Source: Gammaproteobacteria bacterium (GTDB lineage: Bacteria > Pseudomonadota > Gammaproteobacteria > Eutrophobiales > Eutrophobiaceae). From it: a DNA stretch of 64,000 bases. The notes under the pieces were generated by a model, which was not told the DNA's origin, searched no databases, and was given only the letters and a program-made list of their open reading frames with translations. Where the stretch lies: assembly GCA_965222155.1 (NCBI GenBank), contig CBDCTH010000012.1, forward strand, positions 1,568,001 through 1,632,000, read 5' to 3'. Shown here piece after piece: positions 1-64,000 of the stretch. Within the stretch, counting starts at the first letter, position 1. Every line of letters begins with the position of its first letter. The position numbers and the translations under genes are program-made.

Positions 1-773
1 GCATTGTCCCAGTCGCTTCCTGTCGGTGCAAACGGACGACCTCTAACGTAATCAATAGTCTTATCATCCACGCCAACCAGTCCTGAGCGGGCACCGGCTT
101 CAATGGCCATATTGCACAGGGTCATGCGCCCTTCCATGGACAAGGCCGTAATACCCTCGCCGGCAAACTCAATAACGTAACCTACCCCACCGGCTGCGCC
201 TATCGTGCTGATGATGTGCAGGATCAGGTCTTTGGCGGTCACCCCCGGCGCCAGCCTGTTCACTACGTTTATGCGCATGTTTTTCGATTTTTTTGCCACC
301 AGGGTCTGGGTAGCCAGCACATGCTCCACCTCGGAAGTGCCGATGCCAATTGCCAATGCGGCCAACGCACCATTGGTGGTGGTGTGGGAATCACCGCAAA
401 CAACAGTCATGCCCGGCAGGCAGGCGCCCTGCTCCGGACCGATGACATGTACTATGCCCTGGCGTTCGTCAAACAGCTCGAAATAGGGTATGCGCCATTC
501 CCTGACATTTCTGTCCAGCGCATCAAGTTGTTTCTTTGAAACCGGATCATTAATGCTGTCCCTGTCTCTTGTGGGCACGTTGTGATCAGGCACTGCAAGA
601 CTGGCTGAACGGCGCCAGGGCTTACGTCCCGCCATCCTGAGCCCTTCAAATGCCTGTGGCGACGTCACCTCATGAACCAACTGCCGGTCAATGTAAAGCA
701 GGCAGGTGCCATTATGGTAGTCCTTTACCACGTGTTCTTCCCACAGTTTGTCGTACAGTGTTTTAGCCGTCAT
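1..773 (-). CDS. leuC: 3-isopropylmalate dehydratase large subunit (5' part; runs off window start)
   Basis: Manual translation of the minus strand from ATG at 773 gives [16 protein letters not shown]..., with [18 protein letters not shown] and [10 protein letters not shown] motifs of LeuC. Confidence 0.95.
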
Positions 774-863
774 GGTGGTTATTCAAAGCGTAAATTCCGG
801 AATCATGGTTACAGTTTATGGCATTTTTGATTACAATGTGCAACATACTAAAATAGTACATGC

Positions 864-2339
864 GTGTCACTCATGATTCGATATTCCCATTTTACTGGTA
901 TTCTCATTACCCTCGCCCTCGCAGGCAGCCTTGTCGGCGGCGCTGAGGACGACGACTATGAGATCATCGACATTGAACTGATGCAGGAAGATGATGAGGA
1001 ATCAATTGCTGAGGAACCGGGTGAAAAGGAAAATATGGAAACCGCCGGATCTGACGAAAATATCGGTGCAGTGACGGAATCCGGACAAACCGATGCAGCC
1101 GCCGAGACCATAAATGCCGCTTATACTGCCCTGCAAGACCAGGAGTACGACATTGCCTATGACCTTTTTTATTCCCTTGCCTCACAGGATAATGCGCTTG
1201 GCCAATTTGAACTGGGCGCGCTGTACCATCGTGGCGTTGGCGTTGACACGGATGTAATACGAGCATCGCGCTGGTATGCCCGCGCTGCTGAGCAAGGCTA
1301 TGCTGAGGCTCAATATCGCCTTGGCAATATGTACCTGATGGGAGAAGGGGTAAGGCAGAGTGATACTGAAGCAGCGCACTGGTACGAAAAAGCGGTACAA
1401 CAAGGTCACGAGGATGCAAGAAACAACCTCTCCAGTCTCCAGCGTATCAGCGCGGCAAAAACCAGCGAGGTATTGGAGCGGGAAGCGGCCTCTCTTCCTC
1501 CGCTCAAGGTCGTAGACAGAACTGCCGCCAGGGAAAAGACAAAAAAGCGCGGTTTTTTCAAACGCATATTCGGCAAGGATGATAAAACCGGGCCACAGCC
1601 CGACAGCCCCGCACAGGAGCCGATAACACAGGAAGATAATTCCGCTGTGCAGGTCCGGGCTGACCGCAGCAGGACCGATATCGCTTCGGTCGAAACCGAT
1701 GATGCGTCCGATTCATCCACCACCAAAACCAAAAAAAAGGGATTTTTTTCCCGTCTGCTGGGTAAGAATAAAAAGGGAGACGAGACAACCACCGGGGATA
1801 TGAAGACAGCCGCAGCAGGCGACGCTAAACCAGACCCGGCAACACGGAACGATGCGGCTGCGGCGCAGCGCCCTGCCCCTCTGGCCGGCTCGGGCGCCGT
1901 GTCCAATTATGAACTGGGCATGGCCTACACCCTGAGTGATATCCTTGAACAGGATAGTATAAAAGCCTTTGAGCATTTTACCAGGTCAGCGCAACAGGGG
2001 TATGCGCCGGCCCAGTATCGTCTGGGCGTGGCTTATGCCAACGGTGACGGGACCGAAAAAGATCTGGCTAACGCCGTTGAATGGTACGATAAATCAGCCC
2101 GGCAGGGTTATATCATTGCCCAGCGCAGCCTGGCAATCATATATCTGAACGGTCAGGAAAATATTGTACAAGACAAACCCCTGGCCCTGGCCTGGTACAA
2201 CCTGCTGGCGGAGGACGGCAACCGTATGGATATCCATAGACGGGATACCTTACTGCAGGAGTTGTCGGACGCAGAAATCCGCACGTCAAAAGAAATAAAG
2301 TCTGAGATACTGAACCACTTGACCGCGGAAACGGAATAG
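864..2339 (+). CDS. Secreted Sel1-like repeat protein
   Basis: Signal-peptide-like N-terminus, acidic stretch, two blocks of SLR repeats (AQYRLGxxYxxGxGV...AxxWYxKA). Confidence 0.85.
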   Translation: MSLMIRYSHFTGILITLALAGSLVGGAEDDDYEIIDIELMQEDDEESIAEEPGEKENMETAGSDENIGAVTESGQTDAAAETINAAYTALQDQEYDIAYDLFYSLASQDNALGQFELGALYHRGVGVDTDVIRASRWYARAAEQGYAEAQYRLGNMYLMGEGVRQSDTEAAHWYEKAVQQGHEDARNNLSSLQRISAAKTSEVLEREAASLPPLKVVDRTAAREKTKKRGFFKRIFGKDDKTGPQPDSPAQEPITQEDNSAVQVRADRSRTDIASVETDDASDSSTTKTKKKGFFSRLLGKNKKGDETTTGDMKTAAAGDAKPDPATRNDAAAAQRPAPLAGSGAVSNYELGMAYTLSDILEQDSIKAFEHFTRSAQQGYAPAQYRLGVAYANGDGTEKDLANAVEWYDKSARQGYIIAQRSLAIIYLNGQENIVQDKPLALAWYNLLAEDGNRMDIHRRDTLLQELSDAEIRTSKEIKSEILNHLTAETE

Positions 2340-2379
2340 GAACCTCTGACTTAATCAGGGTTTCGATTAACGTCCTTTA

Positions 2380-3759
2380 TTATTCGATCGATTTAAGCGC
2401 CTCGATGGCTTCGCTGAGTTTCCTGGCCGGGAGTATCTCGATTTGGCCGGTCTTTTTTTTCGGGGCATTGGCGGCGGGAATGACGGCCCTGGTAAACCCG
2501 TGTTTGCTTGCTTCTTTCAATCTTTCCTGGCCTTCCTGTACGGGCCTTATTTCGCCTGTCAGGCCGACTTCACCGAAGATAATCAGGTCATCAGCCAGAG
2601 GACGGTCGCGCAGACTCGACAGAACCGCCATGAGGATAGCCAGGTCCGCGGCGGTCTCAGTGAGCTTGACGCCGCCGACGACGTTGACGAAGACGTCCTG
2701 GTCGTAAGTAACAATACCCGCGTGCCGGTGTAACACTGCCAACAACATGGATAAACGGTTCTGCTCCAGGCCCACGGTTACCCGGCGCGGTTGATTGCCG
2801 TGGGATTGATCTACAAGGGCCTGGACTTCCACCAGCAAGGGTCGACTTCCTTCGCGGGTAACTAGTACGGCAGTACCCGGCGCCGGATCACTATGGGCGC
2901 TAAGGAAGATGGCTGACGGGTTGTTGACCTCGCGCAGACCTTTATCAGTCATGGCGAATACACCAAGTTCGTTGACCGCGCCGTAACGGTTCTTGACGGA
3001 ACGAATCATCCGATAACGGCTGTTACTGTCTCCCTCGAAATACAATACCGTATCGACTACATGCTCCAGCACCCGCGGCCCTGCCAGGGCGCCCTCTTTC
3101 GTCACGTGCCCTACCAGGAAAACCGTCGTTTGGGTCTGTTTGGCAAATCGCACCAGTCTGGCGGCGCACTCGCGCACCTGGGCAACCGAACCGGGGGCGG
3201 ATTGCAGCGCCTCGGAAAATACGGTCTGGATTGAATCAACCACGAGCACCTGCGGCAGGTGCCGACCTGCAACCGCAAAGATATTTTCCAACTGGTTTTC
3301 AGCCAATACATGCAGGCCTGCTGCCGGCAATCCCAACCTGGCTGCGCGCAGGCTGATCTGTTCGATGGATTCTTCCCCGCTGACGTACAGGGTATTGATC
3401 TCTATATTCTCGGACAGCGAAGACAGCACCTGGAGCAGTAGCGTGGATTTGCCTATACCGGGATCGCCGCCCAGCAGAACTACGGAACCGCTGACCAGTC
3501 CCCCGCCAAGGGAACGATCAAATTCTGCCGACCCGGTAGTCATACGCGGCTGTTTCACCAGGTCTACTTCATCCAGCCTGCGAACTATTGCCTGGCTGGA
3601 GAGATGGGATTGAAAGCGCTCGGCGGCCGGAGTTTTTTCTTCAACCGTAACCTCGCTCAGGGTATTCCAGGCACTGCAATCGGCGCATTGTCCGGTCCAC
3701 TTGGGCGTAACGGCGCCGCATTCGTTACACTGGTATCGGGTTTTAACCTTGCCGCTCAT
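2380..3759 (-). CDS. radA: DNA repair protein RadA/Sms
   Basis: C4 zinc finger (CNECG...CADC), GDPGIGKST, KNRYG motif; start placed at MSGKVK. Confidence 0.97.
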   Translation of the reverse strand: MSGKVKTRYQCNECGAVTPKWTGQCADCSAWNTLSEVTVEEKTPAAERFQSHLSSQAIVRRLDEVDLVKQPRMTTGSAEFDRSLGGGLVSGSVVLLGGDPGIGKSTLLLQVLSSLSENIEINTLYVSGEESIEQISLRAARLGLPAAGLHVLAENQLENIFAVAGRHLPQVLVVDSIQTVFSEALQSAPGSVAQVRECAARLVRFAKQTQTTVFLVGHVTKEGALAGPRVLEHVVDTVLYFEGDSNSRYRMIRSVKNRYGAVNELGVFAMTDKGLREVNNPSAIFLSAHSDPAPGTAVLVTREGSRPLLVEVQALVDQSHGNQPRRVTVGLEQNRLSMLLAVLHRHAGIVTYDQDVFVNVVGGVKLTETAADLAILMAVLSSLRDRPLADDLIIFGEVGLTGEIRPVQEGQERLKEASKHGFTRAVIPAANAPKKKTGQIEILPARKLSEAIEALKSIE

Positions 3760-4831
3760 GCTCGATAAATTCCAGGCGTTTGTGCACCCCACAGAGTAAT
3801 TCATAGGGGACCGTATCCGCACAGGCCGCGGTTTCTTCAATGGGAAGTCCCTTGCCCCACAACACTACAGGGTCCCCGGTACGGGCTTCAGCGCAGCCAC
3901 GCAAGTCAATAGTAATCATATCCATGGACGGTTTACCTATTAACGCGCACGGCTTTCCGTTGACCAGTATCGGTGTGCCGGTTCTCGCGTGGCGCGGGTA
4001 ACCATCCCCGTAGCCTGCGGCAACCACCCCTACCGGCATGTCTTGCGGGCAGCGCCAGCTTGCCCCGTAGCCGACAGGGTCGCCGCGTTTCAGATATTTT
4101 ACGGAAATAAGCGCAGATTCAAGTGTCATCACGGGTTTAAGGTCAAATGCAGTCCCGATTTGTCCGTCTATCGGTGATACCCCGTATAGCATCAGACCGG
4201 GCCTGACCCAGTCCAGACAGTATTTCTGTCCCGCGATAACCGCGGCTGAATTAGCCAGGGACTTTTCCGCCTGGTAGGGTCTTGTCAGCTTTAAAAAAAC
4301 CTCAGCCTGCTGCGTAGTCATGGCGTTGTCCCGCTCATTCGCACAGGCCAGCTGGGTAATAAAGCGGATATCACCGGCCACGCCCTCGATTTGGCGCAAC
4401 TTTTTCCAGACCTTGTCAACCTCTGACGGAGCAAAGCCCAGGCGGTGCATGCCGCTGTCTACCTTTAACCAGACGTTGACGGGAGAATTGATGGTCGCAG
4501 AATCCAGCAAGTCGACCTGAAACCGGTGGTGAATGACCATATCCAGGCGGAGATGCTGGATATCATCCATTTCTTCAATGTTGTAAGGTCCTTCAAGCAA
4601 AAGAATTTGTTTATCGATCCCTGCTTGCCGCAACTGCCGGGCCTCTTCCAGGCAGGCAACACCAAAGCTGTCGGCATTCGCCAGCGTACGGGCTACCCGA
4701 CTGATGCCGTGGCCATAGGCATCCGCCTTGACGATAGCCATGATTTTGCTGTTCGGGGCGTAATGTCCGACCCTTGACAAATTATGGCGTAGTGCATCAA
4801 GGTCAATGATTACTTTGGCAGGTCGGGTCAT
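3743..4831 (-). CDS. alr: Alanine racemase
   Basis: VKADAYGHG PLP-lysine motif, VRPGLMLYG, VGYG. Confidence 0.96.
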   Translation of the reverse strand: MTRPAKVIIDLDALRHNLSRVGHYAPNSKIMAIVKADAYGHGISRVARTLANADSFGVACLEEARQLRQAGIDKQILLLEGPYNIEEMDDIQHLRLDMVIHHRFQVDLLDSATINSPVNVWLKVDSGMHRLGFAPSEVDKVWKKLRQIEGVAGDIRFITQLACANERDNAMTTQQAEVFLKLTRPYQAEKSLANSAAVIAGQKYCLDWVRPGLMLYGVSPIDGQIGTAFDLKPVMTLESALISVKYLKRGDPVGYGASWRCPQDMPVGVVAAGYGDGYPRHARTGTPILVNGKPCALIGKPSMDMITIDLRGCAEARTGDPVVLWGKGLPIEETAACADTVPYELLCGVHKRLEFIEHERQG

Positions 4832-6222
4832 TCATCTCTGCCCGGCATATATGAGCGCTCGTCAGTGTAATTTTCAAACCGGGTATATTGTCCGAGGAAT
4901 GTCAGTTTCACGGTGCCGATGGGACCGTTACGCTGTTTGCTTAGAATAATCTCTGCAATATTCTTGTCCGCAGTATCGTCGTTGTATACTTCATCCCGGT
5001 AGATAAACACAATGACGTCAGCGTCCTGTTCAATGGCGCCGGATTCACGCAAATCGGACATGACCGGCCGTTTGTTGGGACGCTGTTCGAGGCTGCGGTT
5101 CAACTGGGATAAAGCGACGACGGGGACTTTGAGTTCCTTGGCCATGGCTTTCAGGGAACGGGATATCTCCGATATTTCTGTCGCCCGGTTCTCCGATGTC
5201 CCCGGAATCTGCATCAACTGCAGATAGTCGATAATGACCAGGTCCAGTTTATGTTCCCTGGCAATTCGCCGGCATCTTGACCGCAGTTCTACCGGCGTCA
5301 ACGCCGGCGTATCATCTATAAACAGATTTTTGTCCTTTAATAGCGTCACTGCGGATGTGAGGCGCGGCCAGTCCTGATCGTCCAGCTTCCCGGTACGCAC
5401 CTTATGCTGATCCACCCGGCCCAATGACGACATCATCCGCATTGCCAGTTGTTCTCCCGGCATTTCCATGCTGAAGACAACAACCGACAATTCCTGCTTT
5501 ATGGCGGCATGTTCGGCAATGTTGATGGCAAATGCCGTTTTGCCCATGGAGGGTCTCCCGGCGATGATGACCAGATCGGAATTCTGTAATCCTGCAGTAC
5601 GTTCATCGAAATCGTCAAATCCGGTTGCGATTCCGGTGATAGGGGTTTTTTTGCGATATAGTTCGTCAACCCTGTCCAGGGCGCTGACCAGCAGGTCTTT
5701 GATGTTTTGATAAGCGCGCCTCCCCCGGTTTTCCTGCTCGGCTATTTCAAATACGGCCTGTTCGGCAAAATCGAGAATCTGTTCACTGCTGAACCCCCTG
5801 GGGTTAAAAACGGTTTCATTGATTTTTACGGTGGCGGATATCAGTTGCCTGAGTACCGAACGTTTACGCACGATGTCTGCATAAACGCCGACGTTGCTGG
5901 CGCTGGGCGTATTCTCGGCCAGTGCGGCCAGATAGGACAAACCGCCGACTTCATCGAGTTGCTGGTGGGATTCCAGCCACTCGGCAACCGTTACCAGATC
6001 AAACGGTTTTCCATCATTATCCAGGTCAATGATGGCTTTATAAATTATCCTGTGATCCTGACGGTAAAAGTCCTCCGCCTGCACCCGTTCCACGACCTTA
6101 ATTAGCGCGTCCTTATCCAGGAAAAGTCCGCCAAGTACCGATTGTTCGGCTTCAATGGAATGCGGTGGAATTTTTAACGCCCTCGTTTCCGGATCTGCCG
6201 TGGTATATGCGGGTTCTATCAT
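4828..6222 (-). CDS. dnaB: Replicative DNA helicase
   Basis: PPHSIEAEQSVLG, GRPSMGKT, DLRESGAIEQDAD; no intein. Confidence 0.98.
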   Translation of the reverse strand: MIEPAYTTADPETRALKIPPHSIEAEQSVLGGLFLDKDALIKVVERVQAEDFYRQDHRIIYKAIIDLDNDGKPFDLVTVAEWLESHQQLDEVGGLSYLAALAENTPSASNVGVYADIVRKRSVLRQLISATVKINETVFNPRGFSSEQILDFAEQAVFEIAEQENRGRRAYQNIKDLLVSALDRVDELYRKKTPITGIATGFDDFDERTAGLQNSDLVIIAGRPSMGKTAFAINIAEHAAIKQELSVVVFSMEMPGEQLAMRMMSSLGRVDQHKVRTGKLDDQDWPRLTSAVTLLKDKNLFIDDTPALTPVELRSRCRRIAREHKLDLVIIDYLQLMQIPGTSENRATEISEISRSLKAMAKELKVPVVALSQLNRSLEQRPNKRPVMSDLRESGAIEQDADVIVFIYRDEVYNDDTADKNIAEIILSKQRNGPIGTVKLTFLGQYTRFENYTDERSYMPGRDE

Positions 6223-6289
6223 CGCAGTAAGGAATTATTCCTGTCGCAGCTGGCGCCGGTCGTTTCCGGCACCGGTTCAATATTATTAA

Positions 6290-6464
6290 GGAAACTCTGA
6301 ACAAGTCCATTCCCGTATCAAGTACGGGACAGGCTCTGGACTTGTCAGAGCACGGAAAACAAAAATGCTATTTTTGTTTTCCTCACAAACTCAATGACTT
6401 ATTGTCATTGAGTTTGGCGATACATCCCTGTATCGCAGGAACCTCTGACTTAACCAGAGGTTCC
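6290..6464. mobile_element. MITE family A (IS5-like ends, TTAA target duplication), filled with nested palindromes
   Basis: TTAA|GGAAACTCTGA...CCAGAGGTTCC|TTAA; five to six internal hairpins. Confidence 0.75.
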
Positions 6465-6514
6465 TTAACTGAACCTGGTCCAGATTCAGCGTATTTCGAG
6501 AATATCAGTCGGGT

Positions 6515-6979
6515 TCAGCTTCCGTCCGAGCCTTGTTCTGCAGCAATGATCAGCGTAATGCGGGTATTGACGTCCGCGTGCAAATGCAGTTCTACCTCAT
6601 ATTCCCCCAAAGTCCTGAATGGTCCGTCCGGCAACCTGATTTCATGTTTCGTGACTTCCGAACCGGCTTCAGTAACCGCAGTTACGATATCGTTTACGCC
6701 TACCGAACCAAATAACCTGTCTTCAGAAACAGTCTTTCTATGCAGGGTAATGCTAAGGGCATTGAGCTTCTCTGCCCTGGTTTGTGCCGCGGCCAGAACC
6801 TCTTCCTGTGCTTTTTCCAGTTCGGCCCTTTCCGTTTCAAATTTTTCTACATTTCCGAGCGTAGCCGGTAGCGCCTTGCCGTTGGGGATTAGGAAATTCC
6901 TTCCATATCCCGGTTTGACGTGGACTTGTTGTCCCAATTCACCCAGTTTCGCGATCTTTTCCAGTAATATTACCTGCAT
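6515..6979 (-). CDS. rplI: 50S ribosomal protein L9
   Basis: MQVILLEK...VKPGYGRNFLIP, LFGSV. Confidence 0.98.
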   Translation of the reverse strand: MQVILLEKIAKLGELGQQVHVKPGYGRNFLIPNGKALPATLGNVEKFETERAELEKAQEEVLAAAQTRAEKLNALSITLHRKTVSEDRLFGSVGVNDIVTAVTEAGSEVTKHEIRLPDGPFRTLGEYEVELHLHADVNTRITLIIAAEQGSDGS

Positions 6980-7015
6980 TGGTCTACTCCAAAGTTACAA
7001 TTAATCATAGCATAC

Positions 7016-7924
7016 TCACATATTCTTATCCGTGACCTGCTCCGGTTCTTTTCCCCTGCAGGCATTCACAATCCCGACACAGCTTACAAATAACAGGATG
7101 ACATGAGGTAACAGAAAAAAAGTCCCATACATGCCTATCAGCCAGACCCTGGAAAATGCTCTGGTATGAAAAAACCCGTGTATGACTGACAACCCCTGAT
7201 ACAGGTACAGAATCAGCATCAATATCACCACGTCCCGGGTCAGTATCGATACATTATCAGGCGCAAGCAGTAATACGAACAGACCCGCCAGTGTCGGAAA
7301 TACCAGGACACGCGGCAATCTTAATGAATAAAATTCTTTCCTGAATCCACCGGGATTATACAATACCGACTGCCACCAACGCGCCAGCAGCAAGGTGGTA
7401 ATAAGGCTGACGACAAAACCGGTTGCGATAAATGCGGATAGCAGCGGGCTGATGAACTGGTATACCTGGTCAAGCTGTTGTGCGGTTTGATCAGTTGTCG
7501 CATATTCTTTCCAACTATCGAACCACTCCTGCCACCATCCCTGGATATCTTCGAGCTTAAAATAAATATAGGCAGTAAACAAACTGCCTGTAGCGCCGGC
7601 GCACAGAAGCATCAGGCCCTGAGATTGCGTTCTTCTTAATATCCCTGCACACAGGATCACAGGCAACCAGACAGAAACCATGAAGGCTATCGGTATTCCT
7701 GTCTGCACACTCAACGCTACTGCCATCAATGCAATCAGCAACAAGCTGCCGCAGGCAACCTGCAAGCTGACAAGGGGCCCTCTGCGCAAGGCCACCAGTC
7801 CCATTGGCGCGCCACTGATAAAATAGGACAAGGGTGAGATAAATACCGACAGTATGGTCAACGCACTGATAGTAAAAACCGCATGAATGCGTGTTTTTAA
7901 TAGATAATTACCAAGTGCTATCAT
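7016..7924 (-). CDS. DUF2232/YybS-like membrane protein
   Basis: Multi-TM, LARWWQSVLYNPGGF motif, conserved position between rpsR and rplI; start placed at MIALGNYL. Confidence 0.8.
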   Translation of the reverse strand: MIALGNYLLKTRIHAVFTISALTILSVFISPLSYFISGAPMGLVALRRGPLVSLQVACGSLLLIALMAVALSVQTGIPIAFMVSVWLPVILCAGILRRTQSQGLMLLCAGATGSLFTAYIYFKLEDIQGWWQEWFDSWKEYATTDQTAQQLDQVYQFISPLLSAFIATGFVVSLITTLLLARWWQSVLYNPGGFRKEFYSLRLPRVLVFPTLAGLFVLLLAPDNVSILTRDVVILMLILYLYQGLSVIHGFFHTRAFSRVWLIGMYGTFFLLPHVILLFVSCVGIVNACRGKEPEQVTDKNM

Positions 7925-7982
7925 AACGGGATTACCCAATAAACCAGGGATAAGGAGCGCACCCGGAAGCGATTTACCTGTC

Positions 7983-8145
7983 AACCCGCATTTCTCACCA
8001 GTTGATGCGCCCTCGCTTGTCTTTTGGCTGCCAGCGGGCACGTGCTCCCTCAACCATAGCTACGGCTATGCTCTCGGTCGCAGGCGCCCGCTGGCAGCCA
8101 AAATCCTGCGCTATCATCGCATCAACTGGTGAGAAATACGGGTTA
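7983..8145. mobile_element. MITE family B copy 1 (TA-target type)
   Basis: 27-bp terminal inverted repeats AACCCGCATTTCTCACCAGTTGATGCG / CGCATCAACTGGTGAGAAATACGGGTT; related copies at 41942, 44628 and 59396. Confidence 0.85.
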
Positions 8146-8175
8146 ACCACGTCCTTCCGGCGAACAGGTAAACTG

Positions 8176-8400
8176 CTAATGGGCCTCGCTGTAGGGCAGT
8201 AAAGACAGATATCTCGCGCGCTTGATCGCTGCAGCCAACTGACGCTGATACTTTGCTTTGGTGCCTGATATCCTGCTGGGCACAATTTTACCTGTTTCAG
8301 TAATATATGCTTTTAAGGTATTGATATCTTTATAATCAATTTCTTCAATGCCTTCTGCAGAAAACTTGCAGAAGCGCTTTCTTCTAAAATATCTCGCCAT
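8176..8400 (-). CDS. rpsR: 30S ribosomal protein S18
   Basis: IDYKD...[11 protein letters not shown]...[13 protein letters not shown]. Confidence 0.98.
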
Positions 8401-8415
8401 GGGTCTCCTGGGGTG

Positions 8416-8883
8416 TTATATGTTTTCTTCAACTTCCGGCTCCGCCGCAGCCTCGGCTGAAACGGATACCTGCTCAACTTCCTCATCTACGAGGGAATCC
8501 CTGTCTGCTTCCACAGCGGCAAGTGGATTCGTGCTGTCGGTAAATTCCCCCTCTTGTTCCAGCTCTGTGCTTTTCACCAAGGGTGATGGATCTGTGACGG
8601 CCCTCTCCTTCCGGAAAACAAGATCACGAATAACAGCGTCATTGAACCTGAATGCGTGATTCAACTGGTCCAGGGTGGTCTGGTCACACTCAATGTTCAT
8701 TAACACATAGTGAGCCTTGTGGATCTTGTTGATTGGATAAGCCAGTTGCCGGCGTCCCCAGTCTTCCAGTCGATGGATTACACCCTGGTTCGACTCGATG
8801 ATGGAATGGTACCGTTCAATCATGGCAGGAACCTGTTCGCTCTGGTCCGGATGGACCAGAAACACGATTTCATAATGTCTCAT
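8416..8883 (-). CDS. rpsF: 30S ribosomal protein S6 with long acidic tail
   Basis: [18 protein letters not shown]...[12 protein letters not shown]. Confidence 0.98.
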
Positions 8884-8983
8884 TGTTATATCCTCATGGA
8901 TTCAGCCTCCCGTCAATGCGGTGAGGCAAGGATTCTGGAAGGCGCAGTATAGTGTATAGACGTTGAGGTTGCAAATGGATGAT

Positions 8984-9919
8984 TCAACGAAAAGAATAAC
9001 CGAATTCCTGTTTGAATAAATCCGAGAATTCCTGCCCGGTAAACTGGTGATTCTGCGTGCCTGGTACTTCGATCTTGATTTTTCCCATAAGGGAGGCAAT
9101 CCTGCCGGTCGTATCCCAATCCATATCATGCATCAGTCCATATAACAAACCGGCCCGGTAAGCATCTCCGCAACCGGTGGGATCAACCAGGCAAGCGGCC
9201 TTTGCCGCCGGGATGTCAAAGCGTCCGCCACGGGTATGAATAAGTGAGCCGGACGCCCCGCGGGTAACAATCAGCGAATCCACCAGGTCCATGACACTGG
9301 CCATAGTCAATCCTGTCTTGTCTTCAACCAGTTGCCATTCATAATCATTGAAAACCAGCCAGGTCGCATACCCGAAACTGTTCAGCAATTCATCCCTGGA
9401 AAGCACCGTTACGTTCTGGCCGGGGTCAAAGATAAACGGGATATCCGCCTCGGCAAATTGCCGGGCGTGTTGCAACATCCCCTCCTTGCCGTCCGGCGCC
9501 ACTATACCGATACTGATTCCCTGGGCCATGGCTACCTTGTTTTCATGAGAATGAGCCATGGCGCCCACCTGAAATGACGTGATCTGGTTATCATCCAGGT
9601 CCGTGGTGATAAAACACTGAGCGGTATAGGTATCGTCAATAACGCGCAGGTGGCGCAGGTCGATGTCGTTCTTTTCCAGCCATTCCCTGTAGGCGGCAAA
9701 GTCAGTCCCTACCGTACCCATAGACAGACAGTCCGCGCCCAGCAACTTCATATTATAGATAATATTTCCGCCGCAACCGCCGAACTCGCGCTGCATGTCG
9801 GGCACCACGAAGCAAACATTCAGCATGTGTATTTTTTCCGGCAATATGTGTTCTTTAAAACGGCCCGGAAACACCATGATATGGTCATAGGCGAAGGAAC
9901 CGCAGATGAGTACAGTCAT
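8984..9919 (-). CDS. PfkB-family carbohydrate/nucleoside (adenosine-like) kinase
   Basis: GSFAYD, GGCGGN, DPTGCGDAY PfkB signature. Confidence 0.88.
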   Translation of the reverse strand: MTVLICGSFAYDHIMVFPGRFKEHILPEKIHMLNVCFVVPDMQREFGGCGGNIIYNMKLLGADCLSMGTVGTDFAAYREWLEKNDIDLRHLRVIDDTYTAQCFITTDLDDNQITSFQVGAMAHSHENKVAMAQGISIGIVAPDGKEGMLQHARQFAEADIPFIFDPGQNVTVLSRDELLNSFGYATWLVFNDYEWQLVEDKTGLTMASVMDLVDSLIVTRGASGSLIHTRGGRFDIPAAKAACLVDPTGCGDAYRAGLLYGLMHDMDWDTTGRIASLMGKIKIEVPGTQNHQFTGQEFSDLFKQEFGYSFR

Positions 9920-10007
9920 AAGGTTGGGATTTTATGATAACCGGGGTTAATCGAACATGTCTGATTTCAGTATAATAGACCTGCTTTACAACTCTATTAT
10001 ACAACCA

Positions 10008-10568
10008 ATGAAGAATAACAAGGTATGTGTATTTGCCGGTTCCAATAACGGCGCAGGCTCTGAATATGCAGACGCGGCTTCAGCTCTCGGCAGAGAATTG
10101 GCAAAACGCGGCCTGGGTCTTGTCTTTGGCGGCGGAGGGACCGGCCTGATGGGTGCGGCAGCAGATGCGGTTTTGCACCAGGGTGGTGAGGTGATCGGGG
10201 TCATCCCGACGTTTCTGGTAAATAAGGAGGGTAGAATAGTACATGATCAGGTAACCGAACTTCATGTGGTCGGTTCAATGCATGAACGAAAAGCGTTGAT
10301 GTTTGAGTTATCTGACTGCTTTATTGCACTCCCCGGCGGTCTTGGGACATTTGAAGAAATTCTCGAAGTGTTAACCTGGAGACAACTGGGTCTGCATGAC
10401 AAACCCTGCGCCGTATTAAACGTTGACGGTTATTTCGACCGACTTCTTGACTTTCTTGACCACGCCGTGGCAGAACGGTTTATCCAACCCGAGGAACGCA
10501 ACAGGTTGATCGCGGAAACAACCCCGGAATCCGTTCTGAATACGATGGAAAAACAGAATATTATCTAA
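10008..10568 (+). CDS. LOG-family nucleotide phosphoribohydrolase (TIGR00730)
   Basis: VCVFAGS, GLMG, MHERKA, PGGLGTFEE; could start upstream at 9957. Confidence 0.92.
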   Translation: MKNNKVCVFAGSNNGAGSEYADAASALGRELAKRGLGLVFGGGGTGLMGAAADAVLHQGGEVIGVIPTFLVNKEGRIVHDQVTELHVVGSMHERKALMFELSDCFIALPGGLGTFEEILEVLTWRQLGLHDKPCAVLNVDGYFDRLLDFLDHAVAERFIQPEERNRLIAETTPESVLNTMEKQNII

Positions 10569-10592
10569 AATAATATGATGTCATAGAATATT

Positions 10593-10798
10593 CAGGGCAA
10601 ACGCATACTTTTGGATTCTGTTGCAGAAGACAGGAAACCAACCGGAAAACGCCGCCCGTCATGCTGGCGAATGCCAGCATCCAGTCAAACAACAGCGCAT
10701 GATCATGGTGATGAAGGGTTATTCACTGGATTCTGGCTTGCGCCAGAATGACGGAATCGGGTAAAAACATCTGAATTCAAAAGTATGCGTTTGCCCTG
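10593..10798. mobile_element. MITE family C (ISAs1-like CAGGG ends, 10-bp target duplication)
   Basis: ATAGAATATT|CAGGGCAAACGCATACTTTT...AAAAGTATGCGTTTGCCCTG|ATAGAATATT. Confidence 0.9.
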
Positions 10799-10827
10799 AT
10801 AGAATATTATTAATAATATACTTTACT

Positions 10828-13707
10828 TTAATTTGTCAATAACTCCGCCTGTCTCACAATATTTTCAGGTTTAGCCGCACTGAATTTTCTGATAATCGGC
10901 GCCAGGTAGCGACCGGTATAAGACCGCACTTGCCTTGCCAGGTCTTCAGGTGTGCCGGCGGCTATGATCTCACCCCCGCCGTCTCCGCCTTCTGGCCCCA
11001 GGTCGATTATCCAGTCCGCGGTTTTAATGACATCCAGGTTGTGTTCGATGACAACCACAGTATTGCCGTGATCGCGCAACTGGTGCAGTACGCCGAGCAA
11101 CTGTTTTACATCATGGAAATGCAGGCCGGTCGTCGGTTCATCCAGTATGTACAGGGTCTTGCCGGTATCCCGTTTGGATAACTCCCTGGACAGCTTTACC
11201 CTCTGCGCTTCACCCCCGGAGAGCGTTGTCGCATTCTGTCCGAGACGGATATAGGCCAGCCCGACGTCAATCAAAGTCTGCAGTTTACGGGCGATGACCG
11301 GCACTGCGGTGAAGAACTCCCGGGCATCTTCCACCGTCATATCCAGTATTTCGTGGATGTTTTTGCCTTTATATCTGACTTGCAGGGTTTCCCTGTTATA
11401 GCGTTTGCCTTTACAGACATCGCACATTACGTAGATATCCGGTAAAAAGTGCATTTCAACCTTGATGAGCCCGTCGCCCTGGCAGGCTTCACAACGCCCC
11501 CCCTTGACGTTGAAGCTGAAACGACCAGGCTTGTATCCCCTGGAACGCGCTTCCCGGGTGGCGGCAAACAGTTCCCGGATTGGCGTAAACAAACCGGTAT
11601 ACGTAGCCGGATTCGAACGCGGGGTGCGCCCGATAGGGCTTTGATCAATATCCACCACCTTATCGATATACTCCAGACCGGATATGGACTGGTAGGGGGC
11701 AGGCTTGGCTGCGGCGTGATTCAGTTCGCCCGCGGCAATACGGTACAAAGTATCATTGATCAAAGTCGATTTGCCCGAGCCGGAAACGCCGGTGACACAA
11801 GTCATCAGTCCAAGCGGCAGTTCAAGTTGAATTGATTTCAGGTTATTCCCTGTGGCACCGGTCAGCACCACCACCTGCTCCGGGTCAGGCTTGACCCGTA
11901 AGCGCGGCATGTTGATACACTCCCGTCCCGATAAGTATGCCCCGGTCAACGAATCTTCGCATTGCGCTATTTGTTCCGGCCGGCCCTGCGCTACAACCCT
12001 GCCGCCGTGAACGCCGGCGCCCGGCCCCATATCAATGACATGGTCAGCCGCATTGATTGCCTCTTCATCATGCTCAACAACAATAACCGTATTGCCCAGG
12101 TCCCGCAGTTGCCGTAACGTCTCCAGCAGCCGCTTATTATCCCGTTGATGCAGGCCTATTGAAGGCTCATCCAGGACATACATGACGCCGACCAGCCCCG
12201 CACCTATCTGGCTCGCCAGGCGGATACGCTGGGCCTCTCCGCCGGACAGGGTTTCCGCGCTCCGGTCCAGGGTCAGGTAGTCCAGACCTACATTGATAAG
12301 AAAGCGCAGCCGGTCCTCCACTTCCTTCAATATGCGTGCGGCAATTTCTCCGCGCTGTCCGGTAATTACCATGCGTTGAAAAAATGCCTGTGCCTGCATC
12401 ACGGGCATGGCAGTGATTGTCGGCAGATTAATATTATTTATAAACACATGCCGGGCAGCTTCGTTAAGGCGTTGTCCGCTACAGGACGGACAGGGCTGAC
12501 TACTCTGGTATTTGTTCAAGTCTTCCCTGATCATGACTGATTCGGTTTCCCGATAACGTCGCTGCATATTAGGGATGACACCCTCAAAGGCATGAGAGCG
12601 TTTGACGATACCGCGCTTGCTGTGCAGGTATTCAAATGCAATTTCCTCGCTGCCGCTGCCGTACAGGATAACCTGCCGGATTTGTTCATCCAGCTCGGCA
12701 AACGGCGTATCGATAGCAAACTCATAGTGCTTTGCGAGCGATTTGATCAACTGATAGTAATAGGCATTACGCCTGTCCCAGCCGCGTATGGCGCCGTCTG
12801 GCAGACTTAGTGAACGATCCTGGATTATCTTGTCGGCATCAAAAAACTGGATGACGCCAAGGCCGTCACAACGGGAACAGGCGCCGACGGGGTTATTAAA
12901 AGAAAATAACCTGGGTTCCAACTCACTCAGACTGTAGCCGCATTGCGAACAGGCAAACCGGGTTGAGAACACCGTATCACCCGCATCAAGGTCATCCATT
13001 GACGCAACAATGGCCAGGCCGTCTGACAGGCGCACTGTGGTTTCCAGGGATTCAGCGAGCCGTAAACCGATGTCGGGACGTACCCGAAAGCGGTCCACTA
13101 CTACCTCGATTGTATGTTTTCTGCGCAGGTCCAATGCAGGGGTACTATCCAGTTCAACCACCTTCCCATCTATGCGGGCGCGCACGAAACCCTCCGCCCT
13201 GATCCTTTCAATCTGTTGTATATGCTCGCCTTTTCTGCCTTGTACCACTGGCGCCAGCAGCATCAATCGACGCCCATGAGGTTGTTCAATTATAACATCC
13301 ACCATCTGGGTAATAGTCTGGGCGGCCAGTAGTGTCTGGTGTTCCGGACAGTGCGGCTCTCCCACCCTGGCAAATAACAGACGCAGGTAATCATAGATTT
13401 CGGTAATAGTGCCTACGGTGGATCGCGGGTTATGAGATGTCGACTTCTGTTCTATGCTGATAGCCGGGGACAGTCCTTCTATATGATCCACGTCAGGTTT
13501 TTCCATCATGGACAGGAACTGCCTGGCATAAGCGGACAAGGATTCCACGTAGCGGCGCTGGCCGTCGGCATAGATGGTATCAAACGCCAGAGATGACTTG
13601 CCCGACCCCGATAAACCGGTGATCACAATCATCCGGTCCCTGGGAATATCCAGGTTGATGTTGTTCAGGTTATGGGTCCTGGCGCCCCTGATTCGTATGC
13701 TGTCCAC
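10828..13707 (-). CDS. uvrA: Excinuclease ABC subunit A
   Basis: Two ABC domains ([18 protein letters not shown]), LSGGEAQR x2, zinc fingers. Confidence 0.98.
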
Positions 13708-13860
13708 GTTAGCTGCTTTTGTTTGGCTGAATTTAATTCAACCTGCTAATATAAGGGATGATTCGCATGAGTCCAACCGGGTTTTATCCCCGGCTGAAAA
13801 AACAGCAGTACAAGCGTTGTTTTTTTTAACACTAAAATTAAATCGTAAAGGAGTGGAATA

Positions 13861-14328
13861 ATGGCCAGAGGAATTAATAAAGTCATCCTTATTGGAAACT
13901 TAGGAAACGATCCGGATGTAAGGTATACGTCCGGCGGGGCGCCCATCGCCAATGTCAGTGTGGCGACTTCTGAATCGTGGCGGGATAAGGAAACAGGTGA
14001 CCTGCAGGAGCGAACGGAATGGCATCGTGTCGTATTTTTCAGTCGGCTGGCGGAGATAGTGTCTGAATATTTGCGCAAAGGCTCAAAGATCTACGTAGAA
14101 GGACGGCTGCAAACGCGCAAATGGCAGGATCGCGATGGCAATGATCGGTATACGACTGAAGTCGTAGCCAATGAAATGCAAATGCTGGATAGCAAGGGTG
14201 CTTCGGGGGAATTCACCGGGACATCATCTGCACCGACGCGCAAACCGGCCGCTGCAAATGCTCCCGTGCAACAGGACAACAGTCCTGGTGATGGCGGTGA
14301 ATTTGTTGATGATGATATCCCGTTTTAA
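13861..14328 (+). CDS. ssb: Single-stranded DNA-binding protein
   Basis: [10 protein letters not shown]...DDDIPF tail; divergent from uvrA. Confidence 0.98.
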
Positions 14329-14436
14329 ATAAAGCATCTCTACAAGTAATGTTACGCTGAGAGCAGCGACGCCTTTTTCTGCCGGAGCCCTGGTTATTAA
14401 ACAGAAAATCATGAACCCCGAAGGGTTTCAGAAACT

Positions 14437-17256
14437 ATGGACTTACAAAAAAACTTCCTGATTATTTTTGCGTCCATCGTGACGCTGATGCTGCTGTCAC
14501 TGATCCTTTACATGAACGTACTGGAAAATGAAGCAACCATTGTAGAAGCGGCTGAAAAAAGATACAAATCATACCTGCTGGCTGATGAATTGCGCCAGAG
14601 TTCGGATGACCTTACCCGCATGGCGAGAACCTATACGCTCACCGCCGATGCAAAATACAAAGAGTACTTCGAAAGAATTCTGGCCATAAGGAGCGGAGCT
14701 GCGCCGCGTCCTGTGGATTATCATAATATCTACTGGGACTTCGTTGCCGCCACAGGCGCACTACCCCGGATAGAAACGCCTCCAAAGCCTTTGAAACAAT
14801 TGATGAAAGAAGCGGACTTCACGGAAACCGAGTTTGCTCTCCTACAGGAAACGGAGACTGAATCCAACGAGCTTGTCAACCTGGAAAACCGGGCAATGAA
14901 TGCCATGGTGGGAATCTTTGAAGACGCTACGGGTCGCTATACCAGAAGTGAACCCGATAGAGAACTGGCTCGTAATCTGCTGCACGGTGACGCGTATCAT
15001 AAGGCAAAGGAAAAAGTTATGACGCCACTGGAGAAATTTTTCGACGCTATCGATCACAGGACTTCGGGGGAAATCGCAGTTTACCGTGATAAACAACGCA
15101 GGGTTAACCTTGTATTGATGCTCACCCTTGGCTTGTCAGCCTGTCTCGCCTTTATTTCCCTGCTCCTGGGGGCGGCCTCCTTGAAAAAGAAAGGTGCGGA
15201 CACGGGGAAGTCAAGGCTGGCGCAACGTCTGGCCGCTAGTGGTTACCCTTCTCCCTCTTCAGATAACAAGCTGCCGGCTCGAGACAGGCTGGCCCAGCGC
15301 CTGTCGACCTCTGCTTCTCCCGCCGCTGCCAAAGAAGGTCAGGAAATAAAAAAAGAAAACTCATCCCTGTTATTTTTTGTCAGGAACTTCTGGAATAACT
15401 GGCCTATTATCGTAGCGGCTATCGTCATTACCTTTATGACGCTGGGACTGTCATGGTGGTTTGTGAGCGAGAACAGAATTCAATCATATACCAAGGTCAG
15501 GGATGAGTTGAAATTTACCTTGGATGCCACCCACGGCGCGGTTCTGGACTGGTTAAATCAAACCAGCCGGGACGCTGCCAACTTTGCCGAAGCGGTCGGC
15601 CGCCAAGTGTCCGAAGAAACCCTGCAACTGATAAAAGATTATCCGGACCATGTATTGCATCAGGAACTGGCAGCTTCAATGATTGCAGATCCGGAGAACC
15701 TCAAAAACATTTCAGTCGAGCAAGAACTAAAGTCACTCGCCGTAGATTCGAGTATCGCCGACCCCGACCTGTTTGAAAACTACATGATCGTCGATAATAA
15801 AGGCATCGTACTTTCCAGCAATCGGGCAGATCTTATCGGGAAATATTTTGCATTTCCAGGCGGCACCATGGAACGATTGTTGACCCAAAAAACGATTATC
15901 AGTTTTCCTGATCGGCAGGCCGGCGATAATTTACTATCCAGAAATATAGTTTTTGGTTCCCTGATAGATGAAAATAAGGGCGCAGTATTCATCATGGCGT
16001 CACCCAGGCGAATGTTGTCTACAATCTTGAGGAGGGGATATTCCGGTAATTACGGTGAGATTTATATGGTTGACGCCGAGGGTCGTTTTATCAGCGAACC
16101 GCGCTGGAAAGAGGAAATGATTGATAAGGGCCGGGTCCGCGCGGACACCCTCTCCGTTGTGGGGATGAGTGTCAGCCAATACGAAAACGCTACCCGGCAA
16201 GCCGGCTTTCCGCTCTCTGTCGGGCGCGTCATATCGGGTGTAAGCGGCGAGGAATTGGATGACTATGAAAATTACCTGGGGGACGAGGTAGTGGGGTACT
16301 GGAACTGGAACAACACCTACGGATTTGGCATTATCAATGAGTACAAAAGTCAAGATGCCTTTGCCACATTCAATGCCTATAAAAATCAGGCCCTGGCAGG
16401 CAGTTGGTTCACGGTACTACTATTCCTGATCCTGACCTTGATGTCCATCTGGAGTCGAACCAAGGTTGCCAGAGCCAACGAGGACCTGAAAGGCGCCTTC
16501 AAGACGATCAAGTCGCATAATGACAAGCTTGCCCAGGACCTCAGGATTGGCCAAAAAGTGCAGTTGGATATGTTACCCGATCCGATAGAAGGTGACGGTT
16601 TTAACCTGGAGGCGTTTTTGAAACCGGCGCAAAGTGTTTCGGGGGACTTTTATGATTTCTCACTCATGCAGGATGGAAAAGTGTACTTTTGCGTGGGTGA
16701 CGTTTCCGGTAAAGGCATACCGGCCTCTCTTTTCATGTCCGTCAGCAAGTCCCTGCTCAATAAGATACTGGACCAGACCGACCAGACAAAAGATATCATA
16801 ACCAGGGTTAACCGGGAATTGTCCTTGAACAATGACAGCAACATGTTTGTAACACTGATTCTGGGGATTATGGATCTGAAAACAGGGAAACTGCTCATTA
16901 CCAATGCAGGACATAACCTGCCATTTATTAAAAAGCAGTCTGGCGAACTTATATGTCTCGATAAGATACAAGGACCCCTGGTGGGTACCTTTGAAGACAT
17001 AGAATTTGAACAACAATCAATTGAAATGGCCAAGGGTGATATGGTGCTGTTTTATACCGATGGCGTGACTGAGGCACAGAACATACGGGATGATTTCTAT
17101 GAGGATGACCGGTTAGAGGAATTGTTGAAACAAAACGAGTTTGAAAGCGCCAGCGATATGACAAATAGCGTCATCAGAAGCGTTCTTCGGTTTATAGGAC
17201 GAGCAGATCAATTTGATGACATCACCATCCTGTCCTTTCAATATACCGGCCTGTAA
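14437..17256 (+). CDS. Membrane-bound SpoIIE/RsbU-type PP2C phosphatase with two extracytoplasmic sensor regions
   Basis: Four hydrophobic segments; C-terminal VSGDFYD, GDVSGKG, NAGH, YTDGVTE, DDIT motifs. Confidence 0.9.
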   Translation: MDLQKNFLIIFASIVTLMLLSLILYMNVLENEATIVEAAEKRYKSYLLADELRQSSDDLTRMARTYTLTADAKYKEYFERILAIRSGAAPRPVDYHNIYWDFVAATGALPRIETPPKPLKQLMKEADFTETEFALLQETETESNELVNLENRAMNAMVGIFEDATGRYTRSEPDRELARNLLHGDAYHKAKEKVMTPLEKFFDAIDHRTSGEIAVYRDKQRRVNLVLMLTLGLSACLAFISLLLGAASLKKKGADTGKSRLAQRLAASGYPSPSSDNKLPARDRLAQRLSTSASPAAAKEGQEIKKENSSLLFFVRNFWNNWPIIVAAIVITFMTLGLSWWFVSENRIQSYTKVRDELKFTLDATHGAVLDWLNQTSRDAANFAEAVGRQVSEETLQLIKDYPDHVLHQELAASMIADPENLKNISVEQELKSLAVDSSIADPDLFENYMIVDNKGIVLSSNRADLIGKYFAFPGGTMERLLTQKTIISFPDRQAGDNLLSRNIVFGSLIDENKGAVFIMASPRRMLSTILRRGYSGNYGEIYMVDAEGRFISEPRWKEEMIDKGRVRADTLSVVGMSVSQYENATRQAGFPLSVGRVISGVSGEELDDYENYLGDEVVGYWNWNNTYGFGIINEYKSQDAFATFNAYKNQALAGSWFTVLLFLILTLMSIWSRTKVARANEDLKGAFKTIKSHNDKLAQDLRIGQKVQLDMLPDPIEGDGFNLEAFLKPAQSVSGDFYDFSLMQDGKVYFCVGDVSGKGIPASLFMSVSKSLLNKILDQTDQTKDIITRVNRELSLNNDSNMFVTLILGIMDLKTGKLLITNAGHNLPFIKKQSGELICLDKIQGPLVGTFEDIEFEQQSIEMAKGDMVLFYTDGVTEAQNIRDDFYEDDRLEELLKQNEFESASDMTNSVIRSVLRFIGRADQFDDITILSFQYTGL

Positions 17257-17319
17257 CAGCCCGCTGTGGATATCGCTGTACCTGTAGCGGGACTGCTGCT
17301 ATTTTCAATAGTGCCGTAG

Positions 17320-17772
17320 TTACAGTTTAGACTTGATAATGACTACTTCGTTTCCATCCTGTGAACCATAGTATTCGAGCCGATCATTAAGGCTTTTTAC
17401 CAGGTGAATCCCCAATCCTCCCCCTTTCTCCTTTTTTTGTTCAGGGTCTTTGCCTCCAAGCCGCGGCTCCGGCGCATTTCTTAATAAATCAAAAGGTGGC
17501 GCCTGATCTCGCATACAAATTCTGAGATCTGTACCGATGTTTTCGGCTTCCACAACTACAGTGCCTTCTTGCCCTTCGGGGTAACCATGAGTGAATGAAT
17601 TTACAATCAATTCCTCCATGGAAAGCTCCAGTTCAAATATCTTGCCGTCATCCAAACCCTGCTCTTCACAATACGACCTTAAATCATCAGAAAAACTGGG
17701 CAGATCATTGGAAAGGTCAGATAAAACCCATTTAAAAGAATCGTCTTTTACCACCATAATTGTGTCTCGCAA
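17320..17772 (-). CDS. RsbW-like anti-sigma factor Ser/Thr kinase (HATPase_c_2)
   Basis: EELIVNSFTHGY, DQAPPFD, GGLGIHLV; true start may be 17757. Confidence 0.88.
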   Translation of the reverse strand: MRDTIMVVKDDSFKWVLSDLSNDLPSFSDDLRSYCEEQGLDDGKIFELELSMEELIVNSFTHGYPEGQEGTVVVEAENIGTDLRICMRDQAPPFDLLRNAPEPRLGGKDPEQKKEKGGGLGIHLVKSLNDRLEYYGSQDGNEVVIIKSKL

Positions 17773-17958
17773 AAAAGTTATAATGTATTATTCATATATT
17801 GATTGGTATACTATACCAATCGGTATTTATTCGGCACCCGGATTTTAGATAATGTCTTGCCTCTCACAGCGCAGTATAAAAGACTGGGCAGTTAAATTCA
17901 AAATTAGCTACAATGCCGGTCACAACCAGCAAGTACTTATAACAACAAGAGAAAAATA

Positions 17959-18300
17959 ATGAGCGATATTCAAACGGTAAACCAGGATGGTATAGTTATA
18001 CTAAATCTGAAAGGGCGGGTTGATGCAACAAATTCAGGAACGGTTCATGATAAGGTCATGGATGAAATTAAAAACGGTTGCAACAAGATGATCATTAATT
18101 TTTCAGACGTTAATTACATCTCCAGTGCCGGCTTACGCGTCCTGATATTTGCTACAAAGAGTTTTGCCAAGAGTTCAGGATCATTTTCTGTTTGTTCCCT
18201 GAATGAAAATATCATGAAGATATTTGAAATAAGTGGTCTGGTGAACCTGTTTACCATCCATGATGACCTGGAGAAAGGCATCGCTTCAATCAAGGATTAA
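17959..18300 (+). CDS. STAS anti-anti-sigma factor (RsbV-like)
   Basis: GRVDA...YISSAGLR phospho-Ser motif, IFEISG. Confidence 0.92.
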   Translation: MSDIQTVNQDGIVILNLKGRVDATNSGTVHDKVMDEIKNGCNKMIINFSDVNYISSAGLRVLIFATKSFAKSSGSFSVCSLNENIMKIFEISGLVNLFTIHDDLEKGIASIKD

Positions 18301-18307
18301 ACGGGCA

Positions 18308-18808
18308 TCACAAGCCTCGCTGTCTGTGTTTATAGACAGGTAGGGCCCCATCCGCAGCCGTCTGGTATTTGACGGTAAAATCAGACAGTCCCTTCAAAGC
18401 ATCTTCCGGGTTCTTGTCTTCACGGAGATGGAATGAATCAATACCGCAACGCTGCATAAAAAACAACTGATCCCTGAGCACATCTCCCAGCGCGCGTATC
18501 TCACCCCGGTAACCGAATCGATCACGTAATAATCGGGCATGGGAATAACTCCGCCCATCCGTGAATTTTGGAAACTCCAGGGCAATGAGTTCAAATAATC
18601 CCAGTGAGTCGGATAAATCCTCCAGGCTGTCATCACCATTTAAGCATACGGCAATCTTACCTTTATGCCGGGACAGCCGATCCCGGTTATCGCGCCAGTA
18701 GTCCAGGGGGATAATCCAGTCGCCGTCAGGTAATGACTGCTGTTGCTCCAATGCAGTGAGCCGTTGCCAACTGTCTTCCAGAACCTTGCCTGCCTTAATA
18801 ACCCGCAA
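18308..18808 (-). CDS. DUF934 sulfite-reduction associated protein
   Basis: FPKFTDGRSYSHARLLR, GDVLRDQL; overlaps the reductase 3' end. Confidence 0.92.
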   Translation of the reverse strand: MRVIKAGKVLEDSWQRLTALEQQQSLPDGDWIIPLDYWRDNRDRLSRHKGKIAVCLNGDDSLEDLSDSLGLFELIALEFPKFTDGRSYSHARLLRDRFGYRGEIRALGDVLRDQLFFMQRCGIDSFHLREDKNPEDALKGLSDFTVKYQTAADGALPVYKHRQRGL

Positions 18809-20489
18809 CGGCTCTCATCTCCGGTATTTCCTCCGTCCCGGAGGCATAAACTTTTTCCTTGAAGGGTTCCATACCCACACGCAGGTAGGTTTCCAGGAAC
18901 TGCTCAGATCCTTCGCGCCGGTCCAGATAGACTTGCAGTATAGTATCTATCGTCTCTGCTACATTTTCCTTTTCGATCGCGGGGCCCAGACGATCCCCAA
19001 GTCGGGCGTTATTTCCGGCCGCGCCACCCAGTGTCAATTGATAGAACTCCTTACCCTTTTTATCCACGCCGAGAATGCCGATATGTCCCACATGATGATG
19101 TCCGCAGGCATTCATACAACCCGACATCTTTATCTGGAAATCACCGATATCATGCAGATAATCCAGTTCGGCAAACCTGTCATTGATTTGCCTGGCAATG
19201 TCTATGGAACCGGCATTGGCCAGATTACAAAAATCCAGCCCGGGACAGCAGATCATATCCGTCAACAGACCTATATTCGGCGTGGCCAGCCGCTCCCCTT
19301 TCAATGCATTCCAAAGTGGATACAGGTCTACCTGTCTGACATGCGGAAGGATCAGGTTCTGATCATGGGTCACTCTTATTTCAGAGTGACTGTACTTGTC
19401 TGCCATAGCCGCGATAAAATTCATCTGCCCGGCTGTTGCATCTCCCGGCGCGGAAGCGGGATGTTTGAGTGACAGGTAAACGGATCGATAACCCGGCGCC
19501 TTATGGGCTTTAACATTGCGCTGCACCCATAGGTTAAAGTCTTTCTGCAATACCAGGCGCTTGGCGAACGTTGCATCAGCGGCGGCATTATTATCAAAAT
19601 CGGGTTCAGTGAAAAAGCCTTTGACTCGATCGATCTCAACTTGATCCAGCAATAATACCGAGTCCTTGAAACGGCGCCATTCCGTTTCGACCATATCGGT
19701 AAATTTATCCGGACCCACCGCGTTGACCAGGATTTTTATCCTTGCCTTGTGCATGTTATCGCGTCGGCCCAGCTGGTTGTATACCCGCAGAATGGCCTCC
19801 AGGTAAGAAAGCAGGTGCCGCTTCTCCAGAAACTCACGGATACATACGCCTATATACGGCGTGCGCCCCAAACCTCCGCCAACCAGTATTTTACAGCCGA
19901 TTTCACCCTCATCGTTCCTGACCAGATATATACCGATGTCATGGATCTGTACGGCGGCCCGATCATTCTCTGCACCGCACACGGCAATCTTGAACTTGCG
20001 CGGCAGGAAAGAAAATTCCGGATGAAACGTGGACCACTGGCGTATAATTTCACAATAAGGCCGCGGGTCTTCCAATTCATCCTCAGCGACACCGGCAAAA
20101 TGATCGGAGGAGATATTGCGGATGCAGTTACCACTGGTCTGGATAGCATGCATCTGTACACTGGCCAGGTCAGCCAGGATATCCGGTACGGTTTCCAGTT
20201 TAGGCCAGTTAAACTGAATATTCTGCCGGGTGCTGAAGTGACCGTAACCCTTGTCGTACTTCTTTGCGATATGCCCCAACATACGTAGCTGTGTGGCAGA
20301 CAGCAATCCGTAGGGAATCGCCACACGTAGCATCGGCGCATGCCTCTGGATATACAGGCCATTCATCAGACGCAACGGTCGATATTCATCTTCACTGAGT
20401 TCGCCGGCGAGGAAACGCCGGGTCTGGTCGCGAAAAGAGGCTACACGCTCGTCTACGATTTGCTGATCGTATTGATCATACTGGTACAT
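18795..20489 (-). CDS. cysI: Ferredoxin-type sulfite/nitrite reductase hemoprotein (Pseudomonas CysI type)
   Basis: RLMNGLYIQRHAPMLRV, LPRKFK, CCPGLDFC and SGCMNACGHH siroheme/4Fe-4S ligands; start at MYQYD. Confidence 0.9.
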   Translation of the reverse strand: MYQYDQYDQQIVDERVASFRDQTRRFLAGELSEDEYRPLRLMNGLYIQRHAPMLRVAIPYGLLSATQLRMLGHIAKKYDKGYGHFSTRQNIQFNWPKLETVPDILADLASVQMHAIQTSGNCIRNISSDHFAGVAEDELEDPRPYCEIIRQWSTFHPEFSFLPRKFKIAVCGAENDRAAVQIHDIGIYLVRNDEGEIGCKILVGGGLGRTPYIGVCIREFLEKRHLLSYLEAILRVYNQLGRRDNMHKARIKILVNAVGPDKFTDMVETEWRRFKDSVLLLDQVEIDRVKGFFTEPDFDNNAAADATFAKRLVLQKDFNLWVQRNVKAHKAPGYRSVYLSLKHPASAPGDATAGQMNFIAAMADKYSHSEIRVTHDQNLILPHVRQVDLYPLWNALKGERLATPNIGLLTDMICCPGLDFCNLANAGSIDIARQINDRFAELDYLHDIGDFQIKMSGCMNACGHHHVGHIGILGVDKKGKEFYQLTLGGAAGNNARLGDRLGPAIEKENVAETIDTILQVYLDRREGSEQFLETYLRVGMEPFKEKVYASGTEEIPEMRAVAGY

Positions 20490-20698
20490 AGAAACTATAA
20501 ACAACTTATCAGTTATGGACAGACCGGATAGGATAGCAAGCAAGCCTTATGCAGAAAAGTGCTTAATTTGACTATATATATGACATACAGATATAAGGAT
20601 ACCTGTGATCAGGCAACTTCACGGGACAACTGCGCTACGGGTCAGGCCCAGCCAATCAGGTGGAATTCCGCTATGGCGCGGGCTTTAATCGCTCTAGC

Positions 20699-20779
20699 AT
20701 TTGGGGTCAGAGTAAAAATACACTCAGCCTGGCAAGTGGTACTGGTTTATTGTTGAGTATTTTTACTCTGACCCCAAAT
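20699..20779. repeat. Perfect 23-bp inverted repeat, GGGGTCAG-type REP doublet; possible terminator
   Basis: ATTTGGGGTCAGAGTAAAAATAC...GTATTTTTACTCTGACCCCAAAT just downstream of the EF-G paralogue. Confidence 0.8.
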
Positions 20780-20785
20780 ATCAAA

Positions 20786-22834
20786 TCAATCTTCGTCCTC
20801 GGTCGGTTTGTATGCAGCGATCAGTTCTTTCTGTGTTTTCGCCGGCACGGGGTCATAATGACTGAAGCTCAGGGAATAGGAGCCTACCCCGCCGGTCATG
20901 GACTTCAGTTGTGATTGATAATTGTCCAACTCACTCAGCGGCACACTGGCTGTTATCGTCGTCATGCCTCCGGACAGCGCCAGGGTATTGCTGATACGTC
21001 CCCGTTTGCCGGATATATCTGCGTTAATATCACCCATGGCTTCATTCGGCGCAGTAACATTGATATTAACGATAGGTTCAAGCACCACCGGTCTGGCCTT
21101 GCTGAATGCGTCAAGAAAGGCCTTCTTGCCGGCAGCGACAAACGCCACTTCCTTGGAATCAACAGGGTGGTGTTTACCGTCATAGACTGTCACTCTTATA
21201 TCCTGCATGGGATTGCCGGACAAAGCGCCACTGTTCAGCGCCTGCCTGATGCCTTTCTCCACCGCAGGAATCAAGGGCTTGGGGATAACCCCGCCGACTA
21301 CGGCATCGACGAACTCAAAACCCGATCCTCGATTCAGCGGTTCAACTCTTAAGAAGACCTCACCGAACTGGCCTGCTCCTCCAGTTTGTTTCTTATGCCT
21401 GTGATGACCCTCAGCGTTAGCGCTGATGGTTTCCTTATAGGCTATCTTCGGGGGTCGCGTGGTCACATCCACGTTGTGACGGTGCTTCAGTTTTTCCAGC
21501 ATAATACGCAGGTGGAGTTCTCCAAGACCGCGAATGACCGTTTCATTCGTGGCCGCATTATGCTCTACGAGAAAACTTTGATCTTCCGCCTCAAGTTTGT
21601 GCAAGGCATCGGATATCTTTTGCTCATCTCCCCTGCTTTTTGTCTGTATGGCCAAGCCGTACATGGGAGCAGGAATATCGATTGACTGCAGGTGAACCTC
21701 ATCCTCATCATGGGAATCGTGCAAAACCGCATCAAAATGAATCTCATCGACTTTTGCGACGGCACAGATATCACCGGGCACACCCCGGTCAATTTCAATG
21801 TGCTCACTGCCCTGCAGTTTTAACAGATGCCCTACCTTGAATGGTTTACGTCCCTCACCGATAAATAACTGGCTATCCTTGGTTATTACCCCCTGGTGTA
21901 TCCTGAAAACACCCAGCCTGCCGACAAATGGATCAATATGGACTTTAAACACGTGGGCGATCACATTCTTGTCGGGATCCGGTTGAATATCGATCTGCTG
22001 CGCGGCATCACCCTCACCTCTGAAAACCGGAGGAGGATTACCCTCGCCGGGGTTTGGCATCAATTTAGCAAAAATGTCCAGTAACTCCTTCACGCCCACA
22101 CCCGTTTCTGCCGAAACAAAACATACAGGGATAAAATGACCTTCTCGTAATGCCTGCTCAAACGGCTCATGCAGTTGCTCCGGACTGATGTCGTCCCCTT
22201 GTTCAAGGTATTGCTCCATGAGCTCTTCGTCAAGTTCGACCACCTGGTCAACAATATTGACATGCGCCTCAGCAACAGAGAGGAAATCAGTTTCCCTGCC
22301 GTCTGACTGAAAGAAACAATCCACCACTTCGGCGCCACCTTCAGCCGGTAAATTCAGGGGCAGGCATTCGCTTCCGTAAGCTTCCCTGAGTTGTTGCAGG
22401 ATAGCCTCGAGATCAACGTCTTCGGCATCTATTTTATTTACGATCAACAGGTGGTCCATGCCCCTGTCTCCGGCCTGTTCCATCATTGTGCGGGTTACCA
22501 TTTCGACGCCCGATTGAGCATTAACAACCACTGCGCAGGTTTCCACGGCGGGTAGAATAGCCAAAGCACGGCCAAGAAAGTCAGGGTATCCCGGCGTATC
22601 GACGAGATTGACGTGGCTGCCGTGATAATCCAGGCTTGAAATGGCGCTATCCAGTGAATGCTGGTGTGTTTTTTCCTGAGGATCAAAATCACATACCGTT
22701 GTTCCCCGTTTTACCGAACCTTTCTGGTTGATCGCGCCGGCGTCGTGCAACAGGGCCTCAACCAATGTCGTCTTACCTGAGCCGCTGTGGCCTGTTATGG
22801 CTATATTTCGAATGTTTTCAGTAGTATAGGACAC
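20786..22834 (-). CDS. Elongation factor G paralogue (EF-G2-like)
   Basis: GHSGSGKTT, DTPG, NKID, GLGELHL, KKQTGGAGQFG; lacks RGITI and is not in the str operon. Confidence 0.9.
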   Translation of the reverse strand: MSYTTENIRNIAITGHSGSGKTTLVEALLHDAGAINQKGSVKRGTTVCDFDPQEKTHQHSLDSAISSLDYHGSHVNLVDTPGYPDFLGRALAILPAVETCAVVVNAQSGVEMVTRTMMEQAGDRGMDHLLIVNKIDAEDVDLEAILQQLREAYGSECLPLNLPAEGGAEVVDCFFQSDGRETDFLSVAEAHVNIVDQVVELDEELMEQYLEQGDDISPEQLHEPFEQALREGHFIPVCFVSAETGVGVKELLDIFAKLMPNPGEGNPPPVFRGEGDAAQQIDIQPDPDKNVIAHVFKVHIDPFVGRLGVFRIHQGVITKDSQLFIGEGRKPFKVGHLLKLQGSEHIEIDRGVPGDICAVAKVDEIHFDAVLHDSHDEDEVHLQSIDIPAPMYGLAIQTKSRGDEQKISDALHKLEAEDQSFLVEHNAATNETVIRGLGELHLRIMLEKLKHRHNVDVTTRPPKIAYKETISANAEGHHRHKKQTGGAGQFGEVFLRVEPLNRGSGFEFVDAVVGGVIPKPLIPAVEKGIRQALNSGALSGNPMQDIRVTVYDGKHHPVDSKEVAFVAAGKKAFLDAFSKARPVVLEPIVNINVTAPNEAMGDINADISGKRGRISNTLALSGGMTTITASVPLSELDNYQSQLKSMTGGVGSYSLSFSHYDPVPAKTQKELIAAYKPTEDED

Positions 22835-22919
22835 CTATTGACACCTCCTCTAGCTTGTTATTGCTGCCCCTGGCTGCTTGAATAATAACATAACCTGAAG
22901 TGCATTTTCGACAATGGCA

Positions 22920-24023
22920 TCAGGAAGGTAAATGGGCCTTCCCCAGGTAATCATGAGATTGCATTTCGATGAGTCTGCTGGCAGTGCGTTCATAAGATTT
23001 TGCGTGGCGCTTGCCGGTATATAACTCTGTTACTCCAACTGCCGCGCTGATAATCAGCTTAACATAACGGTCATAATACTCGTCCACCATTATGATAAAT
23101 CGCTTGACGCGATCATTGTCCAAGTCATCCATTTTCGGCACGTTTTCGATGAATACCGTTTGAAACTGTCTGGCAATTTCAATGTAGTCAGCCGCTCCCC
23201 TGGGACCACCACAGATATCCTGGAAATCAAACCAGACAACACCGGAAGCCAATCGTTTCACCTTTATATTACGACCTTCAATTTCTATGGTGGAATCGAT
23301 TCTGCCGGCATCCGGCGCTATATTAGCAAAACTTACCGCCAATTTCTCCCGCGCCTCAGCGCTCAGGGGATAATGGTAAATTTCGGCCTGATCCAGGTAA
23401 CGCAAGCGGTAGTCAACTGTACTATCCAGGTTAACAACCCTTGTATGTTGTTTGATTAACTCGATTGCGGGCAAAAACCGTTCACGCTGCAGTCCATCCC
23501 GGTAGAGCTTGTCAGGATGTTCATTGGAGGTTGCCACCAGGGTCACTCCCCGTTCAAACAGGGCATGGAACAAACCGCTCAACAGCATCGCATCGGTGAT
23601 GTCGGATACGTGGAATTCATCGAAGCAGATTACGCTGATATCTTGAGCCAGCTTGTCGGCAACCAGACGCAATGGCTCTTCGACATCTTTCAGTTGTTTT
23701 AATTCGGCATGTACCCATTGCATATATCGGTGAAAATGAACCCGCAGTTTATGCGTAAAAGGAAGACATTCATAAAACGTGTCAACGATATAAGTCTTGC
23801 CACTTCCGACGCTCCCCCACAGGTATAATCCTGTAACGGGCCGTTTCTGCTGCGTTGAAAACCGGGCAAAAAACCGTCTGGCCGGGTTTTTCTTGCCGGC
23901 AACGCGCGCAGACACCAACTCGTCATACAACAATTGTGTGTAGTTAATCACCGCTAATTGGAGCGGGTCAGGTATTATCCTGTCTTTATCAATATCAGAT
24001 TGGTATCGTTGTAAAGGAGTCAT
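22920..24023 (-). CDS. zapE: Cell division ATPase ZapE (AFG1 family)
   Basis: GLYLWGSVGSGKT, FDEFHVSDITDA, TSN, RLIEMQS. Confidence 0.93.
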   Translation of the reverse strand: MTPLQRYQSDIDKDRIIPDPLQLAVINYTQLLYDELVSARVAGKKNPARRFFARFSTQQKRPVTGLYLWGSVGSGKTYIVDTFYECLPFTHKLRVHFHRYMQWVHAELKQLKDVEEPLRLVADKLAQDISVICFDEFHVSDITDAMLLSGLFHALFERGVTLVATSNEHPDKLYRDGLQRERFLPAIELIKQHTRVVNLDSTVDYRLRYLDQAEIYHYPLSAEAREKLAVSFANIAPDAGRIDSTIEIEGRNIKVKRLASGVVWFDFQDICGGPRGAADYIEIARQFQTVFIENVPKMDDLDNDRVKRFIIMVDEYYDRYVKLIISAAVGVTELYTGKRHAKSYERTASRLIEMQSHDYLGKAHLPS

Positions 24024-24048
24024 AATTTAATATCGACCACTAAAATAA

Positions 24049-24744
24049 ATGACTATGTTGATAGGCATTGCAGGTTTTTGTTTATTATTGGTATTAATCC
24101 TGGGACCTCAACTCTGGACAAAATACATATTCAAACGCTATCACTCGTCAATAGACAAATTGCCCGGCACGGGTGGAGAGCTTGCCCGACACTTAATCAC
24201 CCGGTTGCAGTTGACCGGTTATAATGTCGAAGCGCTGGAAACAGACGGCGACCATTATGACCCTGAAAGCAAGACCGTCTGTCTGTCTCCCGACGTTTAT
24301 GAGCGAAAATCATTAACCGCCGTGGTCATTGCCGCCCATGAAATCGGTCATGCCTTACAGCATCATTCCGGCTTTAAACCCCTTTACCTGCGCTGGAAAC
24401 TCGCCAAGTATATCGCCTTTACCGAAAAAACAGCATCTATCATCCTTGTCAGCTTTCCATTTGTCAGTTTGCTGGTTAAATCACCCGTGGTGGGAATCCT
24501 GATGCTTGCCTCCGGCATCCTGATACTGCTCCTGCCCGTGATATTTCACCTGGTGACGCTGCCGGTCGAATGGGACGCCAGTTTTAACCGGGCATTGCCT
24601 TTATTGATACAAGGTAATTACCTACCCAAAAGTGCGGAACCCGTAGCCCGTCGGATCCTGACGGCAGCCGCACTGACCTACGTCTCGGCTTCCCTGTCCA
24701 GCCTGCTTAATTTCTACCGCTGGATCGCATTCCTGCGCAGGTAA
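24049..24744 (+). CDS. YugP-like membrane zinc metallopeptidase
   Basis: DHYDP, AAHEIGHALQ, TLPVEWDAS. Confidence 0.9.
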   Translation: MTMLIGIAGFCLLLVLILGPQLWTKYIFKRYHSSIDKLPGTGGELARHLITRLQLTGYNVEALETDGDHYDPESKTVCLSPDVYERKSLTAVVIAAHEIGHALQHHSGFKPLYLRWKLAKYIAFTEKTASIILVSFPFVSLLVKSPVVGILMLASGILILLLPVIFHLVTLPVEWDASFNRALPLLIQGNYLPKSAEPVARRILTAAALTYVSASLSSLLNFYRWIAFLRR

Positions 24745-24872
24745 CCCGCATAAAATAGTATTATCCGGACACCCATGATGAATAACAGTGACGTGATAAA
24801 GAGCGCCGGCGTCCCTGTGTCCGGCCAATCAAACCCTGATTCCAACTTCCGGGATAAGGCCGGATTTTTCAA

Positions 24873-26081
24873 CTACAACAACCAGTGGGGGGTAGGCAGG
24901 TTCAGCCGCAGCCGGCCGTAGACCTCTTTGATGATTTCTTCGTGCATCGCCTCGTGCATGGACATGGCGTTGATGTCGCGATGAAACCGTTGCATCTGGC
25001 TGCGTTCATGGAGCGCTGATCCCCCGGAATCCTGGAACAGGATATTCACCACTTCCCGACAGAGATGCATGGCGTGTACGCCGTATAGCCTTATGCGAGC
25101 CCGGTGTTCCGCACTCAATACCTTGGCATTATCGATTGCTGCCTCAAAACACAGGTCGCAGGCATGATCCGTCAGTAACCTGGCCGCTTCCAGTTTTGCC
25201 GTGACTTCGCCCAGGATGTGATGGGTTGAGGACAAGCGTTTTTTGGGAATATCTTCGGTATAGACCATCGGCCTGGCTGAGCGGCTTTGCAGCAGGTTTT
25301 CGTAGAATTCCAGCGCGCCTGCCGCGGCGCCCATGGTGGTGCCGGCGCTTAACGAAAGCACCAGTAACGCACCGAATGGCGCCCGGTAGAGTAACGGTCT
25401 TGCCGTCCCGCACTTGTGCGCCAGGGCGGTTTCCGCCTTCAGCATCCTGTGTTCGGGAACAAAGTATTCATCCGCTTTTAGACGTATGCTGTTGCTTCCC
25501 GTGGCCTTGAGACCGGCCACATACCAATCGTCGTTAATCGCGATATCATCGGGCGGCGCCAGGAAAAACGCTTTATCATGCCCCGGTGGCAGGCCGGGCA
25601 ACTGTGCGCCCAGCAGGAACCAATCAGCATGGTGACAACCGGAACCAAAGGGCCAGACACTGTTCTTCAGCAGGTAGCCGCCATCAACCCTGGTTGCGGT
25701 AGTTCGATCCGGCAGAATGCCGCTGACCCCCGCATTGGGGTCGGCGCCGAACACCTCTTCCTGGGCCTGTTCGGGAAATAAGGCCACTACGAAGCTGTGA
25801 CAGGACATGACGCTGTAAACCCAACTGGAAGATGGACAGCCCTTGGCAATTTCAGCCGCAATGCGCCAGAAATAACGAGGGTGCAACTCATACCCGCCGA
25901 AACGCACCGGCGCATAGGCGCGCAACAGGTCCGCCTGTTTCATGGCCCGGAAAGACTCCGCGTGAATTTGCCGCTGTTGCTCTGCCGCGCCGGCGCGTTC
26001 GCGCAAATCAGAGGCCACGACTCTGGCTCGATCAGTGAGGGTTGCGGCCAATTCCCGTTGATCGCTGAGAGCCGTATTCAT
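24873..26081 (-). CDS. Acyl-CoA dehydrogenase-fold flavin monooxygenase (HsaA/DszC-like)
   Basis: WPFGSGCHHADW, DDWYVAGLKATGS, QRFHRD. Confidence 0.85.
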   Translation of the reverse strand: MNTALSDQRELAATLTDRARVVASDLRERAGAAEQQRQIHAESFRAMKQADLLRAYAPVRFGGYELHPRYFWRIAAEIAKGCPSSSWVYSVMSCHSFVVALFPEQAQEEVFGADPNAGVSGILPDRTTATRVDGGYLLKNSVWPFGSGCHHADWFLLGAQLPGLPPGHDKAFFLAPPDDIAINDDWYVAGLKATGSNSIRLKADEYFVPEHRMLKAETALAHKCGTARPLLYRAPFGALLVLSLSAGTTMGAAAGALEFYENLLQSRSARPMVYTEDIPKKRLSSTHHILGEVTAKLEAARLLTDHACDLCFEAAIDNAKVLSAEHRARIRLYGVHAMHLCREVVNILFQDSGGSALHERSQMQRFHRDINAMSMHEAMHEEIIKEVYGRLRLNLPTPHWLL

Positions 26082-26090
26082 CCTGCCGGC

Positions 26091-26327
26091 TCAGAGGTTT
26101 TTATGGCTACCGTCACACAAATATGAATTGCCGCTGCGTTTACAGCCACACAACCACACAGACGTTGTCTCCGTCAACTCAAATCTGACCGGGCTAAACT
26201 CACTGCCGGCATGGGATCCATCACAAAAAGGCTGATTGGCGGAATGACCACATCTACACCAGAAATAAACACCTGCCTCAAGCTCCAGCCCATAAGGACT
26301 GCTTTGTGGGCATCCAGGTTCACTCAT
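26091..26327 (-). CDS. CDGSH iron-sulfur protein (two CDGSH motifs)
   Basis: WCRCGHSANQPFCDGSH and LCGCKRSGNSYLCDGSH. Confidence 0.92.
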   Translation of the reverse strand: MSEPGCPQSSPYGLELEAGVYFWCRCGHSANQPFCDGSHAGSEFSPVRFELTETTSVWLCGCKRSGNSYLCDGSHKNL

Positions 26328-26534
26328 AATATTTCCCCCATCTATTCTTTGTACCATGAAATAATCTCACAACAACATGGCTCGGACAAGCTGAATAAAA
26401 CGGCATCAGATGATTATTTTTCCTGTCCCTTCTGAATAATCTGCATTTTTTCCTCTTCCGAATGCCAACCGAACAGGCTCACCGGCATTGGGGTATGCTG
26501 CAATTACTGTTCTGGGTGGCGCCTTGCCAACCGC

Positions 26535-28076
26535 TTATGCTCTCTTGTACCTTGACTTTCCTTCAGCTATTGCAAGCTCCATCTGACCAGCAAAGCCGGC
26601 CGATTGAGATTCAATCAAACTGTGATACTGCTCAAGTTCCCCCAGTTCTCTCGCCACTTCTTTCAGTGACAGTCTTCTTAGAATTTCCACTGTAATGGGC
26701 CGTTTCTCGTCCCAGAATATCATTGACTCCAGAAATTCCATGGCGGGAACAGAAGTAATTAAACGATAAATAAATCTGGCTTCTTCCTCAGAATCGAAAG
26801 ATAGAAAATTCACAGTGTCATCGAATACTACAGTTTTTCCATCAAACAGCCCGACAAGATTAAATTTTAATCTTTTGTATAAGCCTGATATGACAATTTT
26901 CCATTGTTTGAAGGAATAAGACCCCACCCCGAACACAGAAAAATCCGGTTTGTTTTTGTAAATTGAACTTCTTCTTTTATCCAGATAATCCCTGTGTTCA
27001 ATTAAATATTTCCAGGTATCCGGGGATCTCTCTTTTATTTTTAAAGTATCCTCCCCAACTGTTTTTTGGGTTACTAACGCTACTTTTCTATAGGAAGTGA
27101 TCCTCCCGTTCCCGACATCTGAACCTTTCAACAGGGGATATAGGTAATCTTTTTCGCACTTGATGATTTTGCCCAGTCCATTTTTATAGCCATCGACAAC
27201 CGGCTCCAGTTCCATAATTTTTGAACAATCATGTTTGATTCCTGAGCGCCAGACATAGCGAGAGTCTTGTCCTTTTAAATGTCGCCATTTCTCGTAATGT
27301 TTGACATTACTGACAATGAACCCGTCCCTCTGGCCGATAACGCGGAAATAATTTACAGAATCCAGCGATTCATACACTTCACAATCTGCACTTCCGCTAC
27401 CCGTTGTCAGCACAAAAAGACATGCTTCCACTGATGCGCCAAAGTATGTACCAGCATCGACCAGGTAGATATGGCCCAAAAAACGACCTTCTGCACGTTG
27501 ACTGACTTGTCGCATTACTTTACGCGCAACCGAATATTTACATAGCATTGCTATTGCGCCGTCACGCTTCGAGAGCCAATTAACATGCCGCAACAGCATC
27601 CATTCGGAAATATCGAAATTGCCTGAACCCGTAATGGCCTCAATGCCTTTGCGGTTCTGAAAATTAGATTTTTCAGGAAGGTTTCGACTATTTAGAATAC
27701 CCAGGTCACTGCTTGTAACCCAAGGCGGGTTGCCGATTATAAGGATATATCCACTCAATCCGGACAATATTTGTTCCCAGTCAGTATCAAAAAAATTGGC
27801 TTTGATTACTGTTACACAGTCTGGTGCGGAAATATATCTCAGGGAAGAATTGGCATCCTTGATATGCCCGGGATTAATTTCAAATCCAAGAATATGAGCA
27901 TTCACAAATCCTTCATAAGCAGCCAGGACGAATGCGCCTTTGCCACAAGTGGGTTCAATAATTATATCAGGTTCGACCCCATGATTCTGTTTCAGAACTT
28001 TGATAACGTTTCTTGCCAGGCCAACAGGAGTCTGGAAATCACCATATTGCCGCTTGTCAATTGATTTCTTAGTCAC
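26535..28076 (-). CDS. Type II N6-adenine DNA methyltransferase (gamma class, NspV-like partner)
   Basis: YGDFQTP, IEPTCGKG (motif I), IGNPPW (motif IV); AT-rich. Confidence 0.88.
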   Translation of the reverse strand: MTKKSIDKRQYGDFQTPVGLARNVIKVLKQNHGVEPDIIIEPTCGKGAFVLAAYEGFVNAHILGFEINPGHIKDANSSLRYISAPDCVTVIKANFFDTDWEQILSGLSGYILIIGNPPWVTSSDLGILNSRNLPEKSNFQNRKGIEAITGSGNFDISEWMLLRHVNWLSKRDGAIAMLCKYSVARKVMRQVSQRAEGRFLGHIYLVDAGTYFGASVEACLFVLTTGSGSADCEVYESLDSVNYFRVIGQRDGFIVSNVKHYEKWRHLKGQDSRYVWRSGIKHDCSKIMELEPVVDGYKNGLGKIIKCEKDYLYPLLKGSDVGNGRITSYRKVALVTQKTVGEDTLKIKERSPDTWKYLIEHRDYLDKRRSSIYKNKPDFSVFGVGSYSFKQWKIVISGLYKRLKFNLVGLFDGKTVVFDDTVNFLSFDSEEEARFIYRLITSVPAMEFLESMIFWDEKRPITVEILRRLSLKEVARELGELEQYHSLIESQSAGFAGQMELAIAEGKSRYKRA

Positions 28077-28079
28077 TAT

Positions 28080-28709
28080 TCAGCGAACTTTTGATATGCC
28101 TGGCACAATTCCAGCTTCCTGGATAACCCTGCCATATTGGAGCCTCCACTGAAGGGCGTTGGATATTGTCAAATAACCTTGGTTGGGAGAAGCTTCTATA
28201 ATTTTGTCGGCAAGCTGTCCCGCTGCTATTTCGTCCACAGGCAAATTCCTTTCGATGATAAAGGCGATAATATCATCCTTGTTTCCGTCTCGTTTAAGAA
28301 TATCCAACAATCCTTTTGTTGTTTGAAAATCTGCCGTATGTTCCTTTTCGACGAAGATTACGTGTTGCATATCAAGCCGACTGGTCTCATTTACATCATT
28401 ATCAGTTTTCTCATAGACAAAAACGAGTATATGATAGCCAAGACCGAATATCTTCTGCGATGCAGATTTGAAAGGGCATGATGATTGCGGTTGCTTAATA
28501 CTGGTGACCTTGATATCTACTTCAAGATCAGGGAAATCTATTCCAGACGCGGAGTTACCTTGTTCATAGTCATAAATTTCTGCAAGGTATGTCCCGACAG
28601 CTTTTCCATCAGTTTTACCATAAAGAGAAGGCTCATTATGAGTGGCTTCCTTCTCTGCGAATTTCGATGCTCCTTCTTGCAAGGTTTTAATTGTCAATCG
28701 TGGTTTCAT
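28080..28709 (-). CDS. NspV-like type II restriction endonuclease (probable TTCGAA), apparently with an internal deletion
   Basis: LYGxTDGKAVGTY, GNSASGIDFP, DxKVTSIxQPQSSCPF, ISNALQWRLQY blocks match my recollection of R.NspV. Confidence 0.75.
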   Translation of the reverse strand: MKPRLTIKTLQEGASKFAEKEATHNEPSLYGKTDGKAVGTYLAEIYDYEQGNSASGIDFPDLEVDIKVTSIKQPQSSCPFKSASQKIFGLGYHILVFVYEKTDNDVNETSRLDMQHVIFVEKEHTADFQTTKGLLDILKRDGNKDDIIAFIIERNLPVDEIAAGQLADKIIEASPNQGYLTISNALQWRLQYGRVIQEAGIVPGISKVR

Positions 28710-28760
28710 GCTTCTCTCTTTGTATGGTATTGAGCAACCAATGGAGAACTGTCTTCTATT

Positions 28761-29513
28761 TTATGTCATCCGCCTCCTGAGTTCATACAGACAAACGCCG
28801 GCCGCCACTGACATATTCAGGCTCTCGACGGAACCATACATGGGGATTTTTACCAGTTGGTCGCAGTGGTTACGGGTGTTTTGACGCAGTCCACCTTCCT
28901 CCGAACCCATAACCAGCACGACCGGAAACGTCAACTCAATGTCGTAAAGGGTTTTATCCGCATCACCGGACGTCCCGATTATCTGGCAACCCGTTTCGCG
29001 CAACAGTCTCAGGCTGCGCGCAATGTTCGTGACCGTGATGATGTTGATGGTTTCCGCCGCCCCGCTGGCCACTTTTTTGACAGTCGCATTAAGCGGAGCC
29101 GAGTGGTCCTTCGGCAGGACCAGCGCGTCTACGCCGGCTGCGTCAGCCGTCCTGATACACGCGCCCAGATTATGTGGGTCCATTACCCTGTCGAGCGTCA
29201 GTATGATGCCGGCATCACCCAGGCCTTCGGCGCATAAATCGGCTATTGTCAGTTGTTTTTGTGTGTCGTCCGTGCGACATCTTGCCGCGATGCCCTGGTG
29301 ATTGTTTACCCCGGTTAACTTATCCAGTTTCAGGGGAGAAATAGACTGGATAGAAACCAGGGCTTCATCACAGGTACGCCGCAAGGCATCCAATTTTGTC
29401 GAGCGCGTCTTATTCTGCGCGATATAGATCTCCAGCACGTCATGGGAACGCCGGGACAGGACATGCCTGACCGCGTGATAACCATAAATGATTTCAACGT
29501 TTCTGCCGGGCAT
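28761..29513 (-). CDS. rlmB: 23S rRNA Gm2251 methyltransferase
   Basis: DPHNLGACIRTA, GSEEGG, SLNMSVA; downstream of rnr. Confidence 0.94.
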   Translation of the reverse strand: MPGRNVEIIYGYHAVRHVLSRRSHDVLEIYIAQNKTRSTKLDALRRTCDEALVSIQSISPLKLDKLTGVNNHQGIAARCRTDDTQKQLTIADLCAEGLGDAGIILTLDRVMDPHNLGACIRTADAAGVDALVLPKDHSAPLNATVKKVASGAAETINIITVTNIARSLRLLRETGCQIIGTSGDADKTLYDIELTFPVVLVMGSEEGGLRQNTRNHCDQLVKIPMYGSVESLNMSVAAGVCLYELRRRMT

Positions 29514-29561
29514 TTATTATCGCCACAAAGAAAGTAGAGTTAAGACAGGTTTGCCCTGATA

Positions 29562-31682
29562 TTATTCAACATAATCGAAGTCGATCTTTCTCTCGTCCAC
29601 GTTGACACTGAGCAGCTTTATTTTGATCCGGTCCCCAAGAAAATATTTCCGCCCCGTTCTTTCCCCGGACAGGGAATGGGCAATGGAATCAAAATGATAA
29701 TAATCTACCGGCAAGGCGGAAATGTGTATCAACCCCTCAACGTAAATATCATCCAGTTCGACAAACAGGCCAAACCCGGTAACGCCGGATATAATCCCCT
29801 CGAATACCCTGTCGATTTTATCCAGCATGAACTCACACTTCATCCTGGCCATGACGTCCCGGGTGGCATCTTCCGCCCGGCGCTCCGTCAAGGAACAATG
29901 TGTGCCGAAATTATGCATGTCATTATTACCGTAATCATAATCGGCCTTTTCAACTATGTGCCGGATGGCGCGATGCACCAGCAAATCGGTATAGCGTCGA
30001 ATCGGTGAGGTAAAATGCGTGTAATGGTCGAAAGCCAGGCCGAAATGTCCATTATTCCTTCCTTCGTATACAGCCATGGGCATGCTGCGCAACAGTACGG
30101 TCTCGATTAAGTGCCTGTCATCCCTGGTTTCGATCAATTGCAGGATCTTTGCATAGTTTTTGGTTTTGGGGTCCACTCCCCCCCCCAACTGCAGGCCAAA
30201 GTCACCCAGGAATTGATTCAAGTCATTGATCTTTTCCTCGTTCGGGACTGCATGGTTGCGAAAGATAGCAGGTATTTCATTGATAAGCAGAAACTCTGCA
30301 ACCGCAACGTTTGCCGCCAGCATGAATTCTTCGATGATTCTGTGAGAGTCATGGCGCTCGACCGAATTGATATCGGCTACTTTGCCCTGTCCATCAAAAC
30401 TCAGCTTAATTTCATTCGATGAAAAATCCAGCACCCCCTGCTGTTGCCTATGCCGGCGCATGATGGAATACAGCTCATATAACTCCCTGATATGGGGAAT
30501 AATCGGCTGGTATTTTTTCCGGACAGCGGCGCCGGCCAGCATGGTGTCGACAAGTTTGTACGTCAGTCTGGCCTTGGAGCGGATGACGGCCGGATACAAG
30601 GAATATTGTTTGACCCGTCCGGCCCGGTTGATGCGCAGGTCACATACCATGGCCGGTCGGTCTTCGTCCGGTTTGAGCGAGCACAGGTCATTGGAAAGCA
30701 ATTCAGGCAGCATCGGCACGACCCGGTTGGGAAAGTAGACCGAATTGCCTCGTTCCTGCGCGACCTTATCCAGCGCCGTGCCGGGCCTGACGTAGTGTGA
30801 CACGTCAGCAATGGCAACCACCAGACGCCATTCAGTTCCTCGTTTCTCGCAATACACTGCGTCATCAAAATCCCTGGCGTCTTCTCCATCTATCGTCACC
30901 AGTGACAGTTCGCGCAGGTCTCGGCGGTTTTTATCCTTCTGTTTTCGCTCCAACCCGACCAGTTCCTTCTCGACTCCGGCGGGCCATTGATAGGGAATAT
31001 CGTAGGCGCGGATAGCTATTTCCGTTGCCATATCAATGGAGTTGGAACGGCCCAGGACCTCGATGATTTTACCCAGCGGCTGGGTATGCCCATCAGGCTG
31101 CCTGGTGATTTCGGTAACCACGTAATCACCTGTTTCCGCCTTTTTTCTCTGCCGTGACGGAACCAGAATATCCTGGCTGATACGTTTATTATCCGGTACG
31201 ACAAACGCGACGCTACCTTCCTGGAAGAAGCGCCCCACAACCGACCGGTTAACCCGTTCCAGCACTTCGACGATCACCGCCTCCCTGCGGCCGCGCCGGT
31301 CAAATCCTCCATAACGCACCACTACATGATCATCATGCAGGACGGTACGCATCTGTTTCAATGATAAATACAGATCATCACCGCCATGGTCCGGCCTGAA
31401 AAAACCATAACCTTCTGCGTGACCAATCACTTTCCCCGCCACCAGGTCCATCTTGTCCAACAGGCCGTAGCCTTCTCGACGGTTGCGGATGAGCTCGCCA
31501 TCCCGCAACATGGCCCTAAGGCGCTTATTCAACGCGTTGCGTTCCTCAGAGCTGTTAAGCCCCAGGGAGCCGGCTATTTCGCTCAACTGGCGTGGAATCT
31601 TGGAACGTTTTAAAAACTCGATGATTTCATCCCGTCCAGGGATTGTTACCTGATATTGTTTGCTACTTGTTTTTTTTGACAT
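29562..31682 (-). CDS. rnr: Ribonuclease R
   Basis: TIDGEDARDFDDA, HFTSPIRRYTD, C-terminal S1 domain. Confidence 0.96.
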   Translation of the reverse strand: MSKKTSSKQYQVTIPGRDEIIEFLKRSKIPRQLSEIAGSLGLNSSEERNALNKRLRAMLRDGELIRNRREGYGLLDKMDLVAGKVIGHAEGYGFFRPDHGGDDLYLSLKQMRTVLHDDHVVVRYGGFDRRGRREAVIVEVLERVNRSVVGRFFQEGSVAFVVPDNKRISQDILVPSRQRKKAETGDYVVTEITRQPDGHTQPLGKIIEVLGRSNSIDMATEIAIRAYDIPYQWPAGVEKELVGLERKQKDKNRRDLRELSLVTIDGEDARDFDDAVYCEKRGTEWRLVVAIADVSHYVRPGTALDKVAQERGNSVYFPNRVVPMLPELLSNDLCSLKPDEDRPAMVCDLRINRAGRVKQYSLYPAVIRSKARLTYKLVDTMLAGAAVRKKYQPIIPHIRELYELYSIMRRHRQQQGVLDFSSNEIKLSFDGQGKVADINSVERHDSHRIIEEFMLAANVAVAEFLLINEIPAIFRNHAVPNEEKINDLNQFLGDFGLQLGGGVDPKTKNYAKILQLIETRDDRHLIETVLLRSMPMAVYEGRNNGHFGLAFDHYTHFTSPIRRYTDLLVHRAIRHIVEKADYDYGNNDMHNFGTHCSLTERRAEDATRDVMARMKCEFMLDKIDRVFEGIISGVTGFGLFVELDDIYVEGLIHISALPVDYYHFDSIAHSLSGERTGRKYFLGDRIKIKLLSVNVDERKIDFDYVE

Positions 31683-31691
31683 ACATACACA

Positions 31692-31720
31692 TTGACAGCG
31701 CCTGTTGCTACCGGTAAAGT
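31692..31720 (+). promoter_or_regulatory. Sigma70 promoter of tRNA-Leu
   Basis: TTGACA-17 bp-TAAAGT followed by GC-rich discriminator CCGCCC. Confidence 0.7.
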
Positions 31721-31760
31721 CCGCCCACTAAAATAATTCCTGTTATATAATCCAAGCCAT

Positions 31761-31847
31761 GCCGAGGTGGCGGAATTGGTAGACGCGCTAGCTTCAGGTG
31801 CTAGTGGGGGTAACCCCGTGAAGGTTCAAGTCCTTTCCTCGGCACCA
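31761..31847 (+). tRNA. tRNA-Leu(CAG)
   Basis: GCCGAGG acceptor stem, CTAGC-TTCAGGT-GCTAG anticodon arm, long variable arm, GTTCAAG T-loop, encoded CCA. Confidence 0.97.
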
Positions 31848-31906
31848 TAATTGCGGATAAGATCATTGTAACCGCATTGCGCCGCAGACGCCAAATTATC
31901 TGATAC

Positions 31907-33559
31907 CCCCAAATCCCGCGTTAGGGATTTGAAACGGGCATTCAAGGCGCATTCTGTCTGTTTGTAGTGCCTTACTCAATAGCAATGAGCCATGGTTTAC
32001 CCTTGTATAGGGTAGGTTATCGCTCTCTCACGCCGGATTAGGACAATATCAGGCAGATTAACATGGCCAGGGCAATAAGACAGGCAGGGGTGACCCGCCC
32101 CCATCTGCCGGGGGTGACTGAGAACAGGGGGGGTTAGCAGGACTACGCTACGCCAGCCAGCGGCGGCGCCCGCGCCGGCGGCGCCAAGGCCGCCAGCAGG
32201 GTCTTCACCAAGCCGGCCTGTTCCGGTCGGAACTTCAAATACACCCGGCGGGCATGACACACGACTTTAGCAGCCATCGCATACACACGCCAGCGGAGGG
32301 TCGGCGCCCGGCAGGTATGCCACTGTGGCGGCAGCGAGTGACGCAACAGCACAAACAGGTTATACGCCGTCACACACAGGTGAAAGTACAGGGCATTGGC
32401 GTCAAACTGACCGCACGGCAAGCGCTCACCTCCGACGTCGCATTTCAACTCCTTGATGCGATTCTCCGAGTCCTCGCCGCGCGGGGTATACCCGTGCACT
32501 CTCTCACTGTCAGTCAATGCATCCCGATGGGTGGCCAGCGCCCGGTAGCTATACCCCCCGTCCGTCACGGCGGTGTCATCGTCAACGTCTTCCTCACCCC
32601 AATCCAGACACTGCTGCCCCGCTTTGCGCGTGCGCTGCACCACCACTGTGAAGGCCTTGTCATACCCCGTGATGACATGCACGCCCCGACACGTGGCCTG
32701 ACCGTCTACCGCCTCCCCGTCCCGCACCCACGGCTGCCAGACCGACTCTGGACGCTCCAGTATCCACGCCTTCAACTCAGCACTACGCTTCGCCCGTAAA
32801 TACTTCACTATCACCCCCTCAGGCAGCCCCGCCTCACAGGACGTGATAAAACCCATATTATCCGTCGCCGGCGCCACGTTCCCGTCCCGAAAGTCACAGC
32901 CCACCGCCTGACCCGTCTCCGCAAGATGCCCCAGCATCGGCATATAACCCTGACGCTTCAAGTACGTCCATTGCGCCGCCCGCTTCTCAGCAAACACCGG
33001 CGTCGCATCAATGTCCAAAGTCACCCAAAGGGGACAGATTTAAAATATGTCCCCGGTCGGGCGTTGCATCAATGTCCAAGGTCACCTGACGACACCCGCC
33101 GGTTCACCTCCACTAACGCCTTGATACCGACCTCGTCCTTGCCCAGGCGCCGCAACCCGTCCCCCAGCATGTCCGCACTCGGCAGCCGTCGCAACCCTAA
33201 CAACTTCCTCAATGCCTTATCCTGCCGGATAGGCCGCACATCCTCCAGACAACGCGCCCCGTCGTGCAACATCAGCATCCATAACGACACTACGTCCGAG
33301 GGCCGGTAACCCCGATTGCTGCCCGGCGCCGGAAAGTGTGCCGCTACCAGTGACGAAAACCCTATCCGCCGCAGTAACTCGGCCACACACACCAAGCCGC
33401 CGCGCCCGGTCAATAAATCATTGGTATTTGTGATTTTGTACAGTATGATTTGCATAAGCCTTGTCTGTTGCACCCATCGGGTGATAGTCGTTAATCACAC
33501 AACCTATTATACAGACAAGGCTTTTTTGATTCCTGCACTTTCTAATGCGGGATTAGGGG
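31907..33559 (-). mobile_element. IS1380-family insertion sequence, inactivated
   Basis: Imperfect TIRs CCCCAAATCCCGCGTTAG / CTAATGCGGGATTAGGGG, 4-bp ATAC duplication; transposase split into 33069-33473 and 32143-33024. Confidence 0.85.
32143..33473 (-). pseudogene. IS1380 DDE transposase, frameshifted
   Basis: LTGRGGL, TLDIDAT, RGEDSENRIKELK, NALYF motifs across two frames. Confidence 0.85.
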
Positions 33560-33572
33560 ATACCGGAAGAGT

Positions 33573-33782
33573 TTAAGATGACCCAGTCAGCCTCCGACCA
33601 TGGGATTTAAACCAGGATAAGATATCGGCATACAACTGTAGTATTACCGGTTGGACAGGAGGCATTTCGACCTTGGCATGACGAAAGAACTCATCATCAA
33701 GTTCAGGAATGTCGCTGGTGTCAATGGTCTCATCTTCCATTTCAGCCAGTCGTTTCCAATCAGTTTTTGATACTTTTCTCAT
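33573..33782 (-). CDS. BrnA antitoxin, C-terminally truncated
   Basis: TDWKRL, DIPELDDEFF, WFK, but no YQTRIN helix. Confidence 0.75.
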   Translation of the reverse strand: MRKVSKTDWKRLAEMEDETIDTSDIPELDDEFFRHAKVEMPPVQPVILQLYADILSWFKSHGRRLTGSS

Positions 33783-34038
33783 AGCGGTTTATTTCATAAC
33801 GGGTTGCTTTTCGAGCAGAGATAATTCGTATCATGTCACAGCGACGCTCAGTATAGACTACCACACACACCAGGCCGAGCATTCGGCCAATTGCTACCCA
33901 ACGCTCCTCACTGTAATCTCCACGACTATCCGGTGACGCCAATACCGGATAATTAAACATATTTTCCACATCGGCAAAGTCGATTCCATGTTTGCGAATA
34001 TTGCTCTCGTTCTTTGCCTGATTCCATTCAAAACGCAT
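33760..34038 (-). CDS. BrnT toxin
   Basis: FEW..KN..NIRKHGIDF, EERW, RIISARKAT. Confidence 0.9.
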   Translation of the reverse strand: MRFEWNQAKNESNIRKHGIDFADVENMFNYPVLASPDSRGDYSEERWVAIGRMLGLVCVVVYTERRCDMIRIISARKATRYEINRYEKSIKN

Positions 34039-34112
34039 ACTTCGTCCTTTAATGACACTTACATGGATATTCTAACCGCGTATCCTCATCAGGTCACGTT
34101 CTTTGTCCTGGT

Positions 34113-36722
34113 TCAATTCATATAGCGGTACCTAGCGCCCCATGCACAGACTAACGGACGGGGACGAAATTCAATTCCATCCCCTTGTACAGTCTCTGAC
34201 GACATCGTCGCTTGTTTCACCAAAGGGTGAAGCGGCATGGTAAACGCGGCCTTGGGATACTGTATTGCACAGTCAACTTCGAAAGTAATAGACAGATGTG
34301 GGTCCCCACCCTTCAGCCAATTTTCCCATTCCCGATAGGTGGTCGTATTCTGTCTAGGGAGTTGCTGAAAATCATGCAACAGGATATTGCGCGCCTCCTG
34401 TGAAAGACGAAGTGTTTTCAGGGGTTTCTCGCCCAGAATAAACTCCTGCTCTTTCCCGCACTTCTGCTTTAGATAAAGTGTGACGAGCCTGTGTATGGAT
34501 GCCGGCGCCAGCCAAAAGCTAGAGGCGTCTTCGACCTCCTGTTTCATCTGATCTTCGGGGAGACGGATGCCGAAAAGCTCCATCTGCCTCAGCTCCAATT
34601 CTTCCTGTTCCTGTATCAGCCGAATCTTGTTGTCCGCCAACTGCTGTAATTTACCTCTTCGGTCGTCTTCGCTCAGGGTATAGTTTTCCGCTATACTTCT
34701 GATCTCCCTGGTGATCTCTCCGAGTATTTCCTCGCTGCCACCAAGGGCGCTCTCGAATACGCCTATGCGCATAAGGCAGCGATCATAAATGTCAGCATCA
34801 ACGGTCCCCGGCGTGATCAGGTTGACGATAGCGATGCTCTCGCTTATTTGCCCCTTGCGATCGATACGGCCGATTCGCTGCTCAACACGCATCGGGTTCC
34901 AGGGTAGATCGTAGTTCACGATGCAGTCACAGAACTGGTAGTCCAGCCCTTCGCAACCGATTTCCGAGAATAACAGGATGTCCAGAGTGTCCTTGTCTTC
35001 GCGTGGTTTCTCGAAACATCCCCGGAGTTCTATGCGTTCTTCATCTGGAGTACCTCCATGTATCAAGCCAACCCGTATACCGTCCGCCTTGAGATGTTTA
35101 TAAAGGTAGTGAAGAGTATGGCGAAAGCTGCTGAACAGTATCACCTTGTTATTAGGTAGGTTTTGCTTATCTTGAATGATATTGCGAAGACGCTCAAGTT
35201 TCGGATCATTGGGATCGAGGGAGCGCGCTTTTTCAAGTATGCTTTGGATCTGCAACCGGATTTGATTGACGGCGTCGCTCCGTAGATCTGGTCTCGCATT
35301 ATCGATTTCCACCCATTCCAAATCGTCGATATGGCGGTTCAGGATGTCCTCAAGGAAAGGGGCCAGCCCGTACAGGCAGCTCGCTGCCTGACGCCTGATC
35401 GTGGTCATCATGAACTTGACGTTAATATCCCCATGAAGCCGACTGAATATCTCTGCCTGGACACTGAGCAGACCGTCGTGAAGTCGTTTCTGTCCAGAAG
35501 TAAACTCAACGGCTGCGGTCTCCGACTTTCTGATGGTGAATGCCCCGATATCACGACGTCGCGTTCTGCTGATGATCCCCGAAAACGTATGCAACGCTTC
35601 AATGTCCGTGATGAGTTGGACTCTTTCATCGGCAGCAACGCAGCCCTCGGCAATATGATGTCTGATCCGATTGAACTCTGGGTTACGGCTGAAAATCGCC
35701 TGCCCCCAAGGCGTTGATGCTGCCTCATCAAGAACATCCGTCGTCCTAACCGTCCAGTCCGGCCCTTGGGCGCGTACGTGGTTCACGGCTTGGTTGATAT
35801 ATGGGTTTGGTTCCGTCATGTGTTGAAAACTCTTTTCATCCTGGATGAGGTCGGGACGAAGCGTATTCAACAATACGAACAGGTCATCGCTGCCAAGCTG
35901 AACAGGGGTAGCGGTCAGAAAGACCGCCGCTTCAGCATGATCGCAGAAATACCTGACTGCCTGATGAGAGTAGGTGTTTGTATTACGGATATGATGGGCT
36001 TCGTCTACGATCACGAGATCGAAACGTGGAGGCGGGTCCAAATCCAAAAGACCTTTTACACGTTTTCGCTTGCCTGTGTTCTCCGGTCCGTATAGAAGTG
36101 CCTCATCGAATAATGAATAGGGAAGAATCACTTTCTGGTATTGGTCAGGCCAAGTTCCGTCCAGGTCCATTTCCTTGATACAGTATCTCAGGGTTCTCCC
36201 GTCCAGGTGGGTGAACCTTTCGTCGAACCGCTTCATTTCGCCCTGCCACTTGCGCTCGGTCACCAATGGGCGGGGACAGATAATGAGGACGGACTTGATA
36301 TCCCGCCGGGACTGTAATTCCCGGAGGATGAGTCCAGCCTCGATAGTCTTGCCGACGCCAACGCCGTCCGCGATCAGTAGTCTCGGTCGGTCTGATCGAA
36401 TGAAGCGTAGAACGGGCCGAAACTGGTAGGGGATAAAGTCGACGCGAGCCGCGTTGAGTGAGTACAACGTAGATAAGCTCGGATGCCGTATCTGAAGCGC
36501 AGTGAGATACGCATGGAACTGATCGCATGATAGGAGTGGATAATCGTTATCGGCCTGGTCCTCGATCTTCAACTGAGAAGCGTAATACGTCTGAACGTTT
36601 CCACTCACGAAAACCCTGATCTGGCTTTCGGGGTGGCCCGGTAACATGCCAACAACCGCTCCTTTCACGGACGGGTCTGACTTCAAAACAACGATTTAGC
36701 CCGGTGAAAACTCTGTATTCAT
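34113..36722 (-). pseudogene. SNF2-family helicase with early nonsense codon and truncated C-terminus
   Basis: ATG at 36722 reads MNTEFSPG*IVVLKSDP; LLIADGVGVGKT, DEAH, TATP, WNPMRVEQRIGRIDR; ORF runs into a palindrome at 34160-34184. Confidence 0.75.
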
Positions 36723-36908
36723 CTTTACTGTCTGTAGTACTTCATTGTTTTTGTTGAGTGTTTTTTCTACGTTTCATTGCCATCATTCGTAGCGAACAGC
36801 TGCAGATGGCTTCGCGTTCAACACTTAACTCATCGGAATTATGACTGGATTGGCAATTTCTTGATAATCCAAAGCCCGGAACACTCCGATTGTTCCCGAC
36901 AGCGCCTG

Positions 36909-38201
<1,293 letters not shown>

Positions 38202-39383
38202 TTATATTTTCTTGACCTTCCATTGCCCGCGTTCAAGCTTTATTTCCCGATCACAGCCAATTTCCTTTGCCCCCCCCGACTGGCCGGGCAGGTCACAAAT
38301 GACGATTTCACCCTGTTGCCTTAATTTTTCAATCAATTCATACAAACCGGGGACTTCGGAGTTCGGGGCATAAATCCTTTTTTTCGGCTTATATGTATGA
38401 GGGGTCAACTGAAACAGCTTGTTTACATCGGTGCTGAAGCCGGTTGCCGGCCGCGGTTGACCGAAGGACTGTCCGATTTCATCGTAGCGACCGCCGAAGG
38501 CTACCCCCTCGCTTTCTCCCGGTATGTATGCGACGAATGTCATGCCCGTATGATAGTGGTAACCCTGAAATTCAGTGACGTCAAAATATAGCGGCGCGTT
38601 CCTTACCTGGCGGCCGGCCAGTTCCGCAATTTTTTTCAAATCATCCACATAGCTACATAACCTGTCATCACAGGATCCCAGGATAGCCCTGAACTTGTCC
38701 AATATTGCTGCGTCACCCTCCATATCCATGAGCTTGAGCAACGCCATGCTATGATCAGAAACAATTGACCACTGCGCCAGTATTTTTGCCAGTTCATCAA
38801 TTGCTTTTCTTTGCACGCAACTGAAAACCCGGTTTTTCTGCTCAGGGGAGAGCTTCAGCGGTTCAATTAAACCCTGCAGGATACCTACATGACCTATGTC
38901 TACGTGGATATCTTTCAACCCCGCCAGTTGCAACGTTTTCAACATAAGTGCAAGGATTTCCGCGTCACTTTCACATCCCGTGTGACCATAAAGCTCAGCG
39001 CCTGTCTGCAAGGGTGCGCGCGTGCCCCCTGGCTCACCCGGCAATGTGTGCAGTACCGTGCCGATGTAGCAGAGCCGGTTCGGCCTGTTACGTTTGAGAT
39101 TATGCGCGTCAATACGCGCCACCTGCGGTGTGGTATCTGCTCGTATACCCATCAATTTGCCATTCAATTGATCGGTAATCTTGAAGGTCTGAAGCTCCAG
39201 GTCCTGGTCGGTGCCCGTCAATAATGTATCCAGGTATTCAATTAACGGGGGCATCACCAACTCATATCCCCAGGTGGAAAATTGATCCATTATCCGGCGA
39301 CACAGACTGTCGAGTTGCCCGGCCTGAGGAGGCAGCGTCTCTTCAATCCCTTCAGGCAACAGCCATTTGTTCCTGATTACCAT
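38202..39383 (-). CDS. hisZ: ATP phosphoribosyltransferase regulatory subunit
   Basis: WLLPEGIEE, RADTTPQVARIDAH, GGRYD; upstream of purA. Confidence 0.93.
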   Translation of the reverse strand: MVIRNKWLLPEGIEETLPPQAGQLDSLCRRIMDQFSTWGYELVMPPLIEYLDTLLTGTDQDLELQTFKITDQLNGKLMGIRADTTPQVARIDAHNLKRNRPNRLCYIGTVLHTLPGEPGGTRAPLQTGAELYGHTGCESDAEILALMLKTLQLAGLKDIHVDIGHVGILQGLIEPLKLSPEQKNRVFSCVQRKAIDELAKILAQWSIVSDHSMALLKLMDMEGDAAILDKFRAILGSCDDRLCSYVDDLKKIAELAGRQVRNAPLYFDVTEFQGYHYHTGMTFVAYIPGESEGVAFGGRYDEIGQSFGQPRPATGFSTDVNKLFQLTPHTYKPKKRIYAPNSEVPGLYELIEKLRQQGEIVICDLPGQSGGAKEIGCDREIKLERGQWKVKKI

Positions 39384-39384
39384 A

Positions 39385-39570
39385 TTAGCGCACGATATAT
39401 AATAGAAGTACACCGAACAACATACTGCTCACACCGATAAACCGCAGGCTGCTATTGTCCATCTGTGATGCAGCGAGAAACACTCGTTTTATCCACTCAG
39501 GGTTCACGAAGGGTAAAATTCCTTCCAGGATGAAAACCAGCGCGAGGGCGCTCAGTAGTTCTGTCCACAT
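39385..39570 (-). CDS. DUF2065 (YjeT-like) small membrane protein
   Basis: ALALVFILEGILPF; conserved position after hflC. Confidence 0.88.
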   Translation of the reverse strand: MWTELLSALALVFILEGILPFVNPEWIKRVFLAASQMDNSSLRFIGVSSMLFGVLLLYIVR

Positions 39571-39654
39571 AGATTCAATGACAGGTTACGAGATTTAAAA
39601 CCAGACGAAAACAGGACGTTACCAGTATCGCTCCTGTCTATACGAGTCGTCCTG

Positions 39655-39700
39655 TCGTAAAAAAAACCGGATTCTCCAGGGCGATAATAGCAATCCCGGC
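39655..39700 (-). terminator. Possible intrinsic terminator after hflC
   Basis: Minus strand CCGGGATT...AATCCGG followed by a T8 run (large loop). Confidence 0.4.
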
Positions 39701-39703
39701 GCT

Positions 39704-40564
39704 TTATTCACCGAGGGAATTACTGAAGTATTTAAAAAAGTCGGAGTCCGGTTGAAGTAACAGTATATCGCTGCTGCCAAAACTGCTCCGGTAAGCGCTC
39801 AAGCTACGATAAAGCGTATAAAATTCCTGATTTTTACCGAATGCCCCGGCATAAATTTCAGTCGCCCGGGCATCACCCTCACCCCGGACTGTTTCCGCAT
39901 CGCGATAGGCATTGGCCAGGATAATCTCCCGTTCACGATCCGCATTCGCCCTGATCCGCTCTGCCGCCTCTCCGCCGCGCGCTCGAAAATCTTTCGCTAC
40001 CCGGGTCCTCTCGGCCCGCATCCTGGCATAGACCGAATTGCTGACTTCCTCCGGCAGGTCAATTCGCTTGGTCCTGACGTCAACCACGGTAATCCCCAAT
40101 TCATCGCGTAACTGATCCGTCGTTGCCTCAACGACGTCCAGTATTTCACCGCGCTCACCGGCAACCACTTCCTGGACCGTGCGTTTACCGAATTCATCAC
40201 GCAGGGCGCGGTTGATTCTTTGCCCGAGCAGTCCGGTTGCATATTGGACGTCGCCCCCGCGTGTTGCCACGTAGAACTTTTCAACGTCCGAGATAACCCA
40301 TTTTGCGTAATAGTCAACAATCACGTCCTTTTTTTCCAAAGTTAAAAACCGCTGTGGTTCCTGATCCAGGTTCAGCAACCGCGTTTCAAATTTCTGTGCG
40401 GTATTGACGACGGGAATCATGAAATGCAGGCCGGGCTCATAATCGGACCGCTGGATCTCCTTAAACTGGAAAACTATCGCCTGTTCGTATTCCTGCACCC
40501 TGAAAAGCGAAAAATAAGCACCGACTGATGCAATGATGAATAGAAATAAAATTCGCAACAACAT
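39704..40564 (-). CDS. hflC: FtsH modulator HflC
   Basis: SPFH domain, KRIDLP, RMRAER, RSLSAY. Confidence 0.96.
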   Translation of the reverse strand: MLLRILFLFIIASVGAYFSLFRVQEYEQAIVFQFKEIQRSDYEPGLHFMIPVVNTAQKFETRLLNLDQEPQRFLTLEKKDVIVDYYAKWVISDVEKFYVATRGGDVQYATGLLGQRINRALRDEFGKRTVQEVVAGERGEILDVVEATTDQLRDELGITVVDVRTKRIDLPEEVSNSVYARMRAERTRVAKDFRARGGEAAERIRANADREREIILANAYRDAETVRGEGDARATEIYAGAFGKNQEFYTLYRSLSAYRSSFGSSDILLLQPDSDFFKYFSNSLGE

Positions 40565-40566
40565 GA

Positions 40567-41709
40567 TTATCTTTCTCCTCTTATTCTGCTATCCATACGC
40601 TCCGTCAAGTTGCTTCCGGGCTGGGAAGCGGAGGCGTCAGGATCCAGGGCCCGGGACAAGTTCTGTGAAGACGAGTTCCGGGGTTGTATCAACTTGTCCA
40701 GTGGCAGGTACATCAGGCTGTTGCCACCCTCTACGTCAAGCAATACCTTATTTGTACTGGACAGGACTGACTCCATCGATTCCAGGTACAGGCGTTTACG
40801 GGTAATTTCCGGCGCCAGTTCATACTCCGTCAGTAACTGATCAAACCGCGCCGCGTCACCTTCTGATTTTGCGATGACTGAAGCCTTATAGCCATTGGCC
40901 TCTTCCCTGACCCGCGCGGCGCCGCCGCGAGCCCGGGGCAGGATATCATTCCGATAGGCCTCTGCCTCATTGACCAGGCGTTGTTCGTCTTCTCTTGCCT
41001 TGATGGCGTCATCAAACGCGGCCTTGACGTCCTCGGGGGGTTTTGCCGGTTGCATTTCTACGGTAACAATAAGTATCCCCGACTTGTAATCATCAGCCAG
41101 TATCTCCTGCATAAGCTGTTGCTGCTCTTGCGCAATCTCACTCCGCCCCTCAGTGAGGACGTAATCCAGCTCACTCTGTCCTATCACCGCGCGCACGGCG
41201 CTTTCCGTTACCTGCCTCAGCGTCAATGCCGGGTCTTTCACGTTAAAAATAAAATCCGCCGGCTCGTTAATTCGCCACTGCACGGCAACCTCAACGTCGA
41301 CAATGTTTTCATCCTGGGTCAACATCGATGCTTTATGGGTGATGGAACGCACCTGGCCGACGTTAACGGTTACGACCTTGTCGATAAGACTTGGAAAGAC
41401 AAAATTCAAGCCCGGCTGCAAGGTCTTCTCATAGCGCCCAAAGCGCATGACGACGCCGCGCTCCTGCTGGTCAACCAGGTAGGTGATGTCTACCAGCAAC
41501 AACAGGACCAGGACTACGACTACAATCAGCCAGGAAAAAGGAAACCCTTTCCTGTCATTTTTGGGGCCGGACGGTTTCTTGCCGAATATCCCGCCAAAGC
41601 CCTCCCGCATCTTGCGGATAATGTCATCCAGATCAGGCGGACCTTCTCCCCTGCCCCGGTTGCCCCAGGGGTCCTGCCCTTTATTTTCCGGTGGTTCATT
41701 CCAACCCAT
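40567..41709 (-). CDS. hflK: FtsH modulator HflK
   Basis: MGWNEP...DPWG...GPPDLD, MLTQDENIV, AREDEQR. Confidence 0.97.
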   Translation of the reverse strand: MGWNEPPENKGQDPWGNRGRGEGPPDLDDIIRKMREGFGGIFGKKPSGPKNDRKGFPFSWLIVVVVLVLLLLVDITYLVDQQERGVVMRFGRYEKTLQPGLNFVFPSLIDKVVTVNVGQVRSITHKASMLTQDENIVDVEVAVQWRINEPADFIFNVKDPALTLRQVTESAVRAVIGQSELDYVLTEGRSEIAQEQQQLMQEILADDYKSGILIVTVEMQPAKPPEDVKAAFDDAIKAREDEQRLVNEAEAYRNDILPRARGGAARVREEANGYKASVIAKSEGDAARFDQLLTEYELAPEITRKRLYLESMESVLSSTNKVLLDVEGGNSLMYLPLDKLIQPRNSSSQNLSRALDPDASASQPGSNLTERMDSRIRGER

Positions 41710-41941
41710 TTGCTTTACCTCATATCGTCATTTTTGATTAAACAAATCAAGCCTGTTCATAGCGCAGATTTTTAATGCCCGGGGATTCTATCATAATCCG
41801 AACCCGTTACCTTAATCTTCTTATCGTATTGAGCAGGGTAAGATCATACTTTTTGTCATAAGGAAGAGGTTTTTTATTCCAAGGGGTTATACATAAGCGG
41901 GGAACTCCTGGATTTTGTGCGGTGTGGGCGGACAGCGCCTA

Positions 41942-42190
41942 GCCCGGATATCTCACCAATTGATGCGATGATCGCACAGGATTTTGGCTGCCAGTGGGCG
42001 CCGGAGCCTGCCCCGTACTTGATACGGGGACCGAAAGCATAGCCGTAGCTATGGTTGAGGAAGCATGTGCCCACTGGCAGCCAAAAGACAAGCGAGACAA
42101 ATCGGCAGGACAGCCGATTTGCACGGCGACAGCCGCCCACAGGGTTGCGTCCAAGGACGGACACAATGAACGCATCAAGCGCAGTGTGTG
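41942..42190. mobile_element. MITE family B copy 2 (one end lost)
   Basis: TA|GCCCGGATATCTCACCAATTGATGCG; body is the reverse complement of the 7983 copy plus extra modules. Confidence 0.8.
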
Positions 42191-42281
42191 ATGATGCCAT
42201 GACCCGAATTAACCAGGTAACTATTTGATAGCACACAAGTTTCAGTCTACCTCCAAGCGGATTGATGAGATATGCGGGCTA

Positions 42282-42440
42282 GCGTTCGGCAGAACAGGCG
42301 GGGCGCTTACGGGCCAAGGGGTATCGCAGTCACATCCAGCGTAAGGGGACGCGCAACCGGCCGTTGACGGCCCGGGAGAAACAAGGCAAGCGCACCCGGG
42401 CGAAGGTGCGCGCTCGGGTTGAACATGTGTTTGGCGCGCA
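42282..42440 (+). pseudogene. IS5-family transposase C-terminal remnant
   Basis: Manual translation RSAEQAGRLRAKGYRSHIQRKGTRNRPLTAREKQGKRTRAKVRARVEHVFG. Confidence 0.8.
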
Positions 42441-42508
42441 GTGCAGGTTACGGGCGAAGGCGCTACGACTGGTAGCACGTTACCAGCGGCATTTTGACCT
42501 TCTACCCT

Positions 42509-42841
42509 TTATCGGGATACGCTCTTCTCCAGCGCTTGCATAATCCAACTATTCAGGCTCATGCCGCTTTCTACCGCCGAGTATGCAACGCGTTGATGCA
42601 GGTCCGGACCAAGCCGGACGTTGAGCTTGCCCGAGAAAGGCTTCCGGGGCTCGACGCCGTCCTCCTTACAGGAAGTGAGGTATTCGTCGACGGAACTGTG
42701 GAACTCGTTTTGAATCTCATCCACGTCGGTAGCTTCAAAGGTGGCAATCGGATAGGCACCGCTGTTTATGGTCCTACCGTGAAGACGGCCCACGGAATCG
42801 TCGAACTCCACCACGGCGACGTATCCCTTGTACTCTATCAT
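42509..42841 (-). CDS. hicB: HicB antitoxin
   Basis: EYKGYVA...F.....DEY...KPFSGKLNVRL, SLNSW RHH. Confidence 0.9.
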   Translation of the reverse strand: MIEYKGYVAVVEFDDSVGRLHGRTINSGAYPIATFEATDVDEIQNEFHSSVDEYLTSCKEDGVEPRKPFSGKLNVRLGPDLHQRVAYSAVESGMSLNSWIMQALEKSVSR

Positions 42842-43092
42842 GGCTTTACTCCTATGGCATTGAGGAACGCGACGATGTCACGTATCGTCGCTCTCCCGGT
42901 CTCCGGTTCAGGATGCGTCCGGTGAACCACCATCCGCTCCGCTTCCTTCTTCAGAAGCACACGCGACCCAGAGCGCTGAGAGACCTCCACGTCCGTTGCC
43001 TTCAGCATGGCGATGATGTCCGCCCACCGGATGCCTGTCGGCGTCGGTGTTTTGAACATATTCTCCAAGCTGCGCTGGTGCTTCGCTCGCAT
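42838..43092 (-). CDS. hicA: HicA toxin
   Basis: IRWADI, GSRV, HRTHP; 4-bp overlap with hicB. Confidence 0.88.
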   Translation of the reverse strand: MRAKHQRSLENMFKTPTPTGIRWADIIAMLKATDVEVSQRSGSRVLLKKEAERMVVHRTHPEPETGRATIRDIVAFLNAIGVKP

Positions 43093-43174
43093 GAAACCCG
43101 CATAGTATCAAGAACAGTACCATTCAACAAGCAGTTTGTTGACAACAGCAGTTTGTTGACAACTGTTGACAACA

Positions 43175-43354
43175 CAGCAGTTCCCGCTAACTCCGGGACC
43201 GAGGGCATCCTGCACTCGTGGAGGGCAAGACGCCCTCCCTCCCAGGGAAACATGCCCCGTTATGGTCAGAGTATGCCCGGGACTCCTGGGGGACAGATTT
43301 AAATCTGTCCCCCCCCTGTCTTCTGTATTCACCTCGAGTTAGCGGGAGCACCTG
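43175..43354. mobile_element. MITE family D copy 1 (CAG ends, 9-bp target duplication)
   Basis: TTGACAACA|CAGCAGTTCCCGCTAACTC...GAGTTAGCGGGAGCACCTG|TTGACAACA. Confidence 0.85.
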
Positions 43355-43477
43355 TTGACAACACATCCCCGCTGCTCCCCTATGAATTTATGCAGTCGGC
43401 GCTGGCGTGTACGTGCCCCCACAACCGTAGAGACTCATCACGTCTTCCAATACATCGCGAGACGCAATTGTGCGTCT

Positions 43478-44635
43478 CTACATTTCAGCAGCAGGGCTCC
43501 CCCACGTCCTGTCTCCTGTTCTCAGTTCTTCGTGAATGAGCAGTTTCAGTTCCGCCAGGCCGGCTCCGGTCCGGGCTGAAACCCAGGCGCGCGCACTGGC
43601 GCCGTTGATACTACTGCTCACAACCGTCTGCAGATCGCCATTTCCGGATTCAAACCCGGACTGGTCGATTTTATTAAAGACAAGGATCTGTGGAATAGAC
43701 ATGGCCCCCAACTCGTCTATCACCTTATTCACCTCCTCAATGCGCATCTGCTGGTCATCGTTGATGTCAACGATGTGCAATAATAAATTAGCGCTTTTAA
43801 TTTCATCCAGTGTGGCATGGAAAGACTCCACCAGGTCATGGGGGATATGCCGGATAAAACCTACCGTATCGCTGAGAAGTACCGATAGATCATCAGCCAG
43901 GCGGGCCTTCCTGATAGTCGGGTCCAGTGTGGCGAACAGCTTGTCGGCACAATAAACGTCGGCGCCGGTCAAGCGGTTAAAGAGCGTGGACTTGCCGGCG
44001 TTGGTATACCCTACCAGTGAAATGACAGCGGTATTATTGCGCCGGCGTAATCGTCTCCCTTGCTCTCTCCGGCTTTTCACTTTCTCAAGTCGCCCGCGGA
44101 TAGTTTTAATCCGCTTACCGATTAAACGTCTGTCAGTCTCCAACTGGGTTTCGCCGGGTCCCCTCAGGCCGATACCGCCTTTTTGTCTTTCCAGGTGCGA
44201 CCAACCGCGCACCAGCCGCGTAGACAAATGTCGCAACTGCGCCAGTTCGACCTGCAGCTTACCCTCGTAAGTTCTGGCCCGCTGGGAGAAAATATCGAGA
44301 ATCAATCCGACCCGATCAACAACCCGGCAATTTATTTTCTGCTCAAGATTGCGTTCCTGCGCCGGCGATAAACCATGATTGAAGATCACTACATCAGCAT
44401 CGTGTTCCAGGGCAGCTTGTCTGATCTCCTCCATCTTGCCTGAACCGATGAAAAACCTGGCATCGGGTTTTGCCCGGCTGCCGGTAATCGTACCTGAAGG
44501 GACCAGGCCGGAGGATTCGGTAAGTCGCACGAATTCGTGCAACTCTTCGTTGTAACGCGGGTTTTGAAAATTGATATGGACAAGGACGGCGCGTGGGTCG
44601 TTCGGGGAAACTGTGTTCAGGGTATTAACCCGCAT
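43478..44635 (-). CDS. hflX: Ribosome rescue GTPase HflX
   Basis: GPGETQLETDRR, GYTNAGKST, LFATLD, DTVG, NKID. Confidence 0.96.
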   Translation of the reverse strand: MRVNTLNTVSPNDPRAVLVHINFQNPRYNEELHEFVRLTESSGLVPSGTITGSRAKPDARFFIGSGKMEEIRQAALEHDADVVIFNHGLSPAQERNLEQKINCRVVDRVGLILDIFSQRARTYEGKLQVELAQLRHLSTRLVRGWSHLERQKGGIGLRGPGETQLETDRRLIGKRIKTIRGRLEKVKSRREQGRRLRRRNNTAVISLVGYTNAGKSTLFNRLTGADVYCADKLFATLDPTIRKARLADDLSVLLSDTVGFIRHIPHDLVESFHATLDEIKSANLLLHIVDINDDQQMRIEEVNKVIDELGAMSIPQILVFNKIDQSGFESGNGDLQTVVSSSINGASARAWVSARTGAGLAELKLLIHEELRTGDRTWGSPAAEM

Positions 44636-45034
44636 TTCTCACCAGTTCGCTTGTTGTCATCGGCTAGTTGTTTGCTGTCAATACGTTATAATAGTCTGCT
44701 CACTATATTAACACAACAGACTGTGCTTGATGCGCCCTCGCTTGTCTTTTAGATGCGCTCCATCCTTGGAGCGCCCCCTTCGGGCACTCTTCGAGTGTCC
44801 AAATCCATTCCAGATGGATTTGTGCCGCCAGCGGGCACGTGTTCATTGCGCCCCTCCCCCTGCTCAACTCCATACAGAGCTTGCCCCTGCGGTTGTAAGC
44901 AGGGGGGCAGGCTCTGGGCGCAACCCTGCGGGCGGCTGTCGCCGTGCAAATCGTCAGTCCTAGGGTGTGCGCCATGGAAGGCGCACATCTAAAATCCGGC
45001 GCGATCATCGCATCAACTGGTGAGAAATGCGGGT
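44628..45034. mobile_element. MITE family B copy 3 (long, about 407 bp)
   Basis: TA|ACCCGCATTTCTCACCAGTT...AACTGGTGAGAAATGCGGGT|TA. Confidence 0.88.
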
Positions 45035-45089
45035 TAATAATTATTCGCTCTCCACTGTGAGAAATAATGGCGATTCTGTCCAGGTTATT

Positions 45090-45896
45090 TCAGGCATCAC
45101 GCATCCCATTCCTGATTTCAGCCACTCGCGGCCACGCTTGCGCGCCGGCCTGGTCCATCAACGGCAGGTATTTCTGATTAAACCAGTTCGTCAGACCTTC
45201 CCGGTATCCCCTGGTTTGAGCTAATCGCTCATACCAGCCGGCAAAATGGGGCTTATCATCCCACATCCCGCGCAGTCCGATCTGGTCCAGGCGGGTAACG
45301 TAAGGAGAATAAGCTATATCGGCCAATGTCAGGCTATCCCCAACCAGCCACGGATGCGCCGCCAGCGCCTCATTCATATCGAACAGCAACTTCTCGAATT
45401 GGCGGATGGATTGTGCAAAGCGCGGCGCTTCTGTCCCTTCCGGCACCACTCGGCGCTGTACCTCCTGGATATACGGGTCGCGGATACCTGCAAAATGCTT
45501 TTCCAATGCTTCGTCCGATCCGCAGGCCTTGATTAACTGGTGGCGAAAGGCAATGGCAAAACTCAGTACGACCACTTCCAGGTGAATGCCGTCATCAAGT
45601 TTTTTCATCCACCAGCGGGTTTTGGCGCGACTGGCCGGATCTGCCGGCAGCAACGGTGGACCAGGATATACCTCGTTGAGGTATTCAATGATTATATTTG
45701 ATTCGGTCAGGATATTACCGTCATGAATCAGCACCGGCACCAATCCCTTCGGGTTGAATTTAAGGAATTCAGGTTGTAATTGATCCCCGCGTCGCAGGTC
45801 CAGTTCCACTCCTTCCCATTCAACTCCTTTTTCCACCAGCAGAAAGCGCACTTTCTGGGAACAGCTTGACATGTCATTATGGTAAAGTTTCAGCAT
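45090..45896 (-). CDS. Glutathione S-transferase family protein
   Basis: SSCSQKVR, NPKGLVPVL, ESNII, TLADI. Confidence 0.9.
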   Translation of the reverse strand: MLKLYHNDMSSCSQKVRFLLVEKGVEWEGVELDLRRGDQLQPEFLKFNPKGLVPVLIHDGNILTESNIIIEYLNEVYPGPPLLPADPASRAKTRWWMKKLDDGIHLEVVVLSFAIAFRHQLIKACGSDEALEKHFAGIRDPYIQEVQRRVVPEGTEAPRFAQSIRQFEKLLFDMNEALAAHPWLVGDSLTLADIAYSPYVTRLDQIGLRGMWDDKPHFAGWYERLAQTRGYREGLTNWFNQKYLPLMDQAGAQAWPRVAEIRNGMRDA

Positions 45897-45936
45897 ATAT
45901 TATTTCCAGGTTTGCCCTCTATGGTCTCAATCGCAT

Positions 45937-47142
45937 TTATATTATCGGCGAATTTGATTCTTTACCCAACAAAATCCGCCCAAATATCTCGGCGCTGGCA
46001 TCATACATCAGCAGGGCGTGCATATTGGTTGCATGCAAATCCCGTGATGCTCTTTGCAATATGCTTTTAATTGAAAGCGCGGACGCACCGGCATACAGGA
46101 ATAACTTATCCACCGCATCCAGCAGCATCTTCACCGACAGACAGCAATCCATACGAATACGCCCGCGCATCTCCATGGGCATTGCCTCATTCAGCTTTGC
46201 ATAGTGATCGATGTCATCGGCCATTTTATACATGACCAGTTCCGCCGCGTGTATTTCCGCCGCTGCAGAACCCAGCGCGACTTGTACGGGAATCCAATCA
46301 TCGGCGCTGTGGGCCGTATACGCCACCCGTTTTCCGGGAACTGATTTTTTAAATTCTTTCAGCGCGGCCCGCGCAACCCCCAGGGCACCGCCTACAAGGC
46401 AAATGGCCAGTACCGGCACAGCTTGTGACAGGGTGACCCAACCGGTATCTTCGGCTTTGTAAGCCGGCGCTTCCCGTTCTATTAACTGCGGTAATGAAAG
46501 GTAGCGATGTCGCGGGACTTTAACGTCCCTGGCAACCAGGGAATTACTGCCGGTTCCCTGTAAACCTGCGACGTACCAGTCATCCTGAATATTGATATCA
46601 GTGGTGGGCATTAACAGGTCGGCCTCATCGATCTTTTCCCCTGCCCCGTCGAATACCTCGGTGCCCAGGATCAGCCATTGTGAATGTTCGCAGCCTGAGC
46701 CAAACGGCCAGAAGCCATTCAATACATAAGAACCGTCATCCTGTTTTACCGCCTTGCCACGGGGCCCTATGACGGCAGAGACAAATGTATCGGGATTATC
46801 GCCGTAAACGTCTTGTTGTGCCTGTCTGGGGAAATGACCCATCAGCCAACTGTGTGCGTGCCAGACGCCCAGCACCCAGGCGCTTGCGCCACAACCCTCA
46901 CCTACTGCCGACAGCACATCAATATAGGAACGAAAAGGCAATTCATGGCCACCACAGGATTTGGGTTGTACGGTACGCAACAAACCGTTATTTTTTATTA
47001 ATTCGACGCTTTCTTTACATAACCGCCGGTTTGTTTCAGCCTGGTCTGCGTATTTTTTCAGGCCCCCTATGATAGACTCGGCCCTGGCCTTAATTTCATC
47101 TGCATTAAGCGTTACGAACGAATCAACAAATTGTGTCGGCAT
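45937..47142 (-). CDS. Acyl-CoA dehydrogenase-fold flavin monooxygenase (HsaA-like)
   Basis: WPFGSGCEHSQW, DDWYVAGLQGTGS, QRASRD. Confidence 0.85.
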   Translation of the reverse strand: MPTQFVDSFVTLNADEIKARAESIIGGLKKYADQAETNRRLCKESVELIKNNGLLRTVQPKSCGGHELPFRSYIDVLSAVGEGCGASAWVLGVWHAHSWLMGHFPRQAQQDVYGDNPDTFVSAVIGPRGKAVKQDDGSYVLNGFWPFGSGCEHSQWLILGTEVFDGAGEKIDEADLLMPTTDINIQDDWYVAGLQGTGSNSLVARDVKVPRHRYLSLPQLIEREAPAYKAEDTGWVTLSQAVPVLAICLVGGALGVARAALKEFKKSVPGKRVAYTAHSADDWIPVQVALGSAAAEIHAAELVMYKMADDIDHYAKLNEAMPMEMRGRIRMDCCLSVKMLLDAVDKLFLYAGASALSIKSILQRASRDLHATNMHALLMYDASAEIFGRILLGKESNSPII

Positions 47143-47235
47143 AGCCTCTCCCTGTTAAGGTCAGACGAAATCAGATGATATACGTGATCACTCATCATAT
47201 GCTACAGTAAGCGTACGAAATACGGGGAATATTAA

Positions 47236-48132
47236 ATGGGAATAAAGCACTGCGCCAATGTAATTGGAATGTTTCTGCTGTGGCTGTCAACCTGCACTCT
47301 TGCAGCTCAGCCGGATATAATGACGGTTGATGACCTGTTGGCCGAGCTATCCTCCGCTGCCGCGGGAACAAAAATCGCTTACGGAACCGATCCCCTGCAA
47401 TTCGGCGAACTCCACGTTCCTGCCGGTGAGGGGCCTTTCCCGGTAGTTGTATTCATTCATGGCGGCTGCTGGCTGGCCGAATATGACATCACCACGACAC
47501 GCCCCCTGGCATGGGCGCTCCGGGATCAGGGAATTGCCGTGTGGAACCTTGAGTATCGCCGCGTCGGTAACCCGGGAGGCAATTATCCCGGCCTCCTGCT
47601 TGATATCGGCTCGGGTACCGACTACTTGAGGCAGTTGGCCTCCGACTACCCACTGGACCTCTCGCGGGTCGTCGTCATGGGCCATTCAGCCGGCGGACAC
47701 CTGGCGCTCTGGACCGGCGCGCGCAGGGGAATCCCGGCCGACCATGAACTGTATCAACCCGACCCGCTCGCGCTGGTTGGCGTTGTCGCGCTGGCGCCGG
47801 CCGCGGCGCTCACACTGCTCCACCAGCAAGGGAACTGCGACAACGTGATAGACAGACTCATGGGCGGGTCGCCGGCGGCACAACCAGACCGCTACCACTA
47901 CATCGAGCCCGCGCGCATGGCGCCTATCGGCATTCGGCAAATCGCGATAATGGGTGTACACGACACGGTTTGGACGCCCTTCGGCGAGGCCTACGTCACG
48001 GCTGCACGAGCGCTGGGAGACACCATGATAGAACGCGTAATGGCGCCCGACTCAGGACACTTTGAGATGATCACGCCGGGCACATCCACCTGGAAGCTGG
48101 TGCTTGAGGCAGTGCATGCGTTCCTGCAATGA
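47236..48132 (+). CDS. Exported alpha/beta hydrolase (esterase, BD-FAE-like)
   Basis: Signal peptide, HGGCW, GHSAGG, catalytic D/H near the C-terminus. Confidence 0.88.
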   Translation: MGIKHCANVIGMFLLWLSTCTLAAQPDIMTVDDLLAELSSAAAGTKIAYGTDPLQFGELHVPAGEGPFPVVVFIHGGCWLAEYDITTTRPLAWALRDQGIAVWNLEYRRVGNPGGNYPGLLLDIGSGTDYLRQLASDYPLDLSRVVVMGHSAGGHLALWTGARRGIPADHELYQPDPLALVGVVALAPAAALTLLHQQGNCDNVIDRLMGGSPAAQPDRYHYIEPARMAPIGIRQIAIMGVHDTVWTPFGEAYVTAARALGDTMIERVMAPDSGHFEMITPGTSTWKLVLEAVHAFLQ

Positions 48133-49053
48133 TTACAGGCCTGATCCGGCCCGGCGTAGGCGAGACTCGAGCTTAGCCCGAGCGTCGAGCAGTTCGCTAT
48201 GAGTTTGAAGAATTTCTGCTACAGCAACAGGATCAACCATGCCCTCTTCTGCAGCCCGCACAAAGTTGCCAATCAAACCGGAGAACTCTGCTTCCTCGCG
48301 TAAACCCGGACGCTCTCCACTCAGTGTGACAGTATGGACCTTCCTGTCATCCGGCCATTCCGCAATAACCCGTAAGTGATAGTCCGCACTCCCTCTTAAA
48401 TCAACCGAGATGCCAAGCTGTGTCTCTCCGAGCCGGCCCGTAAGCGAGACCTGGAGCGGAAAATCATCTGGCAAATCGTCATGCACAACGAGTTCAGTCA
48501 GCGCTCTGCCCTGAGTCCGGCAAAGCCAGCGAACCAGGTCATGGCAATGGATCCCCAGCACGAAAAAGGCTCCTCCACTGCGAGACGGATCACGGATCCA
48601 GTTTTTTCCGGAAGCCAATCGGTCAATCCCCAATTGATAGCTGCAATACACTTTAGACGGAACTCCGTAAACATTCCCGCGCCGTCGCAATCGTTGAATA
48701 TCATCGTTAAAACGAAGGCGATAGCCGAGATGAACCGGGACACCGGCAGCTGGAAGAACAAGCTCGAGTTGCCTCAATTCAGCGCGAGTGATGCAGAGCG
48801 GCTTTTCGACCATGATTGCCTTGCCCGCAGCTACTGCCGCCAACACCATCCCTGCATGAAGATCATTGGGTGTAGTGATCGAGATGGCATCAACCTCGGG
48901 CAAGAGGTCTTCCAGGCTGTGAAACCAGGGGATGGTCCTGCCCGGCCGCCTGCGCGAGACTACACCGGTCAATCGCGCACCGTGCGCTGCCAGGTGTTTT
49001 GCGTGAATCTTACCGGCATCTCCCCAGCCGACGACACCCACCCGCAAGCTCAT
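48133..49053 (-). CDS. Gfo/Idh/MocA oxidoreductase
   Basis: GVVGWG, TTPNDLH, EKP, GGA...GIH. Confidence 0.85.
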   Translation of the reverse strand: MSLRVGVVGWGDAGKIHAKHLAAHGARLTGVVSRRRPGRTIPWFHSLEDLLPEVDAISITTPNDLHAGMVLAAVAAGKAIMVEKPLCITRAELRQLELVLPAAGVPVHLGYRLRFNDDIQRLRRRGNVYGVPSKVYCSYQLGIDRLASGKNWIRDPSRSGGAFFVLGIHCHDLVRWLCRTQGRALTELVVHDDLPDDFPLQVSLTGRLGETQLGISVDLRGSADYHLRVIAEWPDDRKVHTVTLSGERPGLREEAEFSGLIGNFVRAAEEGMVDPVAVAEILQTHSELLDARAKLESRLRRAGSGL

Positions 49054-49168
49054 TGCAACAGACCTTTGTCCATCTCTACTTCATCCCTGCCGGCCCTCAG
49101 CCAGCCCGGCCAAAGTATGGCACCAGGCTGTCAGTTCCTCCGCCATCACTCATATGCCACACTATTTC

Positions 49169-49345
49169 CAGCAAGTTCCCGCTAACTCCCTGGAGCGAGG
49201 GCATCCTGCCCTTGTGGAGGGCGAGACGCCCTCGCTCCCAAGGGAAAATGCCCGTGACTCCCGGGGGACAGATTTAAATCTGTCCCCTGTGTCTTCTAAT
49301 CCGGCAAAAATCACTGTATTGACCTCGATTTAGCGAGAGCACCTG
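49169..49345. mobile_element. MITE family D copy 2
   Basis: CAGCAAGTTCCCGCTAACTC...GATTTAGCGAGAGCACCTG; degenerate flanks ACACTATTTC / ACACTACTC. Confidence 0.8.
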
Positions 49346-49443
49346 ACACTACTCTTGCTTTCTTGCACCGTCTAAAGCATACGCATAAACTGCCGACAAT
49401 CACAATGTCTTTTTCTGTTGGCATAACGTAACACAATCACTCC

Positions 49444-50769
49444 ATGCAGAAACGCCTGTCATATTTCACAAAGATTACCGGTCCCGCCGCGGTAATGGCG
49501 GCCGCGGCCATGGGCGCAGGCTCTGTTTCAACATTGATTCTTGCCGGGGCATGGTTTCGTTATGAGTTGCTCTGGATGGTCTTGCTGACGCTGCCGCTCC
49601 TGGTGATCGCGGTCGATTCTGCCTCGCGCATCGGCCTGCTCAATAAAGACAAGGGCATGTTTTCACTCATTTCCGAACACATCCATCCCGGCGTTGCCTG
49701 GGTGATCCTGGCGATTAATGTTCCCGTCCACCTTTTCATCGGTATGGGCCAGATGTCAGTCGTAACCTCGTCGGCGCTGTCCCTGTTTGGCTTCCACCCG
49801 CCTGCCACGTCTGCGGCTTTCGAGAACAGTTATTTCCAGACTTTGGATATGATCGTATCCCTGGTATTTGCGTCCGGTATCATATGGTTGCTGACCTCGG
49901 AAGGTTACCAGCGTATGCAGAAGTTCATGACGGCATTCATGCTGCTGATATTCATCTGTTTTCTCATTGTTGCACTACGTGGCTTTCAGGAAATCAGCGC
50001 CATATTGTCCGGTTTCGCGCTGAGTGTTCCCGCTGATTTACCGGTCCCTTCCCGGGACATTGTCCGCAGCAGCGGGATTACCGTCCTTGCCATTGTCGGC
50101 AGCGCCCTGGCGCCGGCGTCCATGCTTGGCATTTCCTACATGAGCGCGGACAACCGGCAGGCGGGCATCATGGATTTTAACCAGGAATTTCGGAAATCCG
50201 TCATTAACCTGGGTTTTATTTACGGCAGCAGTTCGCTGTTCATCATTATTGCCGGTGGGTTTGCCCTGTTCCCTCTGGCTAACCACGCTGAAATCGATTC
50301 CGTCCATGAGGCCAGTCTAATATTAGTACGGGTTTTCCCCCGCGGACTTGAATTTCTTGGACCTACCATATTTACCTTCGGCATGCTCATCGCCGGCCTG
50401 ACCACCTTTATCGTGGCCGTAGAAGTGATCAGTTATTTCATACTCGATATGTTCGGTTTCGACTGGCACCACTCAAAGGAAAATAAACGCTTCAGGAGGA
50501 CAGTGACGATATGTATTATTGTCCCGGCACTGCTGGCGCCTTTGTGGACTTTTCCCGCTTTGTTCAAACTCCTGTTGTTAATGGGAGTCAACGCCATAGT
50601 CGTACCGATGGTGTTTTTGGCAGTAATCATCATGGTGAACAGAAAGTCTGTCATGGGAGAATATACCAGCAGCATCTACAGAAATATTATACTGGTGGCA
50701 GCGTTCCTGCTATCAGTTACCATATCGTTCATCAAGTTGCCTGAGTTTATTCAAATATTGACCGGTTGA
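49444..50769 (+). CDS. NRAMP-superfamily (MntH/YcsG-like) transporter, non-canonical
   Basis: About 11 TMs; GPAAVMAAAAMGAGS...AGAWFRYELLW, lacks DPGN. Confidence 0.78.
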   Translation: MQKRLSYFTKITGPAAVMAAAAMGAGSVSTLILAGAWFRYELLWMVLLTLPLLVIAVDSASRIGLLNKDKGMFSLISEHIHPGVAWVILAINVPVHLFIGMGQMSVVTSSALSLFGFHPPATSAAFENSYFQTLDMIVSLVFASGIIWLLTSEGYQRMQKFMTAFMLLIFICFLIVALRGFQEISAILSGFALSVPADLPVPSRDIVRSSGITVLAIVGSALAPASMLGISYMSADNRQAGIMDFNQEFRKSVINLGFIYGSSSLFIIIAGGFALFPLANHAEIDSVHEASLILVRVFPRGLEFLGPTIFTFGMLIAGLTTFIVAVEVISYFILDMFGFDWHHSKENKRFRRTVTICIIVPALLAPLWTFPALFKLLLLMGVNAIVVPMVFLAVIIMVNRKSVMGEYTSSIYRNIILVAAFLLSVTISFIKLPEFIQILTG

Positions 50770-50915
50770 CGTCAGTGGGCAAAAAGAGAGAACATGAACG
50801 TATTGATAGTTATAGCTACCTGAGGTGTGGAGGAAACAGACCCACCAGTCGTCTTTCATTCAGATAACGGCACTGCCCATAACAGGGGCTAATGACTAAA
50901 CGGATAATCCAGGTA

Positions 50916-53672
50916 ATGAAAAAACAGACATTAAACTTCACTGTAAACGACCAAACAGAAACAATTGAAATCACCCCGCGCACCCGTCTGCTTGATGCTT
51001 TGCGCGTCGACCTGGGGCTGACCGGCACGAAGGAAGGCTGTGGCACCGGGGATTGTGGTAGTTGTACAGTGCTGCTGGACGGAAAAGCCGTCAACTCGTG
51101 CATGCTGCTGGCACTACAGACCGAGGGACGTGAAGTGACCACCATCGAGGGACTGGGCAAGCCGGGAACGCTGGATCCGGTGCAACAGGCTATGGTCCAG
51201 AGCGGCGGCATCCAGTGTGGATTTTGTACCCCGGGCATGGTGCTTTCACTGAAAAGCCTGTTCGACCAAAACCCCCATCCGGACGAAGAAACAGTGCGGG
51301 TCGCCATCTCCAGCAACCTGTGCCGCTGCACTGGCTACAGCAAGATTTTTGACGCTGCAAAAGCGTTAGGCAATGGGAGTGTCTATTCGGTAACCGCCAA
51401 CGCTGATGACGACGCAATCGGTGCGCGCATGGTGCGCACCGATGCCGTGGAAAAAGTAACTGGACACGCCGTCTATGCCGAAGACATCCAGCTGCCGCGC
51501 ATGATCTATGGCGCTCTTGTGCGCAGCACGCAGGCACACGCTAAGATACTGTCTATTGATACCTCTGCGGCGATGAGTCTGGCGGGAGTCAAAGCGGTGG
51601 TTACGGGACCTGAGATTGAGATGGGTTACTACGGTTATGAACTACACGACCTACGGGTGTTCGCGTTGGAAAAAGTGCGTTACCTGGGAGAGCCCGTTGC
51701 CGCGGTTGCGGCCGTGACGCCCGATATCGCGCGGGAAGCGGCCATGAAAGTGAAGGTCGAGTACGAGGAACTGCCGGGGATCTTCGACCCTGAGGACGCA
51801 ATCGCTCCAGGCGCCCCCCTGGTGCATGATGACCCGAATTCTTACCAGTTCGACTGGGAATCGGAACGGACGGGCAACCTGTGCTACAAGCTCGAATTCG
51901 GTGAAGGTGACGTGGAGCGGGGATTCGCCGAATCGGACCGGGTGATCGAAGGGACCTACCACACGCCGGTTGCCCATGCCGGCGCTATCGAACCGCACAG
52001 TGCAACGGCCATGACGGATCCCTCCGGCCGCATCACGGTATGGACCACAACACAAAAGCCCTTCGGCGTGCGCAGTTACCTGGCCCGCGCCTTGAAACGC
52101 TCAATCAGCTCGTTCAGGATTGTACCTACTCACATCGGCGGCGGTTTCGGCGGCAAGCTGTTTCCCGTTCTTGAACCTTACGCGGTGTTGCTTGCGGAGC
52201 GATCGGGACTGCCGGTTCAGATGACCCTGACCCGGGAAGAAGAGATGACGTCGGCAGAACTGTTGCGCCATCCGTCAAAGATAAAGATCAAGACCGGCGT
52301 CAGGAACGACGGCGCCCTGGTTGCCCAACAAGTGCGCATGCTGTTCAACACCGGCGCGTATGGGCCATACGGACCTAATACGGCAGCCCTGGGAAGCCTC
52401 ATGGCCGGCGGTCCCTACCGCATCCCGAACCTGGACATTACCGGCCTGGTTACGTATACCAACAACGTGCCGAATGGCTCCATCCGTTGCCCGTCGGGAC
52501 CGCAGATGGCGTTTGCGGTGGAGACCCATATGGAGAAGGTCGCGCGCGCAGTCGGGATGGATGGCCTGGCGTTCCGCCTGAAGAATGCGTGGGAAAACGG
52601 TGACACGACCTGTACCGGGCAGCCGCTGGACGCGGTCAGTATCAAGGAATGTCTGCAAAAGGCGGCGGACGCGGTGGAATGGGATAAACCACGCCCTCCC
52701 GGCACCGGCAAAGGTCTGGCCTGTAACTGGTGGGTCAGCGGTACCTGGGGTACCCAGACGCTGATTGAAACCAATGAAGACGCCACCTTTCGACTCATAT
52801 CAGGCTGTGTCGACATGGGCACCGGTGGGTTAACCTCAAGTGTGCTGCAAATGGCGGCCGCAGGCCTCGGCGTCCCGGTCAAATCAATCCAGCTGGTGCG
52901 CGGCGATACCGATACCCTGCCTTGGGACCACGGTCATGGTGGCAGTCGCATGACGTTCACTATCGGACGTTCGGCCCGGGAGGCAGCGCAGGACCTGAAG
53001 CGGCAATTGCTTGAAGAAGCTGCAATGCGGCTTGAGGCTTCGGTGGACGATATGGTGCTCGAAGACGGACAGGTCTTTGTCCGTGGTGACCGGACAAACT
53101 CAGTATCATTATCCAGCATCTGTTACGACCGGCACAAGAAACACGGCGGACCGATGATCGGTGTCTCGTCCGTCCTGGACGATGCGCCGCCAACGACGAG
53201 GCCGCATCCCATTGGCGGTTTTCCCGCACCGAGTTTCTGCGCCCACGCGCTGGAGTTGAACGTAGACGACGCTACCGGCGAAATTGCCGTGACGCGTTAT
53301 GCTGCAGCCCATGACGTCGGCAAAGCGGTCAACCCCACGGGCTGTGAAGGGCAGATCGAGGGCGGTGTTGCCATGGGTCTCGGTCTGGCCATGATGGAAG
53401 AACTGCGCGAAGTCAACGGAAAGGTCTTGAACCCCAGCTTCGCCGACTACCTGCTGCTTACCGCCGAAGACATGCCGCCGATGCAGACTATACTGGTGGA
53501 ACAACCGGCGATTGAGGGGCCGATCGGTGTCAAAGGCGTTGGCGAACCGCCCATTGCGCCTCCCACGGGCGCCTTGGCCAACGCACTGGCCGATGCTCTG
53601 GACGTCGACGTCCAGCGTCTGCCCCTGACCCCGGAACAGGTGTCGGCACTCATTGCAGCCAGAAAATCATGA
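50916..53672 (+). CDS. Xanthine dehydrogenase-family molybdoenzyme, fused [2Fe-2S] small and Mo large subunit
   Basis: GTKEGCGTGDCGSC, QCGFCTPG, CRCTGY; GGGFGGK, GQIEGG, KGVGEP. Confidence 0.92.
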   Translation: MKKQTLNFTVNDQTETIEITPRTRLLDALRVDLGLTGTKEGCGTGDCGSCTVLLDGKAVNSCMLLALQTEGREVTTIEGLGKPGTLDPVQQAMVQSGGIQCGFCTPGMVLSLKSLFDQNPHPDEETVRVAISSNLCRCTGYSKIFDAAKALGNGSVYSVTANADDDAIGARMVRTDAVEKVTGHAVYAEDIQLPRMIYGALVRSTQAHAKILSIDTSAAMSLAGVKAVVTGPEIEMGYYGYELHDLRVFALEKVRYLGEPVAAVAAVTPDIAREAAMKVKVEYEELPGIFDPEDAIAPGAPLVHDDPNSYQFDWESERTGNLCYKLEFGEGDVERGFAESDRVIEGTYHTPVAHAGAIEPHSATAMTDPSGRITVWTTTQKPFGVRSYLARALKRSISSFRIVPTHIGGGFGGKLFPVLEPYAVLLAERSGLPVQMTLTREEEMTSAELLRHPSKIKIKTGVRNDGALVAQQVRMLFNTGAYGPYGPNTAALGSLMAGGPYRIPNLDITGLVTYTNNVPNGSIRCPSGPQMAFAVETHMEKVARAVGMDGLAFRLKNAWENGDTTCTGQPLDAVSIKECLQKAADAVEWDKPRPPGTGKGLACNWWVSGTWGTQTLIETNEDATFRLISGCVDMGTGGLTSSVLQMAAAGLGVPVKSIQLVRGDTDTLPWDHGHGGSRMTFTIGRSAREAAQDLKRQLLEEAAMRLEASVDDMVLEDGQVFVRGDRTNSVSLSSICYDRHKKHGGPMIGVSSVLDDAPPTTRPHPIGGFPAPSFCAHALELNVDDATGEIAVTRYAAAHDVGKAVNPTGCEGQIEGGVAMGLGLAMMEELREVNGKVLNPSFADYLLLTAEDMPPMQTILVEQPAIEGPIGVKGVGEPPIAPPTGALANALADALDVDVQRLPLTPEQVSALIAARKS

Positions 53673-54532
53673 TCAACGGTTTCGAGTTCATACAACCTCG
53701 TGACATTCCGGAGGCCCTCAAAGCGCTTACGGAATCTGGCCGAGTCCTGCCGGTAGCCGGCGGCACCAACGTTCTGGTGAACATGAAACATGCACCGCTG
53801 GAAGCCGACCTGGTCGTTGACCTGACCCGACTTGAAGCCCTGACGCCTATCTCGAACAGCAATGGCTCCATCCACCTGGGGGCAGGCGTGACCTTTGCCC
53901 GTCTGCTTGAATGGCAACCAGGAGGGGCGGTTGAAGGACTCATGCAGCCCATGTGCGTTGCCTTTGCCGGCCCGCTCATCCGTAACCTGGCCACTGTTGG
54001 CGGAAATATCTGCGATGCATCTGCGGCCGCCGATGTGTCGCCTCCCCTGCTCGCGCTTGATGCCGTCGTTAAGCTGGAAAGCGCTTCGGACGGTCCTCGA
54101 TCCATACCGCTGCCGGAGTTCTTCAAGGGTGTCCGCAAAACTGCCCGGCGCTCCCACGAACTGGTTACAGGTATCGAATTCGCCAGGCCGGATGATGACG
54201 AACACTGGTTTTATTACAAGCTCGGCAAGCGCAAAGCGGATGCAATTTCCATCGTCAGCGTCGCCATGACGGTCAAGCTCAACCGGGGCAAAGTGGAGCG
54301 AGCCCGAATCGCCCTGGGCGCAGTAGCGCCGGTAGCCATGCGCACCCCCGAGGTGGAAGCACTACTCCACGGGGAATCCCTGAACGAGGTCACGATTGCG
54401 GCCGCTGCCGCTACGGCAGCCAGAGAATCCCGGCCTATTGATGATTTCCGCGCCACCGGCGACTACCGGCGGCAGATGGTGGAAGTGCTGGTTAAACGGG
54501 GCCTGAATACTATTGCCGAACAGGCTAAATGA
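53669..54532 (+). CDS. FAD-binding medium subunit (CoxM/XdhB-like)
   Basis: AGGTN, IRNLATVGGN, YRRQM; 4-bp overlap with the large subunit. Confidence 0.92.
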   Translation: MINGFEFIQPRDIPEALKALTESGRVLPVAGGTNVLVNMKHAPLEADLVVDLTRLEALTPISNSNGSIHLGAGVTFARLLEWQPGGAVEGLMQPMCVAFAGPLIRNLATVGGNICDASAAADVSPPLLALDAVVKLESASDGPRSIPLPEFFKGVRKTARRSHELVTGIEFARPDDDEHWFYYKLGKRKADAISIVSVAMTVKLNRGKVERARIALGAVAPVAMRTPEVEALLHGESLNEVTIAAAAATAARESRPIDDFRATGDYRRQMVEVLVKRGLNTIAEQAK

Positions 54533-55287
54533 ACCTTAAGGCTAAACTCGAAGCCGGCCGGTCCGTTGTCGGTGCATTCCTGGGTCTGAGATCGCCCGAT
54601 GCTGCGGAGTTAATGTCGCAGTCCGGGTTTGACTTCCTGTTGGTGGATGCCGAACATTCAAACATCGGCCCGGACAGCGTATTGGAAATGCTTCGGGCCA
54701 TCGACCGGGGTCGCTCCGCTCCCCTGGTGCGGTTGTCCGAGACCAGCGCGTCCCATGTACAGTGGGCACTGGACGGCGGCGCCGAGGGTATCCTGTTTCC
54801 GCGCATACGTTCGGTGGAGGATGTCAAACTGGCGGTTTCACTGTGCCGCTATCCACCGGACGGCATCCGTGGACTGGGGCCAGGCCGCGCGAGCGGTTAC
54901 GGCGCAAACATGCTTGATTATGCCGCTACTGCCAATAATGAGATTTTGGTCATGATCCAGGTTGAAACCGAGGAGGCAGTAGATTGCATCGATGACATCG
55001 CCGCCGTACCCGGGGTAGACCTGATCTTTATCGGACCGGGCGACCTGTCCCAGGTCCTGGGGATACCGGGGGAAATGCACCACCCGCGCATCCGCGAGAT
55101 AGGCAAGCGGACGTTGTCGGTGTGCCGGGAGAATTCGGTACACTTCGGTATCCTCACCCTGCAGGAGGAACCCCTGGCCTACTGGAAGGAACAGGGCGCC
55201 CAGTTCTTCGCGGTGGGGACCGACGCGCTCTTTCTGACCAAATCCTGCCGCAGATCGCTGGGTCTGTGGGATAAATATTCCGGCTGA
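54529..55287 (+). CDS. HpcH/HpaI class II aldolase
   Basis: DAEHS, LDGGA, RYPPDGIRG, QVET, FIGPGDLS. Confidence 0.9.
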   Translation: MNLKAKLEAGRSVVGAFLGLRSPDAAELMSQSGFDFLLVDAEHSNIGPDSVLEMLRAIDRGRSAPLVRLSETSASHVQWALDGGAEGILFPRIRSVEDVKLAVSLCRYPPDGIRGLGPGRASGYGANMLDYAATANNEILVMIQVETEEAVDCIDDIAAVPGVDLIFIGPGDLSQVLGIPGEMHHPRIREIGKRTLSVCRENSVHFGILTLQEEPLAYWKEQGAQFFAVGTDALFLTKSCRRSLGLWDKYSG

Positions 55288-55320
55288 CTGCCCATCAAGC
55301 GGACATCAGGTGGGGGACGG

Positions 55321-56580
55321 TTAATCGATTATCTTCTCGCCCGTGGCATACAACAACCATAGAATACCTCCCAGTACCTGCACGGCCGCGGCTATCATAA
55401 AGACGCCGGCATAACTGCCGGTCTGGTCCAGCAACCAACCTGCCAGGACAACGCCGACGACACCGGGAATGGTGCCAAAAGTATTGGAAATGCCCACCAG
55501 CACGTCGGCATAGCGCGGCGCGATATCAAGGAAGTTCGGCACATATCCCGAGAAGGTAAGTGCAATGCTGGCAAGCGCGCCACACATCACTGCCAAAGCG
55601 ATCAAGGGGGTGTGCGCATACGGCACAAGCAGGAAAAACACGGCCGAGCCGAACATGCCGCCGGTTTGCATGAGTTTGCGAACAAAGGTGATACTGTTGC
55701 CCCGCTTTACGAGTCTGTCCGCTGCCCAGCCTCCGACATTGGTCATCACAAACATGGTCAGCCATGGTGCAGCAGAATAGAGCCCGGCACTTGTGACGCT
55801 GAGCGATTGTATATCACGGAAATAGCTGGGTAGCCAGGCAAGCATCAGGTAGAGCCCCCAGTTGGTACAGAAATGATTAATGAATAGAACCAGGACGGCT
55901 CTGTGTGACAGTAATTTTTTCCAGGGTATGCCTGCGGTCTCCTGTTTGCTCTCGGATAAAGTGGCCAGCAACTTAAGTTCCGCTGCGGATATCCCGGGAT
56001 GCTCAGCAGGAGAATTGGTTGCTTTGAAATACCAGACGACAGCCCAGACCACACCAAGCAAGCCAAAAATATAAAAGGCATAGGGCCAGCCATACCGTGT
56101 CACTATCCAGCCTGTGGTGGTCAACGCAAACAAGGTGCCCAAAGGTATTCCGCTGGTTAATAATCCCATGGAACGTGAGCGCTCAGCCTCAGGAACCCAG
56201 TGTGAGAAGAGGTTATAAGAGGCCGGGAACATCGCCGCCTCGCCCAGCCCCATGGCGATGCGAACGGCGATCAATAAGGGCAGCGATATCAAGGCCGCGA
56301 CGGGGGTCAGTATGGTAAAGACGGACCAGGACAACACGGCAAAACCGAGAACAAGCTTGCCGCCAATTTTATTTGCCAGCCAGCCACTGGGCGCCTGCAG
56401 GATCATGTAACCGATAAAAAAGGAAGACAGCACCAACCCCTTGGTAGTGTCCGACCAGCCGAAGGCCTCCTGCATGGGAATGATGGCGACTGATATATTT
56501 ACCCGATCGATATAACAGATAAACGCGGCGCAGAAACAGAGAAAGACGATGTTATGACGCTTTTGCACTGTCAGCGGCAA
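55321..56580 (-). CDS. MFS transporter, anion:cation symporter (ACS) family
   Basis: CYIDRVNISVA, SSFFIGY, GISNTFGTIPG. Confidence 0.9.
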   Translation of the reverse strand: MPLTVQKRHNIVFLCFCAAFICYIDRVNISVAIIPMQEAFGWSDTTKGLVLSSFFIGYMILQAPSGWLANKIGGKLVLGFAVLSWSVFTILTPVAALISLPLLIAVRIAMGLGEAAMFPASYNLFSHWVPEAERSRSMGLLTSGIPLGTLFALTTTGWIVTRYGWPYAFYIFGLLGVVWAVVWYFKATNSPAEHPGISAAELKLLATLSESKQETAGIPWKKLLSHRAVLVLFINHFCTNWGLYLMLAWLPSYFRDIQSLSVTSAGLYSAAPWLTMFVMTNVGGWAADRLVKRGNSITFVRKLMQTGGMFGSAVFFLLVPYAHTPLIALAVMCGALASIALTFSGYVPNFLDIAPRYADVLVGISNTFGTIPGVVGVVLAGWLLDQTGSYAGVFMIAAAVQVLGGILWLLYATGEKIID

Positions 56581-57266
56581 AGTGGCACAGACTCCTGGGG
56601 CACGCCCTCGAGGGCTGCATCCAGGGCATGTCTCGCGGCGGACTTCGCGTTGATGTAGCCCGTAAGCAGTTCCAACCCGGCAGTCGCTGTTTCAATCCTG
56701 GTGAGTCGCAATTTGGGGTTATCAAAAAAGTTCTGGATGAACCCGGTTTGCGTAAGCCGCAGTTCGGCCAACTCGCCAGTACCCGGATTACGCTTCACCT
56801 CCTTGACCATGTACTCCCGCCGCTGCATAAAAATATATTCATCATTGACCACCAGGTAGCTCTTGAGCGTCACTGAGCGCCAGTCCGATTTCAGGGAATG
56901 TTCTTCATCCCAGCCACCATGGATCAACACGAGTCCGGCGCGGGCGCTGGATCCCGGGCGGTACATCTGGTTAAAGACATCTTCTATATCGCACCTGTGC
57001 TGCCGGGAGGTAAGCAGCGCATCGGTCAGACGCCTGAGACGATCCGTCTGCACTTGACGCTCCGTAGATGGAAAGAACATCAGTGCTATCACCTTTTCCT
57101 CCCCCGGACCGGTAACCGGTGTCGCCCAGAGTGTCATTTCCACTTTCTTGACAGTTCCGCGGTACTCACCTTCGATTCCGGTGAAATAGCTTTCATTATC
57201 AGTAGCCGGAACCCCGTTGCTGAAAATAAAGATGAATAATAAATATACGATCGGTTGTACTTTCAT
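56571..57266 (-). CDS. Hypothetical exported protein
   Basis: 231-aa ORF with signal-peptide-like start, overlaps the MFS start by 10 nt. Confidence 0.6.
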   Translation of the reverse strand: MKVQPIVYLLFIFIFSNGVPATDNESYFTGIEGEYRGTVKKVEMTLWATPVTGPGEEKVIALMFFPSTERQVQTDRLRRLTDALLTSRQHRCDIEDVFNQMYRPGSSARAGLVLIHGGWDEEHSLKSDWRSVTLKSYLVVNDEYIFMQRREYMVKEVKRNPGTGELAELRLTQTGFIQNFFDNPKLRLTRIETATAGLELLTGYINAKSAARHALDAALEGVPQESVPLCR

Positions 57267-57399
57267 ATTGGACCCGGTAACTATTTATAAGCAGGTTTAT
57301 GATAACAAACAATTGAGATATGACATGATTGTTTGAGACAGGTTCCGTTATCCTGCTTCGCACACAACCAGTATAGAAATAGCATTATATCTGTTATCG

Positions 57400-57438
57400 T
57401 TGACTCTCGTGCCTTACTTATATATAATTTTTGTAAGG
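57400..57438 (+). promoter_or_regulatory. Sigma70 promoter with operator-like inverted repeat for the AbrB-PIN TA pair
   Basis: TTGACT-17-TATAAT; CCTTAC...GTAAGG; AAGGAG RBS. Confidence 0.75.
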
Positions 57439-57447
57439 AGAACTATT

Positions 57448-57690
57448 ATGATAGTCAAAATTACATCTAAACGACAGGTCACATTCCCGGCTAGAGTGTT
57501 GGACGCGCTTGGAGTGGGTCCCGGTGATCAAATCGAGTTGAAAGAGGCGCCTGACGGGTTCATTCTGCGGCCCAGGCGCATCGACTATTCCAAACTGGGC
57601 TTTCTCAAAGACAAGATCGATCCCCGTATCGAACCGTTCGATATCGAGAAGTTCCGGAGTGAGCCTTATGGCCCGTCGCTACGGGATTGA
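57448..57690 (+). CDS. AbrB/MazE-type antitoxin
   Basis: KITSKRQVTFP...LGVGPGD. Confidence 0.85.
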   Translation: MIVKITSKRQVTFPARVLDALGVGPGDQIELKEAPDGFILRPRRIDYSKLGFLKDKIDPRIEPFDIEKFRSEPYGPSLRD

Positions 57691-58063
57691 CACATCCGTC
57701 CTCCTGCGACTGATTACCGCACAGCCTCCTTCTTCATATACGTACTGCGTCGAGCAACTTTCCTTGTTAATCGAGAATGGCGCAGAAGTATTTGCCTCGA
57801 ACCAGGTTATTGGGGAAGCATATATCGCCGCCCAACACCACTATAATGTATCTAAGTCCGATGCTTCTATGGCAATCTCAAGTGCGCTGAGTAGCGGTCT
57901 GGTAGCGCCGCTGAACGGGAGCACAATCATTGATGCTCTTGCGGCGCCCGGGAAACCAGGCCTGTTTGACCGCTTGATCGCCAACGACTACACGCGCGCT
58001 GGCCTGGAAGTCCTTACACTAGATCGTAAAATGGCGACCTTGCCTGACACACAGTACCTATAG
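57668..58063 (+). CDS. PIN-domain (VapC-like) toxin
   Basis: IDTSV, E, D.LI, TLD. Confidence 0.85.
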   Translation: MARRYGIDTSVLLRLITAQPPSSYTYCVEQLSLLIENGAEVFASNQVIGEAYIAAQHHYNVSKSDASMAISSALSSGLVAPLNGSTIIDALAAPGKPGLFDRLIANDYTRAGLEVLTLDRKMATLPDTQYL

Positions 58064-58197
58064 ACCAGGGATTACAGACTACAGGGAGGGTTTTGAGTTT
58101 GCTTTAATCTCTTCTGTCTGAAAATTCAATTATCCGCATTTTCATGGCAAGACGATCACCCACGAAACTTTCTGATATCTAATTAATCACAGTAATA

Positions 58198-58233
58198 TTG
58201 TGCTAATCGTAAACATGATTTACAATTAGCACA
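58198..58233 (+). promoter_or_regulatory. Probable leaderless promoter within a 15-bp inverted repeat
   Basis: TTGTGC-17-TACAAT-6 nt-ATG; TGTGCTAATCGTAAA / TTTACAATTAGCACA. Confidence 0.6.
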
Positions 58234-59396
58234 TGATAATTCCAAGAGAAATCACACAAACAGTCATCGACGATCTTGAACACTTTCCGGCCGTAGCCAT
58301 TCTCGGACCCAGGCAGGCAGGTAAAACAACGTTAGCAAAGTCAGTGACCGGAACGCGTCCTGATACCTTGTATCTCGATCTCGAACGCCACTCTCACCTG
58401 GCACAATTACAGGATGCCGAGGCGTTTCTCTCTCTGCATCAGGATAAACTGGTTTGTATCGACGAGGTACAATTAAGACCGGATCTGTTCCCGTTGTTGC
58501 GCGCGTTAATTGACGACCACCCGAAACCGGGACGATTTCTGATCCTGGGGTCATCATCTCCGGATTTACTGCGGCAATCATCCGAAACACTGGCAGGCAG
58601 GTTATCTTATGTGTACATCACGCCGTTCCACCAGCGCGAGCTGCTACGAGCGGAAGATAAATTGAAGGACTGGAGCGAGATGTTATGGCGTGGTGGCTTT
58701 CCGAAAAGTTATCTGGCAGACACTAATGCGCGCAGCTTCCGCTGGCGTGAGAACTATATACAAAGTTTCGTTGAGCGGGACCTGCGTCAGTTCGGCATTG
58801 AACTGAACCCTCAATACATGCGCAGACTCTGGTTGATGTGTTGCCACCTGCATGGGCAGACGGTCAACTACTCCGGACTGGGACAATCACTGGATGTAAC
58901 CCATCCCACCTTGAAACGCCATATCGATGTTTTTGAAGCCACCTTCATGATGCGCCGGCTTCCTCCTTTTGCAGTGAATACAAAAAAACGTCTGGTGAAA
59001 TCTCCCAAGCTATACATCCGGGACTCCGGACTGGTGATTTGTCTGCTCGACCTGGACAGCTTTGACAAATTGTATGGGCACCCTGCCTATGGCGCTTGCT
59101 GGGAAGGCTTTGCTGTGGAGAATATCCTGAGCATGTTAAAGCCGCGGGGAATATACGGCTTTTTCAGGACTCTCACCGGCCAAGAGATTGATCTTGTCAT
59201 AGAGCATCAAGGAAAGCGGCTTGGTTTTGAATTCAAAACATCATCAAGTCCACAACTCAACAGTGGCAACAAAGTTGCCGCCAACCTATTGAACCTGGAT
59301 AAACTCTTCGTAGTCGTTCCACAGGGAAATGCTTACCCCATCGCAGCTGACAAAGTCTGGGTGTGCCCGCTTGAACAACTTGAGCAATACCTCTAG
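58233..59396 (+). CDS. AAA_14 ATPase with DUF4143 and C-terminal PD-(D/E)xK-like motif
   Basis: GPRQAGKTT, IDEVQ, LGSS, ETLAGR, KSPKLY..DSG, EIDLV...FEFK. Confidence 0.9.
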   Translation: MIIPREITQTVIDDLEHFPAVAILGPRQAGKTTLAKSVTGTRPDTLYLDLERHSHLAQLQDAEAFLSLHQDKLVCIDEVQLRPDLFPLLRALIDDHPKPGRFLILGSSSPDLLRQSSETLAGRLSYVYITPFHQRELLRAEDKLKDWSEMLWRGGFPKSYLADTNARSFRWRENYIQSFVERDLRQFGIELNPQYMRRLWLMCCHLHGQTVNYSGLGQSLDVTHPTLKRHIDVFEATFMMRRLPPFAVNTKKRLVKSPKLYIRDSGLVICLLDLDSFDKLYGHPAYGACWEGFAVENILSMLKPRGIYGFFRTLTGQEIDLVIEHQGKRLGFEFKTSSSPQLNSGNKVAANLLNLDKLFVVVPQGNAYPIAADKVWVCPLEQLEQYL

Positions 59397-59670
59397 CCCG
59401 GATTTCTCACCAGGTCGCTTGTCGTCATCGGCTATTTGTTTGCTGTCAATACGTTATGACGACCTGCTCACTATATCGACATAACAGACTGCGCTTGATG
59501 CGCTGACAAATCGTCAGGATAGACGATTTGCACGGCGACAGCCGCCAGTAAGGTTGCGCCCAGAGCCTGCCCCCCTGCTTACAACCGCAGGGGCAAGCTC
59601 TGTATGGAGTTGAGCAGGGGGATGGGCGCAATGAGCGCGCCGGATTTTTGATGTGCGCCCTCCATTGACT
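59396..59670. mobile_element. MITE family B copy 4 (internal block inverted, right end lost)
   Basis: TA|GCCCGGATTTCTCACCAG; first about 105 bp match the 44628 copy. Confidence 0.8.
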
Positions 59671-59674
59671 CTCC

Positions 59675-59699
59675 GGGGACGGATTTCAAATCCGTCCCC
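59675..59699. repeat. GGGGAC-type palindrome (related copies at 33030, 34160, 43289, 49264)
   Basis: GGGGACGGATTTCAAATCCGTCCCC. Confidence 0.85.
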
Positions 59700-59881
59700 T
59701 TATGTACTGCGGGCGTCCAAATCTGCTCCGGGCAGATTTATTTTTTCGGTTTACCGGTTTTGCCATATGCAAAAAAGAACAGAATACGTATCATTTTGCA
59801 GTTCTATTTGGTAGACGACAGGCCTAACGGTTAAAATGCAGACTGTCTTCTATTGTGTTGTCTCCTATTATGATGATGTGA

Positions 59882-59917
59882 TTGACAAAGTAGCTATAAG
59901 TTGCTACTTTGTGATAC
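59882..59917 (+). promoter_or_regulatory. Probable leaderless promoter and palindromic operator of the Phd-VapC pair
   Basis: TTGACA-17-TACTTT-7 nt-ATG; ACAAAGTAGC / GCTACTTTGT. Confidence 0.7.
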
Positions 59918-60211
59918 ATGAGATCAGTCGGCATCAAAGTGTTAAACAATCGGTTGAGCGAATACGTGCGGCTGGCAGCTTCCGGCGAAACGGTACTGGT
60001 GACAGATCGTGACCGGGTGGTGGCAGAAATCAGTCCGCCACGGGAAACACGGAGTCCGATCCTGGCTGATGCCTTTCTGGCCGAGGCAGTACGTAGCGGC
60101 TGGTTGACGCCGCCAGCGCTGCCTGCCACAAGGGAGCCCCAGCCGGCAACGCCGGTTGCCCGTTTGACTGAGATTCTGGACGAACTGGACGCGGACAGAA
60201 GTGACCGGTGA
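59918..60211 (+). CDS. Phd/YefM-type antitoxin
   Basis: VGIKVLNNRLSEYV...GETVLVTDR..VVAEI. Confidence 0.85.
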   Translation: MRSVGIKVLNNRLSEYVRLAASGETVLVTDRDRVVAEISPPRETRSPILADAFLAEAVRSGWLTPPALPATREPQPATPVARLTEILDELDADRSDR

Positions 60212-60609
60212 TCTATCTTGATACGTCCGTTGCTCTTGCGTATCTCCTGGTCGAAGATCGCCGCCCACCTGACTCGCTCTGGCGAGAGACCCTGGTGTCC
60301 AGCCGCTTGCTGGAATACGAAGTATGGACTCGGCTGCATGGCCGTGGACTTGCCGAATCCCACGGAGAGGCCGCTCGCTACCTGATCGGACGGCTTGCGT
60401 TGTTGGAGCTTGCTCCTCCTGTGCTTGCGCGAGCGCTGGACGCCTTTCCTGGCCCTGTTTCGGTGCGTACGCTTGATGCACTACATCTGGCATCATGCGT
60501 GTACCTGCGTGAGCATAGTCAAGCCGTAACGCTCGCAAGTTATGACCGCAGAATGACCGATGTCGCCCGCGTCATGGATATACCTGTATTTGACCTGAAA
60601 GGTTCTTGA
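60208..60609 (+). CDS. VapC PIN toxin
   Basis: IYLDTS, E, RTLDALHLAS, YD. Confidence 0.9.
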   Translation: MIYLDTSVALAYLLVEDRRPPDSLWRETLVSSRLLEYEVWTRLHGRGLAESHGEAARYLIGRLALLELAPPVLARALDAFPGPVSVRTLDALHLASCVYLREHSQAVTLASYDRRMTDVARVMDIPVFDLKGS

Positions 60610-60639
60610 GAAATGGCGTATTTCTTGCCTATATGCCCG

Positions 60640-60960
60640 ATGACGGCAACAGTTGGGTCTGGACGAGTCACTGAGCCGGGTGCCTGGTATCTTCTTCCAG
60701 AACCGCTACAACTTCACCCAGGACCTGCGGGTTGCGATTCGGGGCTTCGGCGCGCAGGCCAATTTCGGCATCCGCGGCATCAAGGTATTCGTTGATGATC
60801 TGCCAGCGACACTGGCCGACGGTCAGAGCAGGGTTGACGACCTCGATATTGGTTTTGTGGGCCGGATCGAAGTCATCCGCGGGGGCCGTCTTCCGCACTG
60901 TTCGGCAGTTTATCCTGCGGCGTCATGAGCCTGTACACGGAGGACGGCGCCGACACTGAA
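60640..60960 (+). pseudogene. Remnant of a YncD/PqqU-like TonB-dependent receptor plug domain
   Basis: [24 protein letters not shown]...GIRG...DGQS...IEVIRG, then a frameshift; no barrel. Confidence 0.75.
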
Positions 60961-61178
60961 CATGTACGGGGGGTGTCGATGCACTTGAATTACTGACTTC
61001 AGGGCCAAAGACTGCCTGTTTGCAAGGTCTGAAGAAACCGGTCCACCGGCCACACATCAATGCCGTCCTCAGTGCAGAAGGCGCGGTCGCCGGCGCATCC
61101 GGCGCAGTCTGTCATGGCAGCAAACTAACGTAAATCCGGTAACTTATTGACAACAGGTAACTTTTCGTTGATGACAAG

Positions 61179-61370
61179 CTAATTGGTAATGGATATGCGG
61201 GTACTTAGAATATCGGCAACCGGCTGCCTTTTCTCATCCGTCAGTTGCAATTTGTTGATCAGCTTGTCTGTATGTTTTCCTGCACGTCTGCCGCCTGTAT
61301 GATGGTCGGCCAGGGCGATGGAGGTCAACAGCAGCGTGCTGAATGCAGCGATGTATAGTTTATTCATCAA
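61179..61370 (-). pseudogene. Truncated Spy/CpxP-like periplasmic protein
   Basis: Signal peptide, His/Gly-rich stretch, LQLTDEKR, then abrupt end. Confidence 0.4.
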
Positions 61371-61371
61371 A

Positions 61372-61452
61372 GGGGCATGTTTCCCAGGGAGGGCGTCTCG
61401 CCCTCCACGAGGGCAGGATGCCCTCGATCCCGGGAGTTAGCAGGAACTACTG
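61372..61452. mobile_element. MITE family D partial copy (inverted)
   Basis: Reverse complement reads CAGTAGTTCCTGCTAACTCCCGGGATCGAGGGCATCCTGCCCTC... Confidence 0.75.
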
Positions 61453-61606
61453 CAAAATTGGCAAACATTATGGAAAAAAATTGTCCACATAATGCCGTAT
61501 CGGGATATTATTCATTCAGTATATGGGGCTGGCTCCAAGTTTGAGATTTATCAGTAATAATTATTTTTATATTAATCATATAGTTGAAATATTAATTTAA
61601 AGTATT

Positions 61607-63268
61607 GTGCAAGGATTAAACGACTTCCTGAGTTTTTTAGACGGGTTGCTGGGCGCTGCCTGGTACTTTCCCTGGCTGTTACTTGGTGTCGGCGTGTTCT
61701 TCACCTTCTACCTGGGCTTTCCCCAGGTACGTTACTTCAAACGCGCCTGGGGCACCCTGACGGGACGTTATACCAGTCATGATGCCGAAGGTGATACGAC
61801 ACATTTTCAAGCCTTGTCCACGGCGCTGTCCGGGACCGTGGGTACCGGCAACATCGGCGGTGTTGCCCTTGCCCTGCATCTCGGCGGTCCGGCTGCATTG
61901 TTCTGGATGTGGGCTACGGCCTTCGTCGGCATGACGACAAAGTTCGTTGAGGTCACAATTTCACACAAATACCGTATCAAGGATGAAAAAGGCGAGATGG
62001 CCGGCGGCCCGATGTATTACATGGAACGCGCCCTGAACATGAAGTGGCTGGCTGTGTTCTTCGCCGTCGCCACCATTTTCAGTACGCTGGGTTCCGGCAA
62101 TATGCCGCAAAGTAATAACATGGCGGCCGGACTGCATACTTCATTCGGCATACCGACCTGGATAACCGGCGCGCTGTTCGCAGTGCTGCTCGCCCTGGTC
62201 ATACTCGGCGGTATCCGCCGTATTGCCCGGGTGACTTCGGCGATTGTGCCGATCATGGGCCTGCTCTATTTCTTCGGCGCAATGGCGGTCATCGTTGCCA
62301 ATATCGACGCGGTGGTCCCTGCTTTTCTCAGCGTATTCAGCAGCGCATTCACCGATACTGCTGCCACCGGAGGCTTTCTCGGCGCCACATTTGCCTACGC
62401 TTTCAACAGGGGCGTTGCCCGGGGCCTGTTCTCAAACGAGGCGGGACAGGGATCCGCACCTATCGCCCATGCCTCGGCGCGAGGTGACGAGCCGGTGTCC
62501 GAAGGTATGGTCTCATTGCTTGAGCCGTTTCTCGATACCCTGGTGATCTGCACGTTGACGGGCCTGGTAATCCTGTCCTCCGGGGTGTGGAAGGAAAAAT
62601 TCGACAACGACTTCCAGGCGTTCGATACGCAGTTCATCAACGGAGTCTACACCGATACCGACCCGGCGCACGTGGAAGCGTTATTCCATCATCTCAATGC
62701 CGGGGCTCCTGCTATTGAACCGATCACTCGGGCAAACGGCCGTTTCAGTGTAGTGGACGGACGTCTTGCGGATGCTGAAATCACCATCCTGCACAACCGC
62801 TCCATTGCCGAGGACGTATACTTCCACGTCAACGGAGCACCGTACAACGGCGCTATAGTAATCGACAACGGTTCGCTTTCCGGTGACGTCTCGTTACGCG
62901 GCAAGTCCCTGTTGCACTCCGTACCATTGACGGTTGAAGCATTCAAGCGCAGCTTCCTGGGTGACTATGGCCAGTACGCGGTCACTCTGGGCCTGATGTT
63001 GTTCGCGTTCAGTACTGCCATTGCCTGGTCCTACTACGGCGATCGCGCCATTACCTACCTGTTCGGGCTGCGCTGGGTACTGCCCTACCGACTGTTCTAT
63101 TGCGCAGTCTTCTTCATAGCTGCGGTGGTCGACACATCGATGGTATGGCTGTTCTCAGCCGTCACCCTGGCACTGATGGCGTTGCCGAACCTGTTCGGTA
63201 TCATGCTCCTGCGCCAGGACATGAAGCAGACCGTGCGCGACTACTGGCGGCGCTTCGAACAAGGTTAA
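61607..63268 (+). CDS. Sodium:alanine/glycine symporter (AGCS family)
   Basis: [40 protein letters not shown]. Confidence 0.93.
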
Positions 63269-63279
63269 TATAATGCGCG

Positions 63280-64000
63280 ATGTGGAAATTCTCAGATAAT
63301 TTCAAGAAGATCGCCGGTCCTGCAGCCGTGATGGCAGCGGCGTCCATGGGAGCCGGTTCCGCTTCGTCGCTGATACTGACCGGCGCCTGGTTCCGTTACG
63401 AGCTGCTCTGGGTAGTCCTGTTAATCCTGCCCCTGCTGGTGATAACAGTCGATACCGCCTCCCGCATTGGCTTGCTGAATAAAAACAAGGGAATGTTTTC
63501 ACTCATCTGTGAACACATTCATCCGGGCGTGGGCTGGCTGCTCCTGGCGATTAATATTCCTGTCCACCTGCTCATCGGTATGGGTCAGATGTCGGTCATG
63601 ACCTCTGCGACTCTGTCCCTGTTCGAATATAATCCTCCCGCCACCGCAGCGGGTTTCGCCGACAGCAACTACCAGGTCGTTGAACTCATTGTGTCCCTGG
63701 TATTTGCGGCCGGCATTGTCTGGCTGCTTACATCAGAAGGTTATCAGCGCATGCAGAAGTACATGACCGCATTCATGCTGCTGATGTTTATGTGTTTTCT
63801 TATCGTCGCGCTGCGCGGCTTTCAGGAGGTGTCTGCCATATTGTCCGGGTTGGTCCCCGGCGTGCCTGCGGACTTGCCGGTTCCGGGCCAAGGCATGGTC
63901 CGCAGCAGCGGTATCGCCATACTCGGCATTGTCGGCAGTGCCCTGGCGCCGGCGGCGATGCTTGGCGTTCCCTACATGAGTGCGGACAACCGGCGAACAG
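63280..64000 (+). CDS. Second NRAMP-like transporter paralogue (runs off window end)
   Basis: Manual translation MWKFSDNFKKIAGPAAVMAAASMGAGS...; colinear and visibly similar in DNA to 49444-50769. Confidence 0.85.
   Translation, partial: MWKFSDNFKKIAGPAAVMAAASMGAGSASSLILTGAWFRYELLWVVLLILPLLVITVDTASRIGLLNKNKGMFSLICEHIHPGVGWLLLAINIPVHLLIGMGQMSVMTSATLSLFEYNPPATAAGFADSNYQVVELIVSLVFAAGIVWLLTSEGYQRMQKYMTAFMLLMFMCFLIVALRGFQEVSAILSGLVPGVPADLPVPGQGMVRSSGIAILGIVGSALAPAAMLGVPYMSADNRRT

Follow-up and report, generated by a model that had tools for sequence, protein, structure and literature searches.

How do short hairpin repeats that belong to separate repeat systems come to lie inside transposon-like elements that have no genes of their own? 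The question is posed by a 64,000-nt stretch (hereafter the window) of the chromosome of an uncultured bacterium (genome G000), in which such hairpins are passengers inside gene-less MITEs, and two sorts of selfish DNA therefore multiply together. Every component is of a known kind, and the combination alone is unusual. An earlier sequence-only reading of the window had described four MITE families exchanging palindromic modules, an observation that proved to be mostly genuine: the nine loci belong to four MITE families, all of which are multi-copy and have target duplications, blastn searches against the 4.55-Mb genome returned 20 to 288 HSPs per element (all nine loci being dispersed repeats), and the coverage along the elements changes internally in sharp steps. 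The short palindromes of the interiors are present in more genome copies than the shells that hold them (all genome copy counts being slightly inflated, because small contigs duplicate some loci), and chance is excluded, since controls with reversed motifs scored between 0 and 3 hits. Three palindrome classes were found in the shells (i.e. GGGGWSAS-headed palindromes such as P1, CGTC-1/NTS-like REPs, and GAGCCTG-tagged hairpins such as H1), and the shells themselves occur in both module-bearing and module-free states. The riding of modules on shells is well supported, and the route by which they enter a shell we infer.

Shell families and their partner transposons

The window copy of the TTAA family (E1, 6286..6468; TIR GGAAACTCTG.. 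/ ..CAGAGGTTCC) is bordered by TTAA on both sides (6286-6289 and 6465-6468), as had been read, and 15 aligned genome copies display 4-bp duplications (TTAA/TTAG/TATA/TTAT); a search of the genome for an IS-size autonomous partner of this family found none. The second family, which had been proposed to be IS630-derived with a TA duplication, consists of real elements (83 paired copies, 38-592 bp) but has neither that ancestry nor that duplication. TA stands on both sides in 52 of the 83 copies, and the flanking 4-mers are identical in 33 of these 52 (including the non-palindromic TTAG six times and CTAA twice), so that the duplication is of 4 bp (YTAR); the autonomous partner belongs to the IS1380 family (NF033539, 307.8 bits vs a cut-off of 180), and its TIR matches those of the MITEs at 19/19 and 16/16 positions. 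Left and right termini co-vary among the copies. Within the window this family is represented by E2 (7981..8146, 160-bp class, flanks TCAA/TTAA), E4 (41939..42282, 338-bp class, CTAG duplication, with H1 at 42004-42030 and block d), E6 (44625..45037, 407-bp class, TTAA duplication, with blocks c, A2, f, e, d, g and A1) and E8 (59394..59739, with blocks c, d, e, i, a P1-type palindrome and j). The last had been listed with the TA copies and is truncated, retaining the left terminus only; a complete two-terminus relative lies at C12:215708-216029.

The 10-bp family has an ISAs1 partner (TIR matches 19/20), with a perfect 10-bp duplication in 27 and a length of exactly 206 bp in 26 of the 32 paired copies. 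Its window member E3 (10583..10808, 206 bp, TIR CAGGGCAAACGCATACTTTTG) carries ATAGAATATT on both sides, in agreement with the earlier description, and the comparison with related genomes that had been proposed there yielded an empty site: the ~95% identical relative G026 has a single E3 target site, which shows the insertion to be recent. E2 is missing from the orthologous site in the same relative. ISAs1, although correctly named among the expected partners, does not serve the 9-bp family; the partner there is an IS that is related to DDE_Tnp_1 and unclassified. Of the 88 pairs that this family has in the genome, 56 agree with at most one mismatch over the 9 bp; among the three window copies to which the duplication had been attributed, E5 (43166..43363) has a perfect one (TTGACAACA) and E7 (49170..49345, 176-bp class) matches by eye at 7/9 positions, but E9 (61369..61452) is a half element that consists of a single terminus and a GAGGGC hairpin arm. 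The IS1380- and ISAs1-type MITEs match their IS partners in the TIRs only (shared termini of 16-20 nt), and the sequence comparison of the 9-bp MITE with its own partner gave no match.

Hairpin modules inside and outside the shells

P1 (GGGGAC..GTCCCC, 245 copies) had been placed inside the 9-bp family, beside a TA copy and free-standing. In the genome, 70 copies lie in paired 9-bp elements, 3 in complete TA elements, and 64 stand free with unique flanks. It occupies several positions within the two shell families. Of 78 oriented 9-bp elements, 65 contain P1 and 13 do not (the latter including a 153-154-bp empty form), and at least four types of left junction were distinguished. In E5, which also has a GAGGGC hairpin arm, P1 (43289-43312) follows GTATGCCCGGG, a junction shared by 5 of the 65 elements with P1, while E7 (P1 at 49264-49287) exhibits the commonest type. 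The variant GGGGACAGATTT accounts for 66 of the 70 P1 copies of 9-bp shells, whereas GGGGACGGATTT is found in the 3 complete P1-bearing TA elements and in E8 (59675-59699), the 64 solo copies being mixed. As these variants differ, the P1 copies of TA and 9-bp shells probably represent independent acquisitions, and as 66 of 70 share one variant, the module-bearing shells multiplied after gaining P1. Solo copies are not enriched at palindromic targets (5/64 vs 3.3 expected). A single orthologous spacer holds P1 in G000, a doublet of GGGGTCAG in G026, and in G024 a P1 that other hairpins interrupt.

Another GGGGWSAS-class repeat, an inverted pair of GGGGTCAGAGTAAAAAT at 20699..20779 (a REPIN-like doublet with 158 genome copies), was outside the original finding, yet is part of the same system. 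G000 and G026 differ in the presence of one of its copies.

H1 (GAGCCTGYCCCGTACTTGATACGGG) is common to two families, as had been read from the window, occurring in 5 of 15 aligned TTAA copies and in 15 of 83 TA copies; among the latter, H1 and block d are found in all four combinations, so that filled and empty forms exist here too. In the TTAA shell it sits within a hairpin loop (in E1, at 6311..6337 on the - strand, it replaces the loop of the subterminal hairpin), and the other 10 copies read GTCCAT-CCA-GGAC at this site; it takes the place of 3 nt there and of 5 nt in TA shells. Identity among the three full-length TTAA copies with H1 is 96-97%, and we read these copies as a tight subgroup, hence as a probably recent derived form. 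The GAGCCTG-tagged hairpins number 128 copies, and no partner enzyme was found for them. Of 129 GAGGGC..GCCCTC hairpins, 84 lie in paired 9-bp elements (the family to which they had been ascribed) and 45 are unclassified; the paired elements of the other families contain none.

The GTCAT..ATCCA pair that had been noticed in E3 is a real, convergent doublet (10657..10753; 10657-10684 on the + strand, 10726-10753 on the - strand) of CGTC-1/NTS-like REPs, a family linked to the GIY-YIG nuclease Ssn and not, as suggested, to HUH enzymes. Its 395 copies are distributed over paired 10-bp elements (61), a 9-bp element (1) and sequence outside paired elements (333). Since every 10-bp element carries the doublet, this shell may have originated around it.

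Modules thus do cross family lines, but as a minority pattern, each being tied mainly to one shell; likewise, several of the supposedly independent units also occur outside shells, but H1 does not (0 of 39 free-standing in the module graph). The amplification of module-bearing shells is evident from E4, which has a 100% identical copy at C12:651290-651591 and a 99% identical one at C4:253239-253582 (each with different flanks), as well as from the H1-bearing TTAA copies, the uniform length of the 10-bp elements and the prevailing P1 variant.

Possible origins of the filled shells

Taken as a whole, the data are best explained, with somewhat better than even confidence, by hairpins that enter shells in separate events and then ride on DDE-moved MITEs. 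The nine window copies are members of four DDE-transposon-derived families with interiors built from REP-class hairpins. The GGGGWSAS palindromes (P1 and relatives) would be substrates of Y1/HUH transposases (RAYT/TIRYT-like) acting on single-stranded hairpins, and the CGTC-1/NTS-like REPs are elsewhere paired with the single-strand GIY-YIG nuclease Ssn. Hairpins may enter by several separate small events (insertion, or replacement of a few bases), the entry point being a hairpin loop at the sole site checked by folding; the DDE transposase would then move the shell and copy the passenger along. The two-tier mobilome that had been envisaged is borne out in its TIR- and duplication-bounded shells, its small palindromic units and its collinear filled and empty shells, but the placing of hairpins into shells by their own nucleases, and indeed the mobilization of the repeats by these enzymes, we infer. 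Among orthologous shell copies no hairpin insertion was caught, and the subfamily structure suggests a direction of change from empty to filled.

The expected RAYT genes bordered by GGGGWC sequences were found: the two Y1 genes of G000 have inverted GGGGACAC.. and GGGGTCAG.. repeats (about 30-46 copies) on their flanks. The GGGGTCAGAGTAAAAAT repeat flanks Y1 genes in the relatives G025 and G007, and P1 flanks a 210-aa Y1 gene (RAYT/TIRYT-like) in two related genomes, G022 and a further MAG record. No P1 lies near the Y1 genes of G000, from which its cognate gene is absent (best match 45% identity); among related genomes Y1 is present in 11 of 14 P1-rich vs 4 of 9 P1-poor ones (a weak link, drawn between kin). 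In G025 and G024, CGTC REPs stand on either side of a small GIY-YIG gene (Ssn-type); no such gene was found in G000, whose sole PF01541 hit falls within a 616-aa frame (a putative UvrC).

The foremost alternative, which we regard as possible but rather unlikely, is that recombination alone (gene conversion, fork template switching or illegitimate recombination) makes the mosaics and that no hairpin is self-mobile. Replacements of 3-5 nt, instead of clean insertions, are what it would leave behind (the unclean H1 and P1 junctions fit recombination or template switching equally to transposition), and it directly explains the four combinations of H1 and block d in the TA family (10, 5, 25 and 43 of 83, by our own count); the lack of solo H1, the co-varying TA termini (suggestive of copy correction) and the absence from G000 of a cognate nuclease for P1 or the CGTC REP are also in its favour. 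Recombination is, however, hard to reconcile with 64 P1 copies in unique DNA that share no flank, with P1 numbers that vary, over 23 genomes of the genus, between 0 and 168, with GGGGWSAS-class copies that one close relative has and another lacks at orthologous sites, and with H1-bearing TTAA and TA shells that have no common flank homology to guide conversion.

We are more doubtful that each shell arose once, as IS termini came to flank a REP-filled spacer, and that the present variety reflects hairpin-provoked internal deletions of long masters. This is consistent with the uniform, doublet-bearing 10-bp elements, with MITE interiors unrelated to the IS partners, with a GAGGGC arm of the 9-bp shell that resembles a repeat flanking a Y1 fragment in the relative G010, with P1 forms of the same shell that differ by adjacent deletions, and with long TA forms (e.g. 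the 592-bp copy) that contain most blocks. Yet P1 lies upstream of ATGGTCAGAG in the 189-bp form and downstream of it in the 180-bp form, which deletion cannot interconvert, and the presence of H1 in two unrelated shells, the different P1 variants of TA and 9-bp shells and the tight H1-bearing TTAA subgroup argue against it as well. Least probable, though compatible with the other explanations, is that a host function (as terminators, mRNA stabilisers or protein-binding sites) keeps the hairpins and the MITEs are their vehicle: P1 and the CGTC REPs show compensatory stem changes (expected for nuclease substrates too), three species (86-94% identity) have one P1 in common at the same orthologous position, a P1 directly follows a stop codon, and many REPs are argued to act as RNA elements (PMC3733652), but no Rfam family matched and P1 numbers swing widely among close relatives.

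Comparison with known repeat systems

Among the closest known systems are REPtrons and TIRtrons, in which a RAYT or TIRYT gene for a tyrosine (Y1/HUH) transposase has REPs, or TIRs with GGGGWSAS in common, on its flanks (Di Nocera, De Gregorio and Rocco 2013, PMC3733652). The flanked Y1 genes of G000, the self-complementary GGGGACAG.. palindrome P1 beside a Y1 gene in two related genomes, and the occurrence of the GGGGWSAS-class families as singles, dimers and clusters follow that pattern. Two features depart from it: P1, the most abundant member, has no cognate gene in the genome, and at least 70 of its 245 copies lie inside a DDE-type MITE, an arrangement not described in the available part of PMC3733652. 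The CGTC-1 REPs correspond to the Neisseria dRS3/NTS repeats, paired with the nuclease SsnA (PMC3733652, PMC11893778), and the repeats studied here have the same anatomy (CGTC head, 8-bp stem starting AT, 4-nt loop, CCA(G) tail), are commonly arranged in convergent pairs and show the repeat-gene-repeat layout in G025 and G024; unlike those, they are numerous in a genome without the small GIY-YIG gene, and one doublet is fixed in an ISAs1-type MITE and copied along.

REPs within longer palindromes were already noted in 2013, with CGTC-1 dimers in 41-bp palindromes of Halothiobacillus neapolitanus and similarly embedded GTAG-15 dimers in Anabaena variabilis (PMC3733652). The 10-bp family resembles them in that long inverted ends enclose its doublet and shells lacking the REPs were not found. 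Its enclosing palindrome is, however, a MITE, as the ISAs1 partner, the 10-bp duplication and the empty site in G026 show, and the other shells exist both with and without hairpins. In Nostoc, of a different phylum from the present bacterium, very small hairpin repeats reportedly nest within one another and within other repeats (an observation attributed to Elhai et al. in 2008), and no linked nuclease genes or DDE partners are said to have been identified. BIMEs and the Neisseria mosaics are spacer arrays without terminal inverted repeats or target duplications. Like the present interiors they are intergenic mosaics of palindromic units and linker motifs, variable in order and orientation, but the mosaic described here is enclosed by transposon ends, together with which it moves as one piece. 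Both (E. coli BIMEs and Neisseria intergenic mosaic elements) are named in PMC3733652 and PMC11893778. Finally, with ordinary IS-derived MITEs (Nezha, NEMIS and ERIC being examples given in PMC3733652) the shells share TIRs, target duplications, absence of coding capacity, high copy number and an end-matching partner IS, but their interiors are modular, not IS-derived, and carry passengers from other repeat systems.

Repeat load and shell families

The window forms part of the core chromosome (radA, alr, dnaB, rplI, uvrA, EF-G, RNase R, purA, hisZ and hflXKC) of a source genome whose assembly (4.55 Mb, 12 contigs, 7.28% estimated contamination) holds approximately 317 kb (7%) in 2,746 stretches made from 14-mers with at least five occurrences. 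In blastn searches against this genome, the nine loci that the sequence-only reading had proposed as MITE copies returned 20 to 288 matches each, and all of them stand as multi-copy repeats; what had been misread is the target duplication of the TA family, together with the copy at 61372 (a half element) and the copy at 59396 (one end of which is lost). Coverage along the elements is sharply stepped: a palindrome at 43288-43313 has about 230 matches vs about 100 in its flanks, and the two hairpins of the 10-bp copy (E3, 10583-10808) have 105 and 132 within a shell matched 41-70 times. Annotation of such repeats is confounded because a family-level classifier fuses unrelated shells via their common passengers. 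As a module classifier, unsupervised atomic intervals combined with union-find fused 1428 segments into a single family and were discarded, while Louvain communities gave a usable but noisy decomposition; all counts reported here come from targeted patterns and alignments, with the exception of solo (free-standing) copies of hairpin H1, which were counted in the module graph. As element pairs on the small contigs C7, C8 and C10 have identical flanks (e.g. C10:53389 with C7:29700, and C10:95474 with C8:9987), some assembly segments are duplicated, which slightly inflates the copy counts. The window also holds three further multi-copy repeats (31908-32023, 33135-33559 and 41840-41882) absent from the sequence-only reading, as well as a tRNA gene (31761-31844). 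An Rfam scan at gathering threshold returned a tRNA only, and no known RNA family for the repeats. Elsewhere in the genome, a CRISPR-like array (C12:2251602-2253455) contains 28 identical repeats, one about every 67 bp.

Genome-wide pairing of termini recovered 83 elements of the TA family (38-592 bp), with TA at both sides in 52, of which 33 have identical 4-mer flanks (CTAG 13, TTAA 11, TTAG 6, CTAA 2, ATAG 1). A 2-bp duplication next to a complementary terminal base would not produce the non-palindromic TTAG and CTAA, and the duplication of this family is therefore 4 bp. Its termini (GCCCGSATWTCTCAC..) match those of three IS copies (C12:1242097-1243864, C4:218571-220338 and C12:3474027-3475669), all flanked by CTAG, and the transposase of the first belongs to the IS1380 family (NF033539 307.8 bits, cut-off 180; PF13701 398.5 bits), which is defined by a 4-5-bp duplication. 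The assignment to IS630 with a 2-bp TA duplication is thus replaced; the four IS630-like (DDE_3) copies of the genome have unrelated termini (CTAGTACCC..). The reading frame of the IS1380-type partner is interrupted. The translated transposase gene of the C12:1242050-1243910 locus (L051) has an in-frame TAG near its 3' end; in DNA, the C4 copy shares 99.5% identity with this locus, and a DDE_Tnp_1 scan gives one TAG inside the C4 match. Many genomes of the genus contain fragments of the TA family in multiple copies, and TA elements lie within 9-bp elements at C12:933349-933770 and C12:3282962-3283456. Moreover, the left and right termini of single TA copies co-vary (e.g. ..ATATCTCACCAATGG.. 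with ..CCATTGGTGAGATAT..), which suggests that there was more than one source element or that the arms undergo copy correction.

The 10-bp family comprises 32 paired elements, with a perfect 10-bp duplication in 27 and a length of exactly 206 bp in 26. Its partner is an ISAs1 element (PF13808, DDE_Tnp_1_assoc, 106 bits; PF01609, DDE_Tnp_1, 73.8 bits) whose termini match those of the MITE at 19 of 20 positions, in a family defined by CAGGG termini and an 8-10-bp duplication. The 15 aligned copies of the TTAA family have TTAA, TTAG, TATA or TTAT duplications, and a search of the source genome found no autonomous partner for them. Terminus pairing for the 9-bp family gave 88 elements (at most one mismatch between the 9-bp flanks in 56), and matched it, by terminal pattern only, to two IS copies of 1.6 kb (C12:1153956-1155571 and C12:1299212-1300833), which have a 9-bp duplication and in each of which the transposase gene is split into two ORFs. 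The transposase matches no Pfam or NCBIfam model; of its 101 long relatives (523-811 aa), nearly all are unnamed and just 4 contain PF01609, so that the partner appears to belong to a poorly annotated IS family.

By blastn-short, the IS1380- and ISAs1-type MITEs resemble their partners over a 16-20-nt terminus only, and the 9-bp MITE has no match to its partner at E 1e-3. An origin of the MITE interiors as deletion remnants of these IS partners was accordingly dropped, and a likeness of the TA-family interior segment c to the IS1380 subterminal region, seen by eye, was not recovered by the same search. Since the interiors are unlike the IS partners, the shells are not decay products of one autonomous element, a possibility that the sequence-only reading had left to be checked.

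The shells have been mobile in recent times. At 93-99% identity to the source genome in this region, the relative G026 is without E3, with a single copy of the target left, and is also without the TA copy E2 (7981-8146). The stretch absent from G026 at the E2 site measures 199 nt, bounded by AACCA on both sides and extending 37 nt (window 7947-7983) beyond the TIR-bounded element; this additional piece hardly recurs in the genome. In the dnaB-rplI spacer (window 6225-6500), where the source genome has a TTAA-family MITE, G026, at ~95% identity, has a different MITE (G026:C1:3033520-3033840), with termini (CTAGTAC..) that match the IS630-like element, and the spacer was occupied independently.

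Passenger palindromes and their cognate genes

One of the palindromes, P1 (GGGGACNGATTT(N)AAATCNGTCCCC), numbers 245 copies, among which the arms vary in a compensatory manner; 64 are solo in unique DNA, 70 lie in paired 9-bp elements and 3 in complete TA elements. It groups with three further families, and both its head (GGGGACAG) and theirs (GGGGTCAG.. or GGGGACAC..) conform to the GGGGWSAS motif, which, in the description of TIRtrons by Di Nocera et al. 2013 (PMC3733652), is shared by TIRs at the repeat head. The two intact Y1_Tnp genes of the source genome are bracketed by inverted repeats of two of these families (GGGGACACAATACTTAATT at locus L001 and GGGGTCAGGTCGCACAATGCAC at locus L002), a layout that corresponds to the TIRtrons as described there; their proteins pass the Pfam Y1_Tnp model, score 72.7 and 70.7 bits with NF047646 (cut-off 80) and show an NHVH motif in translation. 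The anticipated flanking of RAYT-like genes by GGGGWC palindromes was encountered at both loci, and for P1 in relatives only: a 210-aa Y1 gene in G022 is directly followed by two P1-type palindromes and has one more upstream, and in another MAG record (L058) a Y1 gene 87% identical to that of G022 is bracketed by P1. The source genome has no orthologue of this P1-linked gene (closest match at 45% identity), and the few kb around each of its Y1 genes and fragments are free of P1. Among the genomes of the genus, which are kin, a Y1 gene is present in 11 of 14 P1-rich vs 4 of 9 P1-poor ones, and a link between Y1 presence and P1 abundance is suggestive only. The GGGGTCAGAGTAAAAAT family, found on both sides of Y1 genes in the relatives G025 and G007, is represented in the window by an inverted pair at 20699-20779.

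The GTCAT..ATCCA units of the 10-bp copy (commonest form CGTC-ATTCCGGC-GAAT-GCCGGAAT-CCAG) number 395 copies with compensatory stems, including 76 convergent pairs spaced 35-44 nt. They fit the CGTC-1 family as characterized in PMC3733652 (CGTC head, 8-bp stem starting with AT, 4-nt loop, CCA tail, mostly head-to-head dimers; Neisseria dRS3 is included), as well as the NTS motif, whose partner is given in PMC11893778 as the single-strand GIY-YIG nuclease SsnA. A small GIY-YIG gene is absent from the source genome, where the sole PF01541 match lies in a 616-aa frame; strong matches (>55 bits) in frames of 102-144 aa were found in 5 of 23 genus genomes, and in two of them (G025 and G024) the gene is bracketed by CGTC REPs.

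The module common to the TTAA and TA families, H1, belongs to a group of CCCC..GGGG hairpins preceded by the tag GAGCCTG[CT]CCC, which occurs 128 times vs 3 for the reversed control. We know of no partner gene for this class.

Passengers within shells

That the passengers are copied together with their shells is the best-supported step, and it is shown by three families. The TA copy E4 (41939-42282), which contains both H1 and block d, has one 100% and one 99% identical copy elsewhere with different duplications; the REP doublet has been copied with the 206-bp ISAs1-type MITE into at least 26 near-identical copies, a shell that may have been born around it; and P1 is uniform within 9-bp shells (the GGGGACAGATTT variant in 66 of 70) and mixed among solo copies. 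Of the two-tier mobilome advanced from the sequence, the riding of palindromes on shells is thereby established, while their insertion into shells is a step whose manner we infer by comparing elements and relatives.

Within the TA family the modules are not in fixed linkage with the shell, which the sequence-only reading had named as a point to settle. This family has a 241-bp backbone with optional blocks in fixed slots, and all four combinations of H1 and block d occur among its 83 elements (both 10, H1 only 5, d only 25, neither 43). In 10 of the 15 aligned TTAA-family copies, the sequence around the loop of a subterminal hairpin is ..GTCCAT-CCA-GGAC.., and in the other five the 27-nt H1 takes the place of the 3 loop bases; as the three full-length H1-bearing copies are 96-97% alike and have further substitutions in common, we read the presence of H1 in these shells as what would have been a single event followed by transposition. 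P1 is present in 65 of 78 oriented 9-bp elements and missing in 13, among them a 153-154-bp form that is collinear outside the P1 region. Where present, P1 and its short linkers follow CCCCTTTA in a first form, GTATGCCCGGG in a second and ATGCCCGTG in the commonest; relative to ATGGTCAGAG, P1 stands upstream in the CCCCTTTA form and downstream in the GTATGCCCGGG form, and deletion therefore cannot turn one into the other. In TA elements, P1 is of the GGGGACGGATTT variant and occupies two different positions. Furthermore, a single orthologous spacer holds P1 in the source genome, a GGGGTCAG doublet in G026 and, in G024, a P1 with its centre occupied by other hairpins; another doublet is present in G026 only.

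Alternatively, hairpin-rich repeats may have given rise to the mosaics by gene conversion, template switching or illegitimate recombination, which are live alternatives to insertion: the module junctions show small replacements or adjoining deletions, and none of the 39 H1 copies in the module graph is solo. Solo P1 has no preference for palindromic targets (insertion into the centres of pre-existing palindromes was rejected, with at least 3 complementary flanking pairs at 5 of 64 copies vs 3.3 of 64 when shuffled). Five P1-free relatives searched to polarise the insertion of P1 into shells have no 9-bp elements. In locus L050 of G024 (G024:C1:4041100-4058900; ~4860-4965 and 8300-8420), P1-type palindromes at two orthologous spacers are centrally split by CCCCTGCTTACAACC..-type hairpins, which resemble TA-family block e, a hairpin being thereby nested in a hairpin.

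An old REP of RAYT type may be the origin of the 9-bp shell's arm, since in G010, which has neither P1 nor 9-bp MITEs, GAGGGC hairpin arrays lie beside a Y1 fragment. At this locus (L063, G010:C3:1054864-1057911; 1501-1704 and 2331-2620) a weak Y1_Tnp fragment stands between inverted arrays of the first hairpin of the shell arm (GGGATCGAGGGCATCCTGCCCTCG..).

A broader proposition, which we advance as a tentative possibility with the odds rather against it, is that hairpin repeats orphaned from their Y1/HUH and GIY-YIG Ssn nucleases persist and expand inside DDE-type MITEs, where they are copied by an unrelated transposase, and that the source genome is such a case. It ranks first in P1 (168 exact copies) among the 23 genus genomes searched and has 395 CGTC REPs as well, although both the P1-type Y1 gene and ssn are missing from it; one MITE family accounts for at least 70 of the 245 P1 copies, 66 of these being a single sequence variant. 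If true, this would represent cross-class hitch-hiking between mechanistically unrelated mobile systems, and a route for building MITE interiors from REPs.

Relation to known repeat systems

Bacterial REPs and MITEs are commonly regarded as distinct repeat classes, each with enzymes of its own. Here they are physically nested within one genus, whose relatives supply cognate genes and empty sites, and this nesting opens to test how REPs spread and persist without a nuclease and from where non-IS MITE interiors originate; on the practical side, the elements adjoin core genes. The hosts are uncultured, and direct experiments are therefore limited.

In the portions of the literature on REP/RAYT and MITE nesting or hitch-hiking that were accessible, we found no report of REP passengers in MITEs, and did not find nuclease-linked hairpins described as variable passengers in DDE-type MITEs of several IS families, amplified in a genome without their own nucleases. 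REP dimers within longer palindromes are recorded in two species in PMC3733652, where the outer palindrome is not identified as a transposon. Each component of the system is of a described kind, namely IS1380- and ISAs1-derived MITEs, TIRtron/REPtron repeats, and CGTC-1/NTS REPs with Ssn. In Nostoc, small repeats nested in larger ones were reportedly described by Elhai and colleagues in 2008. Mosaic palindromic spacers are likewise familiar from BIMEs and the Neisseria mosaic elements; whereas the BIME/NIME mosaics are clusters of palindromic units joined by conserved linkers, in spacers without TIRs or target-site duplications, those studied here lie between TIRs and are accompanied by duplications.
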